Of a DNA stretch of 64,000 bases, positions 1 to 64,000 are shown piece after piece (the first letter of the stretch is position 1; the number at the start of each line of letters is the position of its first letter). The translations under genes were made by a program, and so were the position numbers. The stretch is from Macrostomum hystrix (taxonomy: Eukaryota > Animalia > Platyhelminthes). The stretch lies in the NCBI GenBank assembly GCA_950097015.1, contig CATNEN010000041.1, positions 1,240,001 to 1,304,000 of the forward strand, written 5' to 3'. The notes beneath the pieces are model-generated. The model searched no databases and had not been told where the DNA came from. It saw only the letters and a list, made by a program, of their open reading frames with translations.

Positions 1-615
1 GGAATATCCCTAGTCAGGTGTCATGGTGGTGTCAGGAATATCCCTAGTCAGGTGTCATGGTGGTGTCAGGAATATCCCTAGTCAGGTGTCATGGTGGTGT
101 CAGGAATATCCCTAGTCAGGTGTCATGGTGGTGTCTGGAATATTCCTAGTCAGGTGTCATGGTGGTGTCAGGAATATCCCTAGTCAGGTGTCATGGTGGT
201 GTCAGGAATATCCCTAGTCAGATGTCATGGTGGTGTCAGGAATATCCCTAGTCAGGTGTCATGGTGGTGTCAGGAATATCCCTAGTCAGGTGTCATGGTG
301 GTGTCAGGAATATCCCTAGTCAGGTGTCATGGTGGTGTCAGGAATATCCCTAGTCAGGTGTCATGGTGGTGTCAGGAATATCCCTAGTCAGGTGTCATGG
401 TGGTGTCAGGAATATCCCTAGTCAGGTGTCATGGTGGTGTCAGGAATATCCCTAGTCAGGTGTCATGGTGGTGTCAGGAATATCCCTAGTCAGGTGTCAT
501 GGTGGTGTCAGGAATATCCCTAGTCAGCTGTCATGGTGGTGTCAGGAATATCCCTAGTCAGATGTCATGGTGGTGTCAGGAATATCCCTAGTCAGGTGTC
601 ATGGTGGTGTCAGGA
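1..615. repeat. 34-bp minisatellite (GGAATATCCCTAGTCAGGTGTCATGGTGGTGTCA)n in an APEX2 intron, cut by the window start
   Basis: Units start at 1, 35, 69, etc.; the array ends about 35 bp before the acceptor at 650. Confidence 0.97.
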
Positions 616-650
616 TTCAGGAATATCCTTTCTGCTCTCGCTTTATTCAG

Positions 651-3354
651 GCACGTGATCATAGCCGGAGACTTGAATGTGTCGCACCGCCTGATTGACC
701 ATTGCGAGACGGCCGAGGCTCTGCTGGACGACAGTCCAGAAGGCGGTGAGGTGAGAATGGTATCCGGTTCTTAGCTGGAGGGATTTTTTGCATTGTCTAG
801 ATGGGAAGCCTGTATCTAACAATCGGTTTCCTGTCCCCGTCTCTCTGTGGCTTTCCTTTCATGTAAAGTACTTGCATGTTTATCACATAAAATCGAGTAG
901 CTATCACATTAGCTAAAATCTCCTAGAAACCAAGCACCTGTTAGACAATACAAGTTTCACCTGCAGCCTAGCTGCTAAGCCAGCCAGACTCCAGTGCAGC
1001 AGATAAGCCGTCAGATCAGCTTATTATGTTGGCTCCCTAGTCCATGCATGTTCAGTTTGATTCTTATCGAGTGCAGGACAGGTGCAAGCCGCAGTGAGAC
1101 ATTTCAGACTCATTGTACTTCTGTTGTTGTTGTTGCTGCTGGCACGCTCTGGAATAGGTGCATTTTTAGTGTGCAGTGTGAGTAGCCTTTGCTGCCATTG
1201 TGAACTTGTTTTAACAAACAAGCTGTGTGTGTGTGTGTGTGTGTGTGTGTGCTTGCCTTTTCAGTTGGACTCAATTAAGAACTGCTCACATGCGAAACCA
1301 CCCCACCCCACCCTGTTGGCTACGCTGCAGTGGGTAGGCGGCTTAGCATTTGCACTGTTCCCTGATTCCGAGCGCTTGCTCTAGCTCTGGTCTCTGCCCC
1401 ACCCCGTCACGTCCCCTCCTGTGTATCTGTCGCCGCCGCCCCTTCAGCCTCAAGCCACCCGTCGCTGGCCGCTTTTTCCCCATTCCGTGCTGAGTCTGTG
1501 TCTCTGCTTTGCGGAGATATTGCCGGCTTTGTGGGTTAGACAGAAGGGCAAGGCTGGGGTGGCGGCCGCGGACTGTTAGGAATGAAAAATATGTTGTTGA
1601 AACCCGCTGCTTACAGAATTTTCACCGCGCCCGCTACGCTTCTGCTGGCGTCAAGCGTGTCCATTTAATGACTGAATTCCTGCCCATTTAATGACTGAAT
1701 TCCTGCCCATTGAATGCCTAAATTCCTTTCTATTAAATGACTGAATTCCTGGCCATTGAATGACTGAATTCCTGCCCATTTAATGACTGAATTCCTGCCC
1801 ATTTAATGACTGAATTCCTGGCCATTGAATGCCTGAATTCCTTTCTATTTAATGACTGAATTCCTGGCCATTGAATGACTGAATTCCTGGCCATTGAATG
1901 CCTGAATTCCCGTCCATTAAATGACTGAATTTCTATCCATTGAATGACTGAATTCCTGTCCATTAAATGCCTAAATTCCTTTCTATTAAATGACTGAATT
2001 TCTGTCCATTGAATGACTGAATTTCTGTCCATTGAATGGCTGAACTACGCTTCTGAATGGCCTATTAAATTGTGCTAGTAAACTTTTGATATGCTTAGGT
2101 CTGTCTAGAATGATAAAGCTTTGCAAACAGCATAGCAACAGCATAGCAACTGAGGTGGATTGCATCTGTAAATTGACATTTCACAGTCAGCAGTTTAATG
2201 GCTTGAACGGCCAGTTCCGGGTTTTGCCCGCTTCACAAACCGGGCACTTAAATGTTTGTCAGGTCCCTAAAACTTTTGGTTTTTTTTAAAGTGAACTCTA
2301 TCCCATTCTCTCATGCTAGTTAGGCCGCCCACGCATTTCCTGTCCCCTCATCCACAGCCCTGCTGCCAGAATGGGATGATAGCCCGTGTTCATGTTTTCC
2401 GATCCCATTCTCAACTGCCAGAGTCCCATCTCCGCATCACAATGTGCTCGCGCTCCACTAGCCGCAGGAACTCGGGGGTTTGACGATGGGACGCTTAGAT
2501 TAAAACTAAAGATCTCATTATTCCCAGATCATGACTCATCTGTCAGTCATTCTTCCCAGATCATGACTCATGTCAGGGTCATTCTTCCCAGATCATGACT
2601 CATATCAGGGTCATTCTTCCCAGATCATGACTCATCTGTCACAATCATTCTTCCCAGATCATGACTCATCTGTCACAATCATTCTTCCCAGATCATGACT
2701 CATCTGTCACGGTCATTCTTCCCATACCATGACTCATCTGTCACGTTCATTCTTCCCAGATCATGACTCATCTGTCACAATAATTCTTCCCAGATCATGA
2801 CTCATCTGTCACAATCATTCTTCCCAGATCATGACTTATCTGTCACGGTCATTCTTCACATACCATGACTCATCTGTCAGTTCATTCTTCCCAGATCATG
2901 ACTCATCTGTCACGGTCATTCTTCCCAGATCATGACTCATCTGTCACGGTCATTCTTCCCAGATCATGACTCATCTGTCACAATCATTCTTCTTCATACC
3001 ATGACTCATCTGTCACGTTCATTCTTCCTAGATCATGACTCATCTGTCACGGTCATTTCCCCAGATCATGACTCATCTGTCAGGCTTCAGCTTGTTGGTT
3101 TTTGACTGACCCAGACGGTGAATGCCAAAATTACAAAATGGATGTGCCAAGTTTTACAGTCCACTATCCTTCAGCTGTCCCGCCCCATGTCTCTGGGTGT
3201 TCATAAATAATGCAGCCCTGTTGCAGTCTGAGCTTCCGCCTCAGCAGACACTGGGTGGAATGGATGAAAGTTATCCTGGCCCTGATCTCGATCACAGAGT
3301 TCTCATTCTCACTTGCTTCTGCTTTCCGGGGGGATAGGCAATCGTGGCGGACCG

Positions 3355-3429
<75 letters not shown>

Positions 3430-6400
3430 GCTATGCATGTTAATATTTTAGCTGATAAGTCTAATATACGGCACTGCAAACCTGCACGCATTTCACACGC
3501 AGTATCAAACTCATATTTATATATTAAAATGAAATTTGACTGAGCTCTGCATTGTCTGTCTATCACGAAAAAGTGGGCCCTCATGAAGTGGTTCTGCCCG
3601 GCATATTCTTACGAGTATCAGCATTTTTATGTGATTCTACCCATGAAACTACCCATGAGCAGCCACCCTGCCAGATCCTCAGGTTGAGCAGCCACCCTCC
3701 CGGATCCTCAGGTTGAGCAGCCACCCTGCCAGATCCTGATCTTGAGCAGCCACCCTCCCGGATCCTCAGGTTGAGCAGCCACCCTGCCAGATCCTTATGT
3801 TAAGCAGCCACCCTACCAGACTCTCAGGTTGAGCAGTCACCCTGCCAGATCCTCAGGTTGAGCAGCCACCCTGCCGGATCCTCAGGTTGAGCAGCCACCC
3901 TGCTAGATCCTCATCTTGAGCAGCCACCCTCCCGGATCCTCAGGTTGAGCAGCCACCCTGCCAGATCCTCATCTTGAGCAGCCACCCTCCCGGATCCTCA
4001 GGTTGAGCAGCCACCCTGCCAGATCCTCATCTTGAGCAGCCACCCTCCCGGATCCTCAGGTTGAGCAGCCACCCTGCCAGATCCTCAGGTTGAGCAGCCA
4101 CCCTGCCAGATCCTCAGGTTGAGCAGCCACCCTGCCAGATCCTCATCTTGAGCAGCCACCCCTCCTACATTCCCAGTTGAGCAGCTGCAAGAATCCTTTA
4201 AACTTGAACTTGTTCTGAGTCCTATCGGGTCCATTTAACCCTTTCCGAAAGATTCTCCGCAGACTGTATTGGACGCACTTTATCAATTGTCCCACCCATT
4301 TACTGTCTTACTCGGTGGGTAGTATTGCATTCCGTTAAGGCTAAGATACTTGGAATGTTGAGCAACGCTGCTCTGCCAGTCCAGGGTGCAGCTCAGCTAG
4401 CAGCGTTATTGTTGTTCAACTCGCAGAGCTGGCCGATCTGGGCAAAGAAAAATGCACCTGCCCTTAAATACTCTTCAGCTAACATTTACTTCGAGTGGAT
4501 CCCGACTGCTCTCCTTTATAGAGTAGTTTCAACAGCAAACAGCGCGAAGGTAGTCCGAACAGTTATAAATTCTTCTTTTTCAGAAATATTTTATTCGATA
4601 AGCACTGACTCATTTGTCTCTGATCCACTGACCTCCTATTGCCGATCTCTGAATAATCCTGACCCGTTAATTGTTTTTAACATTTGACTTAAGACAGACT
4701 GCAGACATCCAGCCAGAGGTGACGGGCTCCGGACCCATATCTGACTCATCTTCAATCAGTGTTTCATTTAGACCCATCCCTCCCCATCTGTGACCCACTG
4801 TATCACTCATGACCCATCTGTGACCCACTGTATCACACATGACCCATATCTGACCCACTGTATCACACATGACCCATATCTGGCCCACTGTATTACAGAT
4901 GACCCATATCTGACCCACTGTATCACAGATGACCCATATCTGACCCACTGTATCACACATGACCCATATCTGACCCACTGTATCACACATGACCCATATC
5001 TGACCCACTGTATCACACATGACCCATATAATACCCACTGTATCACACATGACCCATATCTGACTCATCTTCAATCAGTGTTTCATTTAGACCCATCCCT
5101 CCCCATCTGTGACCCACTGTATCACACCTGACCCATATCTGACCCACTGTATCACACATGACCCATATCTGACCCACTGTATCACACATGACCCATATCT
5201 GACCCACTGTATCACACCTGACCCATATCTGACCCACTGTATCACACATGACCCATATCTGACCCACTGTATCACACATGACCCATATAATACCCACTGT
5301 ATCACACATGACCCATATCTGACTCATCTTCAATCAGTGTTTCATTTAGACCCATCCCTCCCCATCTGTGACCCACTGTATCACACCTGACCCATATCTG
5401 ACCCACTGTATCACACATGACCCATATCTGACCCACTGTATCACACATGACCCATATCTGACCCACTGTATCACACATGACCCATATCTGACCCACTGTC
5501 TCACACATGACCCATATCTGACCCACTGTATCACACATGACCCATATCTGGCCCACTGTATCACAGATGACCCATATCTGACCCACTGTATCACAGATGA
5601 CCCATATCTGACCTACTGTATCACACATGACCCATATCTGACCCACTGTATCACACATGACCCATATCTGACCCACTGTCTCACACATGACCCATATCTG
5701 ACCCACTGTATCACACATGACCCATATCTGACCCACTGTCTCACACATTACCCATATTTAAAACGCTCTCTCACACAAGACGCATCTCTGACCCCTGTCT
5801 CAGCACTAATCAGTTGTGAACAAGTTTTCTTAGATGATCTGTACATGTGGATTGTTGTACAGTGCAGAGTATAAATCTTTCAATATGAAAAGCTGATGCA
5901 AATTAAAATCCTCAATCCACACCCAGCAGGCGGGCTCCAGTCGATCCTATTCGGACGCGCTGCACCAGTCCTTCTTGGCCAAGCCCGTGCGCCACTGGCT
6001 GGACCGGCTGCTGGTTCCTCGCCAACGGGATCCCGCCCTGGCCGCCCACCGAGGCGAAGGCGACGAAAACGGCGACTCCGACGAGGCGTCAACGCCGTCG
6101 GCCAATCGGTTCTTTATCGACGCATTCAGGCGCAGCTTTCCTGAGCGACGGGACGCCTACACCTGCTGGTGCAACCGGACCGGGGCCAGGCAGACCAACT
6201 ATGGCAACCGCATCGACTACATCCTGGGTGAGAACTGTAGAGGGATAGCCTTACATGAAGAAGAGGATGGGCGGAAAAGAAGAGGGATGGGCGGAAACGA
6301 AGGGGGTGGGCGGAAAGGAAGAGGGATGGGCAGAAAAGGAGAGGGATGGGTGGAAAGGAAGAGGGATGGTAGAAAGGAAGAGTGATGGGCGGAAAAGAAG

Positions 6401-8099
6401 AGGGATGGGCGGAAAAGAAGAGGGATGGGCGGAAAAGAAGAGGGATGGGCGGAAAAGAAGAGGGATGGGCGGAAAAGAAGAGGGATGGGCAGAAAAGGAG
6501 AGGGATGGGTGGAAAGGAAGAGGGATGGTGGAAAGGAAGAGTGATGGGTGGAAAGGAAGAGGGATGGGCGGAAAAGAAGAGGGATGGGCGGAAAAGAAGA
6601 GGGATGGGCAGAAAAGAAGAGGGATGGGCGGAAAAGAAGAGGGATGGGCGGAAAAGAAGAGGGATGGGCGGAAAAGAACAGGGATGGGCGGAAAAGAAGA
6701 GGGATGGGCGGAAAAGAAGAGGGATGGTGGAAAGGAAGAGTGATGGGTGGAAAGGGAGAGGGATGGGTGGAAAGGAAGAGGGATGGTTGAAAGGAAGAGT
6801 GATGAACGGAAAAGAAGAGGGATGGGCGGAAAGGAAGGGGGTGGACGGAAAGGGAGATGGATGGGCGGAAACGGAGAGGGATGTGCCGAAACGGAGAGGG
6901 ATGGGCAGAAGAGTAGTGGGATGGGCGGAAAAGAGGGAGGGGCGGAGATAGAGACAAAAATTAAATTACAATTTAAAATTTTATTTAAAAAAAGTTGCCT
7001 TCCCATTGACTTTGCAGTCAGCGACGGCCTTTCCGACCAGCTGCTGAACTGTGACATCCAGCCAGAGGTGACGGGCTCCGACCACTGCCCCGTGCTAGCC
7101 AGCTTCTCCGACGGCCTCCTGCTGTCCGCGCCCCCGGATTTTCCCCTGCCCGCGCTGGCCGCCGCCCGCCTGCCCGAGTTCGCCGCTCGCCAGCGCAGAA
7201 TCAGCGACTTTCTCGTGCCGCGCGCTGCCGTTACAGAAGTGCAAAAAATGCGTCAGCCGGAACTCTTGGCATCGAAGCGAAAGCAGCCTGAGCAGACTTG
7301 TCAGGAGCAGCAGCAGCCAGCCGCTAAGCGTCGTCAGTCGAGTCTGGCTTCCTTCTTTGCTTCTGCTAAGCCGGCACCGCTTTCACTTGCGCCTGAATCT
7401 GGCCAAGCAACCACTGCCGCCACTGCCGCCACTACTGAAGAAAGCACAGTTCAGGATGGAGATAAGCCTGCTTCGAATCTTACAGGTAAAAATTCTAAGA
7501 CGAGAAAGTATGGTTTGGATACTCTATACAATTCTTTCCGCTTTGTTTCGATGTGTTTCTCGTGATTTCTCATATCCGCATGGATTCCCAATGGATTCTG
7601 TCACGGATTCGCCGTGGATTCCGTCAGGGATTCCCCATGGATTCCGTCAGGGATTCCCCATGGATTCCGTCAGGGATTCCCCATGGATTCCGTCAGGGAT
7701 TCCCCATGGATTCCGTCAGGGATTCCCCATGGATTCCGTCAGGGATTCCCCATGGATTCCGTCAGGGATTCCCCATGGATTCACCAATTTTCCCCTTGAA
7801 TTACCTTTATATTCCTCATGTTCACTCTTCATTAATCTTCCGGCCCTCCAGTTCCAGACTCCTTCGGTGGTAACGAAGCTCCGTCCTCGGCAGCCAGCAC
7901 TCAGCTGTGGCGACAGCTGCTGACTGGGCCGGAGAAGCCGCCGCTCTGCCGCGGCCACAGCGAGGCCTGCCTGCTGCGCACCGTGAAGAAGGACGGCCCA
8001 AACCGAGGCCGCCGCTTCTGGGTCTGCCCGCGGCCAGAGGGCTCCGCCAAAAACGCCGAAGCCCGCTGCGACACCTTCCTGTGGGTTGCGAAGCGCTGA
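651..8099 (+). CDS. APEX2: AP endonuclease 2 (ExoIII/APE domain plus C-terminal zf-GRF), 5'-partial; exons 651-750, 5969-6227, 7018-7485, 7852-8099
   Basis: Spliced translation gives [50 protein letters not shown], a PIP-box-like QSSLASFF and the GRF finger [39 protein letters not shown]. All introns are GT-AG with matching phases (0,1,1). Confidence 0.93.
1662..2035. repeat. ~23-bp minisatellite (CATTTAATGACTGAATTCCTGCC)n, intronic
   Basis: Tandem copies seen directly; explains ORF 1733-2032. Confidence 0.92.
2520..3082. repeat. 32-34-bp minisatellite (TCATTCTTCCCAGATCATGACTCATCTGTCACGG)n, intronic
   Basis: Tandem copies seen directly. Confidence 0.95.
3356..3427. repeat. (CTG)n microsatellite
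   Basis: About 24 pure CTG units. Confidence 0.97.
3655..4165. repeat. 29-bp minisatellite (GAGCAGCCACCCTGCCAGATCCTCAGGTT)n, intronic
   Basis: Tandem copies seen directly. Confidence 0.95.
4732..5755. repeat. 30-bp minisatellite (GACCCATATCTGACCCACTGTATCACACAT)n with three copies of an ~50-bp interruption
   Basis: The interruption GACTCATCTTCAATCAGTGTTTCATTTAGACCCATCCCTCCCCATCTGT recurs at ~4742, ~5062 and ~5321. Confidence 0.95.
6262..6945. repeat. 20-bp purine-rich minisatellite (GGATGGGCGGAAAAGAAGAG)n filling most of an APEX2 intron
   Basis: Tandem copies between the donor at 6228 and the acceptor at 7017. Confidence 0.95.
7577..7781. repeat. 23-bp minisatellite (GGATTCCGTCAGGGATTCCCCAT)n in the last APEX2 intron
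   Basis: Tandem copies seen directly. Confidence 0.95.
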
Positions 8100-8142
8100 C
8101 TGGCCGGCTGTCGGCTTGACTCTCGAAACACCTGTCTGATTC

Positions 8143-8235
8143 TCAGCTAGACTGTCAGATTGTCTGTCAGCTAGACTGTCAGATTGTCTGTCAGCTAGAC
8201 TGTCAGGTTGTCTGTCAGCTAGACTGTCAGGTTGT
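8143..8235. repeat. 24-bp tandem repeat (CAGCTAGACTGTCAGATTGTCTGT)n just after the APEX2 stop codon
   Basis: About 4 copies. Confidence 0.9.
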
Positions 8236-8744
8236 ATATTCTTTAAACTGAGCTTTTTGTGTCAGCACCAGTGTCGGATGAATTTGTGTCAGATTCTGCT
8301 TTTATCGCTCTAAGCACACAACGGCTCGTGTGTGACAATTAACACTGCCAAGCATTTGATTACTTTTTAATTCCATATGAGGACAGACAATTATAGCATG
8401 TGCATTTGTTTATGTAACTCTCAGAGTACTGACACATTTGTACTGTAAAAGCATTGCCAGTTCAGGTGCGCAGATCCAATTTATTTGCACAGACTGTTCT
8501 ACTAAATCCTGAGAAAGCATTTACTCACAACCGAGTCTTCACTGTGTCTTGACTCCGGATGGCGAGCGGAGTTTTGATACTAAACTTTTCCATATTGCCT
8601 TCCTTGTCTTGTTTTTTCTTTTTTTCTTTCGCTTTTTAGCATTCCACAACAAGCCCGACAGATTTGGAAATTTTCCTATTCCAGATCAGGCGAGAAAATC
8701 AATCAGCAAGGGAGCCTCTGCCGCCGCCTCCGCCGCTGCTGCAG

Positions 8745-10384
8745 ATGCCGTCCTTGACTCCCGCGTCGGTTGGCCGGCTGTGCTCGATCTGCGGCGACCG
8801 GGCCACCGGGCGGCACTACTCCGTGTACTCCTGCGAGGGCTGCAAGGGCTTCTTCAAGCGGACGGTGCGCAAGTCGCTGCAATACTCCTGCAGGGACTCC
8901 CGGCACTGCCGCATTGACCGGCGCCAGCGCAACCGCTGCCAGTACTGCCGCTACATGAAGTGCCTGGCAGCCGGCATGCGCCGCGAGGCGGTACAGGAGG
9001 AGCGCAGCCGGGCGGTGGTGTCGGCTGAGGCTGCCGAGCTCCCGCTGCCAGTCCGCGCCAGTCACCACCGCCCAGCGCCGGCGGCGGGGCCGTCCGAGCA
9101 GGAGCCGGTGGAGCTGCCGTCCGGCCGAGCTCGCTCGCGCTCCCCGGTTAACTCATCCGAGTTCGGCCGTTCGCCACTCAGCCAGGATGACCTTCGCCGA
9201 CGTCTGCTGGACGCGGAGTCGGCTTGGGAGACCGCCTCGGCTGGTCCGGGCTTTGCCGCAGCCGGCCAGCTGGTGTCTTGGACAGTCTGGCTGCTGCCAG
9301 TAGCCCGCCTGCCGCCCATCGACTGGGCCCGCCTGCTGCTGTCCTGCTGGCGAGAGCTGCAGGTTAGACTAGGCTGTGAAAATTATACGGCCCTTCGTCT
9401 CTTTGCTCCCACTGGTCCACCACTATCGCTAGCCTCCTACACACTGTTCTCGCCTGGTTTCCGCGCACCGCTTCTCCATTATTCCACCCTCGTCTCCGCC
9501 CCGCTTCCCCCATCTTCCACCCCTGTCTCCGCCCCGCTTCCCCCCTCTTCCACCCTCGTCTCCGCCCCGCTTCCCCCCTCCTCCACCCTCGTCTCCGCCC
9601 CACTTCCCCCATCTTCCATCCCTGTCTCCGCCCCGCTTCCCCCATCTTCCATCCCTGTCTCCACCCCACTTCCTCCCCCTCTTCCACCCTCGTCTCCGCC
9701 CGCTTCCTCGCTTCTTCCACCACTGTCTCTTCTGTCTCTGTCGCTTCCGCAGCCTTTTCCGTCGCAGTCTTTCTCCCCTCTTCCTCCTTCCTCCTTCCAT
9801 CCTTCCTCACTCTGTTTTCAATGTCGAATGCCAACTGCGCCTAACCGCCTCCGCAGGTGGCCGCCCTGGCCAGCAACAGTTCAACAGCCGCGGCGGAGTT
9901 CACAGCTCAGCTGGCCGACTCCATGAGACACCTGCGCGTGGACCGGCTAGAGCTGGCCTGCCTGAAGGCCGCCGTCCTGCTCAAGCCGGAGGTGCCAGAG
10001 CTGCACTGCCCGGACCTGGTCCAGCTGGCTCGACAGCAGGTGTACCAGGTGCTGGAGCTGCACTGCGCCGGCTCCAAACAGCCCGGCCGCTACTGCCGCC
10101 TGCTGCTGCGCCTGCCTGCCCTGCGCTCCTGCAGCTTCCGCTGCTCTCACCTGACCGAGCCACCGCCGCTGCCGCTGCTTGCCGATGCGCTCAAGGCCGC
10201 GGCCGACGCCTCCGCGGCCCAGCTGAACGGCAGCGCCCGTTCCTCCGCCGCCGCCGCTGCGTCCACTGTCGCCGAGGATGAGGAGTCCGACCGCGCCGAG
10301 TTCGATGGCTGCGACGGCCTGGCTGCCAACCGGCCGCTTCACCAGCGACTGCGTCTCGAGCAGCTCCGCCGCCATCTGCCTTAA
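8745..10384 (+). CDS. rxr: RXR/USP-type (NR2B) nuclear receptor with a divergent ligand-binding domain; exons 8745-9362 and 9857-10384
   Basis: [53 protein letters not shown] and T-box [13 protein letters not shown] segments [14 protein letters not shown] and [17 protein letters not shown]. Phase-0 intron CAG|GTTAGA ... CTAAC..CCGCAG|GTG. The start codon is uncertain: an acceptor at 8683 may add 5' sequence. Confidence 0.88.
9483..9700. repeat. 33-bp C-rich minisatellite in the RXR intron
   Basis: TCCACC recurs at 9483, 9516, 9549, etc. Confidence 0.9.
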
Positions 10385-10914
10385 AAAGGCCGTTTTAACC
10401 TGGCCGGCCTCCGTGTTCATCTTATCTAATCTCCACTGATTGATTTACATTGGAAACTCTGCCGCTACAGACGCCACTGCTGCTGCTGCTGCTGCTGTTG
10501 CTTTAGAATTAGCTTGTACAAATTGGCATCTTGCCTAACCTGTTTAAGCTGCAGTTCCATTAAGGGCATGTTGATACTTATTGATGCCAGGGCAAGCAAT
10601 GTGTGCAGCTCAAAGTTAATCTCAAATAGGCTTGCGAAATTGCTGTCCTTCGTGTAGTGGCTTTTGTTTCTCAATTTTAACCTAGACATGCCTAACATAT
10701 TTTGGCTGCTGTCTTTTCACAATTCTCTTGTAATGAGTGAAGCTGCAGTCTTTGCTTTTTAAATCGTGCTCCCTCACTGTTTTATTCTCTCCGTCGTGAG
10801 GTTTTTCTCTATTCCTTTGAGCTAAAGTTTTGAGCTTTGTTGCCCCGAAGTAGAAAGGAAACAGACAGGTCCTGGCAATTGCTTACCGACCCGCCACCGC
10901 CATGTTGCTTACCT

Positions 10915-11600
10915 TCGACTCTTCCGCTCTTCAACCTCCGCTTATTACCCCGACCCCTTCCGCTCTTCAAACGCCCCATCCGCTCTTCAAACGCCCCTTC
11001 CGCTCTTCTACCTCCCCTTCCGCTCTTCAACCTCCCCTTCCGCTCTTCAACCGCCCCTTCCGCTCTTCAAACGCCCCATCCGCTCTTCAAACGCCCCATC
11101 CGCTCTTCAACCTCCCCTTCCGCTCTTCAAACGCCCCTTCCGCTCTTCAACCTCCCCTTCCGCTCTTCAACCTCCCCTTCCGCTCTTCAAACGCCCCATC
11201 CGCTCTTCAAACGCCCCTTCCGCTCTTCAACCTCCCCTTCCGCTCTTCAAACGCCCCATCCGCTCTTTAAACGCCCCTTCCGCTCTTCAAACGCCCCATC
11301 CGCTCTTCAAACGCCCCTTCCGCTCTTCAACCTCCCCTTCCGCTCTTCAAACGCCCCTTCCGCTCTTCAAACGCCCCATCCGCTCTTCAAACGCCCCTTC
11401 CGCTCTTCAACCTCCGCTTATTACCCCGACCCATTCCGCTCTTCAAACGCCCCATCCGCTCTTCAAACGCCCCATCCGCTCTTCAACCGCCCCTTCCGCT
11501 CTTCAAGCGCCCCATCCGCTCTTCAAACGCCCCTTCCGCTCTTCAACCTCCCCTTCCGCTCTTCTAACGCCCCTTCCGCTCTTCAACCGCCCTTCAACCG
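10915..11600. repeat. 20-bp minisatellite (CGCTCTTCAAACGCCCCTTC)n
   Basis: Tandem copies seen directly. Confidence 0.95.
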
Positions 11601-12587
11601 CCAGCAAGTTCTATAGATTGTTTGGCATAGCACAATGGTCTCAAAGTGCATCAGGAGCAACTGTTAGCTCAGACTGAAGCCTGGATGAAGCGCCGCGCCT
11701 TCAATATCTTTTATCGTTGTTTAACTCTAATTAAACAGATGTGCTGAAAACAAAAGCCTATTTTGTGATATTTCTTTGCTATCCGTAGCTGAAGCGGTGA
11801 ATTTCAGCACTAAGCTGCTTCCCATCGTTGAAATCTGTTGTGTGTTGTGCTTGTCGATTTTCTGCTATCATTTTTCCGCTTCCAACTCCCAGCACCTTTC
11901 CTGTCCCTTTCACTGTGTGAGCTTCTACTACACTTCTTGAGGCTGGATTATTGAATCCTGACAGAGCCAGGCAGACGGCAAGTTCTTTGCGTTATTTATT
12001 TTCTTGGAAATGAAAACTGCTCCAAAGCTTGCAGTAGATTGCCCAGTACACATTTTTGCCAGATGAGTAAAGTTCTGACCAAACTCTTATTTGAAGCAAA
12101 CAATCAGAACTTCATCCAGGACACTGTGATGAGGCTGTCTGCTTCCTGAAATTCAATTGAATTCAGTCAATCCTTGAGTCTATGGTAACACGTGCTTGGT
12201 GCACCTGACGCAGAGATTTATTTCAGAAGATCAAAATAAAAAGTCGAGTGAGTGCAGCGACGTCTTACCTTCTTTGAAAATGGACCAACGAGCCTTGCTC
12301 TGTTGCTGGCACTAATATTGTTGTACGTTCCTTCGCGCCATTTCGCTCTTCATTTTGAATTGAATTTCCGCAAGCAGACAGTCTCATCACAGTGTCTGAA
12401 TTGGAGTTTTGTTTAAGAGTTTAGTCAAAATAGCAACTAAAAAGGTGTTTGAGCTAAACTTTGAGGCTGTACACTGTAGGTAAATCTCTCTACCTACTGA
12501 TTCGAGTAACATTGTGGAACGATTTTATGCACTATTGTGCACTATCGGAATCTTTTATGCACTATCATTCGGTAGACTTGTTCCGCT

Positions 12588-12604
12588 TCTGCTGCTGCTG
12601 CTAC

Positions 12605-12638
<34 letters not shown>

Positions 12639-12684
12639 GCTGCTACTGCTGCTGCTACTGCTGCTGCTGCTGCTGCTGCTGCTT
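12588..12684. repeat. (CTG/CTA)n microsatellite
   Basis: Seen directly. Confidence 0.95.
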
Positions 12685-13199
12685 ACCGCTGTTATTTTGA
12701 ATGTATCCACCCAGGTCCTCGTTCATTCAGCTGTTTAGTAAAATTATCTTAGTCTCTGATCAATTTTTGGTGTCTCGGATTACTGCTAAATTACCCCAGC
12801 AAACTAGACTGAGCCGTCGCTTGTCTTGCCATTTCTGATGACAAACAGCACCGACGAAGCTTGTCTAAAGTAACCTCCACTCTTTCATCGAAGTGTCTAA
12901 CCATTTGTATTGTGTTTTTTGTGTAATTTGTCAATTTTTTATCGCATTGAGCCAACCGTAGTCGGATGCTAACCTGTGTTCTATCTTTGCGAGCCGTAAA
13001 ATAGATTTGCTAATAAACTGTTGGACAAGCGCCACTTTCATGTTCCTGATGAGATTTCAGACCATTTTGCAGATCAACTGACCTTATAAAAACTGCTTTG
13101 GAATTCTGCTTCCAACTTATTTCACATTATTTTATTTTATTTCTGACTTCAACTTATATTAAGTTATTAAGATAAATATTCCATACCGGAAATCCGGTA

Positions 13200-13530
13200 T
13201 GACAGACAGCATCCTCACATTACTGTATTCCTCGACAGCCTCCTCACATTCCTGGAATCCCCGACAGTCTCCTCACATTCCTGGATCCCCGACAGCCTCC
13301 TCACATTCCTGGAATCCCCGACAGCCTCCTCACATTCGTGGAATCCCCGACAGCCTCCTCACATTCCTGGATCCCCGACAGCCTCCTCACATTCGTGGAA
13401 TCCCCGACAGCCTCCTCACATTCCAGGAATCCCTGACAGCCTCCTCACATTCCTAGAATCCTCAAAAGCCTCTTCTCATTCTAGAAATCTCAGGTAGCCT
13501 CTTTCCATTCCAGGAATCCCTTACAGCCTT
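13200..13530. repeat. 28-29-bp minisatellite (CCCCGACAGCCTCCTCACATTCCTGGAAT)n
   Basis: GACAGC/GACAGT recurs at 13205, 13234, 13263, 13291 and 13320. Confidence 0.9.
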
Positions 13531-13824
13531 TCACCTATTCAGCTAATCAGCTACAGTCTTAGAGTCAAGGAATTGTTTGCACCTGTTACTCGTATATAGA
13601 AACATGTTATTGTTCATAAAGAAGTATATTAATGTACTCGAATATTTTCTAGACCTGAAGAGTTGAAATGACAAAGAGAAAGCTACTCGTATGTAGTGAT
13701 TAGGAATGTCGAACAAAAAATGAATTTTTCAACAGTTTGATAAAGAAACTCTCTGGGCCTCATCGGTCCAATGAGTCATTGCCGGCTCACAGCCACCATT
13801 CATCAACGCCTGCTCAGCGGCTCC

Positions 13825-15321
13825 TCACTGTAGGAAGCCCGGAGTCCTAGACGCCATCAGCGGCCTGTTCTCGTCATCGAGCTCGTCGCCCTCATCCATG
13901 GAGCCCGCGTCCGTTGTTATCAGCATCTGCTGCTCCTCTTCTTCGTAGAAAATCTGCAGCGAGTGGGCCTTGCGGAGTGCATACAGCCACCAGATGGCGA
14001 TGCTCACCAGCAGCAACAGCAGGAGCAGCGAGTGATAGATAAACAGCAGAGGCGGCTTGCCTGCGCTTGGCCTCAGCACCGGGTTCTCAGGAGGCAGGCT
14101 TCGACAAAACATGACCAGGAAGCGGCTGAGCAGGTTCGCCAAGCCCCACACCGTCAGCATGACGCCGATGATCAGCGGCTTGGCGGCGTCTCGCTCGAAG
14201 CTGTCCATCAGCTCGTAGGCGGCTACTATGGTTAGCGCGGCGGAGGTCGCGTCCACCACGGTGGAGGCGGTGTAAGTCGCGGACACGGCCACCGGTTCGG
14301 CCAGTCCGACTCCGCTGACTACCGCCAGCGCCAGCTCTAGCGCCGCCTCCATGACGAGGCCAGCCAGGAGGCGGGGCTGCACCGGGAGTCGTTTGCGGCG
14401 CCGCAGGCAGCAGGCTAGCAGCACCAGGGCGCCGTTGACGGACACCAGGCTGACGGCCAGCAGCAGGGTGTCGTTTAAGTGAGCGCCAGAGTCGCCAGCG
14501 CCGCTTGCGTTGACGATAAGCGGCCAGAGCGCTCGCTGGGCGTTAAAGGCTGCGGACCTGTCGTCGCACAGGCCGACAAGGAAGGGCACCAGGGTGCCGA
14601 AGACGATGCAGCTGCGCTGCAGGCGACTCCACGTCGGTAGTTGGACATGCTGGCAGCCGAGCAGCTGACGTTGCATTCTGGGTTGCGACGATTGGCGCTG
14701 CGGATCATCTGAGATCGGCGCTGGCGCTGTCGCAGCGTCGAGTTGGGGCAACGCCATAAAGGCCAGCGCGGTGAACAAGAGCGCGAACGCCATCCAGATG
14801 AGGCTGCAGTGCCGACCCACTCCGGGCCTCCTCAGCAGCGGCTCGACCTGGACGCCAACCAAGAGCCCGGCAGCGGAAGACATGTAGATCAGGGCGCACA
14901 ACACAGTGCGGCGTTGCGGCCTCGTCTGCTTGCTGAGCATGGCGTGCATCACGTTTGGTATGACCAGGCCATTGTACACCAGCATGAGGGCGCAGGCGAG
15001 CAGCGCGAGACCTGAATTCGGCCGCCAATTGTCCGCATAGACCGCGCCAGTCATGGCTCCCGTTGAGGCCAGCAGGGCGCAGGCGCCGAGCTGCAGGCTG
15101 CGCACGTGACCCACCCAGCAGGTCAGCAGGCCGCCCAACACAGGCAGCAGGTAGCGGCAGGTGTACATCCACGACAGCGGCGTTCCGGTATCGGCCACGC
15201 CTTCCGTGACGGTGCTGGCGTTTGAGCTAGCCGCTGCCAGCCCGATGAACTGATACTCCATGACTTTCTGGCAGAGCCGCATGGTCAGCACCACCGCCGC
15301 GTGACCAACGATCGGCTTCAT
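13825..15321 (-). CDS. Intronless MFS membrane protein, divergent POT/PTR (SLC15-like) transporter, 498 aa
   Basis: Many TM helices. YLLPVLGGLL-TCWVG resembles POT YLTPILGALIADSWLG; LIYMSSAAGLLVG resembles FYFSINAGSLLS; AAYELMD..AKPLIIGVMLTVWGLANLL resembles GLEFSYSQAP..KSVLQAGWLLTVAVGNII. Family assigned by remembered motifs only. Confidence 0.7.
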   Translation of the reverse strand: MKPIVGHAAVVLTMRLCQKVMEYQFIGLAAASSNASTVTEGVADTGTPLSWMYTCRYLLPVLGGLLTCWVGHVRSLQLGACALLASTGAMTGAVYADNWRPNSGLALLACALMLVYNGLVIPNVMHAMLSKQTRPQRRTVLCALIYMSSAAGLLVGVQVEPLLRRPGVGRHCSLIWMAFALLFTALAFMALPQLDAATAPAPISDDPQRQSSQPRMQRQLLGCQHVQLPTWSRLQRSCIVFGTLVPFLVGLCDDRSAAFNAQRALWPLIVNASGAGDSGAHLNDTLLLAVSLVSVNGALVLLACCLRRRKRLPVQPRLLAGLVMEAALELALAVVSGVGLAEPVAVSATYTASTVVDATSAALTIVAAYELMDSFERDAAKPLIIGVMLTVWGLANLLSRFLVMFCRSLPPENPVLRPSAGKPPLLFIYHSLLLLLLLVSIAIWWLYALRKAHSLQIFYEEEEQQMLITTDAGSMDEGDELDDENRPLMASRTPGFLQ

Positions 15322-15349
15322 CTGGGCTGCTGTTCACACTGAGCTCTAG

Positions 15350-15733
15350 ATGATTCAACCGACTCAGGCGATGGTTCCAATGACTCAGTCGATGATTCCA
15401 ATGACTCAGTCGATGATTCCAGTGACTCAGTCGATGATTCCAATGACTCAGTCGATGATTCCAATGACTCAGTCGATGATTCCAGTGACTCAGTCGATGA
15501 TTCCAATCACTCAGTCGATGATTCCAGTGACTCAGTCGATGATTCCAGTGACTCAGTCGATGATTCCAATGACTCAGTCGATGATTCCAGTGACTCAGGC
15601 GATGATTCCAATGACTCAGTCGATGATTCCAGTGACTCAGTCGATGATTCCAGTGACTCAGTCGATGATTCCAATGACTCAGTCGATGATTCCAGTGACT
15701 CAGTCGATGATTCCAGTGACTCAGGCGATGATT
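15350..15733. repeat. 21-bp minisatellite (ACTCAGTCGATGATTCCAGTG)n directly 5' of the SLC15-like gene
   Basis: Tandem copies seen directly. Confidence 0.95.
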
Positions 15734-16778
15734 CTTTTTCGACTCTGTAGTCTCTGGTTATTATTAAATTTTGAGCTGAGCTGATTATCAGCTCAGCTGT
15801 AATAATCAGCTACTCGTAAGATGCAGAGATGAGCCGTCTCTAAATTATTTAAGAACAGAAGATTTCGTTTGGTTCCAAGTTTTTCAGCCGCTTACTATTT
15901 ATGCCAGGGCTTGGCCACCAAAACAAATGAGATTTTGTTCCTCGTACCGCGAATGCGATGACTGCTGCGCTCTGTTTACTTCACCAACGCCAGTAAAGGA
16001 AGAGAAGAGGGACAACAGGCTCAGGGCAGTTCGTGCACGAACACGCTAGGCAGGTGAATAGTTATTATTTATGCCATGGGCTGGGTGCCTAAACAATTGA
16101 GATTTTGTCTCGCTTATCTGCAAATGCGATGACTGCCGGTAGCGGGCTATTGTGCACTAGTTTTGCATTATTCTGGATTTTGTCCATTTCGCGAGCAAAA
16201 GTAGTAAGGAGCATCTTTTGACGACCACTAGCCGCAATGCGCGTCTATTTAGCACTCACTTTCTCATTGTCGGGCAGTGCACACTATTTGCCGCAGATTC
16301 AAGCTCTGGGACCTTGGCGCAGCAGGCAAGCGCGTTCTGCCCCCGCCACTCTGCCCCGCCTTACTACCAGCGCTACGTAACCAGTTTATTTTTTCGCGAA
16401 TACCAGCCTTCAATTTTATTTCTAAGAAAGTAGTTTCCTGTCCTTCTACTCCTAGTGGTTCTTGCCGTACAGCTGACCGCACACGGGTGCCAATTGGCCC
16501 ACGAGATCGAATCAAATAAAGAAGGCAGAGCTTAATTCTTATTTAGGCTTGGGTTAATTGAACTTAAATGAAATCTAGTTGCGAAGCAGTGCCTACTCAT
16601 CACAGAATGTCAGTCTTATTAACCTCGGGACTGCCGTGGTGCTAATTCACCATGGCCATTGTTCTTCAATCTGGTACAGTGCTACTCTCTGTACTTTAAC
16701 CTTATCTTCATCAATCCTTGAAGAAAATAAAATGCGCCTGAGGGATGCGCACCTTTGAGTTTAGTGGTGCGCAGTTTT

Positions 16779-17363
16779 TCAAATGTCGGGCAGTTGGTAG
16801 AACGCGATGTCGCCATTCCTGCGACACCTGTCATTGTAACACTCCCAGTACACGGCGTCCTCGGCGTCGGCCAGCTCAGCCACCGCGCCATTCGCTCCAG
16901 CCTGCTCGCCTTCGTTGCCGGATCTTGTCGGCCAGGCGCTGCGGAGCTGCTGCAGCCGGTGCTCCAGCTGTGGCATCGTCGAAGCGGCCAACAGGTCGTC
17001 GCTTTGCGACTCCCACTGGACAGCGACAGCCTGGTAGTTCTCCTCGTCGGCCACCACCGGCGGTAAGTAGATGGCCTCCTCAGGCAGCTGCATGAGCTGG
17101 TCAAGCTCGGCCAGCTCGCTTTGGTCGAATACGTTGCGAATATTCAGCACGTCGGCCAGCTTGCGCAGGTCGAAGTTCTGCGTCAAGTCCCAGTTGAGCT
17201 CGCTGAAGTCGCTCAAGCTCGGGTCGCTAAAGTCCCAGTCGGCGTTTTTAGGGCCGGCCCCGGTGGCCCCGGAGACTGCGTCCCAGGTCACAGAATGATG
17301 CTGAGCCAGCATCCCAGCATTGTTGGACTCATTGGAAATCGGCACCTGGCAGTCAGGGCTCAT
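16779..17363 (-). CDS. Uncharacterised intronless acidic protein (~194 aa)
   Basis: Non-repetitive ORF with GC3-rich codons like neighbouring genes. ATG in AAAATG context, 6 nt after an acceptor-like TTCGCAG. No family recognised. Confidence 0.6.
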   Translation of the reverse strand: MSPDCQVPISNESNNAGMLAQHHSVTWDAVSGATGAGPKNADWDFSDPSLSDFSELNWDLTQNFDLRKLADVLNIRNVFDQSELAELDQLMQLPEEAIYLPPVVADEENYQAVAVQWESQSDDLLAASTMPQLEHRLQQLRSAWPTRSGNEGEQAGANGAVAELADAEDAVYWECYNDRCRRNGDIAFYQLPDI

Positions 17364-18223
17364 TTTGGCCTGCGAATATTGTACTCTCACAGCACTGGAT
17401 TTCTTAGTATTAGCTCAATAATCCTGGCTATATAGCGCTATAGCTTAGTGCAGAAGATTGTGAGTCAACATTTTCAACTCGCGGTATTTAGGTCCCATTT
17501 TGTCTATGGCACGAATTCAAGAGTAAAAGTACATTGTAGTCAAGCTTAAAATAGTGTACACAGTTTTCCTCATTTTACGGATTTCCGCACGAGCTTTATA
17601 AAACCGTTGAAATGTATATTATTCATCCTTAATTCAAAGCTCCGATTTTATCGTGCAATCTACGAGCTACTACAAGTAGTGCCCAGGCTTTTAATAGTTG
17701 ATAAAAGGAAAAAGTTACATTGGCTTTCACAGCTAGCTAACGACAAGACTATGTACAAAACTTTTTTGATCCGTTATCGCGGAAAAATGTTTCACTGAAT
17801 AGCTGACTTCGTTAACAACAATAGAGGCATTGTGCGGAGTGGGGATGGCAGCAAAAATACTACTCGTAGAAGAATAATTATCGCACAGTAGCGCAAGATC
17901 CGAGTATCAGTTATAGCGAAATAGAAATCAACCTCAATGAGCAGCAGAATGTCAGTTTCTGCCGTTGGTCTGGGTAAATCAAACGGGTGAATTCAACGGC
18001 AGAGACAAAAGTCCATGTTAAAATAAGCTTCGATTTACAAGCGGTTTTGCAGCAATGAAAGCTAACTCTATGCCTGCTGATGATTAATTTTCTTCCGAAC
18101 AAATCGGTCTTCTGAAAACTAAGGGTTTCTAGGAAACCGGTTTGTTTCTGAGAAATAGATTGCTCTGAAAGTGTGAAATGAACTCATGCTTTATGGAGCA
18201 GCAAATCAGTTGCTTCTTTCCGT

Positions 18224-21200
18224 CTAACATTTAGTTGGGGCCAGGTAGTCGTCGTCTAAGTCAACGGGCTGCTGCTGCTGTTGATCATGCTGAGGTACTA
18301 GATAGCCAGCATCCGGTTTATCATACAGGGCAGTGGTCCTGGGTTCTGGCATCAGGTAGTCGCCGCCGTCGGGCTCCGACGATCCGGAAACACCACCGTT
18401 GGTTGCCGGCTTTTCCCGATGTCGGAGCTGCGGCTCGTTCACGTAGGAATTGTTCGCAGCGGCTGCGTGACCCTGCTTGGCAGACGCCTCCGGAGCTGCC
18501 TCCGCCATGTGACTGTAGCCCTGGTCCCCGACGTCCTCAACCTCCACACGTCGTTGCGGCGGTGGCTGGTGCTGCACCATGGCGTGGACCATCTCCGCCT
18601 TCTCCATGTCCATCTCATCGTGCATGTTGTCTCTGGCGGCGATATACTTGGCCGGGCACAGCAGGCAGTCCTTCATGCTGGCCGTGAGGTCGGAGAAACT
18701 GGGCCTGGAGTCCGGGTAGGGCAGCCAGCAGGCCAGCATGATGTTGTAGAAGTCCACGCTGCAGATGTTGGGCTGGTTGAGGCGAACGCCCTTGCGCAGC
18801 AGGCCGGTGATGTCCTCGACAGAGGCAATGCGGTACGGTTTGTAAGGCGCCTCTCCGTAGGAGCAGATCTCCCACAGCAGCACTCCGTAGCTCCACACGT
18901 CCGACTTATGGCTGAAAACGCCAGACTCGAAGCATTCGATGCCCAGCCACTTGACGGGCAGCGCGCCGGAGGTGTACACGAACTCGCGCTCACTATCCTG
19001 CAGCAGCCGGGCCAGGCCGAAGTCCGTGATCTTGACCTCGTCAGGCGTCTTCAGCAGCACATTGCGAGCGGCCAGGTCGCGGTGGACGATGTTGATGCTC
19101 TCCAGATAGGCCATGCCCTCCGCCACCTGCAGGGCCCAGCTCAGCATCCGCTCGGCACCGATGCCGCCGTGGTGGTCGCGCAGGAAGCTGAGTAGGCAGC
19201 CGCGTGGCATCAGGGCAGTGATGAGCTGCACCTCCGCCGTCATGCAGAGCGCCACGAGACGCACGCAGTGCGGATGCTGCACCCGAGCCAACACGCCGGC
19301 CTCGTTCAGCAGCTCCTGACCGAGCTTCGGGTTGTTACCTCGCAGGACTTTCACGGCTACCGGCAGCTCACGGACGCCCTTCACGGTGTCGGTGCGCAGC
19401 AGGCCGCGGTAGACGGTGCCGAACGCGCCGCTGCCGATTTCCTTTTGCTTCACGACGTCGTCATTGTTTACAATGAGCAGCTTGACCATGTCGTTGGGGT
19501 TGCTGGGGTCTGTCAGGTACTCGTCCAGCTCCACCATCTCGTACTTGCGCACCCGGCGCCGGTAGTACCACCAGCCCAGGAGGCCGAGGGCGAGCAGCGC
19601 CAGCACCAGCACTGCCAGTCCGGCTGCCAGGCCAGCAAAGCGAGCCACCGCGGCAGCGTAGCACTCGCCATCGGAGCCGGGTTCAAGATGGCTGCCGCAG
19701 GCCGGCACGCAGACGCTGTCCTCGCGGTAGTGCCGACAGGCGAAGCACTGGTCGGCCCGGGGACCGAGGCAGCCACGGTTCGGGGCGCACTGCTGGTGGC
19801 AGGGCAGGCACTGGTCGTGCCGGTGGTCAGCTCCTGGGTTCGGGTTGGGGTAGCCGCCGGCAACGAAGCAGTTGTCGTGGCAGACGCCGCGCACGCGGAC
19901 CCCGACGCAGGCGACGCAGCTGGCGGGCCCGGGACCCCAACATTCAGCATTACGGCAGCGGCGGTCACAGGCTGCCTCGGCGCAAGCAGGATCGTCTTCG
20001 TCGGCGAAGGTGACTTGGCTAGTCGTAACCTTGTAGCGGCGCGCGACGCTGCTGTCGTCCGTTGTGCTGTTGCTGTCCAGGTATCTGGTTGGGTACCAGG
20101 CGCGACAGAGACCGGACACCTTAAACAGAACCAGCTGCTTGGCAGTCTCGAGGCTGGACAGGCCGAGGAAGCTGGTCCTGAGCTCCGTCAGCATGAGAGT
20201 GCCTGATACGTGGCGCAAGCTGCTTAGAACGGACAGGTTGGAGGCCAGCAGCTCCGTGCGGGTGACGCGCAGGCTGTTGGCGTAGATGTAGCGCGCGGAG
20301 GCCAGTGCAGACAGCGTCACCGCCGAGGTCTCCGGCTTTTTGCCGTCAAGATTGATGGACTGGTCGAACTGCCACACGGAGCAGTTGGCGAACCGCGCGG
20401 CCATGTCGTCGGCCAGAATTCTCTCCGAGCTGGTGCAGATGCGGCAGTTTGTCTCTCCGCTACCGAAGTCGCCGCAGCGGCTGCAGTTGCCATCCACCGG
20501 CGTCTGCGAGGCCGGGCAGGAGGCCAGGCAGTACTGCCGGCTGAGGTCCAGGACGAACTGGCTGGGGCACCGGCGGGCGCACAGATTGCCCACGTGCACC
20601 ATCGGGTTGCTGGACTGCTCCAGCTGCATGGTCTCCGTGTTATAGCTAGTGGCTGGCGGGCAGCTCGTCATGCAGTCGCCATCGTGGCTGACCCGGGCGC
20701 AAGAGTTGCAGTCTCTGCTGCTGGGCCCGGAGCAGCCGCCGAGGCACTCGCGGTCGCAGCACTCCTCCAGGCCGGTTTTGGAGTCCCGGTAGCAGTAGCT
20801 GCACGGTCGATCAGGCCGGCTGCACCGGCTCACCGCCTGGCAGACGGTGTCCGACCAGCACCGACTGCTGGAGCAGCTAGCGCTGCAGCTGAGTGCGCCA
20901 ATCACCGAACTGTTGCCGCAGGCGTCGCTGCAGTTGCCGATATGCGCGCTGTCGCTGGTACAGCTAATGAGGTCGGCGCTGAACCGCTGCCTGTCAGGGT
21001 TGTGGAACATCGCGGCCCAGTCCACGGTGCTGTTGAGCCGGCACAGCAGGCCGGAGTCGGCCACGCCAAGAAGCCGAACATCGCCACGCACAATGGCGGT
21101 GAGGCTGGGCAGCAGCAGCTGCAGGGGGTGCACGCACATGGCCAGCTGCAGGGCCGGTGCGGTGTCGCTGACGCCGGCGCCGCGGATCACTCGCAGGTTG

Positions 21201-21562
21201 CGCAGGTGGATGCGTCGTAGCCCAACCTGCTGGAGCACCAGGCGGCCGGTGATCTCCACCACAGAGTCCAGGAAGTCGGTCTCCATGTCGCGGATGTCGC
21301 CGTCCAGTAGTCGGCCGGTGGCCCGATCAACACCGAGGTCCTTCAGCACAAGGTCGCCGTGGACGTACTGGCAGCCGTCTACCATGCGCTCCAGGCGTGC
21401 CTTCAGCACCGACACGTCGCTGGCCTCGCTGAAGTCGAGCTGGGTGAGCTCGAGGCCCTTGCACAGCTTGGTGTAGGCTATCTTAGCCGCGCCTGGGCCG
21501 GTTGCCAGGCAGAGCAGCAGCAGTAGCTGCTGCAGTGACAGCCGATGTTGCCGAAAGGCCAT
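18224..21562 (-). CDS. egfr: EGFR/ErbB-family receptor tyrosine kinase, single exon, 1112 aa
   Basis: Signal peptide, receptor-L domain (CQYVHGDLVL, LRNLRVIRG), furin-like Cys-rich repeats (CCDRECLGGCSGP, CWGPGPASC), TM followed by RRR, and kinase motifs GSGAFGTVYRG, VAVK, HRDLAARN, DFGLARLL, SDVWSYGV. Tyr-rich C-terminal tail. Confidence 0.96.
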   Translation of the reverse strand: MAFRQHRLSLQQLLLLLCLATGPGAAKIAYTKLCKGLELTQLDFSEASDVSVLKARLERMVDGCQYVHGDLVLKDLGVDRATGRLLDGDIRDMETDFLDSVVEITGRLVLQQVGLRRIHLRNLRVIRGAGVSDTAPALQLAMCVHPLQLLLPSLTAIVRGDVRLLGVADSGLLCRLNSTVDWAAMFHNPDRQRFSADLISCTSDSAHIGNCSDACGNSSVIGALSCSASCSSSRCWSDTVCQAVSRCSRPDRPCSYCYRDSKTGLEECCDRECLGGCSGPSSRDCNSCARVSHDGDCMTSCPPATSYNTETMQLEQSSNPMVHVGNLCARRCPSQFVLDLSRQYCLASCPASQTPVDGNCSRCGDFGSGETNCRICTSSERILADDMAARFANCSVWQFDQSINLDGKKPETSAVTLSALASARYIYANSLRVTRTELLASNLSVLSSLRHVSGTLMLTELRTSFLGLSSLETAKQLVLFKVSGLCRAWYPTRYLDSNSTTDDSSVARRYKVTTSQVTFADEDDPACAEAACDRRCRNAECWGPGPASCVACVGVRVRGVCHDNCFVAGGYPNPNPGADHRHDQCLPCHQQCAPNRGCLGPRADQCFACRHYREDSVCVPACGSHLEPGSDGECYAAAVARFAGLAAGLAVLVLALLALGLLGWWYYRRRVRKYEMVELDEYLTDPSNPNDMVKLLIVNNDDVVKQKEIGSGAFGTVYRGLLRTDTVKGVRELPVAVKVLRGNNPKLGQELLNEAGVLARVQHPHCVRLVALCMTAEVQLITALMPRGCLLSFLRDHHGGIGAERMLSWALQVAEGMAYLESINIVHRDLAARNVLLKTPDEVKITDFGLARLLQDSEREFVYTSGALPVKWLGIECFESGVFSHKSDVWSYGVLLWEICSYGEAPYKPYRIASVEDITGLLRKGVRLNQPNICSVDFYNIMLACWLPYPDSRPSFSDLTASMKDCLLCPAKYIAARDNMHDEMDMEKAEMVHAMVQHQPPPQRRVEVEDVGDQGYSHMAEAAPEASAKQGHAAAANNSYVNEPQLRHREKPATNGGVSGSSEPDGGDYLMPEPRTTALYDKPDAGYLVPQHDQQQQQPVDLDDDYLAPTKC

Positions 21563-23834
21563 GATTGATTTCCTGGTGTTTCAAACTCTAGAAAAGGAAT
21601 AAATTTGTGAGGTGCACTTAAGTAGCACAAACTCAACTCATCTGCCGTGCTCACTTCTCAGCCATAAAAGTGAGCATAGTTTTACACTCTATTATTTTGA
21701 ATTGGGATAGAGAATCAGTTGGTGAAGGACAGACAGTCAGAGAGACTCACGTGAGCAGTTCTGCCAGCCGCCGGGTCCGCAGTCCGCTCACAGCTGAAAA
21801 ACTAGTTCTGATGTTTGAAACTGCAGCATTCCAGAGCCTCGGCCATATCAATACGCTGCGCTCTGGCCCCTCCCCGGCCCTGCTTCACCCCGCCGGACCA
21901 ATCGGTTGGGCCCTGTGTGCGGCCTTGCTCCCGTGCCAGATATCGATCCCGGGAGGGGCACTGCAGCCTGGCTGCCATTCACCCTGGCGATATGAAAACT
22001 GGCGCGCTAAACAAGGTCCGCACAGGCAGCAATGAGCCAGCAGCAGCAGCAGCTATTGCTGCGGAAGCTGGCCAAAGGATATTGGAAGGCACACGGACAC
22101 GCACACACACGCACATGCACAGCAACAAGAATGAGAGAGAGAATCTGATGGAACCGCAGCCTAGGCTGGGCAAATCAGGGGTGCCTTCGAATGGGCCGGC
22201 TGCACGGAGGCTGCGCATGTTAGCCGATTCTCCCGGCTTCTCCCTAATTTGTTCGGCCCGGCCTGCTAGCTTGCGGGATCGTTGGCATAACTCTCACAAT
22301 GCGCTTTCCGCTGGGGAATCAGTGATCGGGGATCGGGGATCGGGGATCATTGATGGCCAGAGAAGCAGCATGGAGTGGAGGAGAAGAGGTGGTCTAAAAA
22401 ACCCCTCCGCTGCTGTTGCTAGTGCAGGTTGAGGTGTGTTTAGTTACCCCGCGAGCGCCCATAAATTGCCAGGTTGCTAAATTGGTTTTCTAGCCCAGTT
22501 CCGCTCTGCCCTCAGCTGTGCCGTCTCCCCACCTGCCAGCCAAATATGGTAATTAATTAATTAGAGTCGCCTGGCAGGCCGGGGCGGTGATGTGTTTGCA
22601 CACTCCGGGCACCGGGACCCGGTCGTATATGCCAACAATTAACAAAATTGCCTCGAGCATTTTACCAGGACCAAACGGACTGGCCGATAAGCGGCTCAGA
22701 TATCCTTGGGAAGCTATTTTTCTAGTTCGCCATTCGATCTCAACTCTTTTGCTGCTTCATCGTAGATTCATGACGCCAGTCAAGCAGAAGGAAAATCTAT
22801 TAAATATTCCGCAGAGAACGCATCGCGGAGTGGGGCTTCCTAAGCCGCGCGGAGGGAGAGAGTGGGAGCGGTAGGACTGCAGCCAATCATAGACAGTGAG
22901 TAGGATAGAGTTGAAATAAGGCATGAATGCCGGTCGGCCAATGAGAATCAGGCACATAAAATATTTACAAAAGGGCAACGTGAACTTTGCAAATGATGTG
23001 TAAAGAGAGGATGAAGACAAGGAAAGAGAGTCGAGAGCATATTCAATTCACTAAGCTTTGTACCTTATTAAGCAGTCATGAGCAGTAATATGAGCGTTAC
23101 AGCAAACATCGATTTGGTAAAACAAATGGCTCTCGCTCAGCAATTTCGGATTGTCTGATGTCGCCTACAGCCCGCATGGCAACCAATTGGCTGAAGGAGA
23201 GCCGGCTTTGGTACTGAAGTGGAACAGCGGGCAGGGCTGCGCAGTTTAGCCAGGTGCAGCCGCATTCCTGGCTTCATTTTAGCCACTCCGATCGAATGCA
23301 CAGAAGTGTCCCAATTTTTTCCCTCCCAAGCCCGCACTAATCAGTAAAAAATCCGTACGGACTGTTCCATCGCTATTGAGCCAGCAGGCCAGGTGCAACT
23401 GCTATTAAACTGCTGCATTTATGTGCACCGCAAATGAAAGCTAAATTAAGGGTTAAAGGAGTCTGTGGGAGAATGGATTGCAATATTGAGTGATTCACTG
23501 GCCAAAACATACTCCGTCAATGCCGATATGTATAGAAAAATCGTGGTTAAGGCGCATGTTCCATGAAATCAACCCCCTTTTTTCAGGCTGAAGCGGCTCG
23601 AAGCGCCATCACTCCGCAGCAGGTCCGCACTAAAAGCCCGGCCGAGAGCGCGCGAATCGCTTGTAGATTCAGAGGGCGAGAAAAGAGACGGGCAGAAAGG
23701 CGTGTATCAGTGGCCCAGTCCCAAATTCCCAATGCTCCCAGCTCCCATAGAGTGCATCAGCCCCACCATCAAATCCCCCAAGTGTCGCTACTGAATTTGC
23801 GAGTTTTCAATTTTCTAAAAAAGCCTCGCCTGCG

Positions 23835-23880
23835 ATGCAAATTTTTCATATTTATAATTTTCATGCATTTAAGGAAATTT

Positions 23881-23913
<33 letters not shown>

Positions 23914-26900
23914 AGACTGAATGCCCGGAACTTTGCTCGACAGAAACTAGCCCCACAGCTGAATCGTTTTCAATGAGTGCCATTCGCTCCAGTCTAATGC
24001 GAATAAATAGCTCAGAACAGATCTCTCAAATATATCAAACGTGAGAAGAATAGCAGAGATGGAGTAGTGTGACAGTTCTTGATAGATTAAGGGGTGTTAT
24101 GAAGGGTCAGGAGATGTGAAGGGGAGAAAGGCACAGAGGAGTAGGAGCAAGGGTCAGGAGAATAGGGGAGAAAGGGTCAGGAGAATAGGGGAGAAAGGGT
24201 CAGGAGAATAGGGGAGAAAGGGTCAGGAGAATAGGGGAGAAAGGGTCAGGAGAATAGGGGAGAAAGGGTCAGGAGAATAGGGGAGAAAGGGTCAGGAGAA
24301 TAGGGGAGAAAGGGTCAGGAGGGATGGAGGTGAGCAAGGGTCAGGAGGGATGGAGGGGAGCAAGGGTCAGGAGGGATGGAGGTGAGCAAGGGTCAGGAAG
24401 GATGGAGGTGAGCAAGGGTCAGGAGAGATGGAGGTGAGCAAGGGTCAGGAGGGATGGAGGGGAGCAAGGGTCAGGAGGGATGGAGGTGAGCAAGGGTCAG
24501 GAGGGATGGAGGTGAGCAAGGGTCAGGAGGGATGGAGGTGAGCAAGGGTCAGGAGAGATGGAGGTGAGCAAGGGTCAGGAGAGATGGAGGTGAGCAAGGG
24601 TCAGGAGAGATGGAGGTGAGCAAGGGTCAGGAAGGATGGAGGTGAGCAAGGGTCAGGAAGGATGGAGGTGAGCAAGGGTCAGGAGAGATGGAGGTGAGCA
24701 AGGGTCAGGAGAGATGGAGGTGAGCAAGGGTCAGGAGAGATGGAGGTGAGCAAGGGTCAGGAGAGATGGAGGTGAGCAAGGGTCAGGAGAGATGGAGGGG
24801 AGCAAGGGTCAGGAAGGATGGAGGTGAGCAAGGGTCAGGAGAGATGGAGGGGAGCAAGGGTCAGGAAGGATGGAGGTGAGCAAGGGTCAGGAGGGATGGA
24901 GGGGAGCAAGGGTCAGGAGAGATGGATGTGAGCAAGGGTCAGGAGAGATGGAGGTGAGCAAGGGTCAGGAGAGATGGAGGTGAGCAAGGGTCAGGAGAGA
25001 TGGAGGTGAGCAAGGGTCAGGAAGGATGGAGGTGAGCAAGGGTCAGGAGAGATGGAGGGGAGCAAGGGTCAGGAAGGATGGAGGTGAGCAAGGGTCAGGA
25101 GAGATGGAGGGGAGCAAGGGTCAGGAGGGATGGAGGTGAGCAAGGGTCAGGAGAGATGGAGGTGAGCAAGGGTCAGGAGAGATGGAGGTGAGCAAGGGTC
25201 AGGAGAGATGGAGGTGAGCAAGGGTCAGGAGGGATGGAGGGGAGCAAGGGTCAGGAGGGATGGAGGTGAGCAAGGGTCAGGAGGGATGGAGGGGAGCAAG
25301 GGTCAGGAGGGATGGAGGGGAGCAAGGGTCAGGAGAGATGGAGGTGAGCAAGGGTCAGGAGGGATGGAGGTGAGCAAGGGTCAGGAAGGATGGAGGTGAG
25401 CAAGGGTCAGGAGGGATGGAGGGGAGCAAGGGTCAGGAGGGATGGAGGTGAGCAAGGGTCAGGAGGGATGGAGGTGAGCAAGGGTCAGGAGGGATGGAGG
25501 GGAGCAAGGGTCAGGAGGGATGGAGGGGAGCAAGGGTCAGGAGGGATGGAGGGGAGCAAGGGTCAGGAGAGATGGAGGGGAGCAAGGGTCAGGAGGGATG
25601 GAGGTGAGCAAGGGTCAGGAGGGATGGAGGGGAGCAAGGGTCAGGAGGGATGGAGGTGAGCAAGGGTCAGGAGGGATGGAGGGGAGCAAGGGTCAGGAGG
25701 GATGGAGGGGAGCAAGGGTCAGGAGGGATGGAGGTGAGCAAGGGTCAGGAGGGATGGAGGTGAGCAAGGGTCAGGAGAGATGGAGGTGAGCAAGGGTCAG
25801 GAGAGATGGAGGTGAGCAAGGGTCAGGAGAGATGGAGGGGAGCAAGGGTCAGGAAGGATGGAGGTGAGCAAGGGTCAGGAGAGATGGAGGGGAGCAAGGG
25901 TCAGGAGGGATGGAGGGGAGCAAGGGTCAGGAGGGATGGAGGTGAGCAAGGGTCAGGAGGGATGGAGGGGAGCAAGGGTCAGGAGGGATGGAGGTGAGCA
26001 AGGGTCAGGAGGGATGGAGGGGAGCAAGGGTCAGGAGGGATGGAGGTGAGCAAGGGTCAGGAGGGATGGAGGGGAGCAAGGGTCAGGAGGGATGGAGGGG
26101 AGCAAGGGTCAGGAGGGATGGAGGTGAGCAAGGGTCAGGAGGGATGGAGGTGAGCAAGGGTCAGGAGGGATGGAGGTGACAAGGGTCAGGAGGGATGGAG
26201 GGGAGCAAGGGTCAGGAGGGATGGAGGGGAGCAAGGGTCAGGAGGGATGGAGGTGAGCAAGGGTCAGGAGGGATGGAGGGGAGCAAGGGTCAGGAGGGAT
26301 GGAGGTGAGCAAGGGTCAGGAGGGATGGAGGGGAGCAAGGGTCAGGAGGGATGGAGGTGAGCAAGGGTCAGGAGGGATGGAGGGGAGCAAGGGTCAGGAG
26401 GGATGGAGGTGAGCAAGGGTCAGGAGGGATGGAGGGGAGCAAGGGTCAGGAGGGATGGAGGGGAGCAAGGGTCAGGAGGGATGGAGGGGAGTAAGGGTCA
26501 GGAGAGATGGAGGGGAGCAAGGGTCAGGGGAGATGATTTTTCAGCTGAGCTCAATGCCAAGTTGATCAAACTTCCGCTCCATAATGCTGGCAACACCAGA
26601 GTATTCTTTCTTTTACTCCGCAGGAATTTCTTATCTATCGAGTACTCAAAGCGATCATCTCAATAAAAGTATCATCTTATCAGAAGAGCAGCTAGCCAGT
26701 GCTAAGCGAGACTCAAATACAGATTTAGGTGAGGCCAAAAGCAAATATTTATGAAGTCTGAGAAGAGCACAATGCAACATCTGGCGTAGCTGATTCACCT
26801 CAAATGATTCGACTGCATATTGCATGAGGCCTCCAAAAGCCTCGGACACGGCAGTGTTCTAGCCCTCCCCGCGGAGACTGCGAAAGCGGCAGCTTATCAA

Positions 26901-28963
26901 TCATCATCCCTCACTCGCCTCCACCCAGCTCCCCAGGCCGGGTCGCCTCACACGGCCCCTCTTTCCCCACTATCCCCCGACGATATCCCATCGAACATGG
27001 ACGCATCGGCGCATAGTAAAAACCAGGCCATCCGCCGCAGCCCCTGCGAGGCCTGGAATTTGACCCCGGCCTGGAACTGTGTGCGATTGTTCATAGGCCC
27101 CGAGAAATATTACAGCAACTGCTAATGGACGTAGCTGACAACAGACCTGACTGCCGTCAGCTTTACGAGGCTGTGTACATGTAGATGTCCGACCGAGAGC
27201 TCTGAAGCTCTGGCCGCCCTCCTTCCAGGCACCAGTCCATGATCTTTGGATTATCCGCTTTGGAGCTGGAGTTTCCAAGGTAATTTGTGTTAGGCGAAAC
27301 CCACATACACATACGAGTATAAACTTACACACACACATGCATAAACACACACACACAAACACACCCACAAACAGTTGACTGGTCAGTTAAAAGAGTTACA
27401 AAAGCCAAGTCAAAGATCGCTTTGCATTTCGAGTTAGATTTGCATCATCACAGTCTGACACCTGAGGTCACGGATAAGCACAATAGTTAATAATAAAGTG
27501 AATATCAAATTAGTAATAGTTTAATATTATAATATAGCAGCAGACCAGCGCTGTAACACATGAAAACGGAACCAAAACTGATGATAAATAAGGTGAAATC
27601 CAAATAGATTTTTGTGTGCATTCTTTAGCGATGTTTGCATAAGTCGGTGATCGGTTCTTTGAATACTGAAACGGCAATTGCGAATCAGCATGACTGGGTG
27701 CGGTGAAGGAGACAGAAAGACTAACAAAAGAATAACAGACAGCGGATTACAGAACGCAACTTTTTTGCTACTTTAGAGTAAAGAAAAAACTGGAAACACT
27801 TCAAAGACACAAGACAGCAATGGGGGCTGGCAGCAATGCAAAATGCAGCAGTTTAGATACAAGTTTAGATATTCGTAACAGAACAATAATACAGTAATGA
27901 TGGGAGACTTAATGCGATAGAGAATGCCACGACTGCTGCTGTGATTCCACCTACGACTGCTGCTGCGATTCTACCTACGACTGCTGCTGTGATTCCACCT
28001 ACGACTGCTGCTGCAATTCCACCTACGACTGCTGCTGCGATTCTACCTACGACTGCTGCTGTGATTCCACCTACGACTGCTGCTGCGATTCTACCTACGA
28101 CTGCTGCTGTGATTCCACCTACGACTGCTGCTGCGATTCCACCTACGACTGCTGCTGCGATTCCACCTACGACTGCTGCTGCGATTCCACCTACGACTGC
28201 TGCTGCGATTCCACCTACGACTGCTGCTGCGATTCCACCTACGACTGCTGCTGCAATTCCACCTACGACTGCTGCTGTGATTCCACCTACGACTGCTGCT
28301 GCGATTCCACCTACGACTGCTGCTGCGATTTCACCTACGACTGCTGCTGTGATTCCACCTACGACTGCTTCTGCGATTCAACCTACGACTGCTGCTGCGA
28401 TTCCACCTACGACTGCTGCTGCGATTCCACCTACGACTGCTGCTGCAATTCCACCTACGACTGCTGCTGCGATTCCACCTACGACTGCTGCTGCGATTCC
28501 ACCTACGACTGCTGCTGCAATTCCACCTACGACTGCTGCTGCGATTCCACCTACGACTGCTGCTGCGATTCCACCTACGACTGCTGCTGCGATTCCACCT
28601 ACGACTGCTGCTGCGATTCCACCTACGACTGCTGCTGCGATTCCACCTACGACTGCTGCTGCGATTCCACCTACGACTGCTGCTGTGATTCCACCTACGA
28701 CTGCTGCTGTGATTCCACCTACGACTGCTGCTGCGATTCCACCTACGACTGCTGCTGTGATTCCACCTACGACTGCTGCTGCGATTCCACCTACGACTGC
28801 TGCTGTGATTCCACCTACGACTGCTGCTGCGATTCCACCTACGACTGCTACAGCGATTCTAGCAGCAGCTGAAGAAGTTAATCGAAGAATGGACACGCGC
28901 GGGAAACAAAAAACACGATACAGATTAAAAAAATCGAGATTGAATTTAACAGTGCAACACTGA
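23835..28963 (+). CDS. Putative secreted mucin-like protein; exons 23835-24040 and 27895-28963 (~424 aa)
   Basis: Exon 1 has a signal-like [15 protein letters not shown] and a phase-2 donor AC|GTGAGA. A phase-2 acceptor at 27894 joins in frame to NDGRLNAIENATTAAV(IPPTTAAA)n. The acceptor is A-rich and weak. Confidence 0.4.
24150..26530. repeat. 2.4-kb satellite: 23-bp unit (GGGTCAGGAGAATAGGGGAGAAA) followed by 26-bp unit (GGAGGTGAGCAAGGGTCAGGAGGGAT)
   Basis: Tandem copies seen directly; both units share the core AAGGGTCAGGAG. Confidence 0.97.
27926..28860 (+). repeat. 24-bp tandem repeat (ATTCCACCTACGACTGCTGCTGCG)n, reading IPPTTAAA
   Basis: About 38 units with no frameshifting indels. Confidence 0.95.
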
Positions 28964-29497
28964 AAAGTTTCAGTCGAAATTGAATTAACTGTAACTCCAG
29001 TTACAGTTGTTAGCAATATTAGACAATCTAAATAAATACTCTTTGGATGTGCATGCTTTGGGGAAAGTTCTGTTTGTTCTACTTATAGTAGAGCACTATG
29101 AAAATATGAGCGAAACAAAAAGAATTAAAATTCCATAAACACTAACACAGGATATAACAAATCACTATCAAGTGACGTGTAAAGCAAAAAGTTGATCAGA
29201 GATTTGTGCGACTGAGGCACAAAGCCATGCAAATAGTAAAAAAATAATAATCCTGAACTTGGTTCGCCCTGAACTTAACTTCTTTGTACCCTTTTCGAAC
29301 TGATTGTCGAAGTTTATCACCTACTCTCACACTTGAGTCCATCTCACCCCTTCACACCCATATCAATCTCACCCCCTCACATACATATTAATCTCACCCC
29401 CTCACACCCATATTAATCTCACCCCCACGCACATATCACAATCTCACCTCGCACCCATATCACAGTCACTCTCTGGTATCCGCCATGGCACCCAGAT

Positions 29498-31522
29498 CTA
29501 GATTCGATCTGCGCTCTGCGCTTTCCCGAACTGCGAGACGGCGACGATGGCGGCATCGGCAGACGCGGTGGCCGTCGTGGACTGCGCCGGGGGAGCCACG
29601 GCGAAGAGCGGCCTCGGACGGCTCAGTGAGAAGTACGGCAGAGTCTGTGGCGAGCCGGGGCGCAGCTGATGCTGCAGTTGGACAGGCGGCGGCTGCTGAT
29701 GGGGCACCGGACTGCCGCAGTGGCGAAGGCTCGGACAGGAGGCCGGATGGAAGCCGCCACCGCCACCCCCGGCGTGAGGGAATGGCGGAAGTAGCTGGCG
29801 CTGCTGCTGCTGCTGCGGATAAGCACCTGGAAGTCGCATTGGGGAAGCTGGGTCTATCACCAGCTCAGGCCTGCCAGCGCTCAACCAGTTCGGCTGGCAG
29901 CGGAAGTCGCCGGCGCTGGAAGCGGAAGTTGTCGCGGCAGCCACCGCGTCGTCAGCTGACCAGGCGACTCGGCTGCCGCCGCCTCCGCCTGCACCGATAG
30001 CGGGAGAACGAGATCGGATGGGGCCACCGGATGATCGGCGACCAACTGGCTGCTGCTGCTGTTGCTGAAGCCGCAGTTGCTGGGCAATTGTCTGCTGGAT
30101 GTCTTCTAGAAGAGGGTGAAATTTGGACTAATGAATAGTTGTAATTACAATATTACAAGAATTCTGAGGCACTGCCACAACGCACAACTCACACAGGTGC
30201 AGTGTACATCTGCTCTGACTTTCTCATCATACAGTGCACACTCTCGCAGTGCCTTGATGGTTAGTTTACTACAAGCCCCCAAGCCTTCTCTCCGACGCTG
30301 CGCCAAAAATTAATGTAGCCTCGTCACAGATTGTCAATCAGGCACGGGTCGATCACACCCCGGAACCCTGGCGACCTGTCATTCACGCACCGATTCGCTT
30401 GTCCGCTATGGACAGTCCGGCCGAGGACGGCTGCAGCAATGCAGTTGCCGACGGAGACGAAGGCGGCACTGGCGAGTGCTGCTGCTGCAGAAGCAATAGC
30501 GGTGGCGGAGGCAAAAACGGCGGACAGTCGGCGTCGGGCTTGACGCTCCTGCAGCTGCCAGCCAAGCCCAGGGCCAGCTCCAGCTCGGCATCTGTGAGGT
30601 AGTTCACCCCCAGCTCCAGCTCCGTGTCCGGCTCTTCGATGAGCGGCAGCTCGGGGGGCTCATCAGTCTGGCAGGCCTGCTCGGTGGGAAATAAAATGCC
30701 TCTGGAGTCGGGAGTGGTGTAGACTGGGGTCAGAGCATTTTGTCTAGTCTGGGATCACACAGTGGACCATCTCAAATTCTCGGGGGGGTCGGTGGCACAG
30801 CGGGGGGTCGGTGGCAGAGCGGTTATCGCGTTTTCCACTCGCACCACGGTCCCTAAGTTCGATTCCACGGCGAGGCCACATTTATTTGTGGCGCAGCCGC
30901 GGAGAGAAGGCTTTGGGGGCTTGTCGTGCAATTCACGCCCTTGAGGGCCAACCTCCAAGGCACAATAAAATGTTCACTGCCTGAGGATGAGAAAGTCAGG
31001 GCAGGTGTACACACCTGTGTGAGCGTATGCCCGTGTACAGTATCTCAGGAGTCCGCAAAATAGGCAGAATTGCCTCCTCGCTGGCTGCGGGTCAAATGTC
31101 ACCAAATGATGTGCCATTGCCCGCAGCTTTCCTGCAATTATTATTTATTTCTTTTATCTCACCTTCTCGACTACAATAGGCGATGCCACCGCTGAGGCCG
31201 CCGCGGCGGCCGCTCTAAGAAGACGCCAGCAGGCCTGCCAAACGTCCGGCTCCCCTGCGGCATCTCCGTTGTCATTGGCAACACAGGCTGAATTAGCATG
31301 GCCGGACACATCGTTCTGTTCGGCTTCTGAAAAAACCCACTGCGGCAGACGGTCGAGAGCTTCGGCAAGCCGACCTGCCAGCCGAGACCGACTGTTGCCA
31401 TCTTCGCCGCCAGCCAGAGAAGGTGGCAGGGAGGCCAGAAGAGAGCAGCAGCCAGTCAGGTAGGTCCGGGTGCAGGTGGCCAGGCTGCGCAATACCATCT
31501 GCTGCGCTGCAGCCGGGACCAT
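29498..31522 (-). CDS. Uncharacterised low-complexity protein (~417 aa); exons 31522-31163, 30676-30391, 30105-29498
   Basis: Three open segments join in frame through AAG|GTGAGA..CAG|GCC (phase 0) and ATCG|GTGCGT..TTCTAG|AA (phase 1). There is an in-frame stop upstream of the ATG. Confidence 0.72.
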
Positions 31523-33547
31523 CGTGGCGTGGCTTTAAGAAGTCTTGCTTCCGATAGGGCACTGAGGCAGGTCGGAAGAGAAGTCCTTGTTTAAAAAATT
31601 TGATGCCTTCTAGCAGATGGATGCGCCTGTTGCTGTGGGCCATGCATATGATGTTTTGCCGATATTGTGAAACATGAAGCTTGCTCATTTAATTAGTAAG
31701 TGTCGAATTAATCCTATGTTAAACAAAATAATAAGGCCTACTCAAAATAATGAAATGATATTTTCAATTTGGTAGCTCTGCCTAAATACAAAATAGTTTC
31801 TAAAATAATTCTGTTTTTTGCAAAAAGAGATATTTTGTGGCAATAGAATGTAAAAACATTAATGACTTTGTATAGTGTGATCAATTAAATTTTGCAATAA
31901 AATGGAAATCTCTAATATATCATACTTGTTTCCAAAGTTAGACTACACCAAGCTAATAAAAAATCTTTTATCTTTCAGCTACCTTAAATTCCATTTGCAT
32001 TTAAGCAACATAACTCATATATAGCTAAAGAAAAGCAGAGTCAATTAACTATAACTGAGATATTGTAGATATTTATAATTTCTACAGATTTTTTATCTAG
32101 CTATTGTATAGGCTTACTTTTTTATTACAAATTTTATACATAACTGTTGTTACCTTTAGAATAGGTGTCTAAAGTGTCTATTTGTCAAGTTTGTTTTGGT
32201 GTTTATATGAACTGCTTTAGAAATTAGAACTATTAAATATAGAATTTGGTAAAAGATCATCATTTTGTTAAAATTATAGTCATGTTTAAGGCACACAGCA
32301 TATGTACAGGAAATAATAGCTTTTAAGCAATCCTTTGTTCTCCAATCCTCTACAATGCAAGAGTCAATCCCCACCTAAACTTGACTAATTAGAAAAGAGT
32401 TAATGTAGTAACCTATTATTATCCTTAGAGCTAGTCAGAGCTGTGGAGGTCTTGGTATATGGTGGTCTTAGTCAAGTGTAGATCATGCTAGGTACATTCC
32501 AGAAAAGTTTGAAAGGCTAAAGTGTATACTAAAGGTTTATTTTGTATGCCTGAAAGTTAAGAGAAGTTTAAAAAGTTGATAAATGGGCAGTGAAATAGTC
32601 ACTTTCTGAATTTTTGGTCATATACTAATTTACTACATAATGATGACTATAGCATACCAATTTTTGGCCTATATTTTATTAAAATACTTAGTAAATAGTA
32701 AAAGCTAAATCTATACCAGATAGGCTTATATAAATTTTGACAGGGTTCTGGCCTCTTTGTCTGCTAACAGACATGGAGTTGACTTCTTAGTAAGCAAGTG
32801 AAATTCATGAGTGCAGACAAGTGGTCAACTAGGCCTTAACAGAAATGAGAAGAAACTTATCACCTTGCAATCAGTACCATGCCAGTGTACATGTCAGTGT
32901 GTAGATAGAAGATCAGCTGACTTTCTTAGTTCTTTGAAAAATTTGAATGGATTTATACATAGGGCCTACTTTTAGTTTTGCATGCAGTAATGCCTTGCTA
33001 TGCAAGAGTGAGAGCATGAGCTTCCCTTCATGGGTATAATTAAACAATCCATAGGACCAACAACAATGTTTTTGTGACAATAAAAGTCAAAGTAGACAAC
33101 TTTGTTTCTATTGTCCTAATAGCAGATGAGTTTGTACAAAGTTTCATTTAAATACAAGTGAATAGCAGACGAGATGGTGGCAGACAAAAATACTGGAAAC
33201 TTTTTCTTATATTATTGAATTACTTAAGTTATACTATGACGAAGTTTCGGTTCCAACGAATAGGCGTAGCAGTTTCGGTTTATTTTAATAGTAAGGTAAA
33301 TTATCAATCGTTACAAAAACTTGGTAGCGGAAAGCACTCTCATGTAATAAATTGGGCCTTCGAAATAAGATATCGTCTTTACGGCGAATGCTGGCTATAT
33401 CTTAGATGGGTTACAGAGCTACTCAATGAATTTCACTTGAAATACAGCTACGGCTACAGTTCAAATTAGACACTGACAAAATAACAACCAGCACTCAGTC
33501 GTAGAACTAGTTACTAGCCCCAGGGAGAGGGAGCCTTCCTGGAAAGG

Positions 33548-34126
33548 CACCCGTATATACACGTTAGGCGGTATAGAACACGGCGAAAACCGCCTAAAAG
33601 GCGGTCCATATCATGCTATATGATATCGTAGCATGATATAGACCGCCTTTTTTAAGCGCATAAAGGCCTTTTATGGCACAAATTTGAACAGCCGTTTCTG
33701 CTAATTTTTTTAGTTCGCTAATGCAAAATATCTATTTTACTACTTTTTAGTAACAATAATTTTAGTGTCACTAGACAAATATTTGAATGGCTTAGTACAA
33801 GTGCTAACAGGTTATATTAATTTATGTAAGCCCAGGGCCTAGCTGTTTATTATTTTTTTATTTCCAAGTCATTGAAACATTAGACAGTCACAGCATTATG
33901 GTATATCTTACATATTAGTCCATTAGAACTCGAGAACAATAAGACTAAACTTTAAAAGTATGGCAGGAATAGGATGGCGCTCAGTTTTTAGCTAGGCCTA
34001 TCGCCGCCTATGCCCTAGTTTAATATAGAAATAATATAGTAAAGCTTAAAACCTATGCTAGCTGTATATTGAGCAGGCATAATAATTAGCTATTCTAGTA
34101 TACTATTGCCTAGCTGCTAGCTGTAG
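33548..34126 (+). repeat. Left TIR (579 bp) of the KDZ element
   Basis: Reverse complement of 51530-52108; no mismatch seen on spot-checking by eye. Confidence 0.95.
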
Positions 34127-34914
34127 AATGAGTGCCTTCTGCTCGACACACTGACAAGATAGCTGTCCTATCATCTATCATTTTACTGTGATTTTACTGT
34201 GATATCATTTTTTGTAATTTTCTTCTTTTCTTCCCATTTTTAAAAGCAAGTAGGGCCTAAACAAATTAAAATTTTCAGATTTTTTTTGCAATTAGTTAAC
34301 TAATACGGTGTCTTCTTGAAGTATATAAAAATATATTTCTATAATTGTTAGTGTGCTGTCCAGATAAGCAGGAAATTATTCCTACAGTACCATAGGAATA
34401 AGACAAAAAAATTTATTGCACTGTGGGGATAAGCACTGCCATAGAAAATTCTATATATAAGGGTCCCTAGTATGCTCAGCACACAATCATGGCACACTAA
34501 GGCCCCTGGGGCACAACAACAATAACAATAGCAAAGCACACCACAGTAGAACAGAGTACAGTTCTAAAAGGTGTACACTATATTTAATCACTGTTCACAT
34601 CATGACTATTTTCTTAGAAACAGTACAAAGAAACAGTTGGCAAAGAAGCATAGATGGCATACAGTTGGCCCAAAAATTGACCCCCAAATTTTTTCCTAGT
34701 GAAAACTATGCCATCTTTATTACTATGCTATGGGTCATAGTCAATCATGTACTATAAACTATAGTGATAACCAATATTCAAAATAAAATAGTACTGTTGT
34801 CTTTTGTATATAGTATATTATTAGTAATTTTATATATTTTATCACTTACATTAGATGCATCTTTCTTATAAACCTATATCATGCTTGCCTTCTATAAATC
34901 CTGCCAGCTATTAA

Positions 34915-35420
34915 ATACCCTGCTGGCCTTTTCTATATCCTGCTAGCATTTTTGACCCTGTTGGCCTTCCACATACCCTGATAATGTTTCCTATGCCCTA
35001 GCACCTATTCCTATGTCCTATTGGCCTTTCCTATACCCTGCTGGCACAATGAGTGCCTTATACCCTACTACTATTCCTTGATAGTCTTTCCCACACCCTG
35101 CTGGCCTTCCCCACACCCTGCTGGACTTCACCACACCTCGTGATGGCCTCTACTTCATTCTGCTGGTCATCCCTGCACCTTAATGGCCATTCCCACACCC
35201 TGGTGGCCTTTCCCACACCCTGGTGGCCTTCCCCACACCCTGCTGGCCTTTCCCACACCCTGCTTGCCTTCACCACACATTGATGGCCATCCACACACCT
35301 TGATGACCTTTCCCAAACCCTGGTGGTCTTCCCCATACCCTGATGGCCTATCCCTGATACAGTTAGCCTTCTCAATCTGGCCATCCACTTACCCGATGGC
35401 CTTTTGCACACCTTGGTGCT
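34915..35420. repeat. Left subterminal array of degenerate ~20-bp units (CTGGCCTTCCCCACACCCTG)
   Basis: The reverse complement of the unit matches right-hand units, e.g. CAGGGTGTGGGGAAGGCCA at ~49825. Confidence 0.85.
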
Positions 35421-35493
35421 CCAGGCGAATGTATGTATGCCACAACCTGGTCACTCACGGAAGCTTATTTTAATATATATTTCCATTATACTA

Positions 35494-36846
35494 CGGGTGT
35501 GTCATAAGTAATGTCACTGTGGTTGTTGTGCGGGAAACCAAAGCAATAATCATCCAAATATAATATATTCTGAAAGTACATTTATTGAGAAGTTGCCACC
35601 ACACCTGAGCAGCAATTTTAATGTCTATGGCCAAAACTGTTGCAAGAATGTGTTAATCAGATTTAGCAAGCGCAATGCGATGAAATCTTCTTTTTGCAAC
35701 GAGCAAAACTCAACATGAATCACGACAAGATGCACATCCAGTTCAACGCTTTCATTCGCTTCAAGCTTGGAAAATCTGCACTTGAAGTAGAGGAGGATCT
35801 CCGGAACACACTGCCAGACAACTGCCCAACTCGCAGGACAATTTACAGGTGGTTTCAGAACTTTACTGATCCTGGGTTCGAATTGGGAGATGCCGCCAGA
35901 TCTGGACGACCATGTTCAACCAGGACAATAGAGAACATCGAAGTCATCAGCGACCTGGTCAAGGAAGACCCGCGGCAGTCTGTCAGGGAGCTAGCGGACT
36001 GCTTGGAGATTGATTTCAAGACAGTCCATCATATCTTGACAGAGGATCTCCATCTCCGAAACGTCTGCTCGGTCTGGGTGCCCCATGACCTCACTGCGGA
36101 CCAACGTCAGGCCCGTGTGAACTGCGCCAATCAGATCCTCAAGGTGTTCAGCAGCCGGGGCTTGGATGACATCCTAAACTGCCTGGTTGTTGAGGATGAG
36201 ACCTGGCTCCACCTGGATGGCAAAAGCAGCAAGGCAGACAATCGCTGCTGGCTGGGAGCTGGGGACTCCAGGCTGACTGTGACCAGGAGGTCTATCTCAG
36301 ACAAGAAGACCATGCTGCTGGTGGCATTCACGCCAAACAAACGAGTCTCCATCTGTACAACTCCGCCAAACACCAAGGTCGATGGCCAGTACTTCATCGA
36401 CTTTGTCCGACACACTGGGAACCTCTGGCGCACGCTCCGGTCAAACCCGATTCACCTGAACGAAGTTCTGTGGCAGATGGACAACGCACGGCCCCACACC
36501 TGTCAGGCTGTTTCGGATTTTCTGGCTGGACGGCGAGTAAACCTGCTCTGGCAGAGTCCCTACAGCCCAGACTTCAACTTGTGCGACAGGTTTCTCTTTA
36601 AATGGCTAAGGCAGACTTTTCCCAGAGAAGTTTCGCAAACCATGATGAGGTCAAAGAAGCCGCGTTGCACTGGTTCCGACAGCTGGAGGAAAAACACCTG
36701 CAGGCTGAGGTAGAGAAGCTGTACGAGCACTGCCAGAGGGTGATTGATATTGGGGGACACTATGTTGTTGATTGATACAGTTTCGTTCATCTGCGATTGT
36801 TAGTTGGTCTGTTTTACCCTCAGTGACATTACTTATGACACACCCG
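35494..36846 (+). mobile_element. Mariner (DD34D) element nested in the KDZ element
   Basis: Perfect 26-bp TIRs CGGGTGTGTCATAAGTAATGTCACTG (35494-35519 and 36821-36846). TA on the left, AA on the right. Confidence 0.95.
35715..36775 (+). pseudogene. Mariner transposase with a single frameshift near 36620
   Basis: HTH, RSGRP, WVPHDL, EDETW, DNARPH and YSPDFNLCD (D34D spacing). The canonical C-terminus FANHDEVKEAALHWF..GGHYVVD lies in another frame. Confidence 0.9.
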
Positions 36847-37000
36847 AAGTATGACTACTATAAGTACTTATTATAAGCTATTAGATTACTATAACAAGTA
36901 ACCTAAGGAATTAGTCTAAAGGAAGACTTAGGACTTATCAATATAAGTCTCTAGATTTTTGCGCTATGTAAAAGCTGGTATTGGTTCTTTAAAATTTCAG

Positions 37001-39200
37001 ATGTCACGTTCTGCTAGAAGGCCTAGTGCTTGGAACGTATTTGAGCGAATTAATTACGATCCTAGTTTAAACGTTGTTGGTATGCATTTAATTCAGATTT
37101 AAATTTATTCAATCCACTCACTCAGATGCCACATTCAACATAAAATAGTTTAAGAAACAGTGTCACTTTAGCTCTCAAATTTTTTAATGCTTATGAGATC
37201 TTTAAGCTCGAATGGTAATCCTAAATTTCAGATCAAGTCAGCGGCCTTCGCGAGCGCTATGCTTTGCTTGACAAGCAGGGGAAGGAAGCCTTGCGTGCCC
37301 AAGCCGCAGAACGCACAGATACCGCCTCTTTTCAGCGGAAGAAGCTGGTTAGCATGGCTAACAGCATCGTAAGCAATAAAGTTCGAATGCATGCATTCAT
37401 GCACGTAGTATACTCCCTTAGGCAATTATGAACTTTGTTGCTAATCTCAATGTATGCCTTCACTACAAGGTCGAGTCAGCCGATAATGCAGGCTACCACG
37501 TTATCGTGCTGCTGCATTCCAAAGCTGAAGGTGCCACTACCGTGTATGAATCGCAGGAAGTCGTAGGCTTCTGTGAGCGAGCGAATGTCGCCTCAGTAAG
37601 TATCTCGTAAAATCGCAGGTACTTGTTTACTGACAGTATTCAAATAGATTTTTAATCTTAGTTATTAGGGTTTTATTATAGTTTTTGTTAAATACTCACA
37701 GTTTATCTAAAATCGAACATTTTTTTGGCTTTTCAATCGTGCGTGTCGTCTGCTTCTGCTTCTCGGCCTAAGACTGCGGCTACCTTGCGCATTGCTGTCA
37801 GCAATATGCTGCAGAACAAGTTTAGTAAGTACGGGCTGACAATCGCATGCCTGGGTCCTATTCGAAGCCACATCATCGTTTTTCCACTCGTATTAATTTC
37901 TGGTACTTTAACACGGACTCTCGTCCGTGTTAAAATGATTGCAAGGCTATGCTATGTTTGAGAATTACGAATATTACATTAGATAATTGCAACAACTGAA
38001 ATTCCGTTATATTAAGTTGCAAGTAAATCACGTACAAAATTATAAACATTGCTAGTTTCAATTATGCTCATAAACACGCTTTTATTTCTACTTTTAGAAA
38101 GAGCAATTGGCAGACGGCAGTTGCAATTTGGAAAAGTTGCACTGTACGGTCGATGGATTCACTGGCCGGTCGGAGTTCGAAGTGATATTCACCCACAAAA
38201 GCTCTCAAAAACAGAGCTTCAAAAAGTCTGGGATGCCAGGGCCCAAATAAAATTTGAAAAAAAGATCAGTGAAGTCACTTTCTACAGCGACTCACCACTT
38301 CAGCCGGGAACGAGCAGCGATCTACCTGTGCTGCCGGGAACGAGCAGCGACTCACCTGTGCTACCGGGAACGAACAGCGACTCACCTGTGCTACCGGGAA
38401 TGAGCAGGGACTCACATGCGTTAGTCCAAGTCGGTGGGACAGCTGTGCAACCGGTCAAAGTCGGCGGGACAGCTGTGCAACCGGTCAAAGTCGGTGGGAC
38501 AGCTGTGCAACCGGTCAAAGTCGGCGGGACAGCTGTGCAACCGGTCAAAGTCGGTGGGACAGCTGTGCAACCGGTCAAAGTCGGCGGGACAGCTGTGCAA
38601 CCGGTCAAAGTCGGCAGGACCGCTGTGCAACCGGTCAAAGTCGGCAGGACCGCTGTGCAACCGGTCAAAGTCGGCGGGACAGCTCCAGCTGTGCAACCGG
38701 TCAAAGTCGGCGGGACAGCTCCAGCTGTGCAACCGGTCAAAGTCGGCAGGACCGCTGTGCAACCGGTCAAAGTCGGCGGGACAGCTGTGCAACCGGTCAA
38801 AGTCGGTGGGACAGCTGTGCAACCGGTCAAAGTCGGTGGGACAGCTGTGCAACCGGTCAAAGTCGGTGGGACAGCTGTGCAACCGGTCAAAGTCGGTGGG
38901 ACAGCTGTGCAACCGGTCAAAGTCGGCGGGACAGCTGTGCAACCGGTCAAAGTCGGCGGGACAGCTGTGCAACCGGTCAAAGTCGGCGGGACAGCTGTGC
39001 AACCGGTCAAAGTCGGCGGGACAGCTGTGCAACCGGTCAAAGTCGGCGGGACAGCTGTGCAACCGGTCAAAGTCGGCGGGACAGCTGTGCAACCGGTCAA
39101 AGTCAGCGGGACAGCTGTGCAACCGATCAAAGTCGGCAGGACCGCTGTGCAACCGGTCCAGAGTAGCAGCCAAGAAACAATAGTAGTGGTGGATTATTAA
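37001..39200 (+). CDS. Transposon accessory gene with an HMG-box-like N-terminus and a repeat tail (~498 aa); exons 37001-37079, 37232-37368, 37470-37595, 37773-37824, 38098-39200
   Basis: GT-AG introns with consistent phases (1,0,0,1). RRPSAWNVF..LRERYALLDKQGKEALRAQAAE resembles HMG helices. The C-terminus is (GGTAVQPVKV)n. Confidence 0.65.
38425..39150 (+). repeat. 30-bp coding tandem repeat (GTCGGCGGGACAGCTGTGCAACCGGTCAAA)n
   Basis: About 24 units; length variants are in-frame 6-bp additions. Confidence 0.95.
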
Positions 39201-39289
39201 ATGAGTAATGAATAAACAGTTTTTTTAAAGCTACGGAAATCGATTTTCTACGATTATGTAACTGTAATCATCCTAAAGACCTAAACCCT

Positions 39290-40130
39290 CAAAAATGTTC
39301 TTGCGCAGTGAGACACTGCGCTCTGGTTGTTAGTTGATGCCTTCAGCGTACCATTCTTCACCTGGGTGTTTGCACCACGAAGCGAAATTACCAGCTTCTG
39401 GACCTAGAGAGCTGCCACCTCCAAATTCTGAGGGGACAGCTCTGGCGATGAGCAGTGTGATAAAGCTGTGGGACGGAACGCAGGTGTCTGCCTGCGCATT
39501 GTCCGAAGCTTTGTCATGGGCTAGCGCTGGTGGCATTATCAAGCCTCTTTTCCTTGATATCGACCTTCAGGTGGAGTAGGAGTTTACGGTGACCCCGCTT
39601 CTCAGGCAGCCACTCAATCAACAGCACTCCCAGCGAATCCAAAAGATGGCGCCCACCTGCTTCTTCATCTATGGTGTCGCCTTGTCCTTCAGTGGAGTGG
39701 GTTCAGCTGCGAAAATATCGACTTATCCCCTGTCACGACATAATAAACTCCTCTTGGCGGCATTGAATAATGTGAATCAGCTGCTGCGCCCTGTTGCGCT
39801 GCATCAGTGAAGTAAGGAGTTTCTGCACACATCTGGCAAAAACCTTCGATATTTTCAACTGAGCCGTAGGATGGGCTGTGCAGCCATAACTGATGCCACA
39901 GGCCTCTGCTATCTCAGCAACAGTCACTCAACTGTCCTCGTGGACGACACTGAGTGGTGGAGATCCTAAGTCTCCGACTGCGAGCTTCACCATCGAAGTC
40001 ACATTTGCCTCCATGGAAATGGTGAATCCAAGGGACACAATTTGTCTGTGTTTGAGGCAAGCCCCATGCGCTGAAAAAAGGCAGTGAAAGAACTTTTTGA
40101 TTGTCCCTCATAAGTCTAACCACGTATCTG
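39290..40130 (-). pseudogene. Degenerate second mariner-like transposase remnant
   Basis: Fragments WIHHFHGGKCDFDGEARSRR, VAEIAEACGISYG, KISKVFARCVQKLLT and WYAEGIN*QPER, with many stops and frameshifts. Confidence 0.75.
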
Positions 40131-42171
40131 TTAAGGATAATGATAACCTACGATTCAACGCTCCGTCCGGCATTTAAAATTTTATAAAGTATATCTATAG
40201 AACTTTTAACAGTAAAATTTTCGAATTTCGTAGCAGTGGTAAACAAACAATCAATTGAAAAGTTCAATGCAGCAAAATGATAAACCCCTCGTATAATCGA
40301 TTCCTTATGGAATCTCTTTTAGCTCAAGTGTTTGTTTCTGTTGGGATCACCGTACTTTCAGCCGGTAATTAAATTTCTGTGAATTATTTCACAGGAATCA
40401 CAGCCCTTTACTGTTTTACAACCTAGTTGACCTACAGCTGTTTCTTTACTGCATGCAATTCACGCTATTTAGTGTTGCCATTTCAGCTTCCATTGCTTCT
40501 TTTGTCCACCTTCTCAAAGTTTTATACAGATACCTTTTAAAACATACTTTTCTAACATAAATTTGCATTTTATACAGCCATTTATGTTATTTTTCAAAGA
40601 CTTTTGATATAATGAAGTCCCCTCAAATAATAGTAACGTTGATGCTAGTAATTAGTAAAATATATTTAATTACAAAAGTAATATAAAAAATACTTTATCC
40701 TTTGCTACTGTTATTTTTCATTGGAGCGATTTTGATATCGATCAGCGATTGGACGGTTCACTTGTTCGGACTTGTAATTATTTTTTTTAGTTTTCGAAAC
40801 ACGTGTTTGGGCTCTCGTTTTTGGAAACTTTAGGACCTCTGCAGGGCCAGCCAGTTGGCAAGCATTTAGGGGCTGCCGTGTTGGTGGCTCTACTGGTTGA
40901 TCTCAAAGTCATAGCTGAATAAGTGACCGCTATCGGGTTGTCTATGACCTGGCACACCAATCAGCACCAGGGGCGTAGCCAGGATTTTCGGTTAGGTAGC
41001 GCAAACGGCGCCAATTGTGTTTATAGGCGCTCAAGTGACGCCAAATCAGCGCCTATACGGCACCAAGTGGGTGCTGAAAAGGCACGAAAATCGGCGCTGA
41101 AAGTGCGCCAGCTGGAAGGAGAGCACCAAGCCTGCGTGAAGGGGGCGCTGCATACCTTTGCGGCAGTAGCTAATGTAAGAATCTGGCCCTCCACGCGTTA
41201 CTATGACTACTTAAATTCACTACAGTTTTTCATCATCGATCATACGAACACGAAATGGAGAAATACGCATGTACATCTATGTATACAGCTTCAATATATT
41301 TGAGATGGACAAGAAATCCTTCTCTGCGTTTTGCTAGCGGTGCAGCGGATTCCAGCGAATGGTCTGGACGTTGCGAACTCATCCAGAAACCTGTTCAGCC
41401 CACCTGATTTAGGGACGACCCCGCGGTGGGCCAGCCACCACACGCCTGCAGCAGTTACATTAGGTTAGCACCTCTGTTGCTTAGTAGCTCCTGCCATAAC
41501 GTCCCCAGCTAGTGTGCAGGAGCATCGATCCGGATCCCTCGCCCCTGCTGTCTTCGCGGCAGCTCTCGCCTGGCGCCCTCGCAGCTTCCGCTACACACCC
41601 ACCGACAACTCTGGCCATTATCCTTTATAAAGCGGGTATAATTTTCTTTTAATTTCTCAATTTAACTCAACTCTATTTCTACCTAAGAGACAAATCAATC
41701 GGACTCGGCAGTCGTAGTTTTCTTCCATATGGGTTCTCTTGAATGATTCGCTATAGAACGGGCCGGTAAAGACGGCTCGATCACAGTTCCGCTATCCTTA
41801 CTTGTAAACTACAACACAGACTGTGCCTCTGCTCCAAAAATGGATGGCTTTTTGCGCGCTTACTTGCTTAGTATTCAGTTGGCCTCAGCTAATTGGGCTA
41901 ATAAACAAAAATAATTTATAGAAACGTAAAAACTGACACGCGTCAAACATATATGATTTAGTCGTACTAAAAAAGTCACACAACGTGCAAGTAGTGAATG
42001 AGCTAAAGAATCGACTTTGTCAATGCGCCTCTATGCTTCCACTATGCGCCGTGTGTTAGTTTTGATAGTTGTTTTATCTGACTTGTATATTTGTCTGTCT
42101 GGTATGTCTGAAAGTTAAGGCAGCATTTTACTTTCAATTGCCTCGTGCATTTTAGTTTTTTGTCAATAAAA

Positions 42172-42271
42172 TCAATCTCATCTCATTTGTCAATCTCATC
42201 TCATTTGTCAATCTCATCTCATTTGTCAATCTCATCTCATTTGTCAATCTCATCTCATTTGTCAATCTCAT
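42172..42271. repeat. 18-bp tandem repeat (CAATCTCATCTCATTTGT)n
   Basis: About 5 copies. Confidence 0.9.
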
Positions 42272-42829
42272 CGTTGTCTCTATAAGCTGGAAACCGGAAG
42301 CCATCCATCCATCTTTCGCTCCGGAATTCACGCTTATATGCTTTACTACACCAAATTTACACTGTTTTTAATCATTGGGCGTCCTGAACCTTAACGTTGA
42401 CATGCAAGTAAAATATCATAGTTGAATGTGGTTATAAAAATATTTAACAAATTACGTCATGTTTGAAATTTGAAGTACGTTTAAAGGCTTTTGGTACTTA
42501 CTTTTTATTCATTTTCTTTGAGCGCCAATGTTTTTGCTTTTTACAAGGTTCCCAACCGTAGGTCATGATTTATGAATGGTGACCCATGAGGTATGAGTAT
42601 GAGGTAAAATTTTATGAGCTGAAAATTATAATAAATTTCCCTTACTTCTAAAATTATTGGTGACCCATATTATTTCGTTTATACGAGTACGAGTATATTC
42701 AAGCGTTCGCTACTGACAGGTTCTGGCGCAGACTACTGTTTTGAGTAATCCACCACCTACATACCAGACAAAAAATTAGTTTGTGTAAGAGGTGGATTCA
42801 TAAATTATTCATTTGAGCCTTAGGAGCTA

Positions 42830-43387
42830 TCAAATCTAAATCAAAGATGGGTCCGGATGAGGTGCCCATCGAGGCGCTGCGCATCCACTGTGTGGCCAGT
42901 GAGGTCGCTGGTGTGATGAACCTCGTGCTCTTCGGTGAGGCGAATGGACCACGGCGCACATCGTCGCTATTCCCAAGAAGCCGGGCACCGCAAGGCTAGT
43001 GGAGCATCGAGGAATCTGCCTTCAGTCCTGAGCTGCGAAGCTGTTCAACCGGATGCTGCTATCGCGGTTTCAGCCCGTGCTGGATCCGGATCTGCGACCT
43101 GAGCAGAACGGCTTCCGGCCCCATCGCGGCACGGATTCTAGCTCTTCGGTGAGTCATCGAAAAGGTGCGGACTCGCCAGTTGAACCTGATTGTGGTCTTC
43201 ATTGATTTCAAGAAGGCTTTCGACTCGGTTGTCAAGGCCGCGCTCCCACTGGTGCTTCGAGCGTACAATGTACCAGAGCAGCTGGTGTCCGCCATCATGG
43301 CGTTGTACTGTCACACAACTGCTGCTGTGTCAACGCAGGACGGGCTGTCGGATTCCTTCGAGACATCCTCCGGGGTGCTCCAGGGGC
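42830..43387 (+). mobile_element. Non-LTR retrotransposon (RTE-like) reverse transcriptase fragment
   Basis: GPDEVP, IVAIPKK, KLFNRMLL, EQNGFRP, VFIDFKKAFDSV and GVLQG, with stops and frameshifts; truncated on both sides. Confidence 0.88.
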
Positions 43388-43549
43388 TACATGTATAACA
43401 GAATGGGGACAGAATGGGAAGGATGAAGGTGGCAGCGGTGTGACGGTGACAGAAAATGGTCATAACTTTTTTCTTCAAAAGATATTGAGCTCGGACCGCC
43501 TAGAATGAATTTCCCGTCCGAAAATTGTCTAGAAAACATTACGTTCCCG

Positions 43550-43863
43550 TAATGTCAGACGGCCAAGAGTTTCGCTTTCTGCCGCCATACTCAACCTTCA
43601 TCAACCCAGCTGAGCGAACAGGATCAGCACTGAAGGCAGCATTGAAGCAGAAAATTCAAGCGACTGCCATCCAGCGTGAAGTCGCTGACAGAAACTTGGC
43701 ACAGGCAGCGAATGCCACAATGGAACAGCATCGCATGTCAGTGCTCAAGCGAGAGGTGGAGGCATCATTGAACGTCATCACCCAACAGAAGTGCATCCAG
43801 TGGGTGAATCATACTCAAACGTACGTTCAGAGGTGCTTGCAGCTCGTCGACATCTTTGATTGA
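43550..43863 (+). mobile_element. 3' fragment of a Tc1/IS630-type DDE transposase
   Basis: FLPPYSTFINPAE..SALK and ITQQKCIQWVNHTQTYVQRCL match the Tc1/IS630 C-terminal pattern. Confidence 0.7.
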
Positions 43864-44067
43864 ATGACAACCAACTGACGCTTCTCGGTAGTTCAGTTAG
43901 CATGGACTATTGCACACTCCTTGTGTTCATTTTCATTTTTTACAGTTCATTCTCCGTTTCTGGTTTTTCATCCGCAGTTGACATGAAAAACAGAAACTCT
44001 CTTTGTTCTGGGCAAATTTGGTTGCAGTTTTGGCAAACTTAGATTGCAAAAAGGCTAAACTATCGGT

Positions 44068-44118
44068 TGCACATCTGGCCCAATTGGGGCAGGTGAAATT
44101 TATTATTATTATTATTGT
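44068..44118 (+). mobile_element. 3' tail fragment of the SINE family
   Basis: GCACATCTGGCCCAATTGGGGCAGGTG followed by (ATT)n; same tail as at ~56920. Confidence 0.65.
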
Positions 44119-44870
44119 TATCAAGCTGCTGATTTTGCTTGTTTCTGTGAGGAAAACCACAAAAATCGAGTTTCTGGTGATCATCCATATATCTTATTAA
44201 TCTATGCTCAAATCACTAACTGTTCCTTAATGATTGGCTTGAGCACGAATCGAGTGTTATTGACTACTGCTAGTTCACGAATGCATGTACATGTACTTAA
44301 CTTTGCGTGTTTTATAAGAATTGAAAGTTCGCAAGCATGCGCATGGAATTTAAAACGTCAAGGATCGACATGTTCAGACCATTGACAATGCATAAAAATC
44401 AAATATAAAAATGTTGGTTGATAATTTTATTTATCATTTAAACAGAGACGCAGGATGGCAGATAAACATGCAAACATGTATAATTGGAAGTTTACTGAAG
44501 GCTGGATAAGCTTTAGTGAATTTATGCAGAATACTGTAGTACTCGTATTTACAAGTTCAAATGCCAGGAAAGCAAAAGTATAACACATTATTTGAAGCAC
44601 GACGCCAACTAATATGGTAGTAATAAGTACAAATATGGGATCAACTTGCAAAACTCGTCCTTACAAATTTTAATAGGCTAGTAAATAGGCTAGTTAAAGT
44701 TCTAAGTAAATCTAAAATGTTCATCTGAAAAACCGACTAACAACAAAAGCTACAGCTTTCTGTAAGTCCAACACTTTAATATCTTCTCCATTGGCCTATG
44801 CTAAAACTGAAAACATCTGCCGTTTAACAGATAGTGGAATGTCGTAAAAATCGAGCTGGCCATAGTCATA

Positions 44871-47800
44871 TTAGTACTGGCCGTCATCAACTTCGTCCTG
44901 GCCGTCATCAACTTCGCCCTGGCCGTCATCAACTTCGTCCTGGCCGTCATCAACTTCGTCCTGGCCCTCTTCATCTTCGTCCTGGCCGTCGTCATCTTCG
45001 TCCTGGCCGTCGTCATCTTCGTCCTGGCCGTCGTCATCTTCGTCCTGGCCGTCGTCATCTTCGTCCTGGCCGTCGTCATCTTCGCCGAGGCGAACCTCGT
45101 CCCTCTCCTGATTTGAACGCTGAACGGCTTTAAGAAAAAAAATTAAGAACGTAAATTTTGCAGTGCATTTTTACAGTTTGCAATAGATCAATAACGTTGT
45201 ACATACTGTTTAGTAACTAAACTGGGGAACCCCAGTTCTTGAATCAAAGCATTCAACCCTAACCCGCGAGTAAGCATATAGGGAAATTTATTCTGTCAAA
45301 GAACGCACTGGAAACCTAATCGCACAACAAGTGAAACAACGGCAATCTTACCAACGTAAATGCTGGTATGTGATAATACCGACGAAGAAAACACGGTGCT
45401 TTCTGACGGAAACGTCTGGATGTGGCGGTCAATCAGCCGTTGAATACCAAAGGCACGGAGAGCACGCAACGTGGCCTCTGGTCGGCCTGCTAACTGCGCA
45501 ACTTCTATTTGAGTTCGAAGCAGAGCAACGGCAAAAAAGTGGGATGCACGTCTGACTTCCTCACGAACCAGGCTAGCCTCTTCGTTGATTCGTTGATAAA
45601 GCTTTAATAGCTTGACCGCTTGTCGCTTGAGTGCGTGATCAGGCACTGCAGAAGTAGCGTCAGTGCAGGCGTTCCAAATGTTGGTCAATCTGATCATTCC
45701 AGTAGGATGACAATTCGCATTGTGCTCTTTGACTAGCTTCTCGCCCTTCGCAGTAAGTTTGTTAAGAGACCTGTTTAGCACTTTGTTGAGCTTTTGGCCA
45801 GCTGCAGTAGCTGCTTGTCGAATTAGAAACGCACGTTCACATGCTAGCTGCTGCAGCTTACCGAGAACAGCTTCTTTAGGCGTTCTCCTCGTTAGTCCAC
45901 GAGCGTCATTATCAGCGTAATGCAGCAGCTCCTGCTCCCAAACGCGACAGTTGCCGACGAACGATTCGATATCACCTGGTGAAAGTAAAGTAAATAAAGT
46001 AGATGCCTACACTAGCCATTATTATCCAGCGTGTGGACACATTTAGGGCTTACATTTTTCTTTGGATACGGGACAAAAACAAAAACGAATGCATTTAAAC
46101 ATTTACGACGCAAAAAAATATTAAATATTACATATTAAATGTAAAAAATAATATATTAAATATTAAATAATGCCTTTTTAATTAAAGTAGCTTATCCATA
46201 ATCATTGCTCACTATTCCCTCCAAAGTTACAATAGCTGACGTAGCAACTCAGTTTTCTTAATGTAGAACAGCCCTACTAGGCCATTGCAAACATGCAACA
46301 TACCGTCTAGTCCATTCTTTTGGCAGAATGATTGAACTTCCGATTGAAAACGCTTCAGGTTTTGCTCCTCTACCTTGGTTCGTTGAAAAAGCCAGACACC
46401 TATAAACAAATTTAGGAAGAAGTTAAAAAGTTATGACGAAAGAAATGATGAAAATGAACATACGCGAACAAATTCATGCATTAAATGAAGGCAGGCAGCT
46501 GAAAGAGGCCAACTGGTAAGGAAAGCCTTAGTAATTAAAAACTTTGTCCCTATAAAGAGATTACGATATTGTTTAGGAAAATGCTGCAAAGTATATGCGT
46601 ATACTTCATAGAATTTCGGACAACTCACTAATAGTATTAATGACGTTGAGATTGACGGAGCTCGCCCAATAGTTAAGGAATTCACGCCTGTTGACATGAG
46701 TCATTTCCTTTAACTGTGGCCCAAAGCGCCGTGACATAGACCAAAGCCGTTCGCAGCTTTCGCCATCAGTCAAGCCCACTCCGGATTGGTGTCGAATGCC
46801 AAACTTAGTTTGACAGGCCTCTTTGTGACCATATGAGTGAAAAGCTGGAATGGCGAAGCTGACTCTGGCATCACTGAAGTGACCAGCAAGCTTGCAACCG
46901 ATGTCATAAGAGACAACGAGCTTCTGGTCTTCTGGATGATCGTCCAGAAGCTTAGAAACCATGGCTTTAGAGTAGGCAAGCCTGAGAAACAATGAAAAAC
47001 CGATGCGCACTTTGTATTAGTAGTATATATAGAATTTGCATGAAATTATTTAAAAAGAACTTTTTCTAGTAAGAAAAAGATTTTCCAGAATGAAAGGAGA
47101 AAGAAAAGTAGATGGACATGTCTTTATAGAAGTATGTGTTGCAATCCTACCTTTCTCCTTTTGTCACGAGGTCGGAAAGATAAGAAACAGCAGAGTGCCG
47201 GCAGGATCCACAGAATAAGCCGAAAATGTCAAGCTTACTTTCGTCAGATGCAGTCGTAAGGTCTTTTCCACGACCTCCAGCAGTCCAATTGGGACAATAG
47301 GACTTGCTAGGGACTTCTGACGTTTGAAAGTCCACATCGACAAAATAGCCAGTGGATGGTGGAAGCACAGCTTTTCCAGCAAGCCTTCGGTGTCTGAAAC
47401 CGAAGCAGGCATCCAGCATCAAAAAGACAGGAATGGTTGGATTTCTACTGACAGAGAAGCAGCGCAGGGCATCTTCGACTTCAGTAGATGTAGCGGCACA
47501 ATTAGCGTCGTCGCCTAACTCGCTGCTGTTCATTTGTGTCTCCTGTATAGAAAGGGCAGGGCACAACCCTTAACAGTATGTTTCGTAACTGGTATAAAAA
47601 TATAATTATGAAATATATATATAAATATATTAATTATTATATTTTTCATTATAAAAATATAAGTATGTAGAAGATATAATTGACGAGTAAGATAAAATAA
47701 TAAAACCTTTACGATGAAGCACGAGGGGCATGTTGCTTTAGGGCCCCAGCGAATATACATCAAAAGCCGTCGAAACGCTCGAAAGCTGCTGGATGTGTTT

Positions 47801-49463
47801 AACGCACGGAAAATGTTGACCTAAAATAGACGGTTGTTAGATCACATTTTCTGACTAAGAACACTCTTTCAGGCGTCCATCATCAGGAAAATTGGACTGC
47901 TCTTTTCGGCATCAGAGTCCGAATCAACCTACAGAAGTTACATGACATTTTAATAAAAGCCAATCAGTGTATTGCAATGAGAGAGCATGGTTATACTCGT
48001 ACATATATGAAAGGAAGATCTTTTACCACATAGCATGCTGGACATGATGGCTTTCTTCCCCAACGAAAGCTCTGCAGCACACGGCGGAAAGACCGGAACG
48101 CCCCAGTTACGTTGAGCGCTCTAAATAGATCGATCTAAAAATTTAATGTATGAGAATGGCTGATTGTTAAGACACACCTATTACAAAATAATAGCAAGTT
48201 GGGCCAGTCTGATGAAAACTTGCTGATGTGGATGACTGCGCCCACATAGACTTCTTGGAGCGCCTAATAGCACTGCAAATCGAAAACAACGATGCTGTGC
48301 AGTTGCAATTCAGCGAATCAATTAGAAGAAGCAGTTCAATAGACACGGCAGTCAGTTCCCGAGAGCCCTCTGGTCGAGGCTGCAAGGGCCAAAATCCATG
48401 TGCCAGAAGAGCTGCGTGGTACGTAGTACATGTACACATCTCAAGATTTGCTTTTAGTTCGCTTCCTGAAATGAGGTAGTGAGTACTGATACTGATTGAG
48501 TAAAGTCTTGCTAGAATATCAGTGTCCCCTAAATATGACGTTTGTTTTTGTAGCAATCGGCGTCATATTGCAGCTCAGAACATTCACGTGACTTGTTATT
48601 TTAAGAAGCTAAGTAACAAAGTAAGCTACTGCAAACAGAAAAAATGCTGAATTCAGCCGAGAATCACCATCTTCAGTCACAATAGTGACCGGAAGTACGC
48701 TGTAGAGAAGACAGCTGCACAGCCGAGAAAGCCGCACTTGTGATGAAACGGCCTCAAAGAAGTCACCCTGACGAGCGGGTAAAAAAGAGCACTGTCGCTA
48801 GAAATCATATATAAGAAAATACCCAATTCATGTAAAAATGCATTCAATACAATATATAATATATATATCATAATACAATATAAACAACATAATTATAAAC
48901 CAGATCTGCATAGTATCGAACTTACATTCCAGCGTTGAACAGCATGGGGCGGCATATGGGCATGGCGGGCATCTAAGCAAGTGGAGCAGACCGATAGTAA
49001 GTGACACTTGAGGCACCGGAATATTTCAGTCTCGCAACCGCAAAAGACACATGGGCGCTTGTTGTAGTGACCCGCTAAACCGACTGTCAAGACCCCTGAC
49101 TGAAATAACTCATTCCAAGCGTCGTTTTCTTCGCTGCAAAAGGTCTTAAAACGGCTTGGCTTTGCGGACTTCGATTGAGCACGATCGTCATGAGTCTCGA
49201 CTTCTTCAGCAACGATAGGGTCGTCTTGGATGTCCAACCATTCTTCTTCTTCTGGGTCGTTGTTGTATACAGGCTGGGTGTCACTGCATAGAAAGAAAGA
49301 GTAGTCAAGAAAAGTTGTGAATCATTTGAATTTTGAACCATTATACTCACGGGATGCAACACTTCGATGTCAACGGAGTTCGAACGATACGTGCTCGCTT
49401 ACGACACGCAGGAGTACAATACTTTACTGACGTCTTGGCAATAGACTGCTTTCGTCTTCCCAT
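44871..49463 (-). CDS. CxC-KDZ transposase (~890 aa); exons 49463-49351, 49283-48926, 48767-48668, 48465-48185, 47820-47713, 47542-47151, 46981-46629, 46399-46304, 45975-45352, 45127-44871
   Basis: CxC cluster CVFC..FRCLKC..CSTC..H..PPH..RWNGDFF; CTC..LLAHGFWP..TAVSIELL; CPSC. Catalytic-core motifs MLDACF, GLFCGSCRH, KGER, YDIGC, PAFHSYGH..CQ and GLTDGESCERLWS. The frame stays open across all junctions. The exon 4 donor is the least certain. Confidence 0.88.
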
Positions 49464-49719
49464 GTAGCTGAAATCAGATAAGCAAATAGTGTCGGATAAT
49501 CGGATAAATATTTGATGATTACTAATTTTCAAAGACAATAAAAGAATCAAAACAAAACGTATCCATAAAGCAGGTCGAAGCGAAGATTGCTTTAACAAAA
49601 TAAAAGATAAGCGTCCAAGACTCACCCGGGTGTAGTCTGTTGCCTCGAGAAACGGGTATGTAAAGAAGAGAATCAGAAGGCAGGAAGGCACCAAAGTGAA
49701 AGAAAAGGCAGTAGAATTT

Positions 49720-51345
49720 GGAAAAGGCTAGCGTTGTGAGGGGAAGGCCAGCGTAGTGTGGGAAAGGCCAGCGTAGTGTGGGAAAGGCCAGCGTAGTGTG
49801 GGGAAGGCCATTAGGATGTGGCAGCAGGGTGTGGGGAAGGCCATCTGGGTGTGGGAAAGGCCAAAGAGGTGTGGGAAAGGCCACAGAGGTGTGGGAAAGG
49901 CCACAGAGGTGTGGGAAAGGCCACAGAGGTGTGGGAAAGGCCAGCGTAGTATGGGGAAGGCCAGCGCAGTGTGGGAAGGCCAGCGTAGTATGGGAAAGGC
50001 CATTAGGATGTGGCAGCAGGGTGTGGGGAAGGCCACCTGGGTGTGGGAAAGGCCATCAATATGGGGAAGCCCACATAGGAATGAATAAGGTCAGTAGGGT
50101 GTTGTGAAGGCCAAAAATGTGTGGGAAAGGCCACAGAGGTGTGGGAAAGGCCAGCGTAGTGTGGCGAAGGCCAGCGTTGGGTAAGGAAGGCCAGCGTAGT
50201 GTGGGGAAGGGCAGCGTAGTGTGGCGAAGGCCAGCGTTGGGTAAGGAAGGCCAGCGTAATGTGGGGAAGGCCATTAGTATGTGGCAGCAGGGTGTGGGAA
50301 GGCCACCTGGGTGTGGGAAAGGCCATCAATATGGGGAAGCCCACATAGGAATGAAGAAGGCCAGTAGGGTGTTGTGAAAGCCAAAAATGTGTTGGAAAGG
50401 CCACCTGGGTATGGGAAATGCCACAGAGGTGTGGGAAAGGCCATCAAGGTATGGGGAAGGCCACATAGGAGTGGAGAAAGCCACATAGGAGTTAAAAGGC
50501 TAGTAGGGTGTTGTAAAGGCCATTAAGGTGTGGGGAAGGCCATAAAAGTGTAGGAAAATCCATCCAGGTGGGGAAGGACACAAAGGAGTAGAGAAGGCCA
50601 ATAGGGCATGGTGAAGGCCAGTAAGGTATGGTGAAGGCCAGTAAGGTATGGTGAAGGCCAGTAGGGTATGGTGAAGGCCAGTAGGGTATGGTGAAGGCCA
50701 GTAGGGTATGTTGAAGGCCAGTAGGGTATGGTAAAGGCCAGTAGGGTATGGTGAAGGCCAGTAGGGTATGGTGAAGGCCAGTAGGGTATGGTGAAGGCCA
50801 GTAGGGTATGGTGAAGGCCAGTAGGGTATGAAGGCTAGTAGGGTATGGTGAAGGCCAGTAGGGTATGGTGAAGGCCAGTAGGGTATGGTGAAGGCCAGTA
50901 GGGTATGGTGAAGGCCAGTAGGGTATGGTGAAGGCCAGTAGGGTATGGTGAAGGCCAGTAGGGTATGGTGAAGGCCAGTAGGGTATGGTGAAGGCCAGTA
51001 GGGTATGGTGAAGGCCAGTAGGGTATGGTGAAGGCCAGTAGGGTATGGTGAAGGCCAGTAGGGTATGGTGAAGGCCAGTAAGGTATGGTGAAGGCCAGTA
51101 GGGTATGGTGAAGGCCAGTAGGGTATGGTGAAGGCCAGTAAGGTATGGTGAAGGCCAGTAAGGTATGGTGAAGGCCAGTAGGGTATGGTGAAGGCCAGTA
51201 GGGTATGGTGAAGGCCAGTAGGGTATGGTGAAGGCCAGTAGGGTATGGTGAAGGCCAGTAGGGTATGGTGAATGCCAGTAGGGTATGGTGAAGGCCAGTA
51301 GGGTATGGTGAAGGCCAGTAGGGTATGGGGAAGGCCATCAAAGTG
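49720..51345. repeat. Right subterminal array: degenerate GGGAAAGGCCA units, then a homogeneous 20-bp (GGTGAAGGCCAGTAGGGTAT)n block
   Basis: Seen directly; inverted relative to the left array. Confidence 0.93.
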
Positions 51346-51529
51346 TGGCAAAAGCCACAAAGGAGTGGAGTGGTAACAAGTAAAGCCTCTGAAGCAACAA
51401 TTGGCTTTAACCTACAACACAACATAGTAGTAGAATAGCTAGAACCTAATTATAAACTTAGGCCTATAATTACAAACAATACACATATTTATGCCAGCAA
51501 CTAGTTATACAATTTAGCTAGCTACAGGC

Positions 51530-52108
51530 CTACAGCTAGCAGCTAGGCAATAGTATACTAGAATAGCTAATTATTATGCCTGCTCAATATACAGCTAGCA
51601 TAGGTTTTAAGCTTTACTATATTATTTCTATATTAAACTAGGGCATAGGCGGCGATAGGCCTAGCTAAAAACTGAGCGCCATCCTATTCCTGCCATACTT
51701 TTAAAGTTTAGTCTTATTGTTCTCGAGTTCTAATGGACTAATATGTAAGATATACCATAATGCTGTGACTGTCTAATGTTTCAATGACTTGGAAATAAAA
51801 AAATAATAAACAGCTAGGCCCTGGGCTTACATAAATTAATATAACCTGTTAGCACTTGTACTAAGCCATTCAAATATTTGTCTAGTGACACTAAAATTAT
51901 TGTTACTAAAAAGTAGTAAAATAGATATTTTGCATTAGCGAACTAAAAAAATTAGCAGAAACGGCTGTTCAAATTTGTGCCATAAAAGGCCTTTATGCGC
52001 TTAAAAAAGGCGGTCTATATCATGCTACGATATCATATAGCATGATATGGACCGCCTTTTAGGCGGTTTTCGCCGTGTTCTATACCGCCTAACGTGTATA
52101 TACGGGTG
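51530..52108 (-). repeat. Right TIR (579 bp) of the KDZ element
   Basis: Reverse complement of 33548-34126. Confidence 0.95.
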
Positions 52109-53998
52109 GGAAAGGCCTAATTAGCATATTTGAATGCGAACTACGACTGTGTAGTACACTAAAACAAAACCATTATAAATATTAATGAAAAACTGAAGAA
52201 ATATCCCTAACAAATATAGCTAACAAAAATAATGCACATAATTCTAACTAGCATATTAAATTACATTTAATTAGAGAGACAACACCACAATACCCATTTG
52301 GTGGTTCTAAAAGTTTTTTTCAGAATACAAAAGTTTGACAGTAAAAAAACTACCAGCAGAGTAGCAGTTTAAAGTTTAAGTTGGTATACTGATATAGATA
52401 TAAGCTAGTAAAATTAATCTGAGCCTCCCAAAAAATTGTGAGCAGAAATATTGGATGTAGCCAAGTAAGTAAGTTGTACACTATCAAAGCAAAAAATGTT
52501 GAAAATTGTTTTTATGAACTAAAAATTTAGACTACCGTTATGCAAATTCATTCCATGTAAAAAAACACTTCAAGCATATTAAAAAAATTCTGTGTCAAAA
52601 TCAAATTTAAAAAAATTAATGGCGCTAAACATCAGTTTCTAGGACGAATTCAAACAGTCGATCGTCTTTAGCTTGGTACCAATTCAAACCAAGGAGTAGA
52701 TTCGACTAGGAGTAGATTCAAACAGGCCCAGTTTTTCTCCTGTGTCCATGATTTAGTAACAGCTACGATAAATTCAGGTGTGATTAGCAAACGATTCGGT
52801 GTGATTGTGTGACGGCTTTTTTATCGTGCTAAAAACGATTAATTGACGCATTGTTCACTCAAGGACCACTATTGGAGTAGTCTACGCGCGCTATTGTTAA
52901 AAAATGAAATCAAAATTATTGTTTCAATAAAAGGGTAGAATGCACGAATAATTTCAATAAATAATAAGATACTACAAGGCATGAAGGTTTTTAATAAATA
53001 GTAAGAATAGTAAGGATTGGTCGGCCGTAGCAGTAAATTAAGGCACTTTTATCTGTGAAAGAAATGAGTCAGAAATTACAGGTAACGCATTTGGGCCAGA
53101 TGTACTGCCAGCGGCACAGCCGCCTGTGCCATTTAGGGGCGCCTCTTAAGGCTGCGTACAGCTTTTCAGTCCGTGGACTTGGGAGGCCACCACCACCCAC
53201 ATTTCTACCTGATGCTGGTATACCAGTTTTTTACAACTAGGCACACTGAAGCCAAGGACCACTAGGAGTAGTGCTACTCTTAGTTCTAATCCTAGTGGTC
53301 CTTGACTGAAGCACTAGTAGCCATGTATCTTGCTTCAGGACTAAAATCGTTTTCCTTCGGCTAAGATTCGAACTTCCGAACTCTACTTCACAAGTCCGAA
53401 GCTCTAAGCACTGTTTATACAAGGTCTGGTATACGAGCTTAGTAAGTGTAATTTGTATTATTGTTGCATGAGCTGATTTACAATGTTAAAGTGTTCGTGA
53501 AGATAAATTTTAAACGGAAACACAGGTCTCTAATATTAGACAGGAATCGGAGATTCCAGAATCTTATGTGATCCTGTAACTCTTCATATTTTCATGTCTG
53601 TGGGGTTTGCACTTTAGAATAAATATAAAAAATTTACAATTTTTTATTTTGAAAGTGATTTTTTAAAAGGTATTCAGAGAAGTGGACAGTCACATGCAGG
53701 CATATATTGTGAGAATAAGGCAGCTGTAAAGCCCTGCAAATTAGCTAAATGAGACGGAAACTGTCGTTGGCGCAGGGCAATAATCAGAATGTGAGATAAA
53801 TCCACTTAAAACGATTGGCAACTGAGTAAAAATTCGAATTGGAAGAAAAACATGAGCAGTAAAGTCTAGCTTGCTTGATACTTTGTTCAATGGATGTCAA
53901 AAAATCAACAGCCTAAATATCCAATAACAAGTTATAGCAATAAATAATAGCTAGGTGACGTCCTGGCATCATTTTTTTTCGTTGACATAAAAGGTGGC

Positions 53999-54255
53999 AA
54001 TAATAATAATAATAATAATAATAATGGGTTACGCATGAACCAATTAAGCCAATTGTGCATCCGACAGCACAGCCGCAGCTATTGCGCGGCGCATCTGAGG
54101 GTTGTGCACGGCTGTTCAGTCCATCGACCACCTAATGCTGGCAACAATTTAACAGCTGGGTGAACTGATGAAGCAATCCAGAGTTTAAGTGTCTTGCCAA
54201 ACGACATCAGCCGTTCTAGTGAAGTCTGGAATCGAACCCCCACCCTTCAAGTCAG
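53999..54255 (-). mobile_element. tRNA-derived CORE-like SINE, 5'-truncated
   Basis: B box GGTTCGATTCC, central GCAAGACACTTAA..CAGTTCACCCAGCTGTTAAAT, a tail shared with the 56.7-kb copy, and an (ATT)n end. Confidence 0.8.
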
Positions 54256-54664
54256 GAATCGCTTAAAGGAAAAATATTTTCCTTGTCTAAGTGACCTGGA
54301 TAAAGTATTATGTTTGATACAAGCAGTTCCCACGAGATCAACGGATCAGAGAAGGGTTTTTATTAGAAAAAAATTATTGAAGAGATCGCTTTCCTGCTAT
54401 ATCAGCACCTGAAGGTCACATTAGAGATCTAAGAAACAAAAAGGCATTAGAATCAATAAAATATTTGTATAAAACTGTTAAAAAACTCAGCATTCAAGGC
54501 GAAATCAGCGTACGCGGAGCGATGGCGGCGTAAATAAAAACAACTGAGCAGATTAAATACAAAGTCAGGGAAGGTTGAGGATTCCAGATTTAATCAGCAG
54601 CCACAGATGGCTCACACAACTATCGGCTGCTGCGGCCCTGGCAGGCTGGGCAGCCACAGATGGC

Positions 54665-56517
54665 TCACACAACTATCGGCTGCTGCGGCCCTGGCAGGCT
54701 GGCCAGTCGAACCAGAAAGCTGCGCCACTCGACCTCGTCGTTCAAGACGGGCAGCACGAAGCTGCTAGCCGCATCACAGATGGCTGCGACGGCTTCTGGC
54801 AGTTCAATGCTTTCGTCTCTGACCAGGAGTGCCTGGCACTGTCTCTGGCGGCAGGCATGCAGCATGCGGCTTTCAAGGCTGTCCGGGACTCTCAGCTGGT
54901 TGGCCATGACTGGCCCAATGAAAAACACCGCGGCACCAACCGAGTCCTGGCGAGCCGGGGGTGTCTACTTTGAAAATCTAAATTTGCTTTTCCGTCTGAG
55001 TAAACTTAGTGAAAACTCACGTCATTCAGCTCATGCTCAAATAGGTGAAGCGAGTCGTTGCCGAAATGCTGCTGTCGCATCTGCTCATCTGAGCAGTAGG
55101 GCGCTATTAGGACCCGCCGCTCTTTTAGACTGGACGACTCGGCATAGCCGGCCTCCAGCATGCAGATCAGGCGGCTGAGATGGACGCTCGGTATGCCGTC
55201 AGGATATTCGTCAACAACAAGCACGCAGGACTGAAGGCGCAGCACGAATCGCAGTTCAACCTTGCTGAAGTTGCTGCGGAAAAAGCGGCTGATGAAGCCG
55301 CAGCAGGCCTGGCTGCTGGCCTTAACAGGGAGAGCCGGGTGACTCAACGAGAAGGCGATGAGTTGGCCCAGGCGCAGCAGTTGAAAGTCCTGGCGGGGCT
55401 CCAGGATGCTGCGCAGTACCTGAGACACGGTGCGGCCGCGCAGTCGGTTCAGGGCCTCGCGTAGAATGGCCGACTGGGCGGTGTTTAGGGTTGGGAAATG
55501 CAAATTCCATGGGCGCTTTAGTTTAGATGGCTGCAAAGCGCTCTGTCCATTTCTGGCTCGCTTTGGGGGTAGAAACTATCATGTGATTGAGAAAGCCAAC
55601 TGCTTATCGAAGGGAAACAGCTGATTATTAGGCGAACAGCTGGTTATTAGACTGAGCAGTCAGCAAAGAGCTGTGACTACAACAGGAAATCCTGGGCTGC
55701 TCACCGTACTGTCGAATCGTTCCAGCTGGGTGAGGCCAGCCAGTTTGAGCAGCTGATGGTAGCCCCTGCAGATGTCTCCGCGATGCCTGGTTCCAAACCT
55801 GTCAATGTAGCCGGTCACCATCTGCCACCCCGAACTGAATGTTGGGGAGAACAGCACTTCGAACTTGGAGTTCAGCAGGCTGGCATCCAGATCCCTGGTC
55901 AGGGAATTCGCCGTGACCAAACAGCCCAGCTGGAAGAAGTGCCGCAGCGAGTCATCCTGCACAGAGCAGGCCAGGTCGGCGAGGCAGTGGCGAAGATCGG
56001 CACAGGGGGAGTATTTTCTGGTTGCCATCATCAGCCTGGCCACGCTCGCCTGTCATTTGGTAGTTCGGGTGGGTGGGCGAGATGCGGAATGTTCATGGTG
56101 GGATTCTGAATTCGCCTAGTGGAATGGAATGCAGAATGGCCTTGACTCTTGTGAGGATGCAGAATGCTTCTGTTGGAATGAGTATGTTAAGAAAATAACA
56201 AAGAAAATCATTGAAGTGCATTGAAAAGACTTGCTGACCTGACTGCTTTCAAACAGCAAAAAAAGCAGGCAACGGAAGCCCTCAGCACTGGTAAGTATTC
56301 GGTTTTGAAACTGAGGCTCCAATGCTGCAGCAAGACCATTAAGTGCTGCCTGGCCATCCTGATTCACCAGGTTATTCAGGGCTTCAACAAAGCGAGCAAG
56401 GACTGCACTCGACACAGCAGACAAGTTGAAGTAATCTAGCAGAACATCATAAAATATTTTTTTATTGCCATGAACATCAATCCATGGGTCATGCAGAAGT
56501 GGCAAGTTATAAGCCAT
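54665..56517 (-). CDS. Uncharacterised protein (~492 aa); exons 56517-56239, 56049-55705, 55575-55021, 54964-54665
   Basis: Four open, non-repetitive segments joined by three phase-0 GT-AG introns (donors GTCAGC, GTGAGC, GTGAGT). No family recognised. Confidence 0.65.
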
Positions 56518-56661
56518 CTGTGAATATTTCAGAGCTACAGTCATTTGGGCAATAAAGGAGTGATTTAATAAAAAAAGAAAAACAATTTTACATTTTTATG
56601 GTAAACAAAAAAATAAAATTAGATAGCTTCTGTGATTTGTGATTAGGCTACTACCACTAGA

Positions 56662-56980
56662 GAGGTTGTAGCCTAGTGGTTAGGGCGTCGGACTCACGAC
56701 TTGATGGTCGGGGGTTTGATTCCCATCTCCACTGGAACAATTTGTGTCCTTTAGCAAGACACTTAACTCTGCATTGCTTCAGTTCACCCAGCTGTTAAAT
56801 GGGTACCAGAATTAGCTGGGATAATTGAAGGTGGGTGTGGCGTCCCCCCAGTCCATGGACTGAACAGCCGTACGCAGCCTTCAGATGCGCCGCACAATAG
56901 CTGCGGCTGTGCTGTCGGCTGCACATCTGGCCCGATTGGGGCAGGTGTAATCAATTATGATTAATTATTAACTATTATTA
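56662..56980 (+). mobile_element. tRNA-derived CORE-like SINE, near full length
   Basis: A box TAGCCTAGTGG, B-box-like GGTTTGATTCC, MIR-CORE-like TGTGTCCTTTAGCAAGACACTTAAC..CTGTTAAATGGG, and an (ATT)-rich tail. Confidence 0.82.
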
Positions 56981-59466
56981 GATAGCTAGCTTAGATAAGT
57001 AGAGTCAACCCAGTTTACAAGCTACCTAGCTGGTGTAGGACCAAGACTGCCACACACCAAGACCACCATGGCTGGGGTAGGGTTCAGGGGGAATAGATGA
57101 TGGACGATGGTCTAATATTGGATAGCTTGGGGTGTGTAGATGTTAGGTTGGTAGCCTGGGGTCTTGACTCTAGAACAACAAGCAGGGGGTTTGTCAGTTG
57201 GCAGTCAAGTAAGTCAAGTTCCAAGGAGACAGAGAGAGGGAGAGGGGGAAAGAGACAAAAGGATCATGGAAAAAAGAAAGGAAGGGAGACAGAGGAAAAT
57301 AGACGGGGAGAGGGAGACAGAAGGTTGAGGCAGAGAAAGGTTGAGTCAGAAAGGGATGAATAATGGGAATAAATATTTGTTTACATTACTCATTAGTCCC
57401 CAAGGCCTAATACAATACAATAGAAAGGCAGATGATCAAGATAATGCAGGTGCAGTTGAGGAAAAGCAGACTAGAAAACTATAGAACCAGACTAAGAAAA
57501 TGCATTTATATATGGAGAAGGAAAGTGAGCCGCTAGCAAAAAGATCACCTTGATGTACAATCCTTGGTACCTACCCTACTCAATGAAATCTGTAGGGGCC
57601 TATAATATCCCAAATCTGATATATTGTAGGTCATGATATAAATAATAAATAGAAAGCTCTTTCTTGGCAATTTGCTAGCTTCACAAAAAATCACAATCAG
57701 CATATGCATACGCATTACACATTATGTGTAGATTCTGCTATACACATTAGCCAAAACTCTTTCAGTTTTATATGATTTGAACATAACTCTGTGCCAACTC
57801 TATGCTACTGACTATGGAAGCTTGTGAAGTCTTTAGTAAAAAATTGTCATTTTGTTTAGATAAGCTCATTTTTATTTGCCTTTTAGAGCCCTTCAATTTA
57901 GCCTCTGATCAGTTGATTTTTGTAACTTACTTTGTTGGGTCCTAATTTCACCTGGTCAATTTAGCCAATTTGGCCAGATGTTGTGCATGTACAAGGAATG
58001 TGTTGTGCGTGGCAGTCTTGGTCATGTGCCACCTTGCTAGCCCCTCTAAATTTTTTATTTGCTTTGATTTACACCTTTGAACCTAGTTGATTAATATAAA
58101 CATAGCTAACACTATCGATGTATGTAATGCAAGGCTACGTTGGTTCTATTCTATAAACAGCTTGTATACTATATATTTTTTTCAACAGGGGCCTAATATA
58201 TTATCTTATTTATTTCAGCTTAGTGATATCACAAATTAAATCTTCATATCACAGTAGGCCATTGTCAATTGTCAGTTTTATTATAATAAAATAAAACGAA
58301 AATATTTAGCCTGCTATATATATATATATATAGATTGCAATAGAATATATATTGAAGCAACTGTATTTAAAGCTGATCTAAAAATATATTCCTGATAAGC
58401 AGTAATAGTTACTACGTTAGTACTTTTATCGTAGGGTGCTTTAAAAGTTAAGTGCGTATGGGACTCATGGTCTACTCTAAATTAAATAGGCCTATTCCTT
58501 CTGGCAGATTTGTTTCGTTTCAATGAGCGTATATACTAGTACACACGATTTTTTCCCTTTTGCAAAAAATCAATTTTTCTTTTATGCCAGTGCAATGCGC
58601 ACAAGGTGCAATTGCGTTGCAACTATTCATTTTGTGCTAAATAACTTCCAGTTGGCTATCAGTTTGTTTAACTGGATGCAATAATTTAAATGTTTTTTAT
58701 TTCTTCGAAATAGTTCAAATCGGACGTCGATTCGACGGCGGTCGTGTTTTGCGAGTAGAATTTCTTTTTCATAGATTGAAAAGCCAGGAAAATTGCTGTG
58801 TTTTGGAAATTTAAGAACCTGGTCTGGTCTAGAAGCGCGGTTTAGGAACGTGGTCTTGTTTATAATATTGATATTTTTTATTTAAAAACGCGTTTGTGCT
58901 GAAAAGTGATACTTTTCTGCCTCTTGTACTTTTAATGGTTTAGTATATGGCATAACTAAAGTTCCGTTCGTTAAATTATTCAGAATTTAGTTAACAAAGT
59001 GCAACTAAACTTAGCTAAGTTACGTGGAGAATATAATTTCAGTAAAAAGCACTTTGCTTTGAAAAATTATAGAGGTTGAAAAGTTATAAAATGATTGAAG
59101 TCAAGAGTAACATTAGGCCTAACATGTTAAATGAAACAATACAACTATCATAGGCCTGGCTATGGCAGTCATGTTTGTTCAAAAAGTTTTTTTGTTCAAA
59201 ATTTATGTCTTACTCCCAGATCCCAGTGAAACATTCAATTAAAAATAAGATGTTTCCTTCTGCCATGACAGCAATAGAAGACTTAAACTCTGCACTGGCC
59301 CCTAGGGCCATGCTCTATGATGTGAGCTCACATTGATTTAAAGTTGGAGTGAGGAGAAGTAGAAGCAGAAGCATCATCTTAGCTCATTCTGTCAACATAT
59401 TTTATAGTGAGCTAGAGGGTACATATATAGCAAGAAGAATCAAGGGCAATCCTAAAGATTCTTGCG

Positions 59467-59877
59467 TTAATTTATTTCACACACTTTTATGGAACTTTTA
59501 TGGAACTTTTTACTTACAGAGCTTTCATATGACTGCCTTGGAAGAAGGAACCACACCAGATTGACCATTGTCAGCAACAAGTCTTGCAGCTCCAGCAGAC
59601 ACCATCCACATAGTCTCAACCAGCCCGCCTATGAATGACATGGCATGTTGGTGCAGTGCTCACAGTCCCTACTGTTTCGCAGAAGCCCATACTTGGCCAG
59701 CCACTGGATGCCTGTCTCAACAGTTAGTGCTGTCAATTCAAGATGGTTGATGCTGAGTTCAGCTAGTTCAATAGTTGGTTGAACTTCTTGAGGATCCAAT
59801 ATTGTCTTGGGTGCTGGAGGTCACCCTGCCATAATTCTGTGGCTGGAATGTGCATAAAAGTGTGTGAAATAATTTAA
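59467..59877. mobile_element. Possible MITE
   Basis: 20-bp inverted repeats TTATTTCACACACTTTTATG (59472-59491 and 59853-59872), with TTAA 1 nt outside each end. Confidence 0.35.
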
Positions 59878-60327
59878 TGTGGGAATCTTCAGTATTGCTT
59901 AATCAAGGATAGAGCAGAGAAAGGTTTTATACAGGAGCACTTGGTTTTCATCCTGCATTGCCATTGCTGTTGTCATGGCAGTACCAGCCTCCTTATTGAT
60001 TATATGGCTGTCTCTTAGCTAAGCTGTACTGTTTGGCAAGCAAATCTTCTCTTCCAAGTTGGGCATTGGCTCTTGCTCATCAAGAGCTTTTTTTATCACT
60101 TCACCAGAACAGCAACTTGGCAACATCTATAAAAATCAATATTTTTATAGCAGATCAGGATTCCAAGATGTTCATGCCTTGTTAAGTAAATGAGTTTGGT
60201 CATTAAGTTGCCTTGGACATTGTCACCAATATGACTTTAGTCATTTATATTTGAAACGGATAGTTATGCTATATACTTTTACGATTTTCTCTGCAAAGAA
60301 TCTCGCCTCCATCGCTCTTCAGCAGCC

Positions 60328-63300
60328 ATGATGTCGCAGTCAGCAGAAAGTCTGACAGCAGCTCCAGTGGACGATGGCATGTCTGCAATGGCTCTAGAAG
60401 AGCAGCAGCAGCAGGCTGAAGATACTCGCATTGTTGTGAAGCTGGCCTCGGGTCGTTCCGGCCTTCACAATCTTCAGCAGCGGCCGCGCACCTCTCAGCC
60501 GTGCTGGAAGCCCTGCCAGAGCTGCGGCATCGAGCAGTTCTGGTTTGTGCGCGACCTCTGCGGCATGACCTGCGCCGGGTTCACCTGGCTGCTGCTCATG
60601 TTCGCCGAGGCAGTCCTAATCTCCGTAGTGCTCATTCCTGCGCCATCATTGGCCTTCAAAATAGTTGGAGCCATCGTCTATCACTGCCTAGCCTTCATGG
60701 CTGGCTGCTCGCACATTCGGGCTGTTCTCACCGACCCGGTGAGTCTGTGAGCTGGGCTGAGTTGTTTTATTGAGACTAACGGCATTTGTTTATATTTTAG
60801 ATCAGCTTAGCAAGGTCTTTCATTTATAGCCTTATGCTAGGAACTTGACTTAACTTAGCGGCAGGGAGCCTCCATGACGGATATGCTAGGAACAGGTACC
60901 AAAAGAAAAAATTGAAAATAAATTTTACAACGATCCATTTTAAATTTCCAGAACCCACAGTAAGATTCTGGATCCATTAGTTAGACTCTAGGATACATCT
61001 TTAAAATATTGTTTAAGAGAAGAGAGAGATTCTGTGGAAGAACAGTGAGATTCAAATATAGATCAGTGAGATTTCAGAATTGATCAGTGAGATTCTAAAA
61101 CAGATCAGTGAGATTCTAAAACAGATCAGTGAGATTCTAAAACAGATCAGTGAGATTCTAAAACAGATCAGTGAGATTCTAAAACAGATCAGTGAGATTC
61201 TAAAACAGATCAGAGAGATTCTAAAACAGATCAGTGAGATTCTAAATCAGATCAGTGAGATTCTAAAACAGATCAGTGAGATTCTAAATCAGATCAGAGA
61301 GATTCTAAAACAGATCAGTGAGATTCTAAATCAGATCAGTGAGATTCTAAATCAGATCAGTGAGATTCTAAATCAGATCAGAGAGATTCTAAATCAGATC
61401 AGTGAGATTCTAAATCAGATCAGAGATTCTAAAACAGATCAGAGAGATTCTAAATCAGATCAGAGAGATTCTAAATCAGATCAGAGAGATTCTAAATCAG
61501 ATCAGAGAGATTCTAAATCAGATCAGTGAGATTCTAAATCAGATCAGAGAGATTCTAAAACAGATCAGAGAGATTCTAAATCAGATCAGAGAGATTCTAA
61601 AACAGATCAGAGAGATTCTAAAACAGATCAGAGAGATTCTAAATCAGATCAGAGAGATTCTAAATCAGATCAGAGAGATTCTAAATCAGATCAGAGAGAT
61701 TCTAAATCAGATCAGTGAGATTCTAAATCAGATCAGTGAGATTCTAAATCAGATCAGTGAGATTCTAAAATAGATCAGTGAGATTCTAAATCAGATCAGT
61801 GAGATTCTAAAACAGATCAGTGAGATTCTAAATCAGATCAGTGAGATTCTAAATCAGATCAGTGAGATTCTAAATCAGATCAGTGAGATTCTAAATCAGA
61901 TCAGTGAGATTCTAAATCAGATCAGTGAGATTCTAAATCAGATCAGTGAGATTCTAAATCAGATCAGAGAGATTCTAAATCAGATCAGAGAGATTCTAAA
62001 TCAGATCAGAGAGATTCTAAATCAGATCAGAGAGATTCTAAAACAGATCAGTGAGATTCTAAATCAGATCAGTGAGATTCTAAATCAGATCAGTGAGATT
62101 CTAAGAAAGAACAGTGGGGTTCTAAGAAAGAACAGGGAGATTCTAAATCAGATCTGTGAGATTCTAAAATTGATTAGAGATGTTTATTTAAAAAATAGCA
62201 GTGAGATTTGAAAAAATTTTGGGATTCAGAGAAGCACCAGCACTTCAAAATGACCACTGGCCACTAACTGACTGACCGCTAACACCTATCCAAGGGCACC
62301 GTTCCGCTCAACAACGACACGAAGGAGAACCTGCTGCGCCTGGCACCAGCCGCCGCTGACGGTCAGCAGGAGCGGGTGGTGTACCGCTGCCCTCGCTGCA
62401 GCTGCATCAAGCCGGACCGGGCGCACCACTGCAGCATCTGCCGGCGTTGCATTCGCCGCATGGACCACCACTGCCCCTGGGTGAACAACTGCGTTGGAGA
62501 GGCCAACCAGAAATTCTTCATTCTGTTCACTGTGAGTCCACTCAGCCGCCTATGCCTCACCATCTACTCTTCTGCCACAGACCGTTTTATGCACCCTCCC
62601 TGTGTTAAGAATCCCTTGCTGTAATCCCATTGTGTTAGATCCCTATACGGGTAGTTTTGATCCCATCGTTTTAGATCCCTCAGCGAGTCTCTAATTCCAG
62701 GGAGGGGGGCATGACTATCCTAAATGAGCCTATTCTGCTAGAATCGTGATCCCAACCTATCTCCACATTCGCAGAGCTACATCGCGCTAACCAGCTTCTT
62801 TGCCATCTACCTGTGCATTCACGAATTCGTCACCTGCATTGGCAGCGACTGGCAGGGTGAGTGTTAAGCTTTACTTGATGCGCATTGCTGATAATCTTAT
62901 CCATTTTCTTCTGAACATTGTTCTTAGATTCTAATTGCTATTGCAGCCTGCCGCAATGGGCCGCTGCCACCTGTGAGCACCCTACTGCTGTTTGCACTGG
63001 TCATCACAGGCCTGGTGTTTGGCCTCTTCACCCTGGTCATGTCCTGCTCACAGCTGGTGTCCATTGTGTCCGACACAACGGTTAGCAAACTCACCAGCAC
63101 TTTTATCTGTGTACTTTTGCTTCTGTCAGCGCCGTTAGTTTGATAAGGCTGCGTTAGAGCCATCGTTTTAGTGGTCAGGGTCATGCTCCCTGATGCTTGG
63201 ATGTACAGTGCCCTAACTGATCTATCAGTGCCCGCTGATAGGTCGGCTAAAATAGGGTCAGTGCCCTCTGATAGGTCGGCTAAAATGGGGTCAGTGCCCT

Positions 63301-63886
63301 CTGATAGGTCGGTTAAAAGAGGGTCAGTCCCCGCTGAGTGACCGCTGGATTATCCTGTGTGGGGTCAGTGACCGCTGGGTTATCCTGTGTGGGGGTCAGT
63401 GACCCCTGGGTTATCCCTGGTTGGGGTCAGTGACCCCTGGGTTATCCGGTGTGGGGGGTCAGTGACCCTGGGTTATTCGTGGTTGGGGTCAGTGACCCTG
63501 GTTTATCCGTAGTTGGGGTCAGTGACCGCTGGGTTATCCGTGGTTGGGGTCAATGACCCCTGGGTTATCCGTGGATGGGGTCAGTGACCGCTGGGTTATC
63601 CGTGGTTGGGGTCAATGACCCCTGGGTTATCCGTGGATGGGGTCAGTGACCGCTGGGTTATCCGGGGGTCGGTATCCACCAACTTCAATTGTCACCTCAC
63701 CGTCCTCCTCCCCGCTGCCTGCAGGGCATCGAGCGAATTAAAGGCGAGCATCGCGGTGACGCCGAGGCGGGCGACGGCGTCGGGCACCGGTGGGGCAGGC
63801 TGGCCAGCCTGGAGCGGGTGTTCGGCAGCCCGGTGTCCTGGCGCTGGCTCAGCCCGTTCCACTCTCCCGCGGCGCGGTCTGATTAA
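60328..63886 (+). CDS. ZDHHC3: DHHC palmitoyltransferase, ZDHHC3/7-like (~341 aa); exons 60328-60738, 62295-62531, 62775-62856, 62947-63080, 63725-63886
   Basis: [53 protein letters not shown] and DTTGIE. Intron phases 0,0,1,0 are consistent. Confidence 0.92.
61040..62110. repeat. 21-bp minisatellite (GAGATTCTAAATCAGATCAGT)n in ZDHHC intron 1
   Basis: About 50 tandem copies. Confidence 0.97.
63215..63662. repeat. 31-33-bp minisatellite (GGGGTCAGTGACC..GGGTTATCCGTGGTT)n in the last ZDHHC intron
   Basis: Tandem degenerate copies. Confidence 0.9.
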
Positions 63887-64000
63887 CTCCAATTAGATTT
63901 GCTGGATGTCTGAGCTGAGCAGGTGTAAAATTCTGTGAGCCAGGCCAATTACGAGTTTGTCAGGTATAACAAAGCGAGTAAATGGGAATCTCAGAATGAA

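What the first reader, a model, noticed from the sequence alone, without database searches (positions are those of the whole stretch)
33541..52115. Complete, recently inserted 18.6-kb KDZ-class transposon with 579-bp TIRs, a 7-bp TSD and two convergent spliced genes
Seen: 579-bp TIRs with no mismatch found by eye, GGAAAGG duplicated at both ends, inverted subterminal arrays, a 10-exon open transposase gene with all KDZ core motifs, and a convergent 5-exon accessory gene. Established: KDZ transposases are best described in fungi (often with TET/JBP and HMG cargo) and as fish Zisupton (8-bp TSD). Inference: this is a potentially active, foldback-like animal KDZ lineage with an atypical TSD length. 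The ORF track shows only fragments of it.
Basis: partly seen in the sequence, partly recalled or inferred. Interest (0 to 1): 0.88.

Follow-up and report, generated by a model that had tools for sequence, protein, structure and literature searches.

The report
Complete two-gene KDZ transposon in flatworm
This is a complete, apparently young 18.6-kb cut-and-paste jumping gene of the KDZ class in a flatworm-type genome, with both of its genes still open; it is a well-preserved new example of a known kind, not a new kind of element.

Summary
Two 579-nt arms (33548-34126, 51530-52108) are 100% complementary. GGAAAGG flanks both ends, and 20-bp repeat arrays lie in inverted orientation inside each arm.

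On the minus strand, a homology-guided 10-exon model gives an open 880-aa KDZ transposase. Pfam KDZ scores 97 bits on one exon. All 40 strongly conserved core columns are kept. The protein is 53% identical to a Macrostomum lignano protein.

On the plus strand, a 5-exon, 514-aa accessory gene is open. A homologue lies convergent to KDZ genes at two M. lignano loci. No HMM supports an HMG box in it.

A 7-bp TSD with CA..TG termini is what Kojima 2025 reports for fungal Kyakuja. "Foldback-like" is also not apt, because the arms make up only 6% of the element.

A separate 9.9-kb M. lignano KDZ element has 249-nt TIRs, the same terminal CACCCGT and a 6-bp TSD.

The interior holds a nested mariner and other transposon debris. 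The transposase gene has an internal exon-cassette duplication with a stop-bearing pseudo-exon, so autonomy is not proven.

Run word shares suggest spliced RNA. Read mapping failed, so the splicing, copy number and empty site are untested.

The scan has noted other KDZ loci in this genome. Verdict: new member of a known kind.

The parts
33541..33547 (.). Left target-site duplication, GGAAAGG
   Evidence: Read directly. Identical to 52109-52115.
33548..34126 (+). Left terminal inverted repeat, 579 nt, starting CACCCGT. It contains a 56-nt hairpin at 33596-33651.
   Evidence: 100% complementary to the right arm. (palindrome). (DNA fold z = -6.15).
34875..35354 (-). Left subterminal array of about 20-bp units with core GG(A/G)AAGGCC on the minus strand
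   Evidence: period 20, 13 copies. (I2-I25 pair it with the right arrays). (5 core motifs, all on the minus strand).
35491..36849 (+). Nested mariner-type element with TA duplication (35489-90 and 36850-51) and 32-35-nt TIRs. The transposase ORF 35694-36713 has an apparent frameshift near its C-terminus.
   Evidence: TIRs and TA. (DDE_3, HTH_48 Mos1, HTH_32). (overlapping C-terminal frame 36602-36775). (84-88% nt identity to M. lignano copies).
37001..39200 (+). Accessory gene. Five exons: 37001-37079, 37232-37368, 37422-37595, 37773-37824, 38098-39200. The product is 514 aa, with a conserved motif of about 50 aa followed by a (GGTAVQPVKV)n tail encoded by the 30-bp array 38424-39158.
   Evidence: open frame, all introns GT-AG. 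(homologous convergent gene with the same exon phases next to M. lignano KDZ genes). (no Pfam hit).
39201..44870 (.). Spacer between the two convergent genes. It holds decayed transposon fragments: a weak reverse-transcriptase piece at 43153-43395, a Tc1-like DDE tail at 43504-43860, and mariner-like helix-turn-helix remains near 39736-39927 on the minus strand.
   Evidence: RVT_1 21.7 bits, DDE_3 19 bits, both below the curated cut-offs. (ORF fragments).
44871..49463 (-). KDZ transposase gene, 10 exons: 49463-49351, 49283-48926, 48767-48668, 48465-48224, one of 48134-48027 or 47820-47713, 47542-47151, 46981-46629, 46399-46304, 45975-45352, 45127-44871. The product is 880 aa. The acidic C-terminal tail is encoded by the 21-bp array 44856-45084.
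   Evidence: model, open frame, splice sites; 53% identity to P0151 over 739 columns. (KDZ PF18758: 97.2 and 24.1 bits, covering profile positions 3-215 of 217). (40 of 40 conserved columns kept). (sister to M. lignano P0151).
47869..47928 (-). Stop-bearing pseudo-exon or alternative exon, part of an internal duplicated cassette (48134-47869 duplicated as 47820-onward). If spliced in, the product ends at 326 aa, before the catalytic core.
   Evidence: (M. lignano relatives have a single copy of this exon).
49719..51337 (+). Right subterminal arrays of 20-bp units: 49719-50557 with core GTGGGAAAGGCC, and 50593-51337 with 37 copies at 96% match
51530..52108 (-). Right terminal inverted repeat, 579 nt, ending ACGGGTG
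52109..52115 (.). Right target-site duplication, GGAAAGG. With the last 3 nt of the TIR and the next 2 nt of flank it forms GTGGGAAAGGCC, the core of the element's own subterminal repeat.

Best explanation
This is one insertion of an autonomous-type class II (cut-and-paste) transposon of the KDZ superfamily. It is 18,561 bp long (33548-52108) and sits in the genome of a flatworm close to Macrostomum lignano.

Shown:
- Perfect 579-nt TIRs with CA..TG termini.
- A 7-bp target duplication.
- Inverted subterminal 20-bp repeat arrays.
- An open 880-aa CxC-KDZ transposase gene with every strongly conserved core residue.
- An open 514-aa accessory gene whose homologue accompanies KDZ genes in M. lignano in the same convergent arrangement.

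Inferred mechanism: the transposase binds the ends, probably through its N-terminal Cys/His cluster and the subterminal 20-bp repeats, and possibly helped by the accessory protein. It pairs the TIRs, excises the element and integrates it with a 7-bp staggered cut.

By TSD length and termini the element resembles the Kyakuja branch of KDZ rather than Zisupton or Dileera.

Zero differences in 2 x 579 nt and an intact TSD put the insertion, or the last homogenisation of the arms, within roughly 0.3% neutral divergence. The nested mariner and the debris between the genes are passengers.
For: - TIRs 100% over 579 nt. TSD and termini read directly.
- KDZ PF18758 at 97.2 bits against a cut-off of 26.6. 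Two adjacent exons cover profile positions 3-215 of 217.
- A 10-exon model with canonical splice sites is open for 880 aa and 53% identical to M. lignano PAA55188.1.
- 40 of 40 columns conserved at 85% or more in 44 homologous cores are retained, including D351, D464, E512/E515 and the Cys/His set.
- The protein is sister to M. lignano P0151, SH-aLRT 94.
- The accessory gene is open. It is conserved, with the same exon phases and convergent position, beside two different M. lignano KDZ lineages.
- An independent M. lignano element, L004 6646-16569, has 249-nt TIRs at 99%, the same terminal CACCCGT and a flanking CTCATT duplication.
- Literature: Kyakuja has a 7-bp TSD and CA..TG termini (PMC12730594). 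Large KDZ elements with 139-241-bp TIRs and extra ORFs are experimentally mobile in Cryptococcus (bioRxiv 10.1101/2024.08.15.608186 and 10.1101/2025.05.19.654958).
- Expression, indirect: seven runs of the same organism hold 0.48-0.63 of the words of the gene region, where the exonic fraction is about 0.55-0.58. Four of them (X2-X5, 0.57-0.63) fall below the 0.10 listing floor on a stretch that is 85% intron.
Against: - No read-level support was obtained for the junctions, copy number, empty allele or splicing (one search failed).
- The transposase gene carries a diverged internal cassette duplication with a stop-bearing pseudo-exon. A full-length product therefore depends on untested splicing.
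- The copy holds a nested mariner and about 5.6 kb of transposon debris. That fits age, or carriage by the family.
- TIR identity could be kept by gene conversion between the arms rather than by youth.
- CxC1 scores below the Pfam cut-off (21.6 against 26.9 bits).
- The clade was not placed against labelled Kyakuja, Dileera or Zisupton references.
- Transcripts could come from other copies.
Confidence: 0.8

Rival explanations
1. The copy is structurally complete but no longer autonomous. The cassette duplication with its stop-bearing exon, or the nested insertions, have disabled the transposase. The copy either moved with enzyme supplied by other copies or is immobile, and its identical arms are kept alike by gene conversion.
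For: The pseudo-exon 47928-47869 has a good acceptor and ends in TGA, which truncates the product at 326 aa before the catalytic core. The duplication is absent from M. lignano relatives. The element holds a nested mariner and transposon debris. Earlier notes report several other KDZ loci in this genome that could supply enzyme.
Against: The two duplicated exons are only about 58% identical at the protein level (by eye, sequences), yet both remain open with canonical splice sites. The pseudo-exon has no donor site before its stop, so it is likely skipped. All conserved residues are kept over 880 aa. Word shares fit a spliced RNA.
Confidence: 0.14
2. The pair is a domesticated host gene pair (KDZ-derived gene plus partner) that happens to lie between old repeats, not a mobile element.
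For: The KDZ-plus-accessory pairing is conserved between species. No flanking TIRs were seen within 10 kb at three M. lignano loci.
Against: Perfect 579-nt TIRs abut a 7-bp direct duplication. The same terminal heptamer and a TSD occur on an independent M. lignano element. The M. lignano loci were too short to include both expected ends. Many diverged KDZ copies in one genome fit a transposon family.
Confidence: 0.03
3. The inverted arms are an assembly artefact, a false inverted duplication.
For: The arms are exactly identical, and no read check was possible.
Against: Each arm is joined to different unique sequence on both sides. A 7-bp TSD flanks the whole. The interior is asymmetric and has the gene order seen in M. 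lignano. The arms share their terminal heptamer with another species' element.
Confidence: 0.03

Closest known systems
Kyakuja DNA transposons of Agaricomycete fungi (Kyakuja-1_LB and Kyakuja-2_LB; Kojima 2025, PMC12730594)
   Same: KDZ-domain transposase, 7-bp target duplication, 5'-CA..TG-3' termini, more than one gene carried.
   Different: The fungal families are described as having no TIRs and many carry a TET/JBP dioxygenase. This element has 579-nt perfect TIRs, no TET/JBP gene, an animal host, intron-rich genes and a different accessory gene. Clade membership of the transposase was not tested against labelled references.
Cryptococcus KDZ1, KDZ2 and KDZ3 (Dileera clade; bioRxiv 10.1101/2024.08.15.608186 and 10.1101/2025.05.19.654958)
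   Same: Large size (9-11 kb), long TIRs (139-241 bp), a CxC-KDZ transposase plus extra ORFs of unknown function. Those elements are shown to move.
   Different: Their TSDs are 8 bp (4-8 for KDZ2 and KDZ3) and their CxC1 domain is strong. This element is almost twice as long, its CxC match is sub-threshold, and its mobility is not shown.
Zisupton of fish (Bohne et al. 2012, as cited in PMC12730594 and PMC9297572) and Zisupton-like elements of Pristionchus
   Same: Animal host, multi-exon KDZ-superfamily transposase, TIRs.
   Different: Zisupton makes 8-bp TSDs. The canonical protein has CxC4 and SWIM domains and is much longer (up to about 1400 aa). Neither domain was detected here. No fish protein was among the 18 of the 150 nearest relatives whose source names were looked up; the other 132 were not named, so fish relatives are not excluded.
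Macrostomum lignano KDZ loci (PAA55188.1, PAA87534.1, PAA89046.1; assembly GCA_002269645.1)
   Same: Closest proteins (53% identity for PAA55188.1). The same convergent accessory gene lies beside two of them. One complete 9.9-kb element has 249-nt TIRs and the same CACCCGT terminus.
   Different: They are annotated only as hypothetical proteins and are not described as transposons in the papers searched. The complete M. lignano element has no accessory gene and a 6-bp duplication.

Membership tests
KDZ transposon superfamily | KDZ transposase domain (Pfam PF18758) above the curated cut-off | tested here: met
   Exon 46981-46629 scores 97.2 bits against a cut-off of 26.6. The adjacent exon scores 24.1 bits. 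Together they cover profile positions 3-215 of 217.
KDZ transposon superfamily | Conserved acidic and Cys/His core residues retained | tested here: met
   40 of 40 columns conserved at 85% or more in 44 homologues are kept.
KDZ transposon superfamily | N-terminal CxC zinc-chelating cluster | tested here: inconclusive
   CxC1 scores 21.6 bits on one exon, below the 26.9 cut-off. The flatworm relatives also score nothing at E < 0.01, while mollusc, lancelet and urchin relatives hit CxC1/CxC2. The Cys pattern aligns with P0151.
KDZ transposon superfamily | Terminal inverted repeats and a target-site duplication around the gene | tested here: met
Kyakuja | 7-bp target-site duplication | tested here: met
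   GGAAAGG on both sides with symmetric termini. Only one insertion was seen. A related M. lignano element shows 6 bp.
Kyakuja | 5'-CA..TG-3' termini | tested here: met
   CACCCG...CGGGTG.
Kyakuja | No TIRs, as described for the fungal reference families | tested here: not met
   579-nt perfect TIRs.
Kyakuja | Transposase falls in the Kyakuja clade of the KDZ tree | not testable with these tools
   No labelled Kyakuja, Dileera or Zisupton reference sequences could be fetched. The tree of available relatives only shows a flatworm clade among invertebrate sequences.
Zisupton | 8-bp target-site duplication | tested here: not met
   7 bp. An 8-bp reading (GGAAAGGC) requires asymmetric ends.
Zisupton | CxC4 plus SWIM domains with the KDZ core | tested here: not met
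   No such Pfam hits on the five larger transposase exons scanned as ORF pieces (the three short exons and the tail exon were not scanned) or on five full-length relatives.
HMG-box protein (accessory gene) | HMG_box profile match | tested here: not met
   No Pfam family at E <= 10 for exons 1, 2, 3 and 5 scanned separately. No PDB sequence match for exon 2. The called M. lignano homologue in L003 has no Pfam hit on record. The spliced N-terminus could not be scanned as one piece, so a divergent box is not excluded.
GTF2I-repeat fold (accessory gene, conserved 50-aa motif) | Structural match to GTF2I domains | tested here: inconclusive
   The AlphaFold2 model has mean pLDDT 63, and 80-86 over residues 20-50. 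Seven of ten Foldseek hits are GTF2I domains at E about 1-8. VIA-align Z is 4.4-5.4 over 53 residues. GTF2IRD1 and GTF2IRD2 are among the top 5 AFDB Swiss-Prot hits (ranks 1, 3 and 5). A profile search of PDB sequences finds none.
Foldback elements | Inverted arms make up most of the element | tested here: not met
   The arms are 1,158 of 18,561 nt.

The most novel reading that the evidence does not exclude
The element chooses targets through its own end-binding motif. The 9-mer GGAAAGGCC, the core of the subterminal 20-bp repeats, sits exactly at the insertion site, so that the right junction recreates the 12-mer repeat core. If the CxC domain or the conserved accessory protein (which has a possible GTF2I-like DNA-binding fold and a lineage-specific tandem-repeat tail) tethers the transposition complex to such motifs, this would be a motif-directed homing system in an animal cut-and-paste transposon.
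Probability: 0.12. Interest if true: 0.7.

Novelty: new member of a known kind. Interest (0 to 1): 0.45.

Why it matters
KDZ is one of the least studied superfamilies of eukaryotic DNA transposons. Mobility has been shown only in fungi, and only Zisupton was well characterised structurally before 2025.

This window gives a fully delimited animal element with exact ends, TSD, candidate binding repeats, an intact-looking transposase and a conserved partner gene. It comes from a genus (Macrostomum) in which, to my knowledge, transgenesis is possible; this was not checked in the papers read here.

That makes three things directly testable: KDZ transposition biochemistry, the role of the accessory protein, and target choice. 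It could also yield a large-cargo vector.

It extends the Kyakuja-like signature (7 bp, CA..TG) from fungi to animals. It also shows that M. lignano proteins filed as 'hypothetical' belong to two-gene transposons.

Tried and rejected
No splice joints, depth or loose ends were obtained.
- Protein word searches found nothing with the last large transposase exon or with the accessory last exon.
- The search with P0151 found no protein annotated from this genome.
- The ESM Atlas gave only weak chromo-like leads for the accessory motif, score 0.65. I set these aside.
- Pfam found nothing on the accessory exons.
- Iyer et al. 2014 could not be read. The CxC-to-clade mapping and the 'HMG cargo' statement therefore could not be checked. 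No held paper contains both 'Kyakuja' and 'HMG'.
- Three M. lignano loci (L001-L003) showed no flanking TIRs. Their inverted repeats are mariner copies, and the loci are too short to hold both expected ends.
- Similarity of the 160-bp empty site to the arrays beyond the 9-mer is at chance level: 11% of controls score as well. Insertion into a decayed array is therefore not supported.
- Rfam found no RNA family in the element.
- No Pfam family reached its curated cut-off on the nine flanking ORFs scanned; one had a weak MIF4G match (17.4 bits, cut-off 30.8), and there is no similarity between the two flanks.


Full report
**1. Observation**

The repeat finder reports arms 33548-34126 and 51530-52108, 579 nt and 100% complementary, with 17,403 nt between them. 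The ends read directly are ...CCTTCCT GGAAAGG | CACCCGTATATAC... on the left and ...GTATATACGGGTG | GGAAAGG CCTAATT... on the right.

The element proper is therefore 33548-52108 (18,561 bp). Its termini are 5'-CA..TG-3', and it is flanked by a 7-bp direct duplication. Because the base after the right duplication is C, an 8-bp reading (GGAAAGGC) is possible, but only if the two ends are unequal.

Tandem Repeats Finder and the inverted-repeat list show arrays of about 20-bp units at 34875-35354 and at 49719-51337, in opposite orientation. No other copy or fragment lies elsewhere in the window. Each arm contains a 56-nt hairpin 49 nt from the tip.

**2. The transposase gene**

Pfam places the KDZ domain (PF18758) on two neighbouring minus-strand ORF pieces. 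They score 97.2 and 24.1 bits and cover profile positions 102-215 and 3-98 of 217. A sub-threshold CxC1 match (21.6 bits) lies further upstream.

An exhaustive HMMER search with the best exon found 1,625 relatives. The closest are from Macrostomum lignano. Next come molluscs, lancelet, sea urchin and basidiomycete fungi.

I used the M. lignano protein PAA55188.1 (P0151) as a guide and enumerated in-frame GT/GC-AG junctions. This gave ten exons: 49463-49351, 49283-48926, 48767-48668, 48465-48224, one of 48134-48027 or 47820-47713, 47542-47151, 46981-46629, 46399-46304, 45975-45352 and 45127-44871.

- The frame is open for 880 aa.
- Eight introns are GT-AG. One is GC-AG with the GCAAGT donor.
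- Identity to P0151 is 53% over 739 aligned columns.
- In an alignment of 44 homologous cores, all 40 columns conserved at 85% or more are kept in the window protein. These include D351, D464, E512/E515 and the Cys/His positions.
- In a quick maximum-likelihood tree the protein is sister to P0151, SH-aLRT 94, among flatworm sequences.
- The acidic C-terminal tail is encoded by the 21-bp tandem array 44856-45084.

There is one complication. Exon 5 and the start of exon 6 are duplicated in tandem. The first copy of the exon-6 start (47928-47869) runs into a TGA.

- Using either copy of exon 5, or both, keeps the frame open (880 or 916 aa).
- Splicing in the stop-bearing piece gives a 326-aa protein without the catalytic core.
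- M. lignano relatives have one copy of this exon, so the duplication is specific to this lineage.

Which form is made is untested.

**3. The accessory gene**

On the plus strand, five exons (37001-37079, 37232-37368, 37422-37595, 37773-37824, 38098-39200) give an open 514-aa product. All introns are GT-AG. The long (GGTAVQPVKV)n tail is encoded by the 30-bp array 38424-39158.

tblastx and tblastn against M. lignano loci fetched around KDZ genes found a homologue on the opposite strand, 8-9 kb downstream of the KDZ gene. It is present in two different KDZ lineages, L001 (P0151) and L003 (P0007).

- In L001 the start exon, the intron phases and the last-exon motif correspond exon by exon.
- The three last exons share a motif of about 50 aa with 11 invariant positions (W..WP..V..D..P..L...L...I.F). 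Each is followed by a different tandem-repeat tail.

So the two-gene, convergent layout is a conserved feature of this flatworm KDZ group.

- No accessory exon matches any Pfam family even at E = 10.
- Exon 2 matches no PDB sequence.
- The called M. lignano homologue has no Pfam hit on record.
- An AlphaFold2 model of the motif has mean pLDDT 63, and 80-86 over residues 20-50. It resembles GTF2I repeat domains most: seven of ten Foldseek hits, VIA-align Z 4.4-5.4, and GTF2IRD1 and GTF2IRD2 among the top 5 in Swiss-Prot models (ranks 1, 3 and 5).
- These scores are in the range the tool calls common, and a profile search of PDB sequences gives no support.

I treat the GTF2I resemblance as a lead only.

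**4. The rest of the interior**

A mariner-type element lies at 35491-36849. It has a TA duplication, 32-35-nt TIRs, and an ORF hitting DDE_3 and the Mos1 HTH, with an apparent C-terminal frameshift. Copies 84-88% identical occur in M. lignano.

The 5.6 kb between the two genes holds weak reverse-transcriptase and Tc1-like pieces and mariner-like remains. No TET/JBP-like ORF and no Rfam family were found.

**5. Independent check of the ends**

A fourth M. lignano locus (L004, around PAA89046.1) contains a complete 9,924-bp element at 6646-16569. It has 249-nt TIRs at 99%, the same terminal heptamer CACCCGT, and CTCATT directly repeated on both sides.

This supports the boundaries called here and the CA..TG rule. 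It also shows that duplication length is not fixed at 7: it is 6 bp there, or 7 if the terminal C is counted with the flank.

**6. Expression (indirect)**

Seven runs of the same coded organism hold 0.48-0.63 of the sampled words of 45200-49400, where my exons make up 0.55-0.58.

On 45976-46628, which is 85% intron, the source DNA run holds 1.00. Four of those runs (X2-X5), which held 0.57-0.63 before, are not among the listed holders, where the lowest listed share is 0.10. Two other runs of that organism hold 0.18 and 0.40.

This fits spliced RNA with some unspliced precursor. It is not a read-level demonstration, and other copies could be the source.

DNA runs of a second organism hold 0.33 of the intron-rich stretch. 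A very similar element therefore exists in a related species. I could not tell whether this reflects close kinship or transfer.

**7. Comparison with known families**

- Kojima 2025 (PMC12730594) reports that Zisupton and Dileera make 8-bp TSDs. Fungal Kyakuja make 7-bp TSDs, end in CA..TG and lack TIRs.
- Cryptococcus KDZ1-3 are 9-11 kb, have 139-241-bp TIRs, a CxC1-KDZ transposase and extra ORFs, and move in the laboratory (bioRxiv 10.1101/2024.08.15.608186 and 10.1101/2025.05.19.654958).
- Zisupton-type elements are known in fish and nematodes (PMC9297572).

The present element thus combines Kyakuja-like ends with long TIRs of the kind seen in Cryptococcus KDZ, in an animal. I found no paper linking KDZ or Zisupton with Macrostomum. 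I could not place the protein against labelled clade references.

**8. An unexplained detail**

The 12-mer GTGGGAAAGGCC occurs 15 times in the window. Fourteen are in the subterminal arrays. One lies exactly across the right junction (52106-52117), where 0.00 are expected by chance.

Its 9-mer core occurs only twice outside the element in 45 kb, and one of these is the target site. Similarity of the empty site to the arrays does not extend beyond the 9-mer.

After allowing for the many motifs one could have compared, I put this at roughly p = 0.01-0.05. It is worth testing on other copies, but it is not a finding.

**9. Verdict**

This is a real, complete and probably young KDZ transposon. It is Kyakuja-like in its ends and carries a conserved accessory gene. 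Autonomy and current activity are plausible but unproven.

It is a new member of a known kind. The scan's earlier notes list several further KDZ loci in this genome, including another with an apparent 7-bp TSD and others with a convergent partner gene. I did not test those.

Noticed in passing
window 35491-36849: Nested mariner-type element with TA duplication, 32-35-nt TIRs and a Mos1-like ORF that appears frameshifted near the C-terminus. Copies 84-88% identical lie in M. lignano loci L002 and L003. The M. lignano model P0005 fuses a KDZ fragment to the antisense translation of such a mariner.
   Followed up: partly
window 52106-52117 and the arrays 35205-35256 and 49758-50442: The right junction recreates GTGGGAAAGGCC, the core of the element's own subterminal repeat. 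The 9-mer core is otherwise almost absent outside the element. This may reflect motif-directed target choice, or coincidence.
   Followed up: partly
window 47713-48134: Diverged tandem duplication of a transposase exon plus the start of the next exon. The first copy ends in a stop (47928-47869). The duplication is absent from M. lignano relatives. It could give mutually exclusive exons or a truncated N-terminal protein.
   Followed up: partly
window 36989-37003 and 49463-49475; L001 about 23900-23925: Both start codons, and that of the M. lignano accessory homologue, are preceded within 0-9 nt by a pyrimidine-rich ...tttcag acceptor-like site. This could mean spliced-leader trans-splicing or an upstream non-coding exon.
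   Followed up: no
window 38424-39158; L001 22026-22800; L003 27862-28800: The accessory proteins of three KDZ lineages all end in long tandem-repeat tails, but the repeat unit is different in each (10, 15 and 16 residues).
   Followed up: partly
window 44856-45084: A 21-bp tandem array encodes the acidic (EDDDGQD)n C-terminal tail of the transposase. The M. lignano relative also ends in an acidic, non-repetitive tail.
   Followed up: partly
L004 6646-16569 (M. lignano NIVC01000166.1): Complete single-gene 9.9-kb KDZ element with 249-nt TIRs (99%), terminal CACCCGT and a CTCATT duplication. In the public record its protein is annotated only as hypothetical.
   Followed up: partly
window 45976-46628 (run search): DNA runs of a second coded organism hold a third of the words of this mostly intronic stretch, more than their share over the whole gene (0.17-0.18). 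A near-identical element exists in a related species, through either close kinship or horizontal transfer.
   Followed up: no
window 33596-33651 and 52005-52060: Each TIR carries a 56-nt near-perfect palindrome 49 nt from the tip. Its DNA fold is far more stable than shuffled controls (z = -6.15).
   Followed up: partly

What the first reader, a model, noticed from the sequence alone, without database searches (positions are those of the whole stretch)
47713..48134. Duplicated, diverged exon cassette in the KDZ transposase: switch between full enzyme and truncated repressor-like isoform
Seen: two paralogous 108-nt phase-0 exons. A1 (48134-48027) reads IDLFRALNVTGAFRSFRRVLQSFRWGRKPSCPACYV and A2 (47820-47713) reads VNIFRALNTSSSFRAFRRLLMYIRWGPKATCPSCFI (18/36 identical), both with intact splice sites. 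A1 is followed by B1 (47928-47869, VDSDSDAEKSSPIFLMMDA-stop), a paralogue of the next exon's PVFLMLDACF that stops right after the first catalytic-motif Asp. Inference: A1+B1 gives a Zn-cluster protein without a catalytic core, while A2+B2 (or A1+B2) gives full transposase. This would parallel the P-element transposase/repressor splicing switch, or be a mutually exclusive exon pair.
Basis: partly seen in the sequence, partly recalled or inferred. Interest (0 to 1): 0.87.

Follow-up and report, generated by a model that had tools for sequence, protein, structure and literature searches.

The report
Recombination scar inside a jumping-gene enzyme
A flatworm-type jumping gene carries a second, old-looking copy of one small exon and part of the next, most likely a join between two distant relatives of the gene; no RNA data could be read, so a splicing switch is untested.

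Summary
A1 (48134-48027), B1 (47928-47869, ending in TGA) and A2 (47820-47713) read as described on the minus strand. A1 and A2 are clear paralogues: 18/36 identical, 29/36 similar.

They lie in an intact intron-bearing KDZ transposase gene (49463-45296). It encodes 826 aa with one A exon. The gene sits in an 18.6-kb element with perfect 579-nt TIRs and a 7-bp TSD.

Every homologue found, all from Macrostomum lignano, has one A module. In one M. lignano locus it is a single 108-nt exon.

A1 and A2 are saturated at synonymous sites (pS 0.94, pN 0.32). Both keep all 11 positions I took as family-conserved, so neither has drifted neutrally for long.

The gene is phylogenetically chimeric. Its 5' part groups with P0003 and its 3' part with P0001. 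The switch falls between exon E3 and exon C, and the cassette is the only irregularity in that interval.

Best reading (about 0.5): the cassette is the overlap left by recombination or template switching between two diverged KDZ lineages. B1 has no donor of its own. By inference, the default mRNA carries a premature stop and encodes a 339-aa N-terminal protein; full-length enzyme needs B1 skipped.

The parts
45296..49463 (-). Whole KDZ transposase gene. Exons: E0 49463-49351, E1 49283-48926, E2 48767-48668, E3 48465-48185, (A1, B1), A2 47820-47713, B2 47542-47151, C 46981-46629, D 46399-46304, F 45975-45296.
   Evidence: Exon model built from GT-AG sites and homologue alignment. It gives an open 826-aa frame with one A exon. 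Pfam KDZ PF18758 scores 1.5e-27 on exon C and weakly on B2; CxC1 is weak on E3.
48185..48465 (-). Exon E3 (CxC1-like Cys cluster), last exon of the P0003-like 5' part. The donor TTT|GTAATA at 48185 leaves a 50-nt intron before A1.
   Evidence: E3 alone favours window+P0003; the window+P0001 tree is 6.3 lnL worse, AU 0.10.
48027..48134 (-). A1: 108-nt phase-0 copy of the 'A' module (two helices plus a CPAC knuckle).
   Evidence: It is 25/36 identical to P0001 and 24/36 to P0003. With B1 it groups with P0003 at 70% bootstrap.
47929..48026 (-). 98-nt intron between A1 and B1.
47869..47928 (-). B1: truncated copy of the 5' end of exon B (Ser/Asp-rich linker plus the strand with the first catalytic Asp). 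It ends in TGA at 47871-47869, exactly where similarity to B2 stops. It has no own donor.
   Evidence: donor scan by eye.
47821..47868 (-). 48-nt spacer carrying A2's branch-point-like CTAAC and acceptor. The presumed join of the two parental sequences is at its 5' edge.
   Evidence: It has no significant similarity to the intron before A1 (shuffle p 0.49).
47713..47820 (-). A2: second 108-nt phase-0 copy of the A module (CPSC instead of CPAC), directly upstream of the only complete exon B.
   Evidence: At sites where P0001 and P0003 differ it matches P0001 7:2 (my count, using the peptides printed).
47151..47542 (-). B2: complete exon B with an unusually long linker (about 35 aa against 8-16 in homologues) and the N-terminal half of the KDZ core.
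   Evidence: Its topology is unresolved when tested alone.
33548..34126 (.). Left TIR of the 18.6-kb host element, preceded by the TSD GGAAAGG at 33541-33547.
51530..52108 (.). Right TIR, 100% complementary to the left one, followed by the TSD GGAAAGG at 52109-52115.

Best explanation
The cassette is the overlap left at a join between two diverged KDZ transposase lineages. The 5' part (E0-E3, A1 and the first 57 nt of exon B) comes from a lineage nearest to M. lignano P0003. The part from A2's acceptor onward comes from a lineage nearest to P0001. The join was staggered, so the A exon and the start of exon B are present twice, once from each parent. Each copy looks selected because each served in a working gene until recently. 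B1 is cut off at the join, reads into TGA there and has lost its native donor. Inferred consequence: the A1 donor and B1 acceptor were a working splice pair in the 5' parent. The default mRNA should therefore run A1-[B1+spacer+A2]-B2 with a premature stop. That encodes a 339-aa N-terminal Cys-rich protein, or the mRNA is degraded. Full-length transposase (826 or 862 aa) arises only if B1's acceptor is bypassed (E3-A2, A1-A2 or A1-B2). The copy was mobilised recently, possibly in trans. Shown: the anatomy, the single A module in relatives, the selection signature and the 5'/3' phylogenetic conflict. Inferred: the join mechanism, the exact breakpoint, the splicing outcome and any inhibitor activity.
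For: One A module in all five close homologues, with weaker single matches in more distant ones. A is a single 108-nt exon in M. lignano locus L001. A1 vs A2: codon-position identity 16/30/11 of 36, pS 0.94, pN 0.32; only 3 of 17 shared residues use the same codon. Neutral drift above 0.2 substitutions per site would keep the ORF plus the 11 chosen family-conserved residues in under 0.5% of trials. Introns flanking A1 and A2 are unalignable. The 5' partition groups window+P0003 (UFboot 91) and the 3' partition groups window+P0001 (99). AU rejects window+P0003 for the 3' part (0.003) and is marginal the other way for the 5' part (0.08). Informative sites are 7:22 in the 5' part against 71:20 in the 3' part, Fisher 2.6e-7. 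The max-chi2 break falls at residues 264-268, no permutation of 20,000 reaching the observed value. The 5'/3' ML-distance ratio is 2.36 for window-P0001 and 0.56 for window-P0003, but 1.33 for P0001-P0003 and 0.7-1.5 for all other pairs, so the window gene is the discordant one. By exon, E3 favours P0003, C favours P0001 and B2 is unresolved. A1B1 groups with P0003 (70%) and A1/A2 monophyly is 5.7 lnL worse. Perfect TIRs and a TSD indicate recent mobilisation.
Against: Only three ingroup lineages and three outgroups were available. The 5' partition has about 112 columns and its AU value is marginal. A1 itself is not clearly P0003-like (4:3 at discriminating sites), and the first half of B2 is mixed (6:6). 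The breakpoint is therefore only bounded to 48185-46981. Lineage- and region-specific rate shifts could mimic part of the signal. Perfect 579-nt TIRs mean both ends come from one lineage, so the exchange must have been an internal patch, or older than the TIRs' last common copy; this is unexplained. No parental copies were seen. No RNA evidence of any kind was obtained. Intact splice signals and ORFs in A1 and B1 are equally expected if the module is maintained by selection.
Confidence: 0.5

Rival explanations
1. One reading: an old tandem duplication inside the gene, kept by selection as an alternative-splicing module. A1/A2 would be mutually exclusive exons, or B1 a poison exon. The element would then make either full transposase or a truncated, repressor-like Zn-cluster protein.
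For: A1 and A2 have equal length and phase, and all signals are intact. Both A copies keep every family-conserved residue I chose although synonymous sites are randomised. B1 keeps the conserved strand and a Ser/Asp linker like P0001's. The cassette sits in a recently mobilised element. RNA runs of related species hold 6-22% of the cassette's sampled words, but which part they hold is unknown.
Against: No homologue has two A modules. A1/A2 are not sisters in the best tree. The duplication would have to predate the P0001/P0003 split and be lost twice. The 5'/3' phylogenetic conflict explains the same conservation without selection on the pair. B1 has no donor. No docking/selector-type complementarity was found. 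There is no RNA evidence.
Confidence: 0.15
2. Both A exons are constitutive: B1 is ignored and A1 is spliced to A2, giving an 862-aa transposase with a tandem A module and a long linker.
For: A1-A2 is in frame. B1 lacks a donor and has the weakest acceptor tract of the gene (by eye). Both A copies are undecayed.
Against: In the P0001 model the A module sits just before a short low-confidence linker and the first core strand. A second copy plus a 35-aa linker has no precedent among the 150 relatives. It is untested in RNA.
Confidence: 0.1
3. Old in-gene duplication that is simply dead: A1 and B1, or A2, are decaying pseudo-exons.
For: B1 ends in a stop. A2 has two substitutions at positions invariant in all other sequences (G11S, A33S in CPSC) and A1 has one (A15S).
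Against: With synonymous sites saturated, a neutrally drifting copy would have lost its frame or conserved residues: under 0.5% survive 0.2 substitutions per site. Second-codon-position identity is 30/36 against 11/36 at third positions.
Confidence: 0.05
4. Assembly artefact: two KDZ paralogues were mis-joined in the assembly.
For: Chimeric signal; the locus is a repeat family with other copies in the genome.
Against: Contigs from an independent study of the same organism hold 84-90% of the sampled 31-mers across 47570-48165. The two halves are far too diverged to mis-join by overlap. The element has coherent perfect TIRs and a TSD.
Confidence: 0.03

Closest known systems
KDZ (Kyakuja-Dileera-Zisupton) transposases with N-terminal CxC Cys clusters; nearest proteins are Macrostomum lignano A0A1I8GP41 (P0001), A0A1I8HMS9 (P0003) and BOX15_Mlig024767g1 (P0006)
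   Same: Pfam KDZ and CxC1 matches. Conserved CPxC, D, D and E columns. The same 108-nt A exon as in the M. lignano locus. TIRs plus a TSD.
   Different: It carries an extra A exon and a truncated B exon. The TSD is 7 bp here, whereas Zisupton makes 8 bp (PMC12730594). The linker before the first catalytic strand is longer.
Chimeric or internally rearranged DNA transposons made by abortive gap repair with template switching (known for P, Ac/Ds, Mu and mariner; cited from my own knowledge, not checked here)
   Same: An internal join between related templates that leaves a short duplication, inside an element with intact ends.
   Different: The templates here are very diverged paralogous lineages (about 50-60% protein identity). 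No junction microhomology or parental copy could be examined.
P-element repressors: the 66-kDa product of IVS3 retention and the KP internally deleted element (from my own knowledge)
   Same: The predicted short product keeps the N-terminal putative DNA-binding Cys-rich part and lacks the catalytic core, as repressor-type truncated transposases do.
   Different: If the scar reading is right, the truncation is hard-wired by structure (KP-like), not a tissue-regulated splice choice. No repression, DNA binding or expression has been shown. The transposase superfamily is unrelated.
Mutually exclusive exons derived from tandem exon duplication (e.g. Dscam, tropomyosin; from my own knowledge)
   Same: Two homologous exons of identical length and phase in series.
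   Different: A truncated third exon with a stop lies between them. Including both or neither keeps the frame, so nothing enforces exclusivity. No competing RNA structure was found. The copies are not sisters in the tree.

Membership tests
KDZ transposase / transposon | KDZ catalytic domain (Pfam PF18758) | tested here: met
   Exon C scores 97 bits, E 1.5e-27. Exon B2 scores 24 bits, just under the cut-off, as expected for a half domain. Homologues carry PF18758.
KDZ transposase / transposon | Conserved acidic catalytic residues and Cys/His columns | tested here: met
   The window protein has the Asp of LDACFG, the Asp of SYDIGC and the Glu of TDGESCER, aligned with columns D278, D390 and E438 of P0001. 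It also has the CPxC and H..H..C columns.
KDZ transposase / transposon | N-terminal CxC-type Cys cluster | tested here: inconclusive
   CxC1 PF18802 scores 21.6 bits on exon E3 alone, below the 26.9 cut-off. Homologues are named CxC1/CxC2 domain proteins.
KDZ transposase / transposon | TIRs and a target-site duplication | tested here: met
   579-nt perfect TIRs and a 7-bp TSD, GGAAAGG. Zisupton's TSD is 8 bp (PMC12730594), so the length differs.
Mutually exclusive exon pair | Homologous exons of the same length and phase | tested here: met
   Both are 108 nt and phase 0, 50% identical.
Mutually exclusive exon pair | Transcripts contain exactly one of the two | not tested
The protein database holds no products of this organism.
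Mutually exclusive exon pair | A mechanism enforcing exclusivity (frame, steric hindrance or competing RNA pairing) | tested here: not met
   Including both or neither keeps the frame. 206 nt separate the A1 donor from the A2 acceptor. No meaningful inverted repeats were found.
Splicing-controlled transposase/repressor switch (P-element type) | Two mRNA isoforms from one element, one encoding a truncated DNA-binding protein | not tested
   Only the coding potential is shown: 339 aa against 826 aa.
Splicing-controlled transposase/repressor switch (P-element type) | Tissue-specific choice and repression of transposition | not testable with these tools
   Needs tissue-resolved RNA data and an excision assay.
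Recombinant (chimeric) transposon gene | Different nearest relatives for the two sides of a breakpoint | tested here: met
   Support is strong for the 3' side and marginal for the short 5' side.
Recombinant (chimeric) transposon gene | Identifiable parental copies and a defined junction | not testable with these tools
   No tool here searches this genome. Other KDZ copies exist in it according to earlier notes.

The most novel reading that the evidence does not exclude
The A1-B1(TGA)-A2 arrangement is a maintained self-regulation module of an active animal KDZ transposon. Splice choice at B1's acceptor would set the ratio of full transposase to a truncated Cys-cluster protein that blocks transposition. 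It would be a P-element-like or poison-exon control that arose independently, perhaps seeded by recombination between lineages.
Probability: 0.12. Interest if true: 0.75.

Novelty: new member of a known kind. Interest (0 to 1): 0.35.

Why it matters
If the scar reading holds, it shows that very diverged KDZ lineages in flatworm-type genomes exchange internal segments. It also shows that such a chimera, probably encoding only a truncated N-terminal protein, can still be mobilised with perfect ends. That bears on how large animal KDZ elements diversify and how defective, possibly inhibitory, copies arise. If the module is instead maintained, it would be the first splice-based self-control reported for this superfamily, as far as I know. 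Either way, the locus gives a concrete junction set that existing RNA data could test.

Tried and rejected
No junction evidence exists.
- Products of this organism in the protein collection: exon B2 as query gave nothing. Queries with P0001 and P0003 returned only M. lignano proteins. The locus of P0001 is not on record.
- Intron homology around A1 and A2: the CTAAC/TTAAC similarity seen is no better than shuffles (p 0.49). It is probably the branch-point motif, so it does not mark a duplication boundary.
- Second KDZ copy in the window: weak hits near 2914 and 4204 were not confirmed with full-length homologues.
- Docking/selector RNA pairing: only AT-rich low-complexity pairs and one 12-nt pair.
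- Pinning the breakpoint to B1/A2: not possible. Exon B2 alone is unresolved and A1 is ambiguous (4:3).
- Earlier notes searched by sequence gave nothing.
- The AF2 model of P0001 only places the A module. It was not used for a fold search because that does not bear on the cassette.
Full report
**Observation.**
B1 ends in TGA at 47871-47869. A1 and A2 align without gaps: 18/36 identical, 29/36 similar, pairwise E 3e-16. Each is the other's only real hit in the 64-kb window. Both are 108 nt and phase 0, with AG acceptors and GTAAA donors. Contigs from an independent study of the same organism hold 84-90% of the sampled 31-mers across 47570-48165. The cassette is therefore not an artefact of one assembly.

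**Context.**
The exons belong to an intron-bearing KDZ transposase gene.
- Its exons are E0 49463-49351, E1 49283-48926, E2 48767-48668, E3 48465-48185, A, B2 47542-47151, C 46981-46629, D 46399-46304 and F 45975-45296.
- With one A exon the frame is open for 826 aa. With A1 and A2 together it is 862 aa. With A1-B1 it stops at 339 aa.
- Pfam finds KDZ (1.5e-27 on exon C) and a weak CxC1 match on E3.
- The gene lies in an 18.6-kb element with perfect 579-nt TIRs and a 7-bp TSD, GGAAAGG. This copy was therefore mobilised recently.

**Relatives.**
- The closest proteins in 1.84 billion representatives are Macrostomum lignano KDZ proteins: P0001 (70% identical in exon C), then P0003/P0002, P0006, P0007 and P0013.
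- A profile of the A module finds one full-length copy in each of the five close homologues (P0001, P0003, P0006, P0007, P0013). It finds only weak, partial matches in more distant relatives, and no protein has two full modules in tandem.
- In the M. lignano locus L001 the module is a discrete 108-nt exon, present once.
- In the canonical layout, A is followed by a short Ser/Asp-rich linker of about 8-16 aa and then the strand with the first catalytic Asp. A1-B1 looks like this. A2-B2 has a linker of about 35 aa.
- In an AlphaFold model of P0001 (pLDDT 78), A forms two helices and the CPAC loop. A low-confidence linker and the first core strand follow.

**Age and selection.**
- A1 and A2 are 53% identical in DNA. 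By codon position the identity is 16, 30 and 11 of 36. pS is 0.94 and pN is 0.32.
- Only 3 of 17 shared residues use the same codon.
- The flanking introns are unalignable. The apparent CTAAC similarity is no better than shuffles (p 0.49).
- In simulations, 0.2 substitutions per site of neutral drift leave the frame and the 11 positions I took as family-conserved intact in under 0.5% of trials.
- Both copies were therefore under purifying selection for nearly all of a very long divergence. This rules out an old dead duplication. It does not show that the selection acted on both copies within one gene.

**Chimerism.**
- At sites where P0001 and P0003 differ, the window gene matches them 7:22 in the 5' part and 71:20 in the 3' part (Fisher 2.6e-7).
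- The best single breakpoint is at residues 264-268, just before A1. None of 20,000 permutations reached the observed value.
- With three outgroups, ML trees give window+P0003 for the 5' part (UFboot 91) and window+P0001 for the 3' part (99).
- AU tests reject window+P0003 for the 3' part (0.003). For the roughly 112-column 5' part they are marginal against window+P0001 (0.08).
- The 5'/3' ratio of ML distances is 2.36 for window-P0001 and 0.56 for window-P0003. It is 1.33 for P0001-P0003 and 0.7-1.5 for every other pair. The window gene is the discordant one.
- Outgroup-polarised shared-derived sites point the same way, but are few: 6:2 in the 5' part and 0:5 in the 3' part.
- By exon, E3 favours P0003, exon C favours P0001 (AU 0.024 against the alternative) and B2 is unresolved.
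- The switch therefore lies between 48185 and 46981. The cassette is the only structural irregularity in that interval.
- A tree of A plus the conserved strand puts A1B1 with P0003 (70%). Trees that force A1 and A2 together are 5.7 lnL worse (AU 0.07).

**Best explanation (confidence about 0.5).**
A staggered join, by recombination or template switching during repair, linked a P0003-like 5' parent to a P0001-like 3' parent. This left the A exon and the start of exon B in two copies, one from each parent. B1 stops at the join and has lost its native donor.

The A1 donor and the B1 acceptor were a working pair in the 5' parent. I therefore infer that the default mRNA runs A1-[B1+spacer+A2]-B2 with a premature stop. 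It would encode a 339-aa N-terminal Cys-rich protein, or be degraded. Full-length enzyme requires bypass of B1's acceptor. The product would be KP-like, meaning structurally hard-wired rather than a regulated switch. Any inhibitory activity is speculation.

**Weak points.**
- Few taxa were available and the 5' partition is short.
- A1 is ambiguous (4:3) and the first half of B2 is mixed (6:6).
- Perfect TIRs require both ends to come from one lineage, so the exchange must have been an internal patch.
- No parental copies were seen.

**Rivals.**
- Constitutive tandem inclusion of A1 and A2: 0.10.
- An old dead duplication: 0.05, disfavoured.
- An assembly artefact: 0.03, disfavoured.

**Earlier notes.**
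Earlier notes of this scan list other KDZ copies in the same genome, two of them described as nine-exon genes. Nine is the exon count of this gene without A1 and B1. This is an unchecked lead that sibling copies lack the cassette.

**Novelty.**
The gene is a new member of a known kind: a KDZ transposon gene with a recombination scar. The maintained-switch reading stays open at about 0.12 and would be of high interest if true.

Noticed in passing
window 33541-52115: The 18.6-kb host element has perfect 579-nt TIRs and a 7-bp TSD, GGAAAGG. The TSD sequence equals the core of the element's own 20-nt subterminal repeat (TGGGAAAGGCC...).
   Followed up: partly
window 49719-51337 and 35076-35354: Long arrays of a 20-nt unit lie between the transposase gene and the right TIR, with inverted partners near the left end. 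They may be subterminal transposase-binding repeats. They create long spurious ORFs on both strands.
   Followed up: partly
window 43165-43863: Reverse-transcriptase-like (RVT_1, weak) and DDE_3-like ORF fragments lie inside the element between its two genes. They look like nested transposon debris.
   Followed up: partly
window 44856-45084: A 21-nt minisatellite (10.9 copies, 93% matches) lies about 200 nt downstream of the transposase stop codon.
   Followed up: no
window 48135-48184 and 47821-47868: The E3-A1 intron is only 50 nt and the B1-A2 spacer only 48 nt. The other eight gaps between predicted exons are 66-328 nt. Whether 50 nt is above this species' minimum intron size was not established.
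   Followed up: no
window 47437-47542 (start of exon B2): The linker between A2 and the first catalytic strand is about 35 aa, against 8-16 aa in all homologues. The tail of exon E3 is also about 13 aa longer than in homologues.
   Followed up: no
protein P0003 (M. lignano A0A1I8HMS9), residues 1-110: The N-terminus is unrelated to KDZ and lacks the E1/E2 region. The public gene model looks fused or mis-spliced. P0002 is a near-identical paralogue that starts inside exon B.
   Followed up: no
The tool itself says this is no evidence of anything.
   Followed up: no
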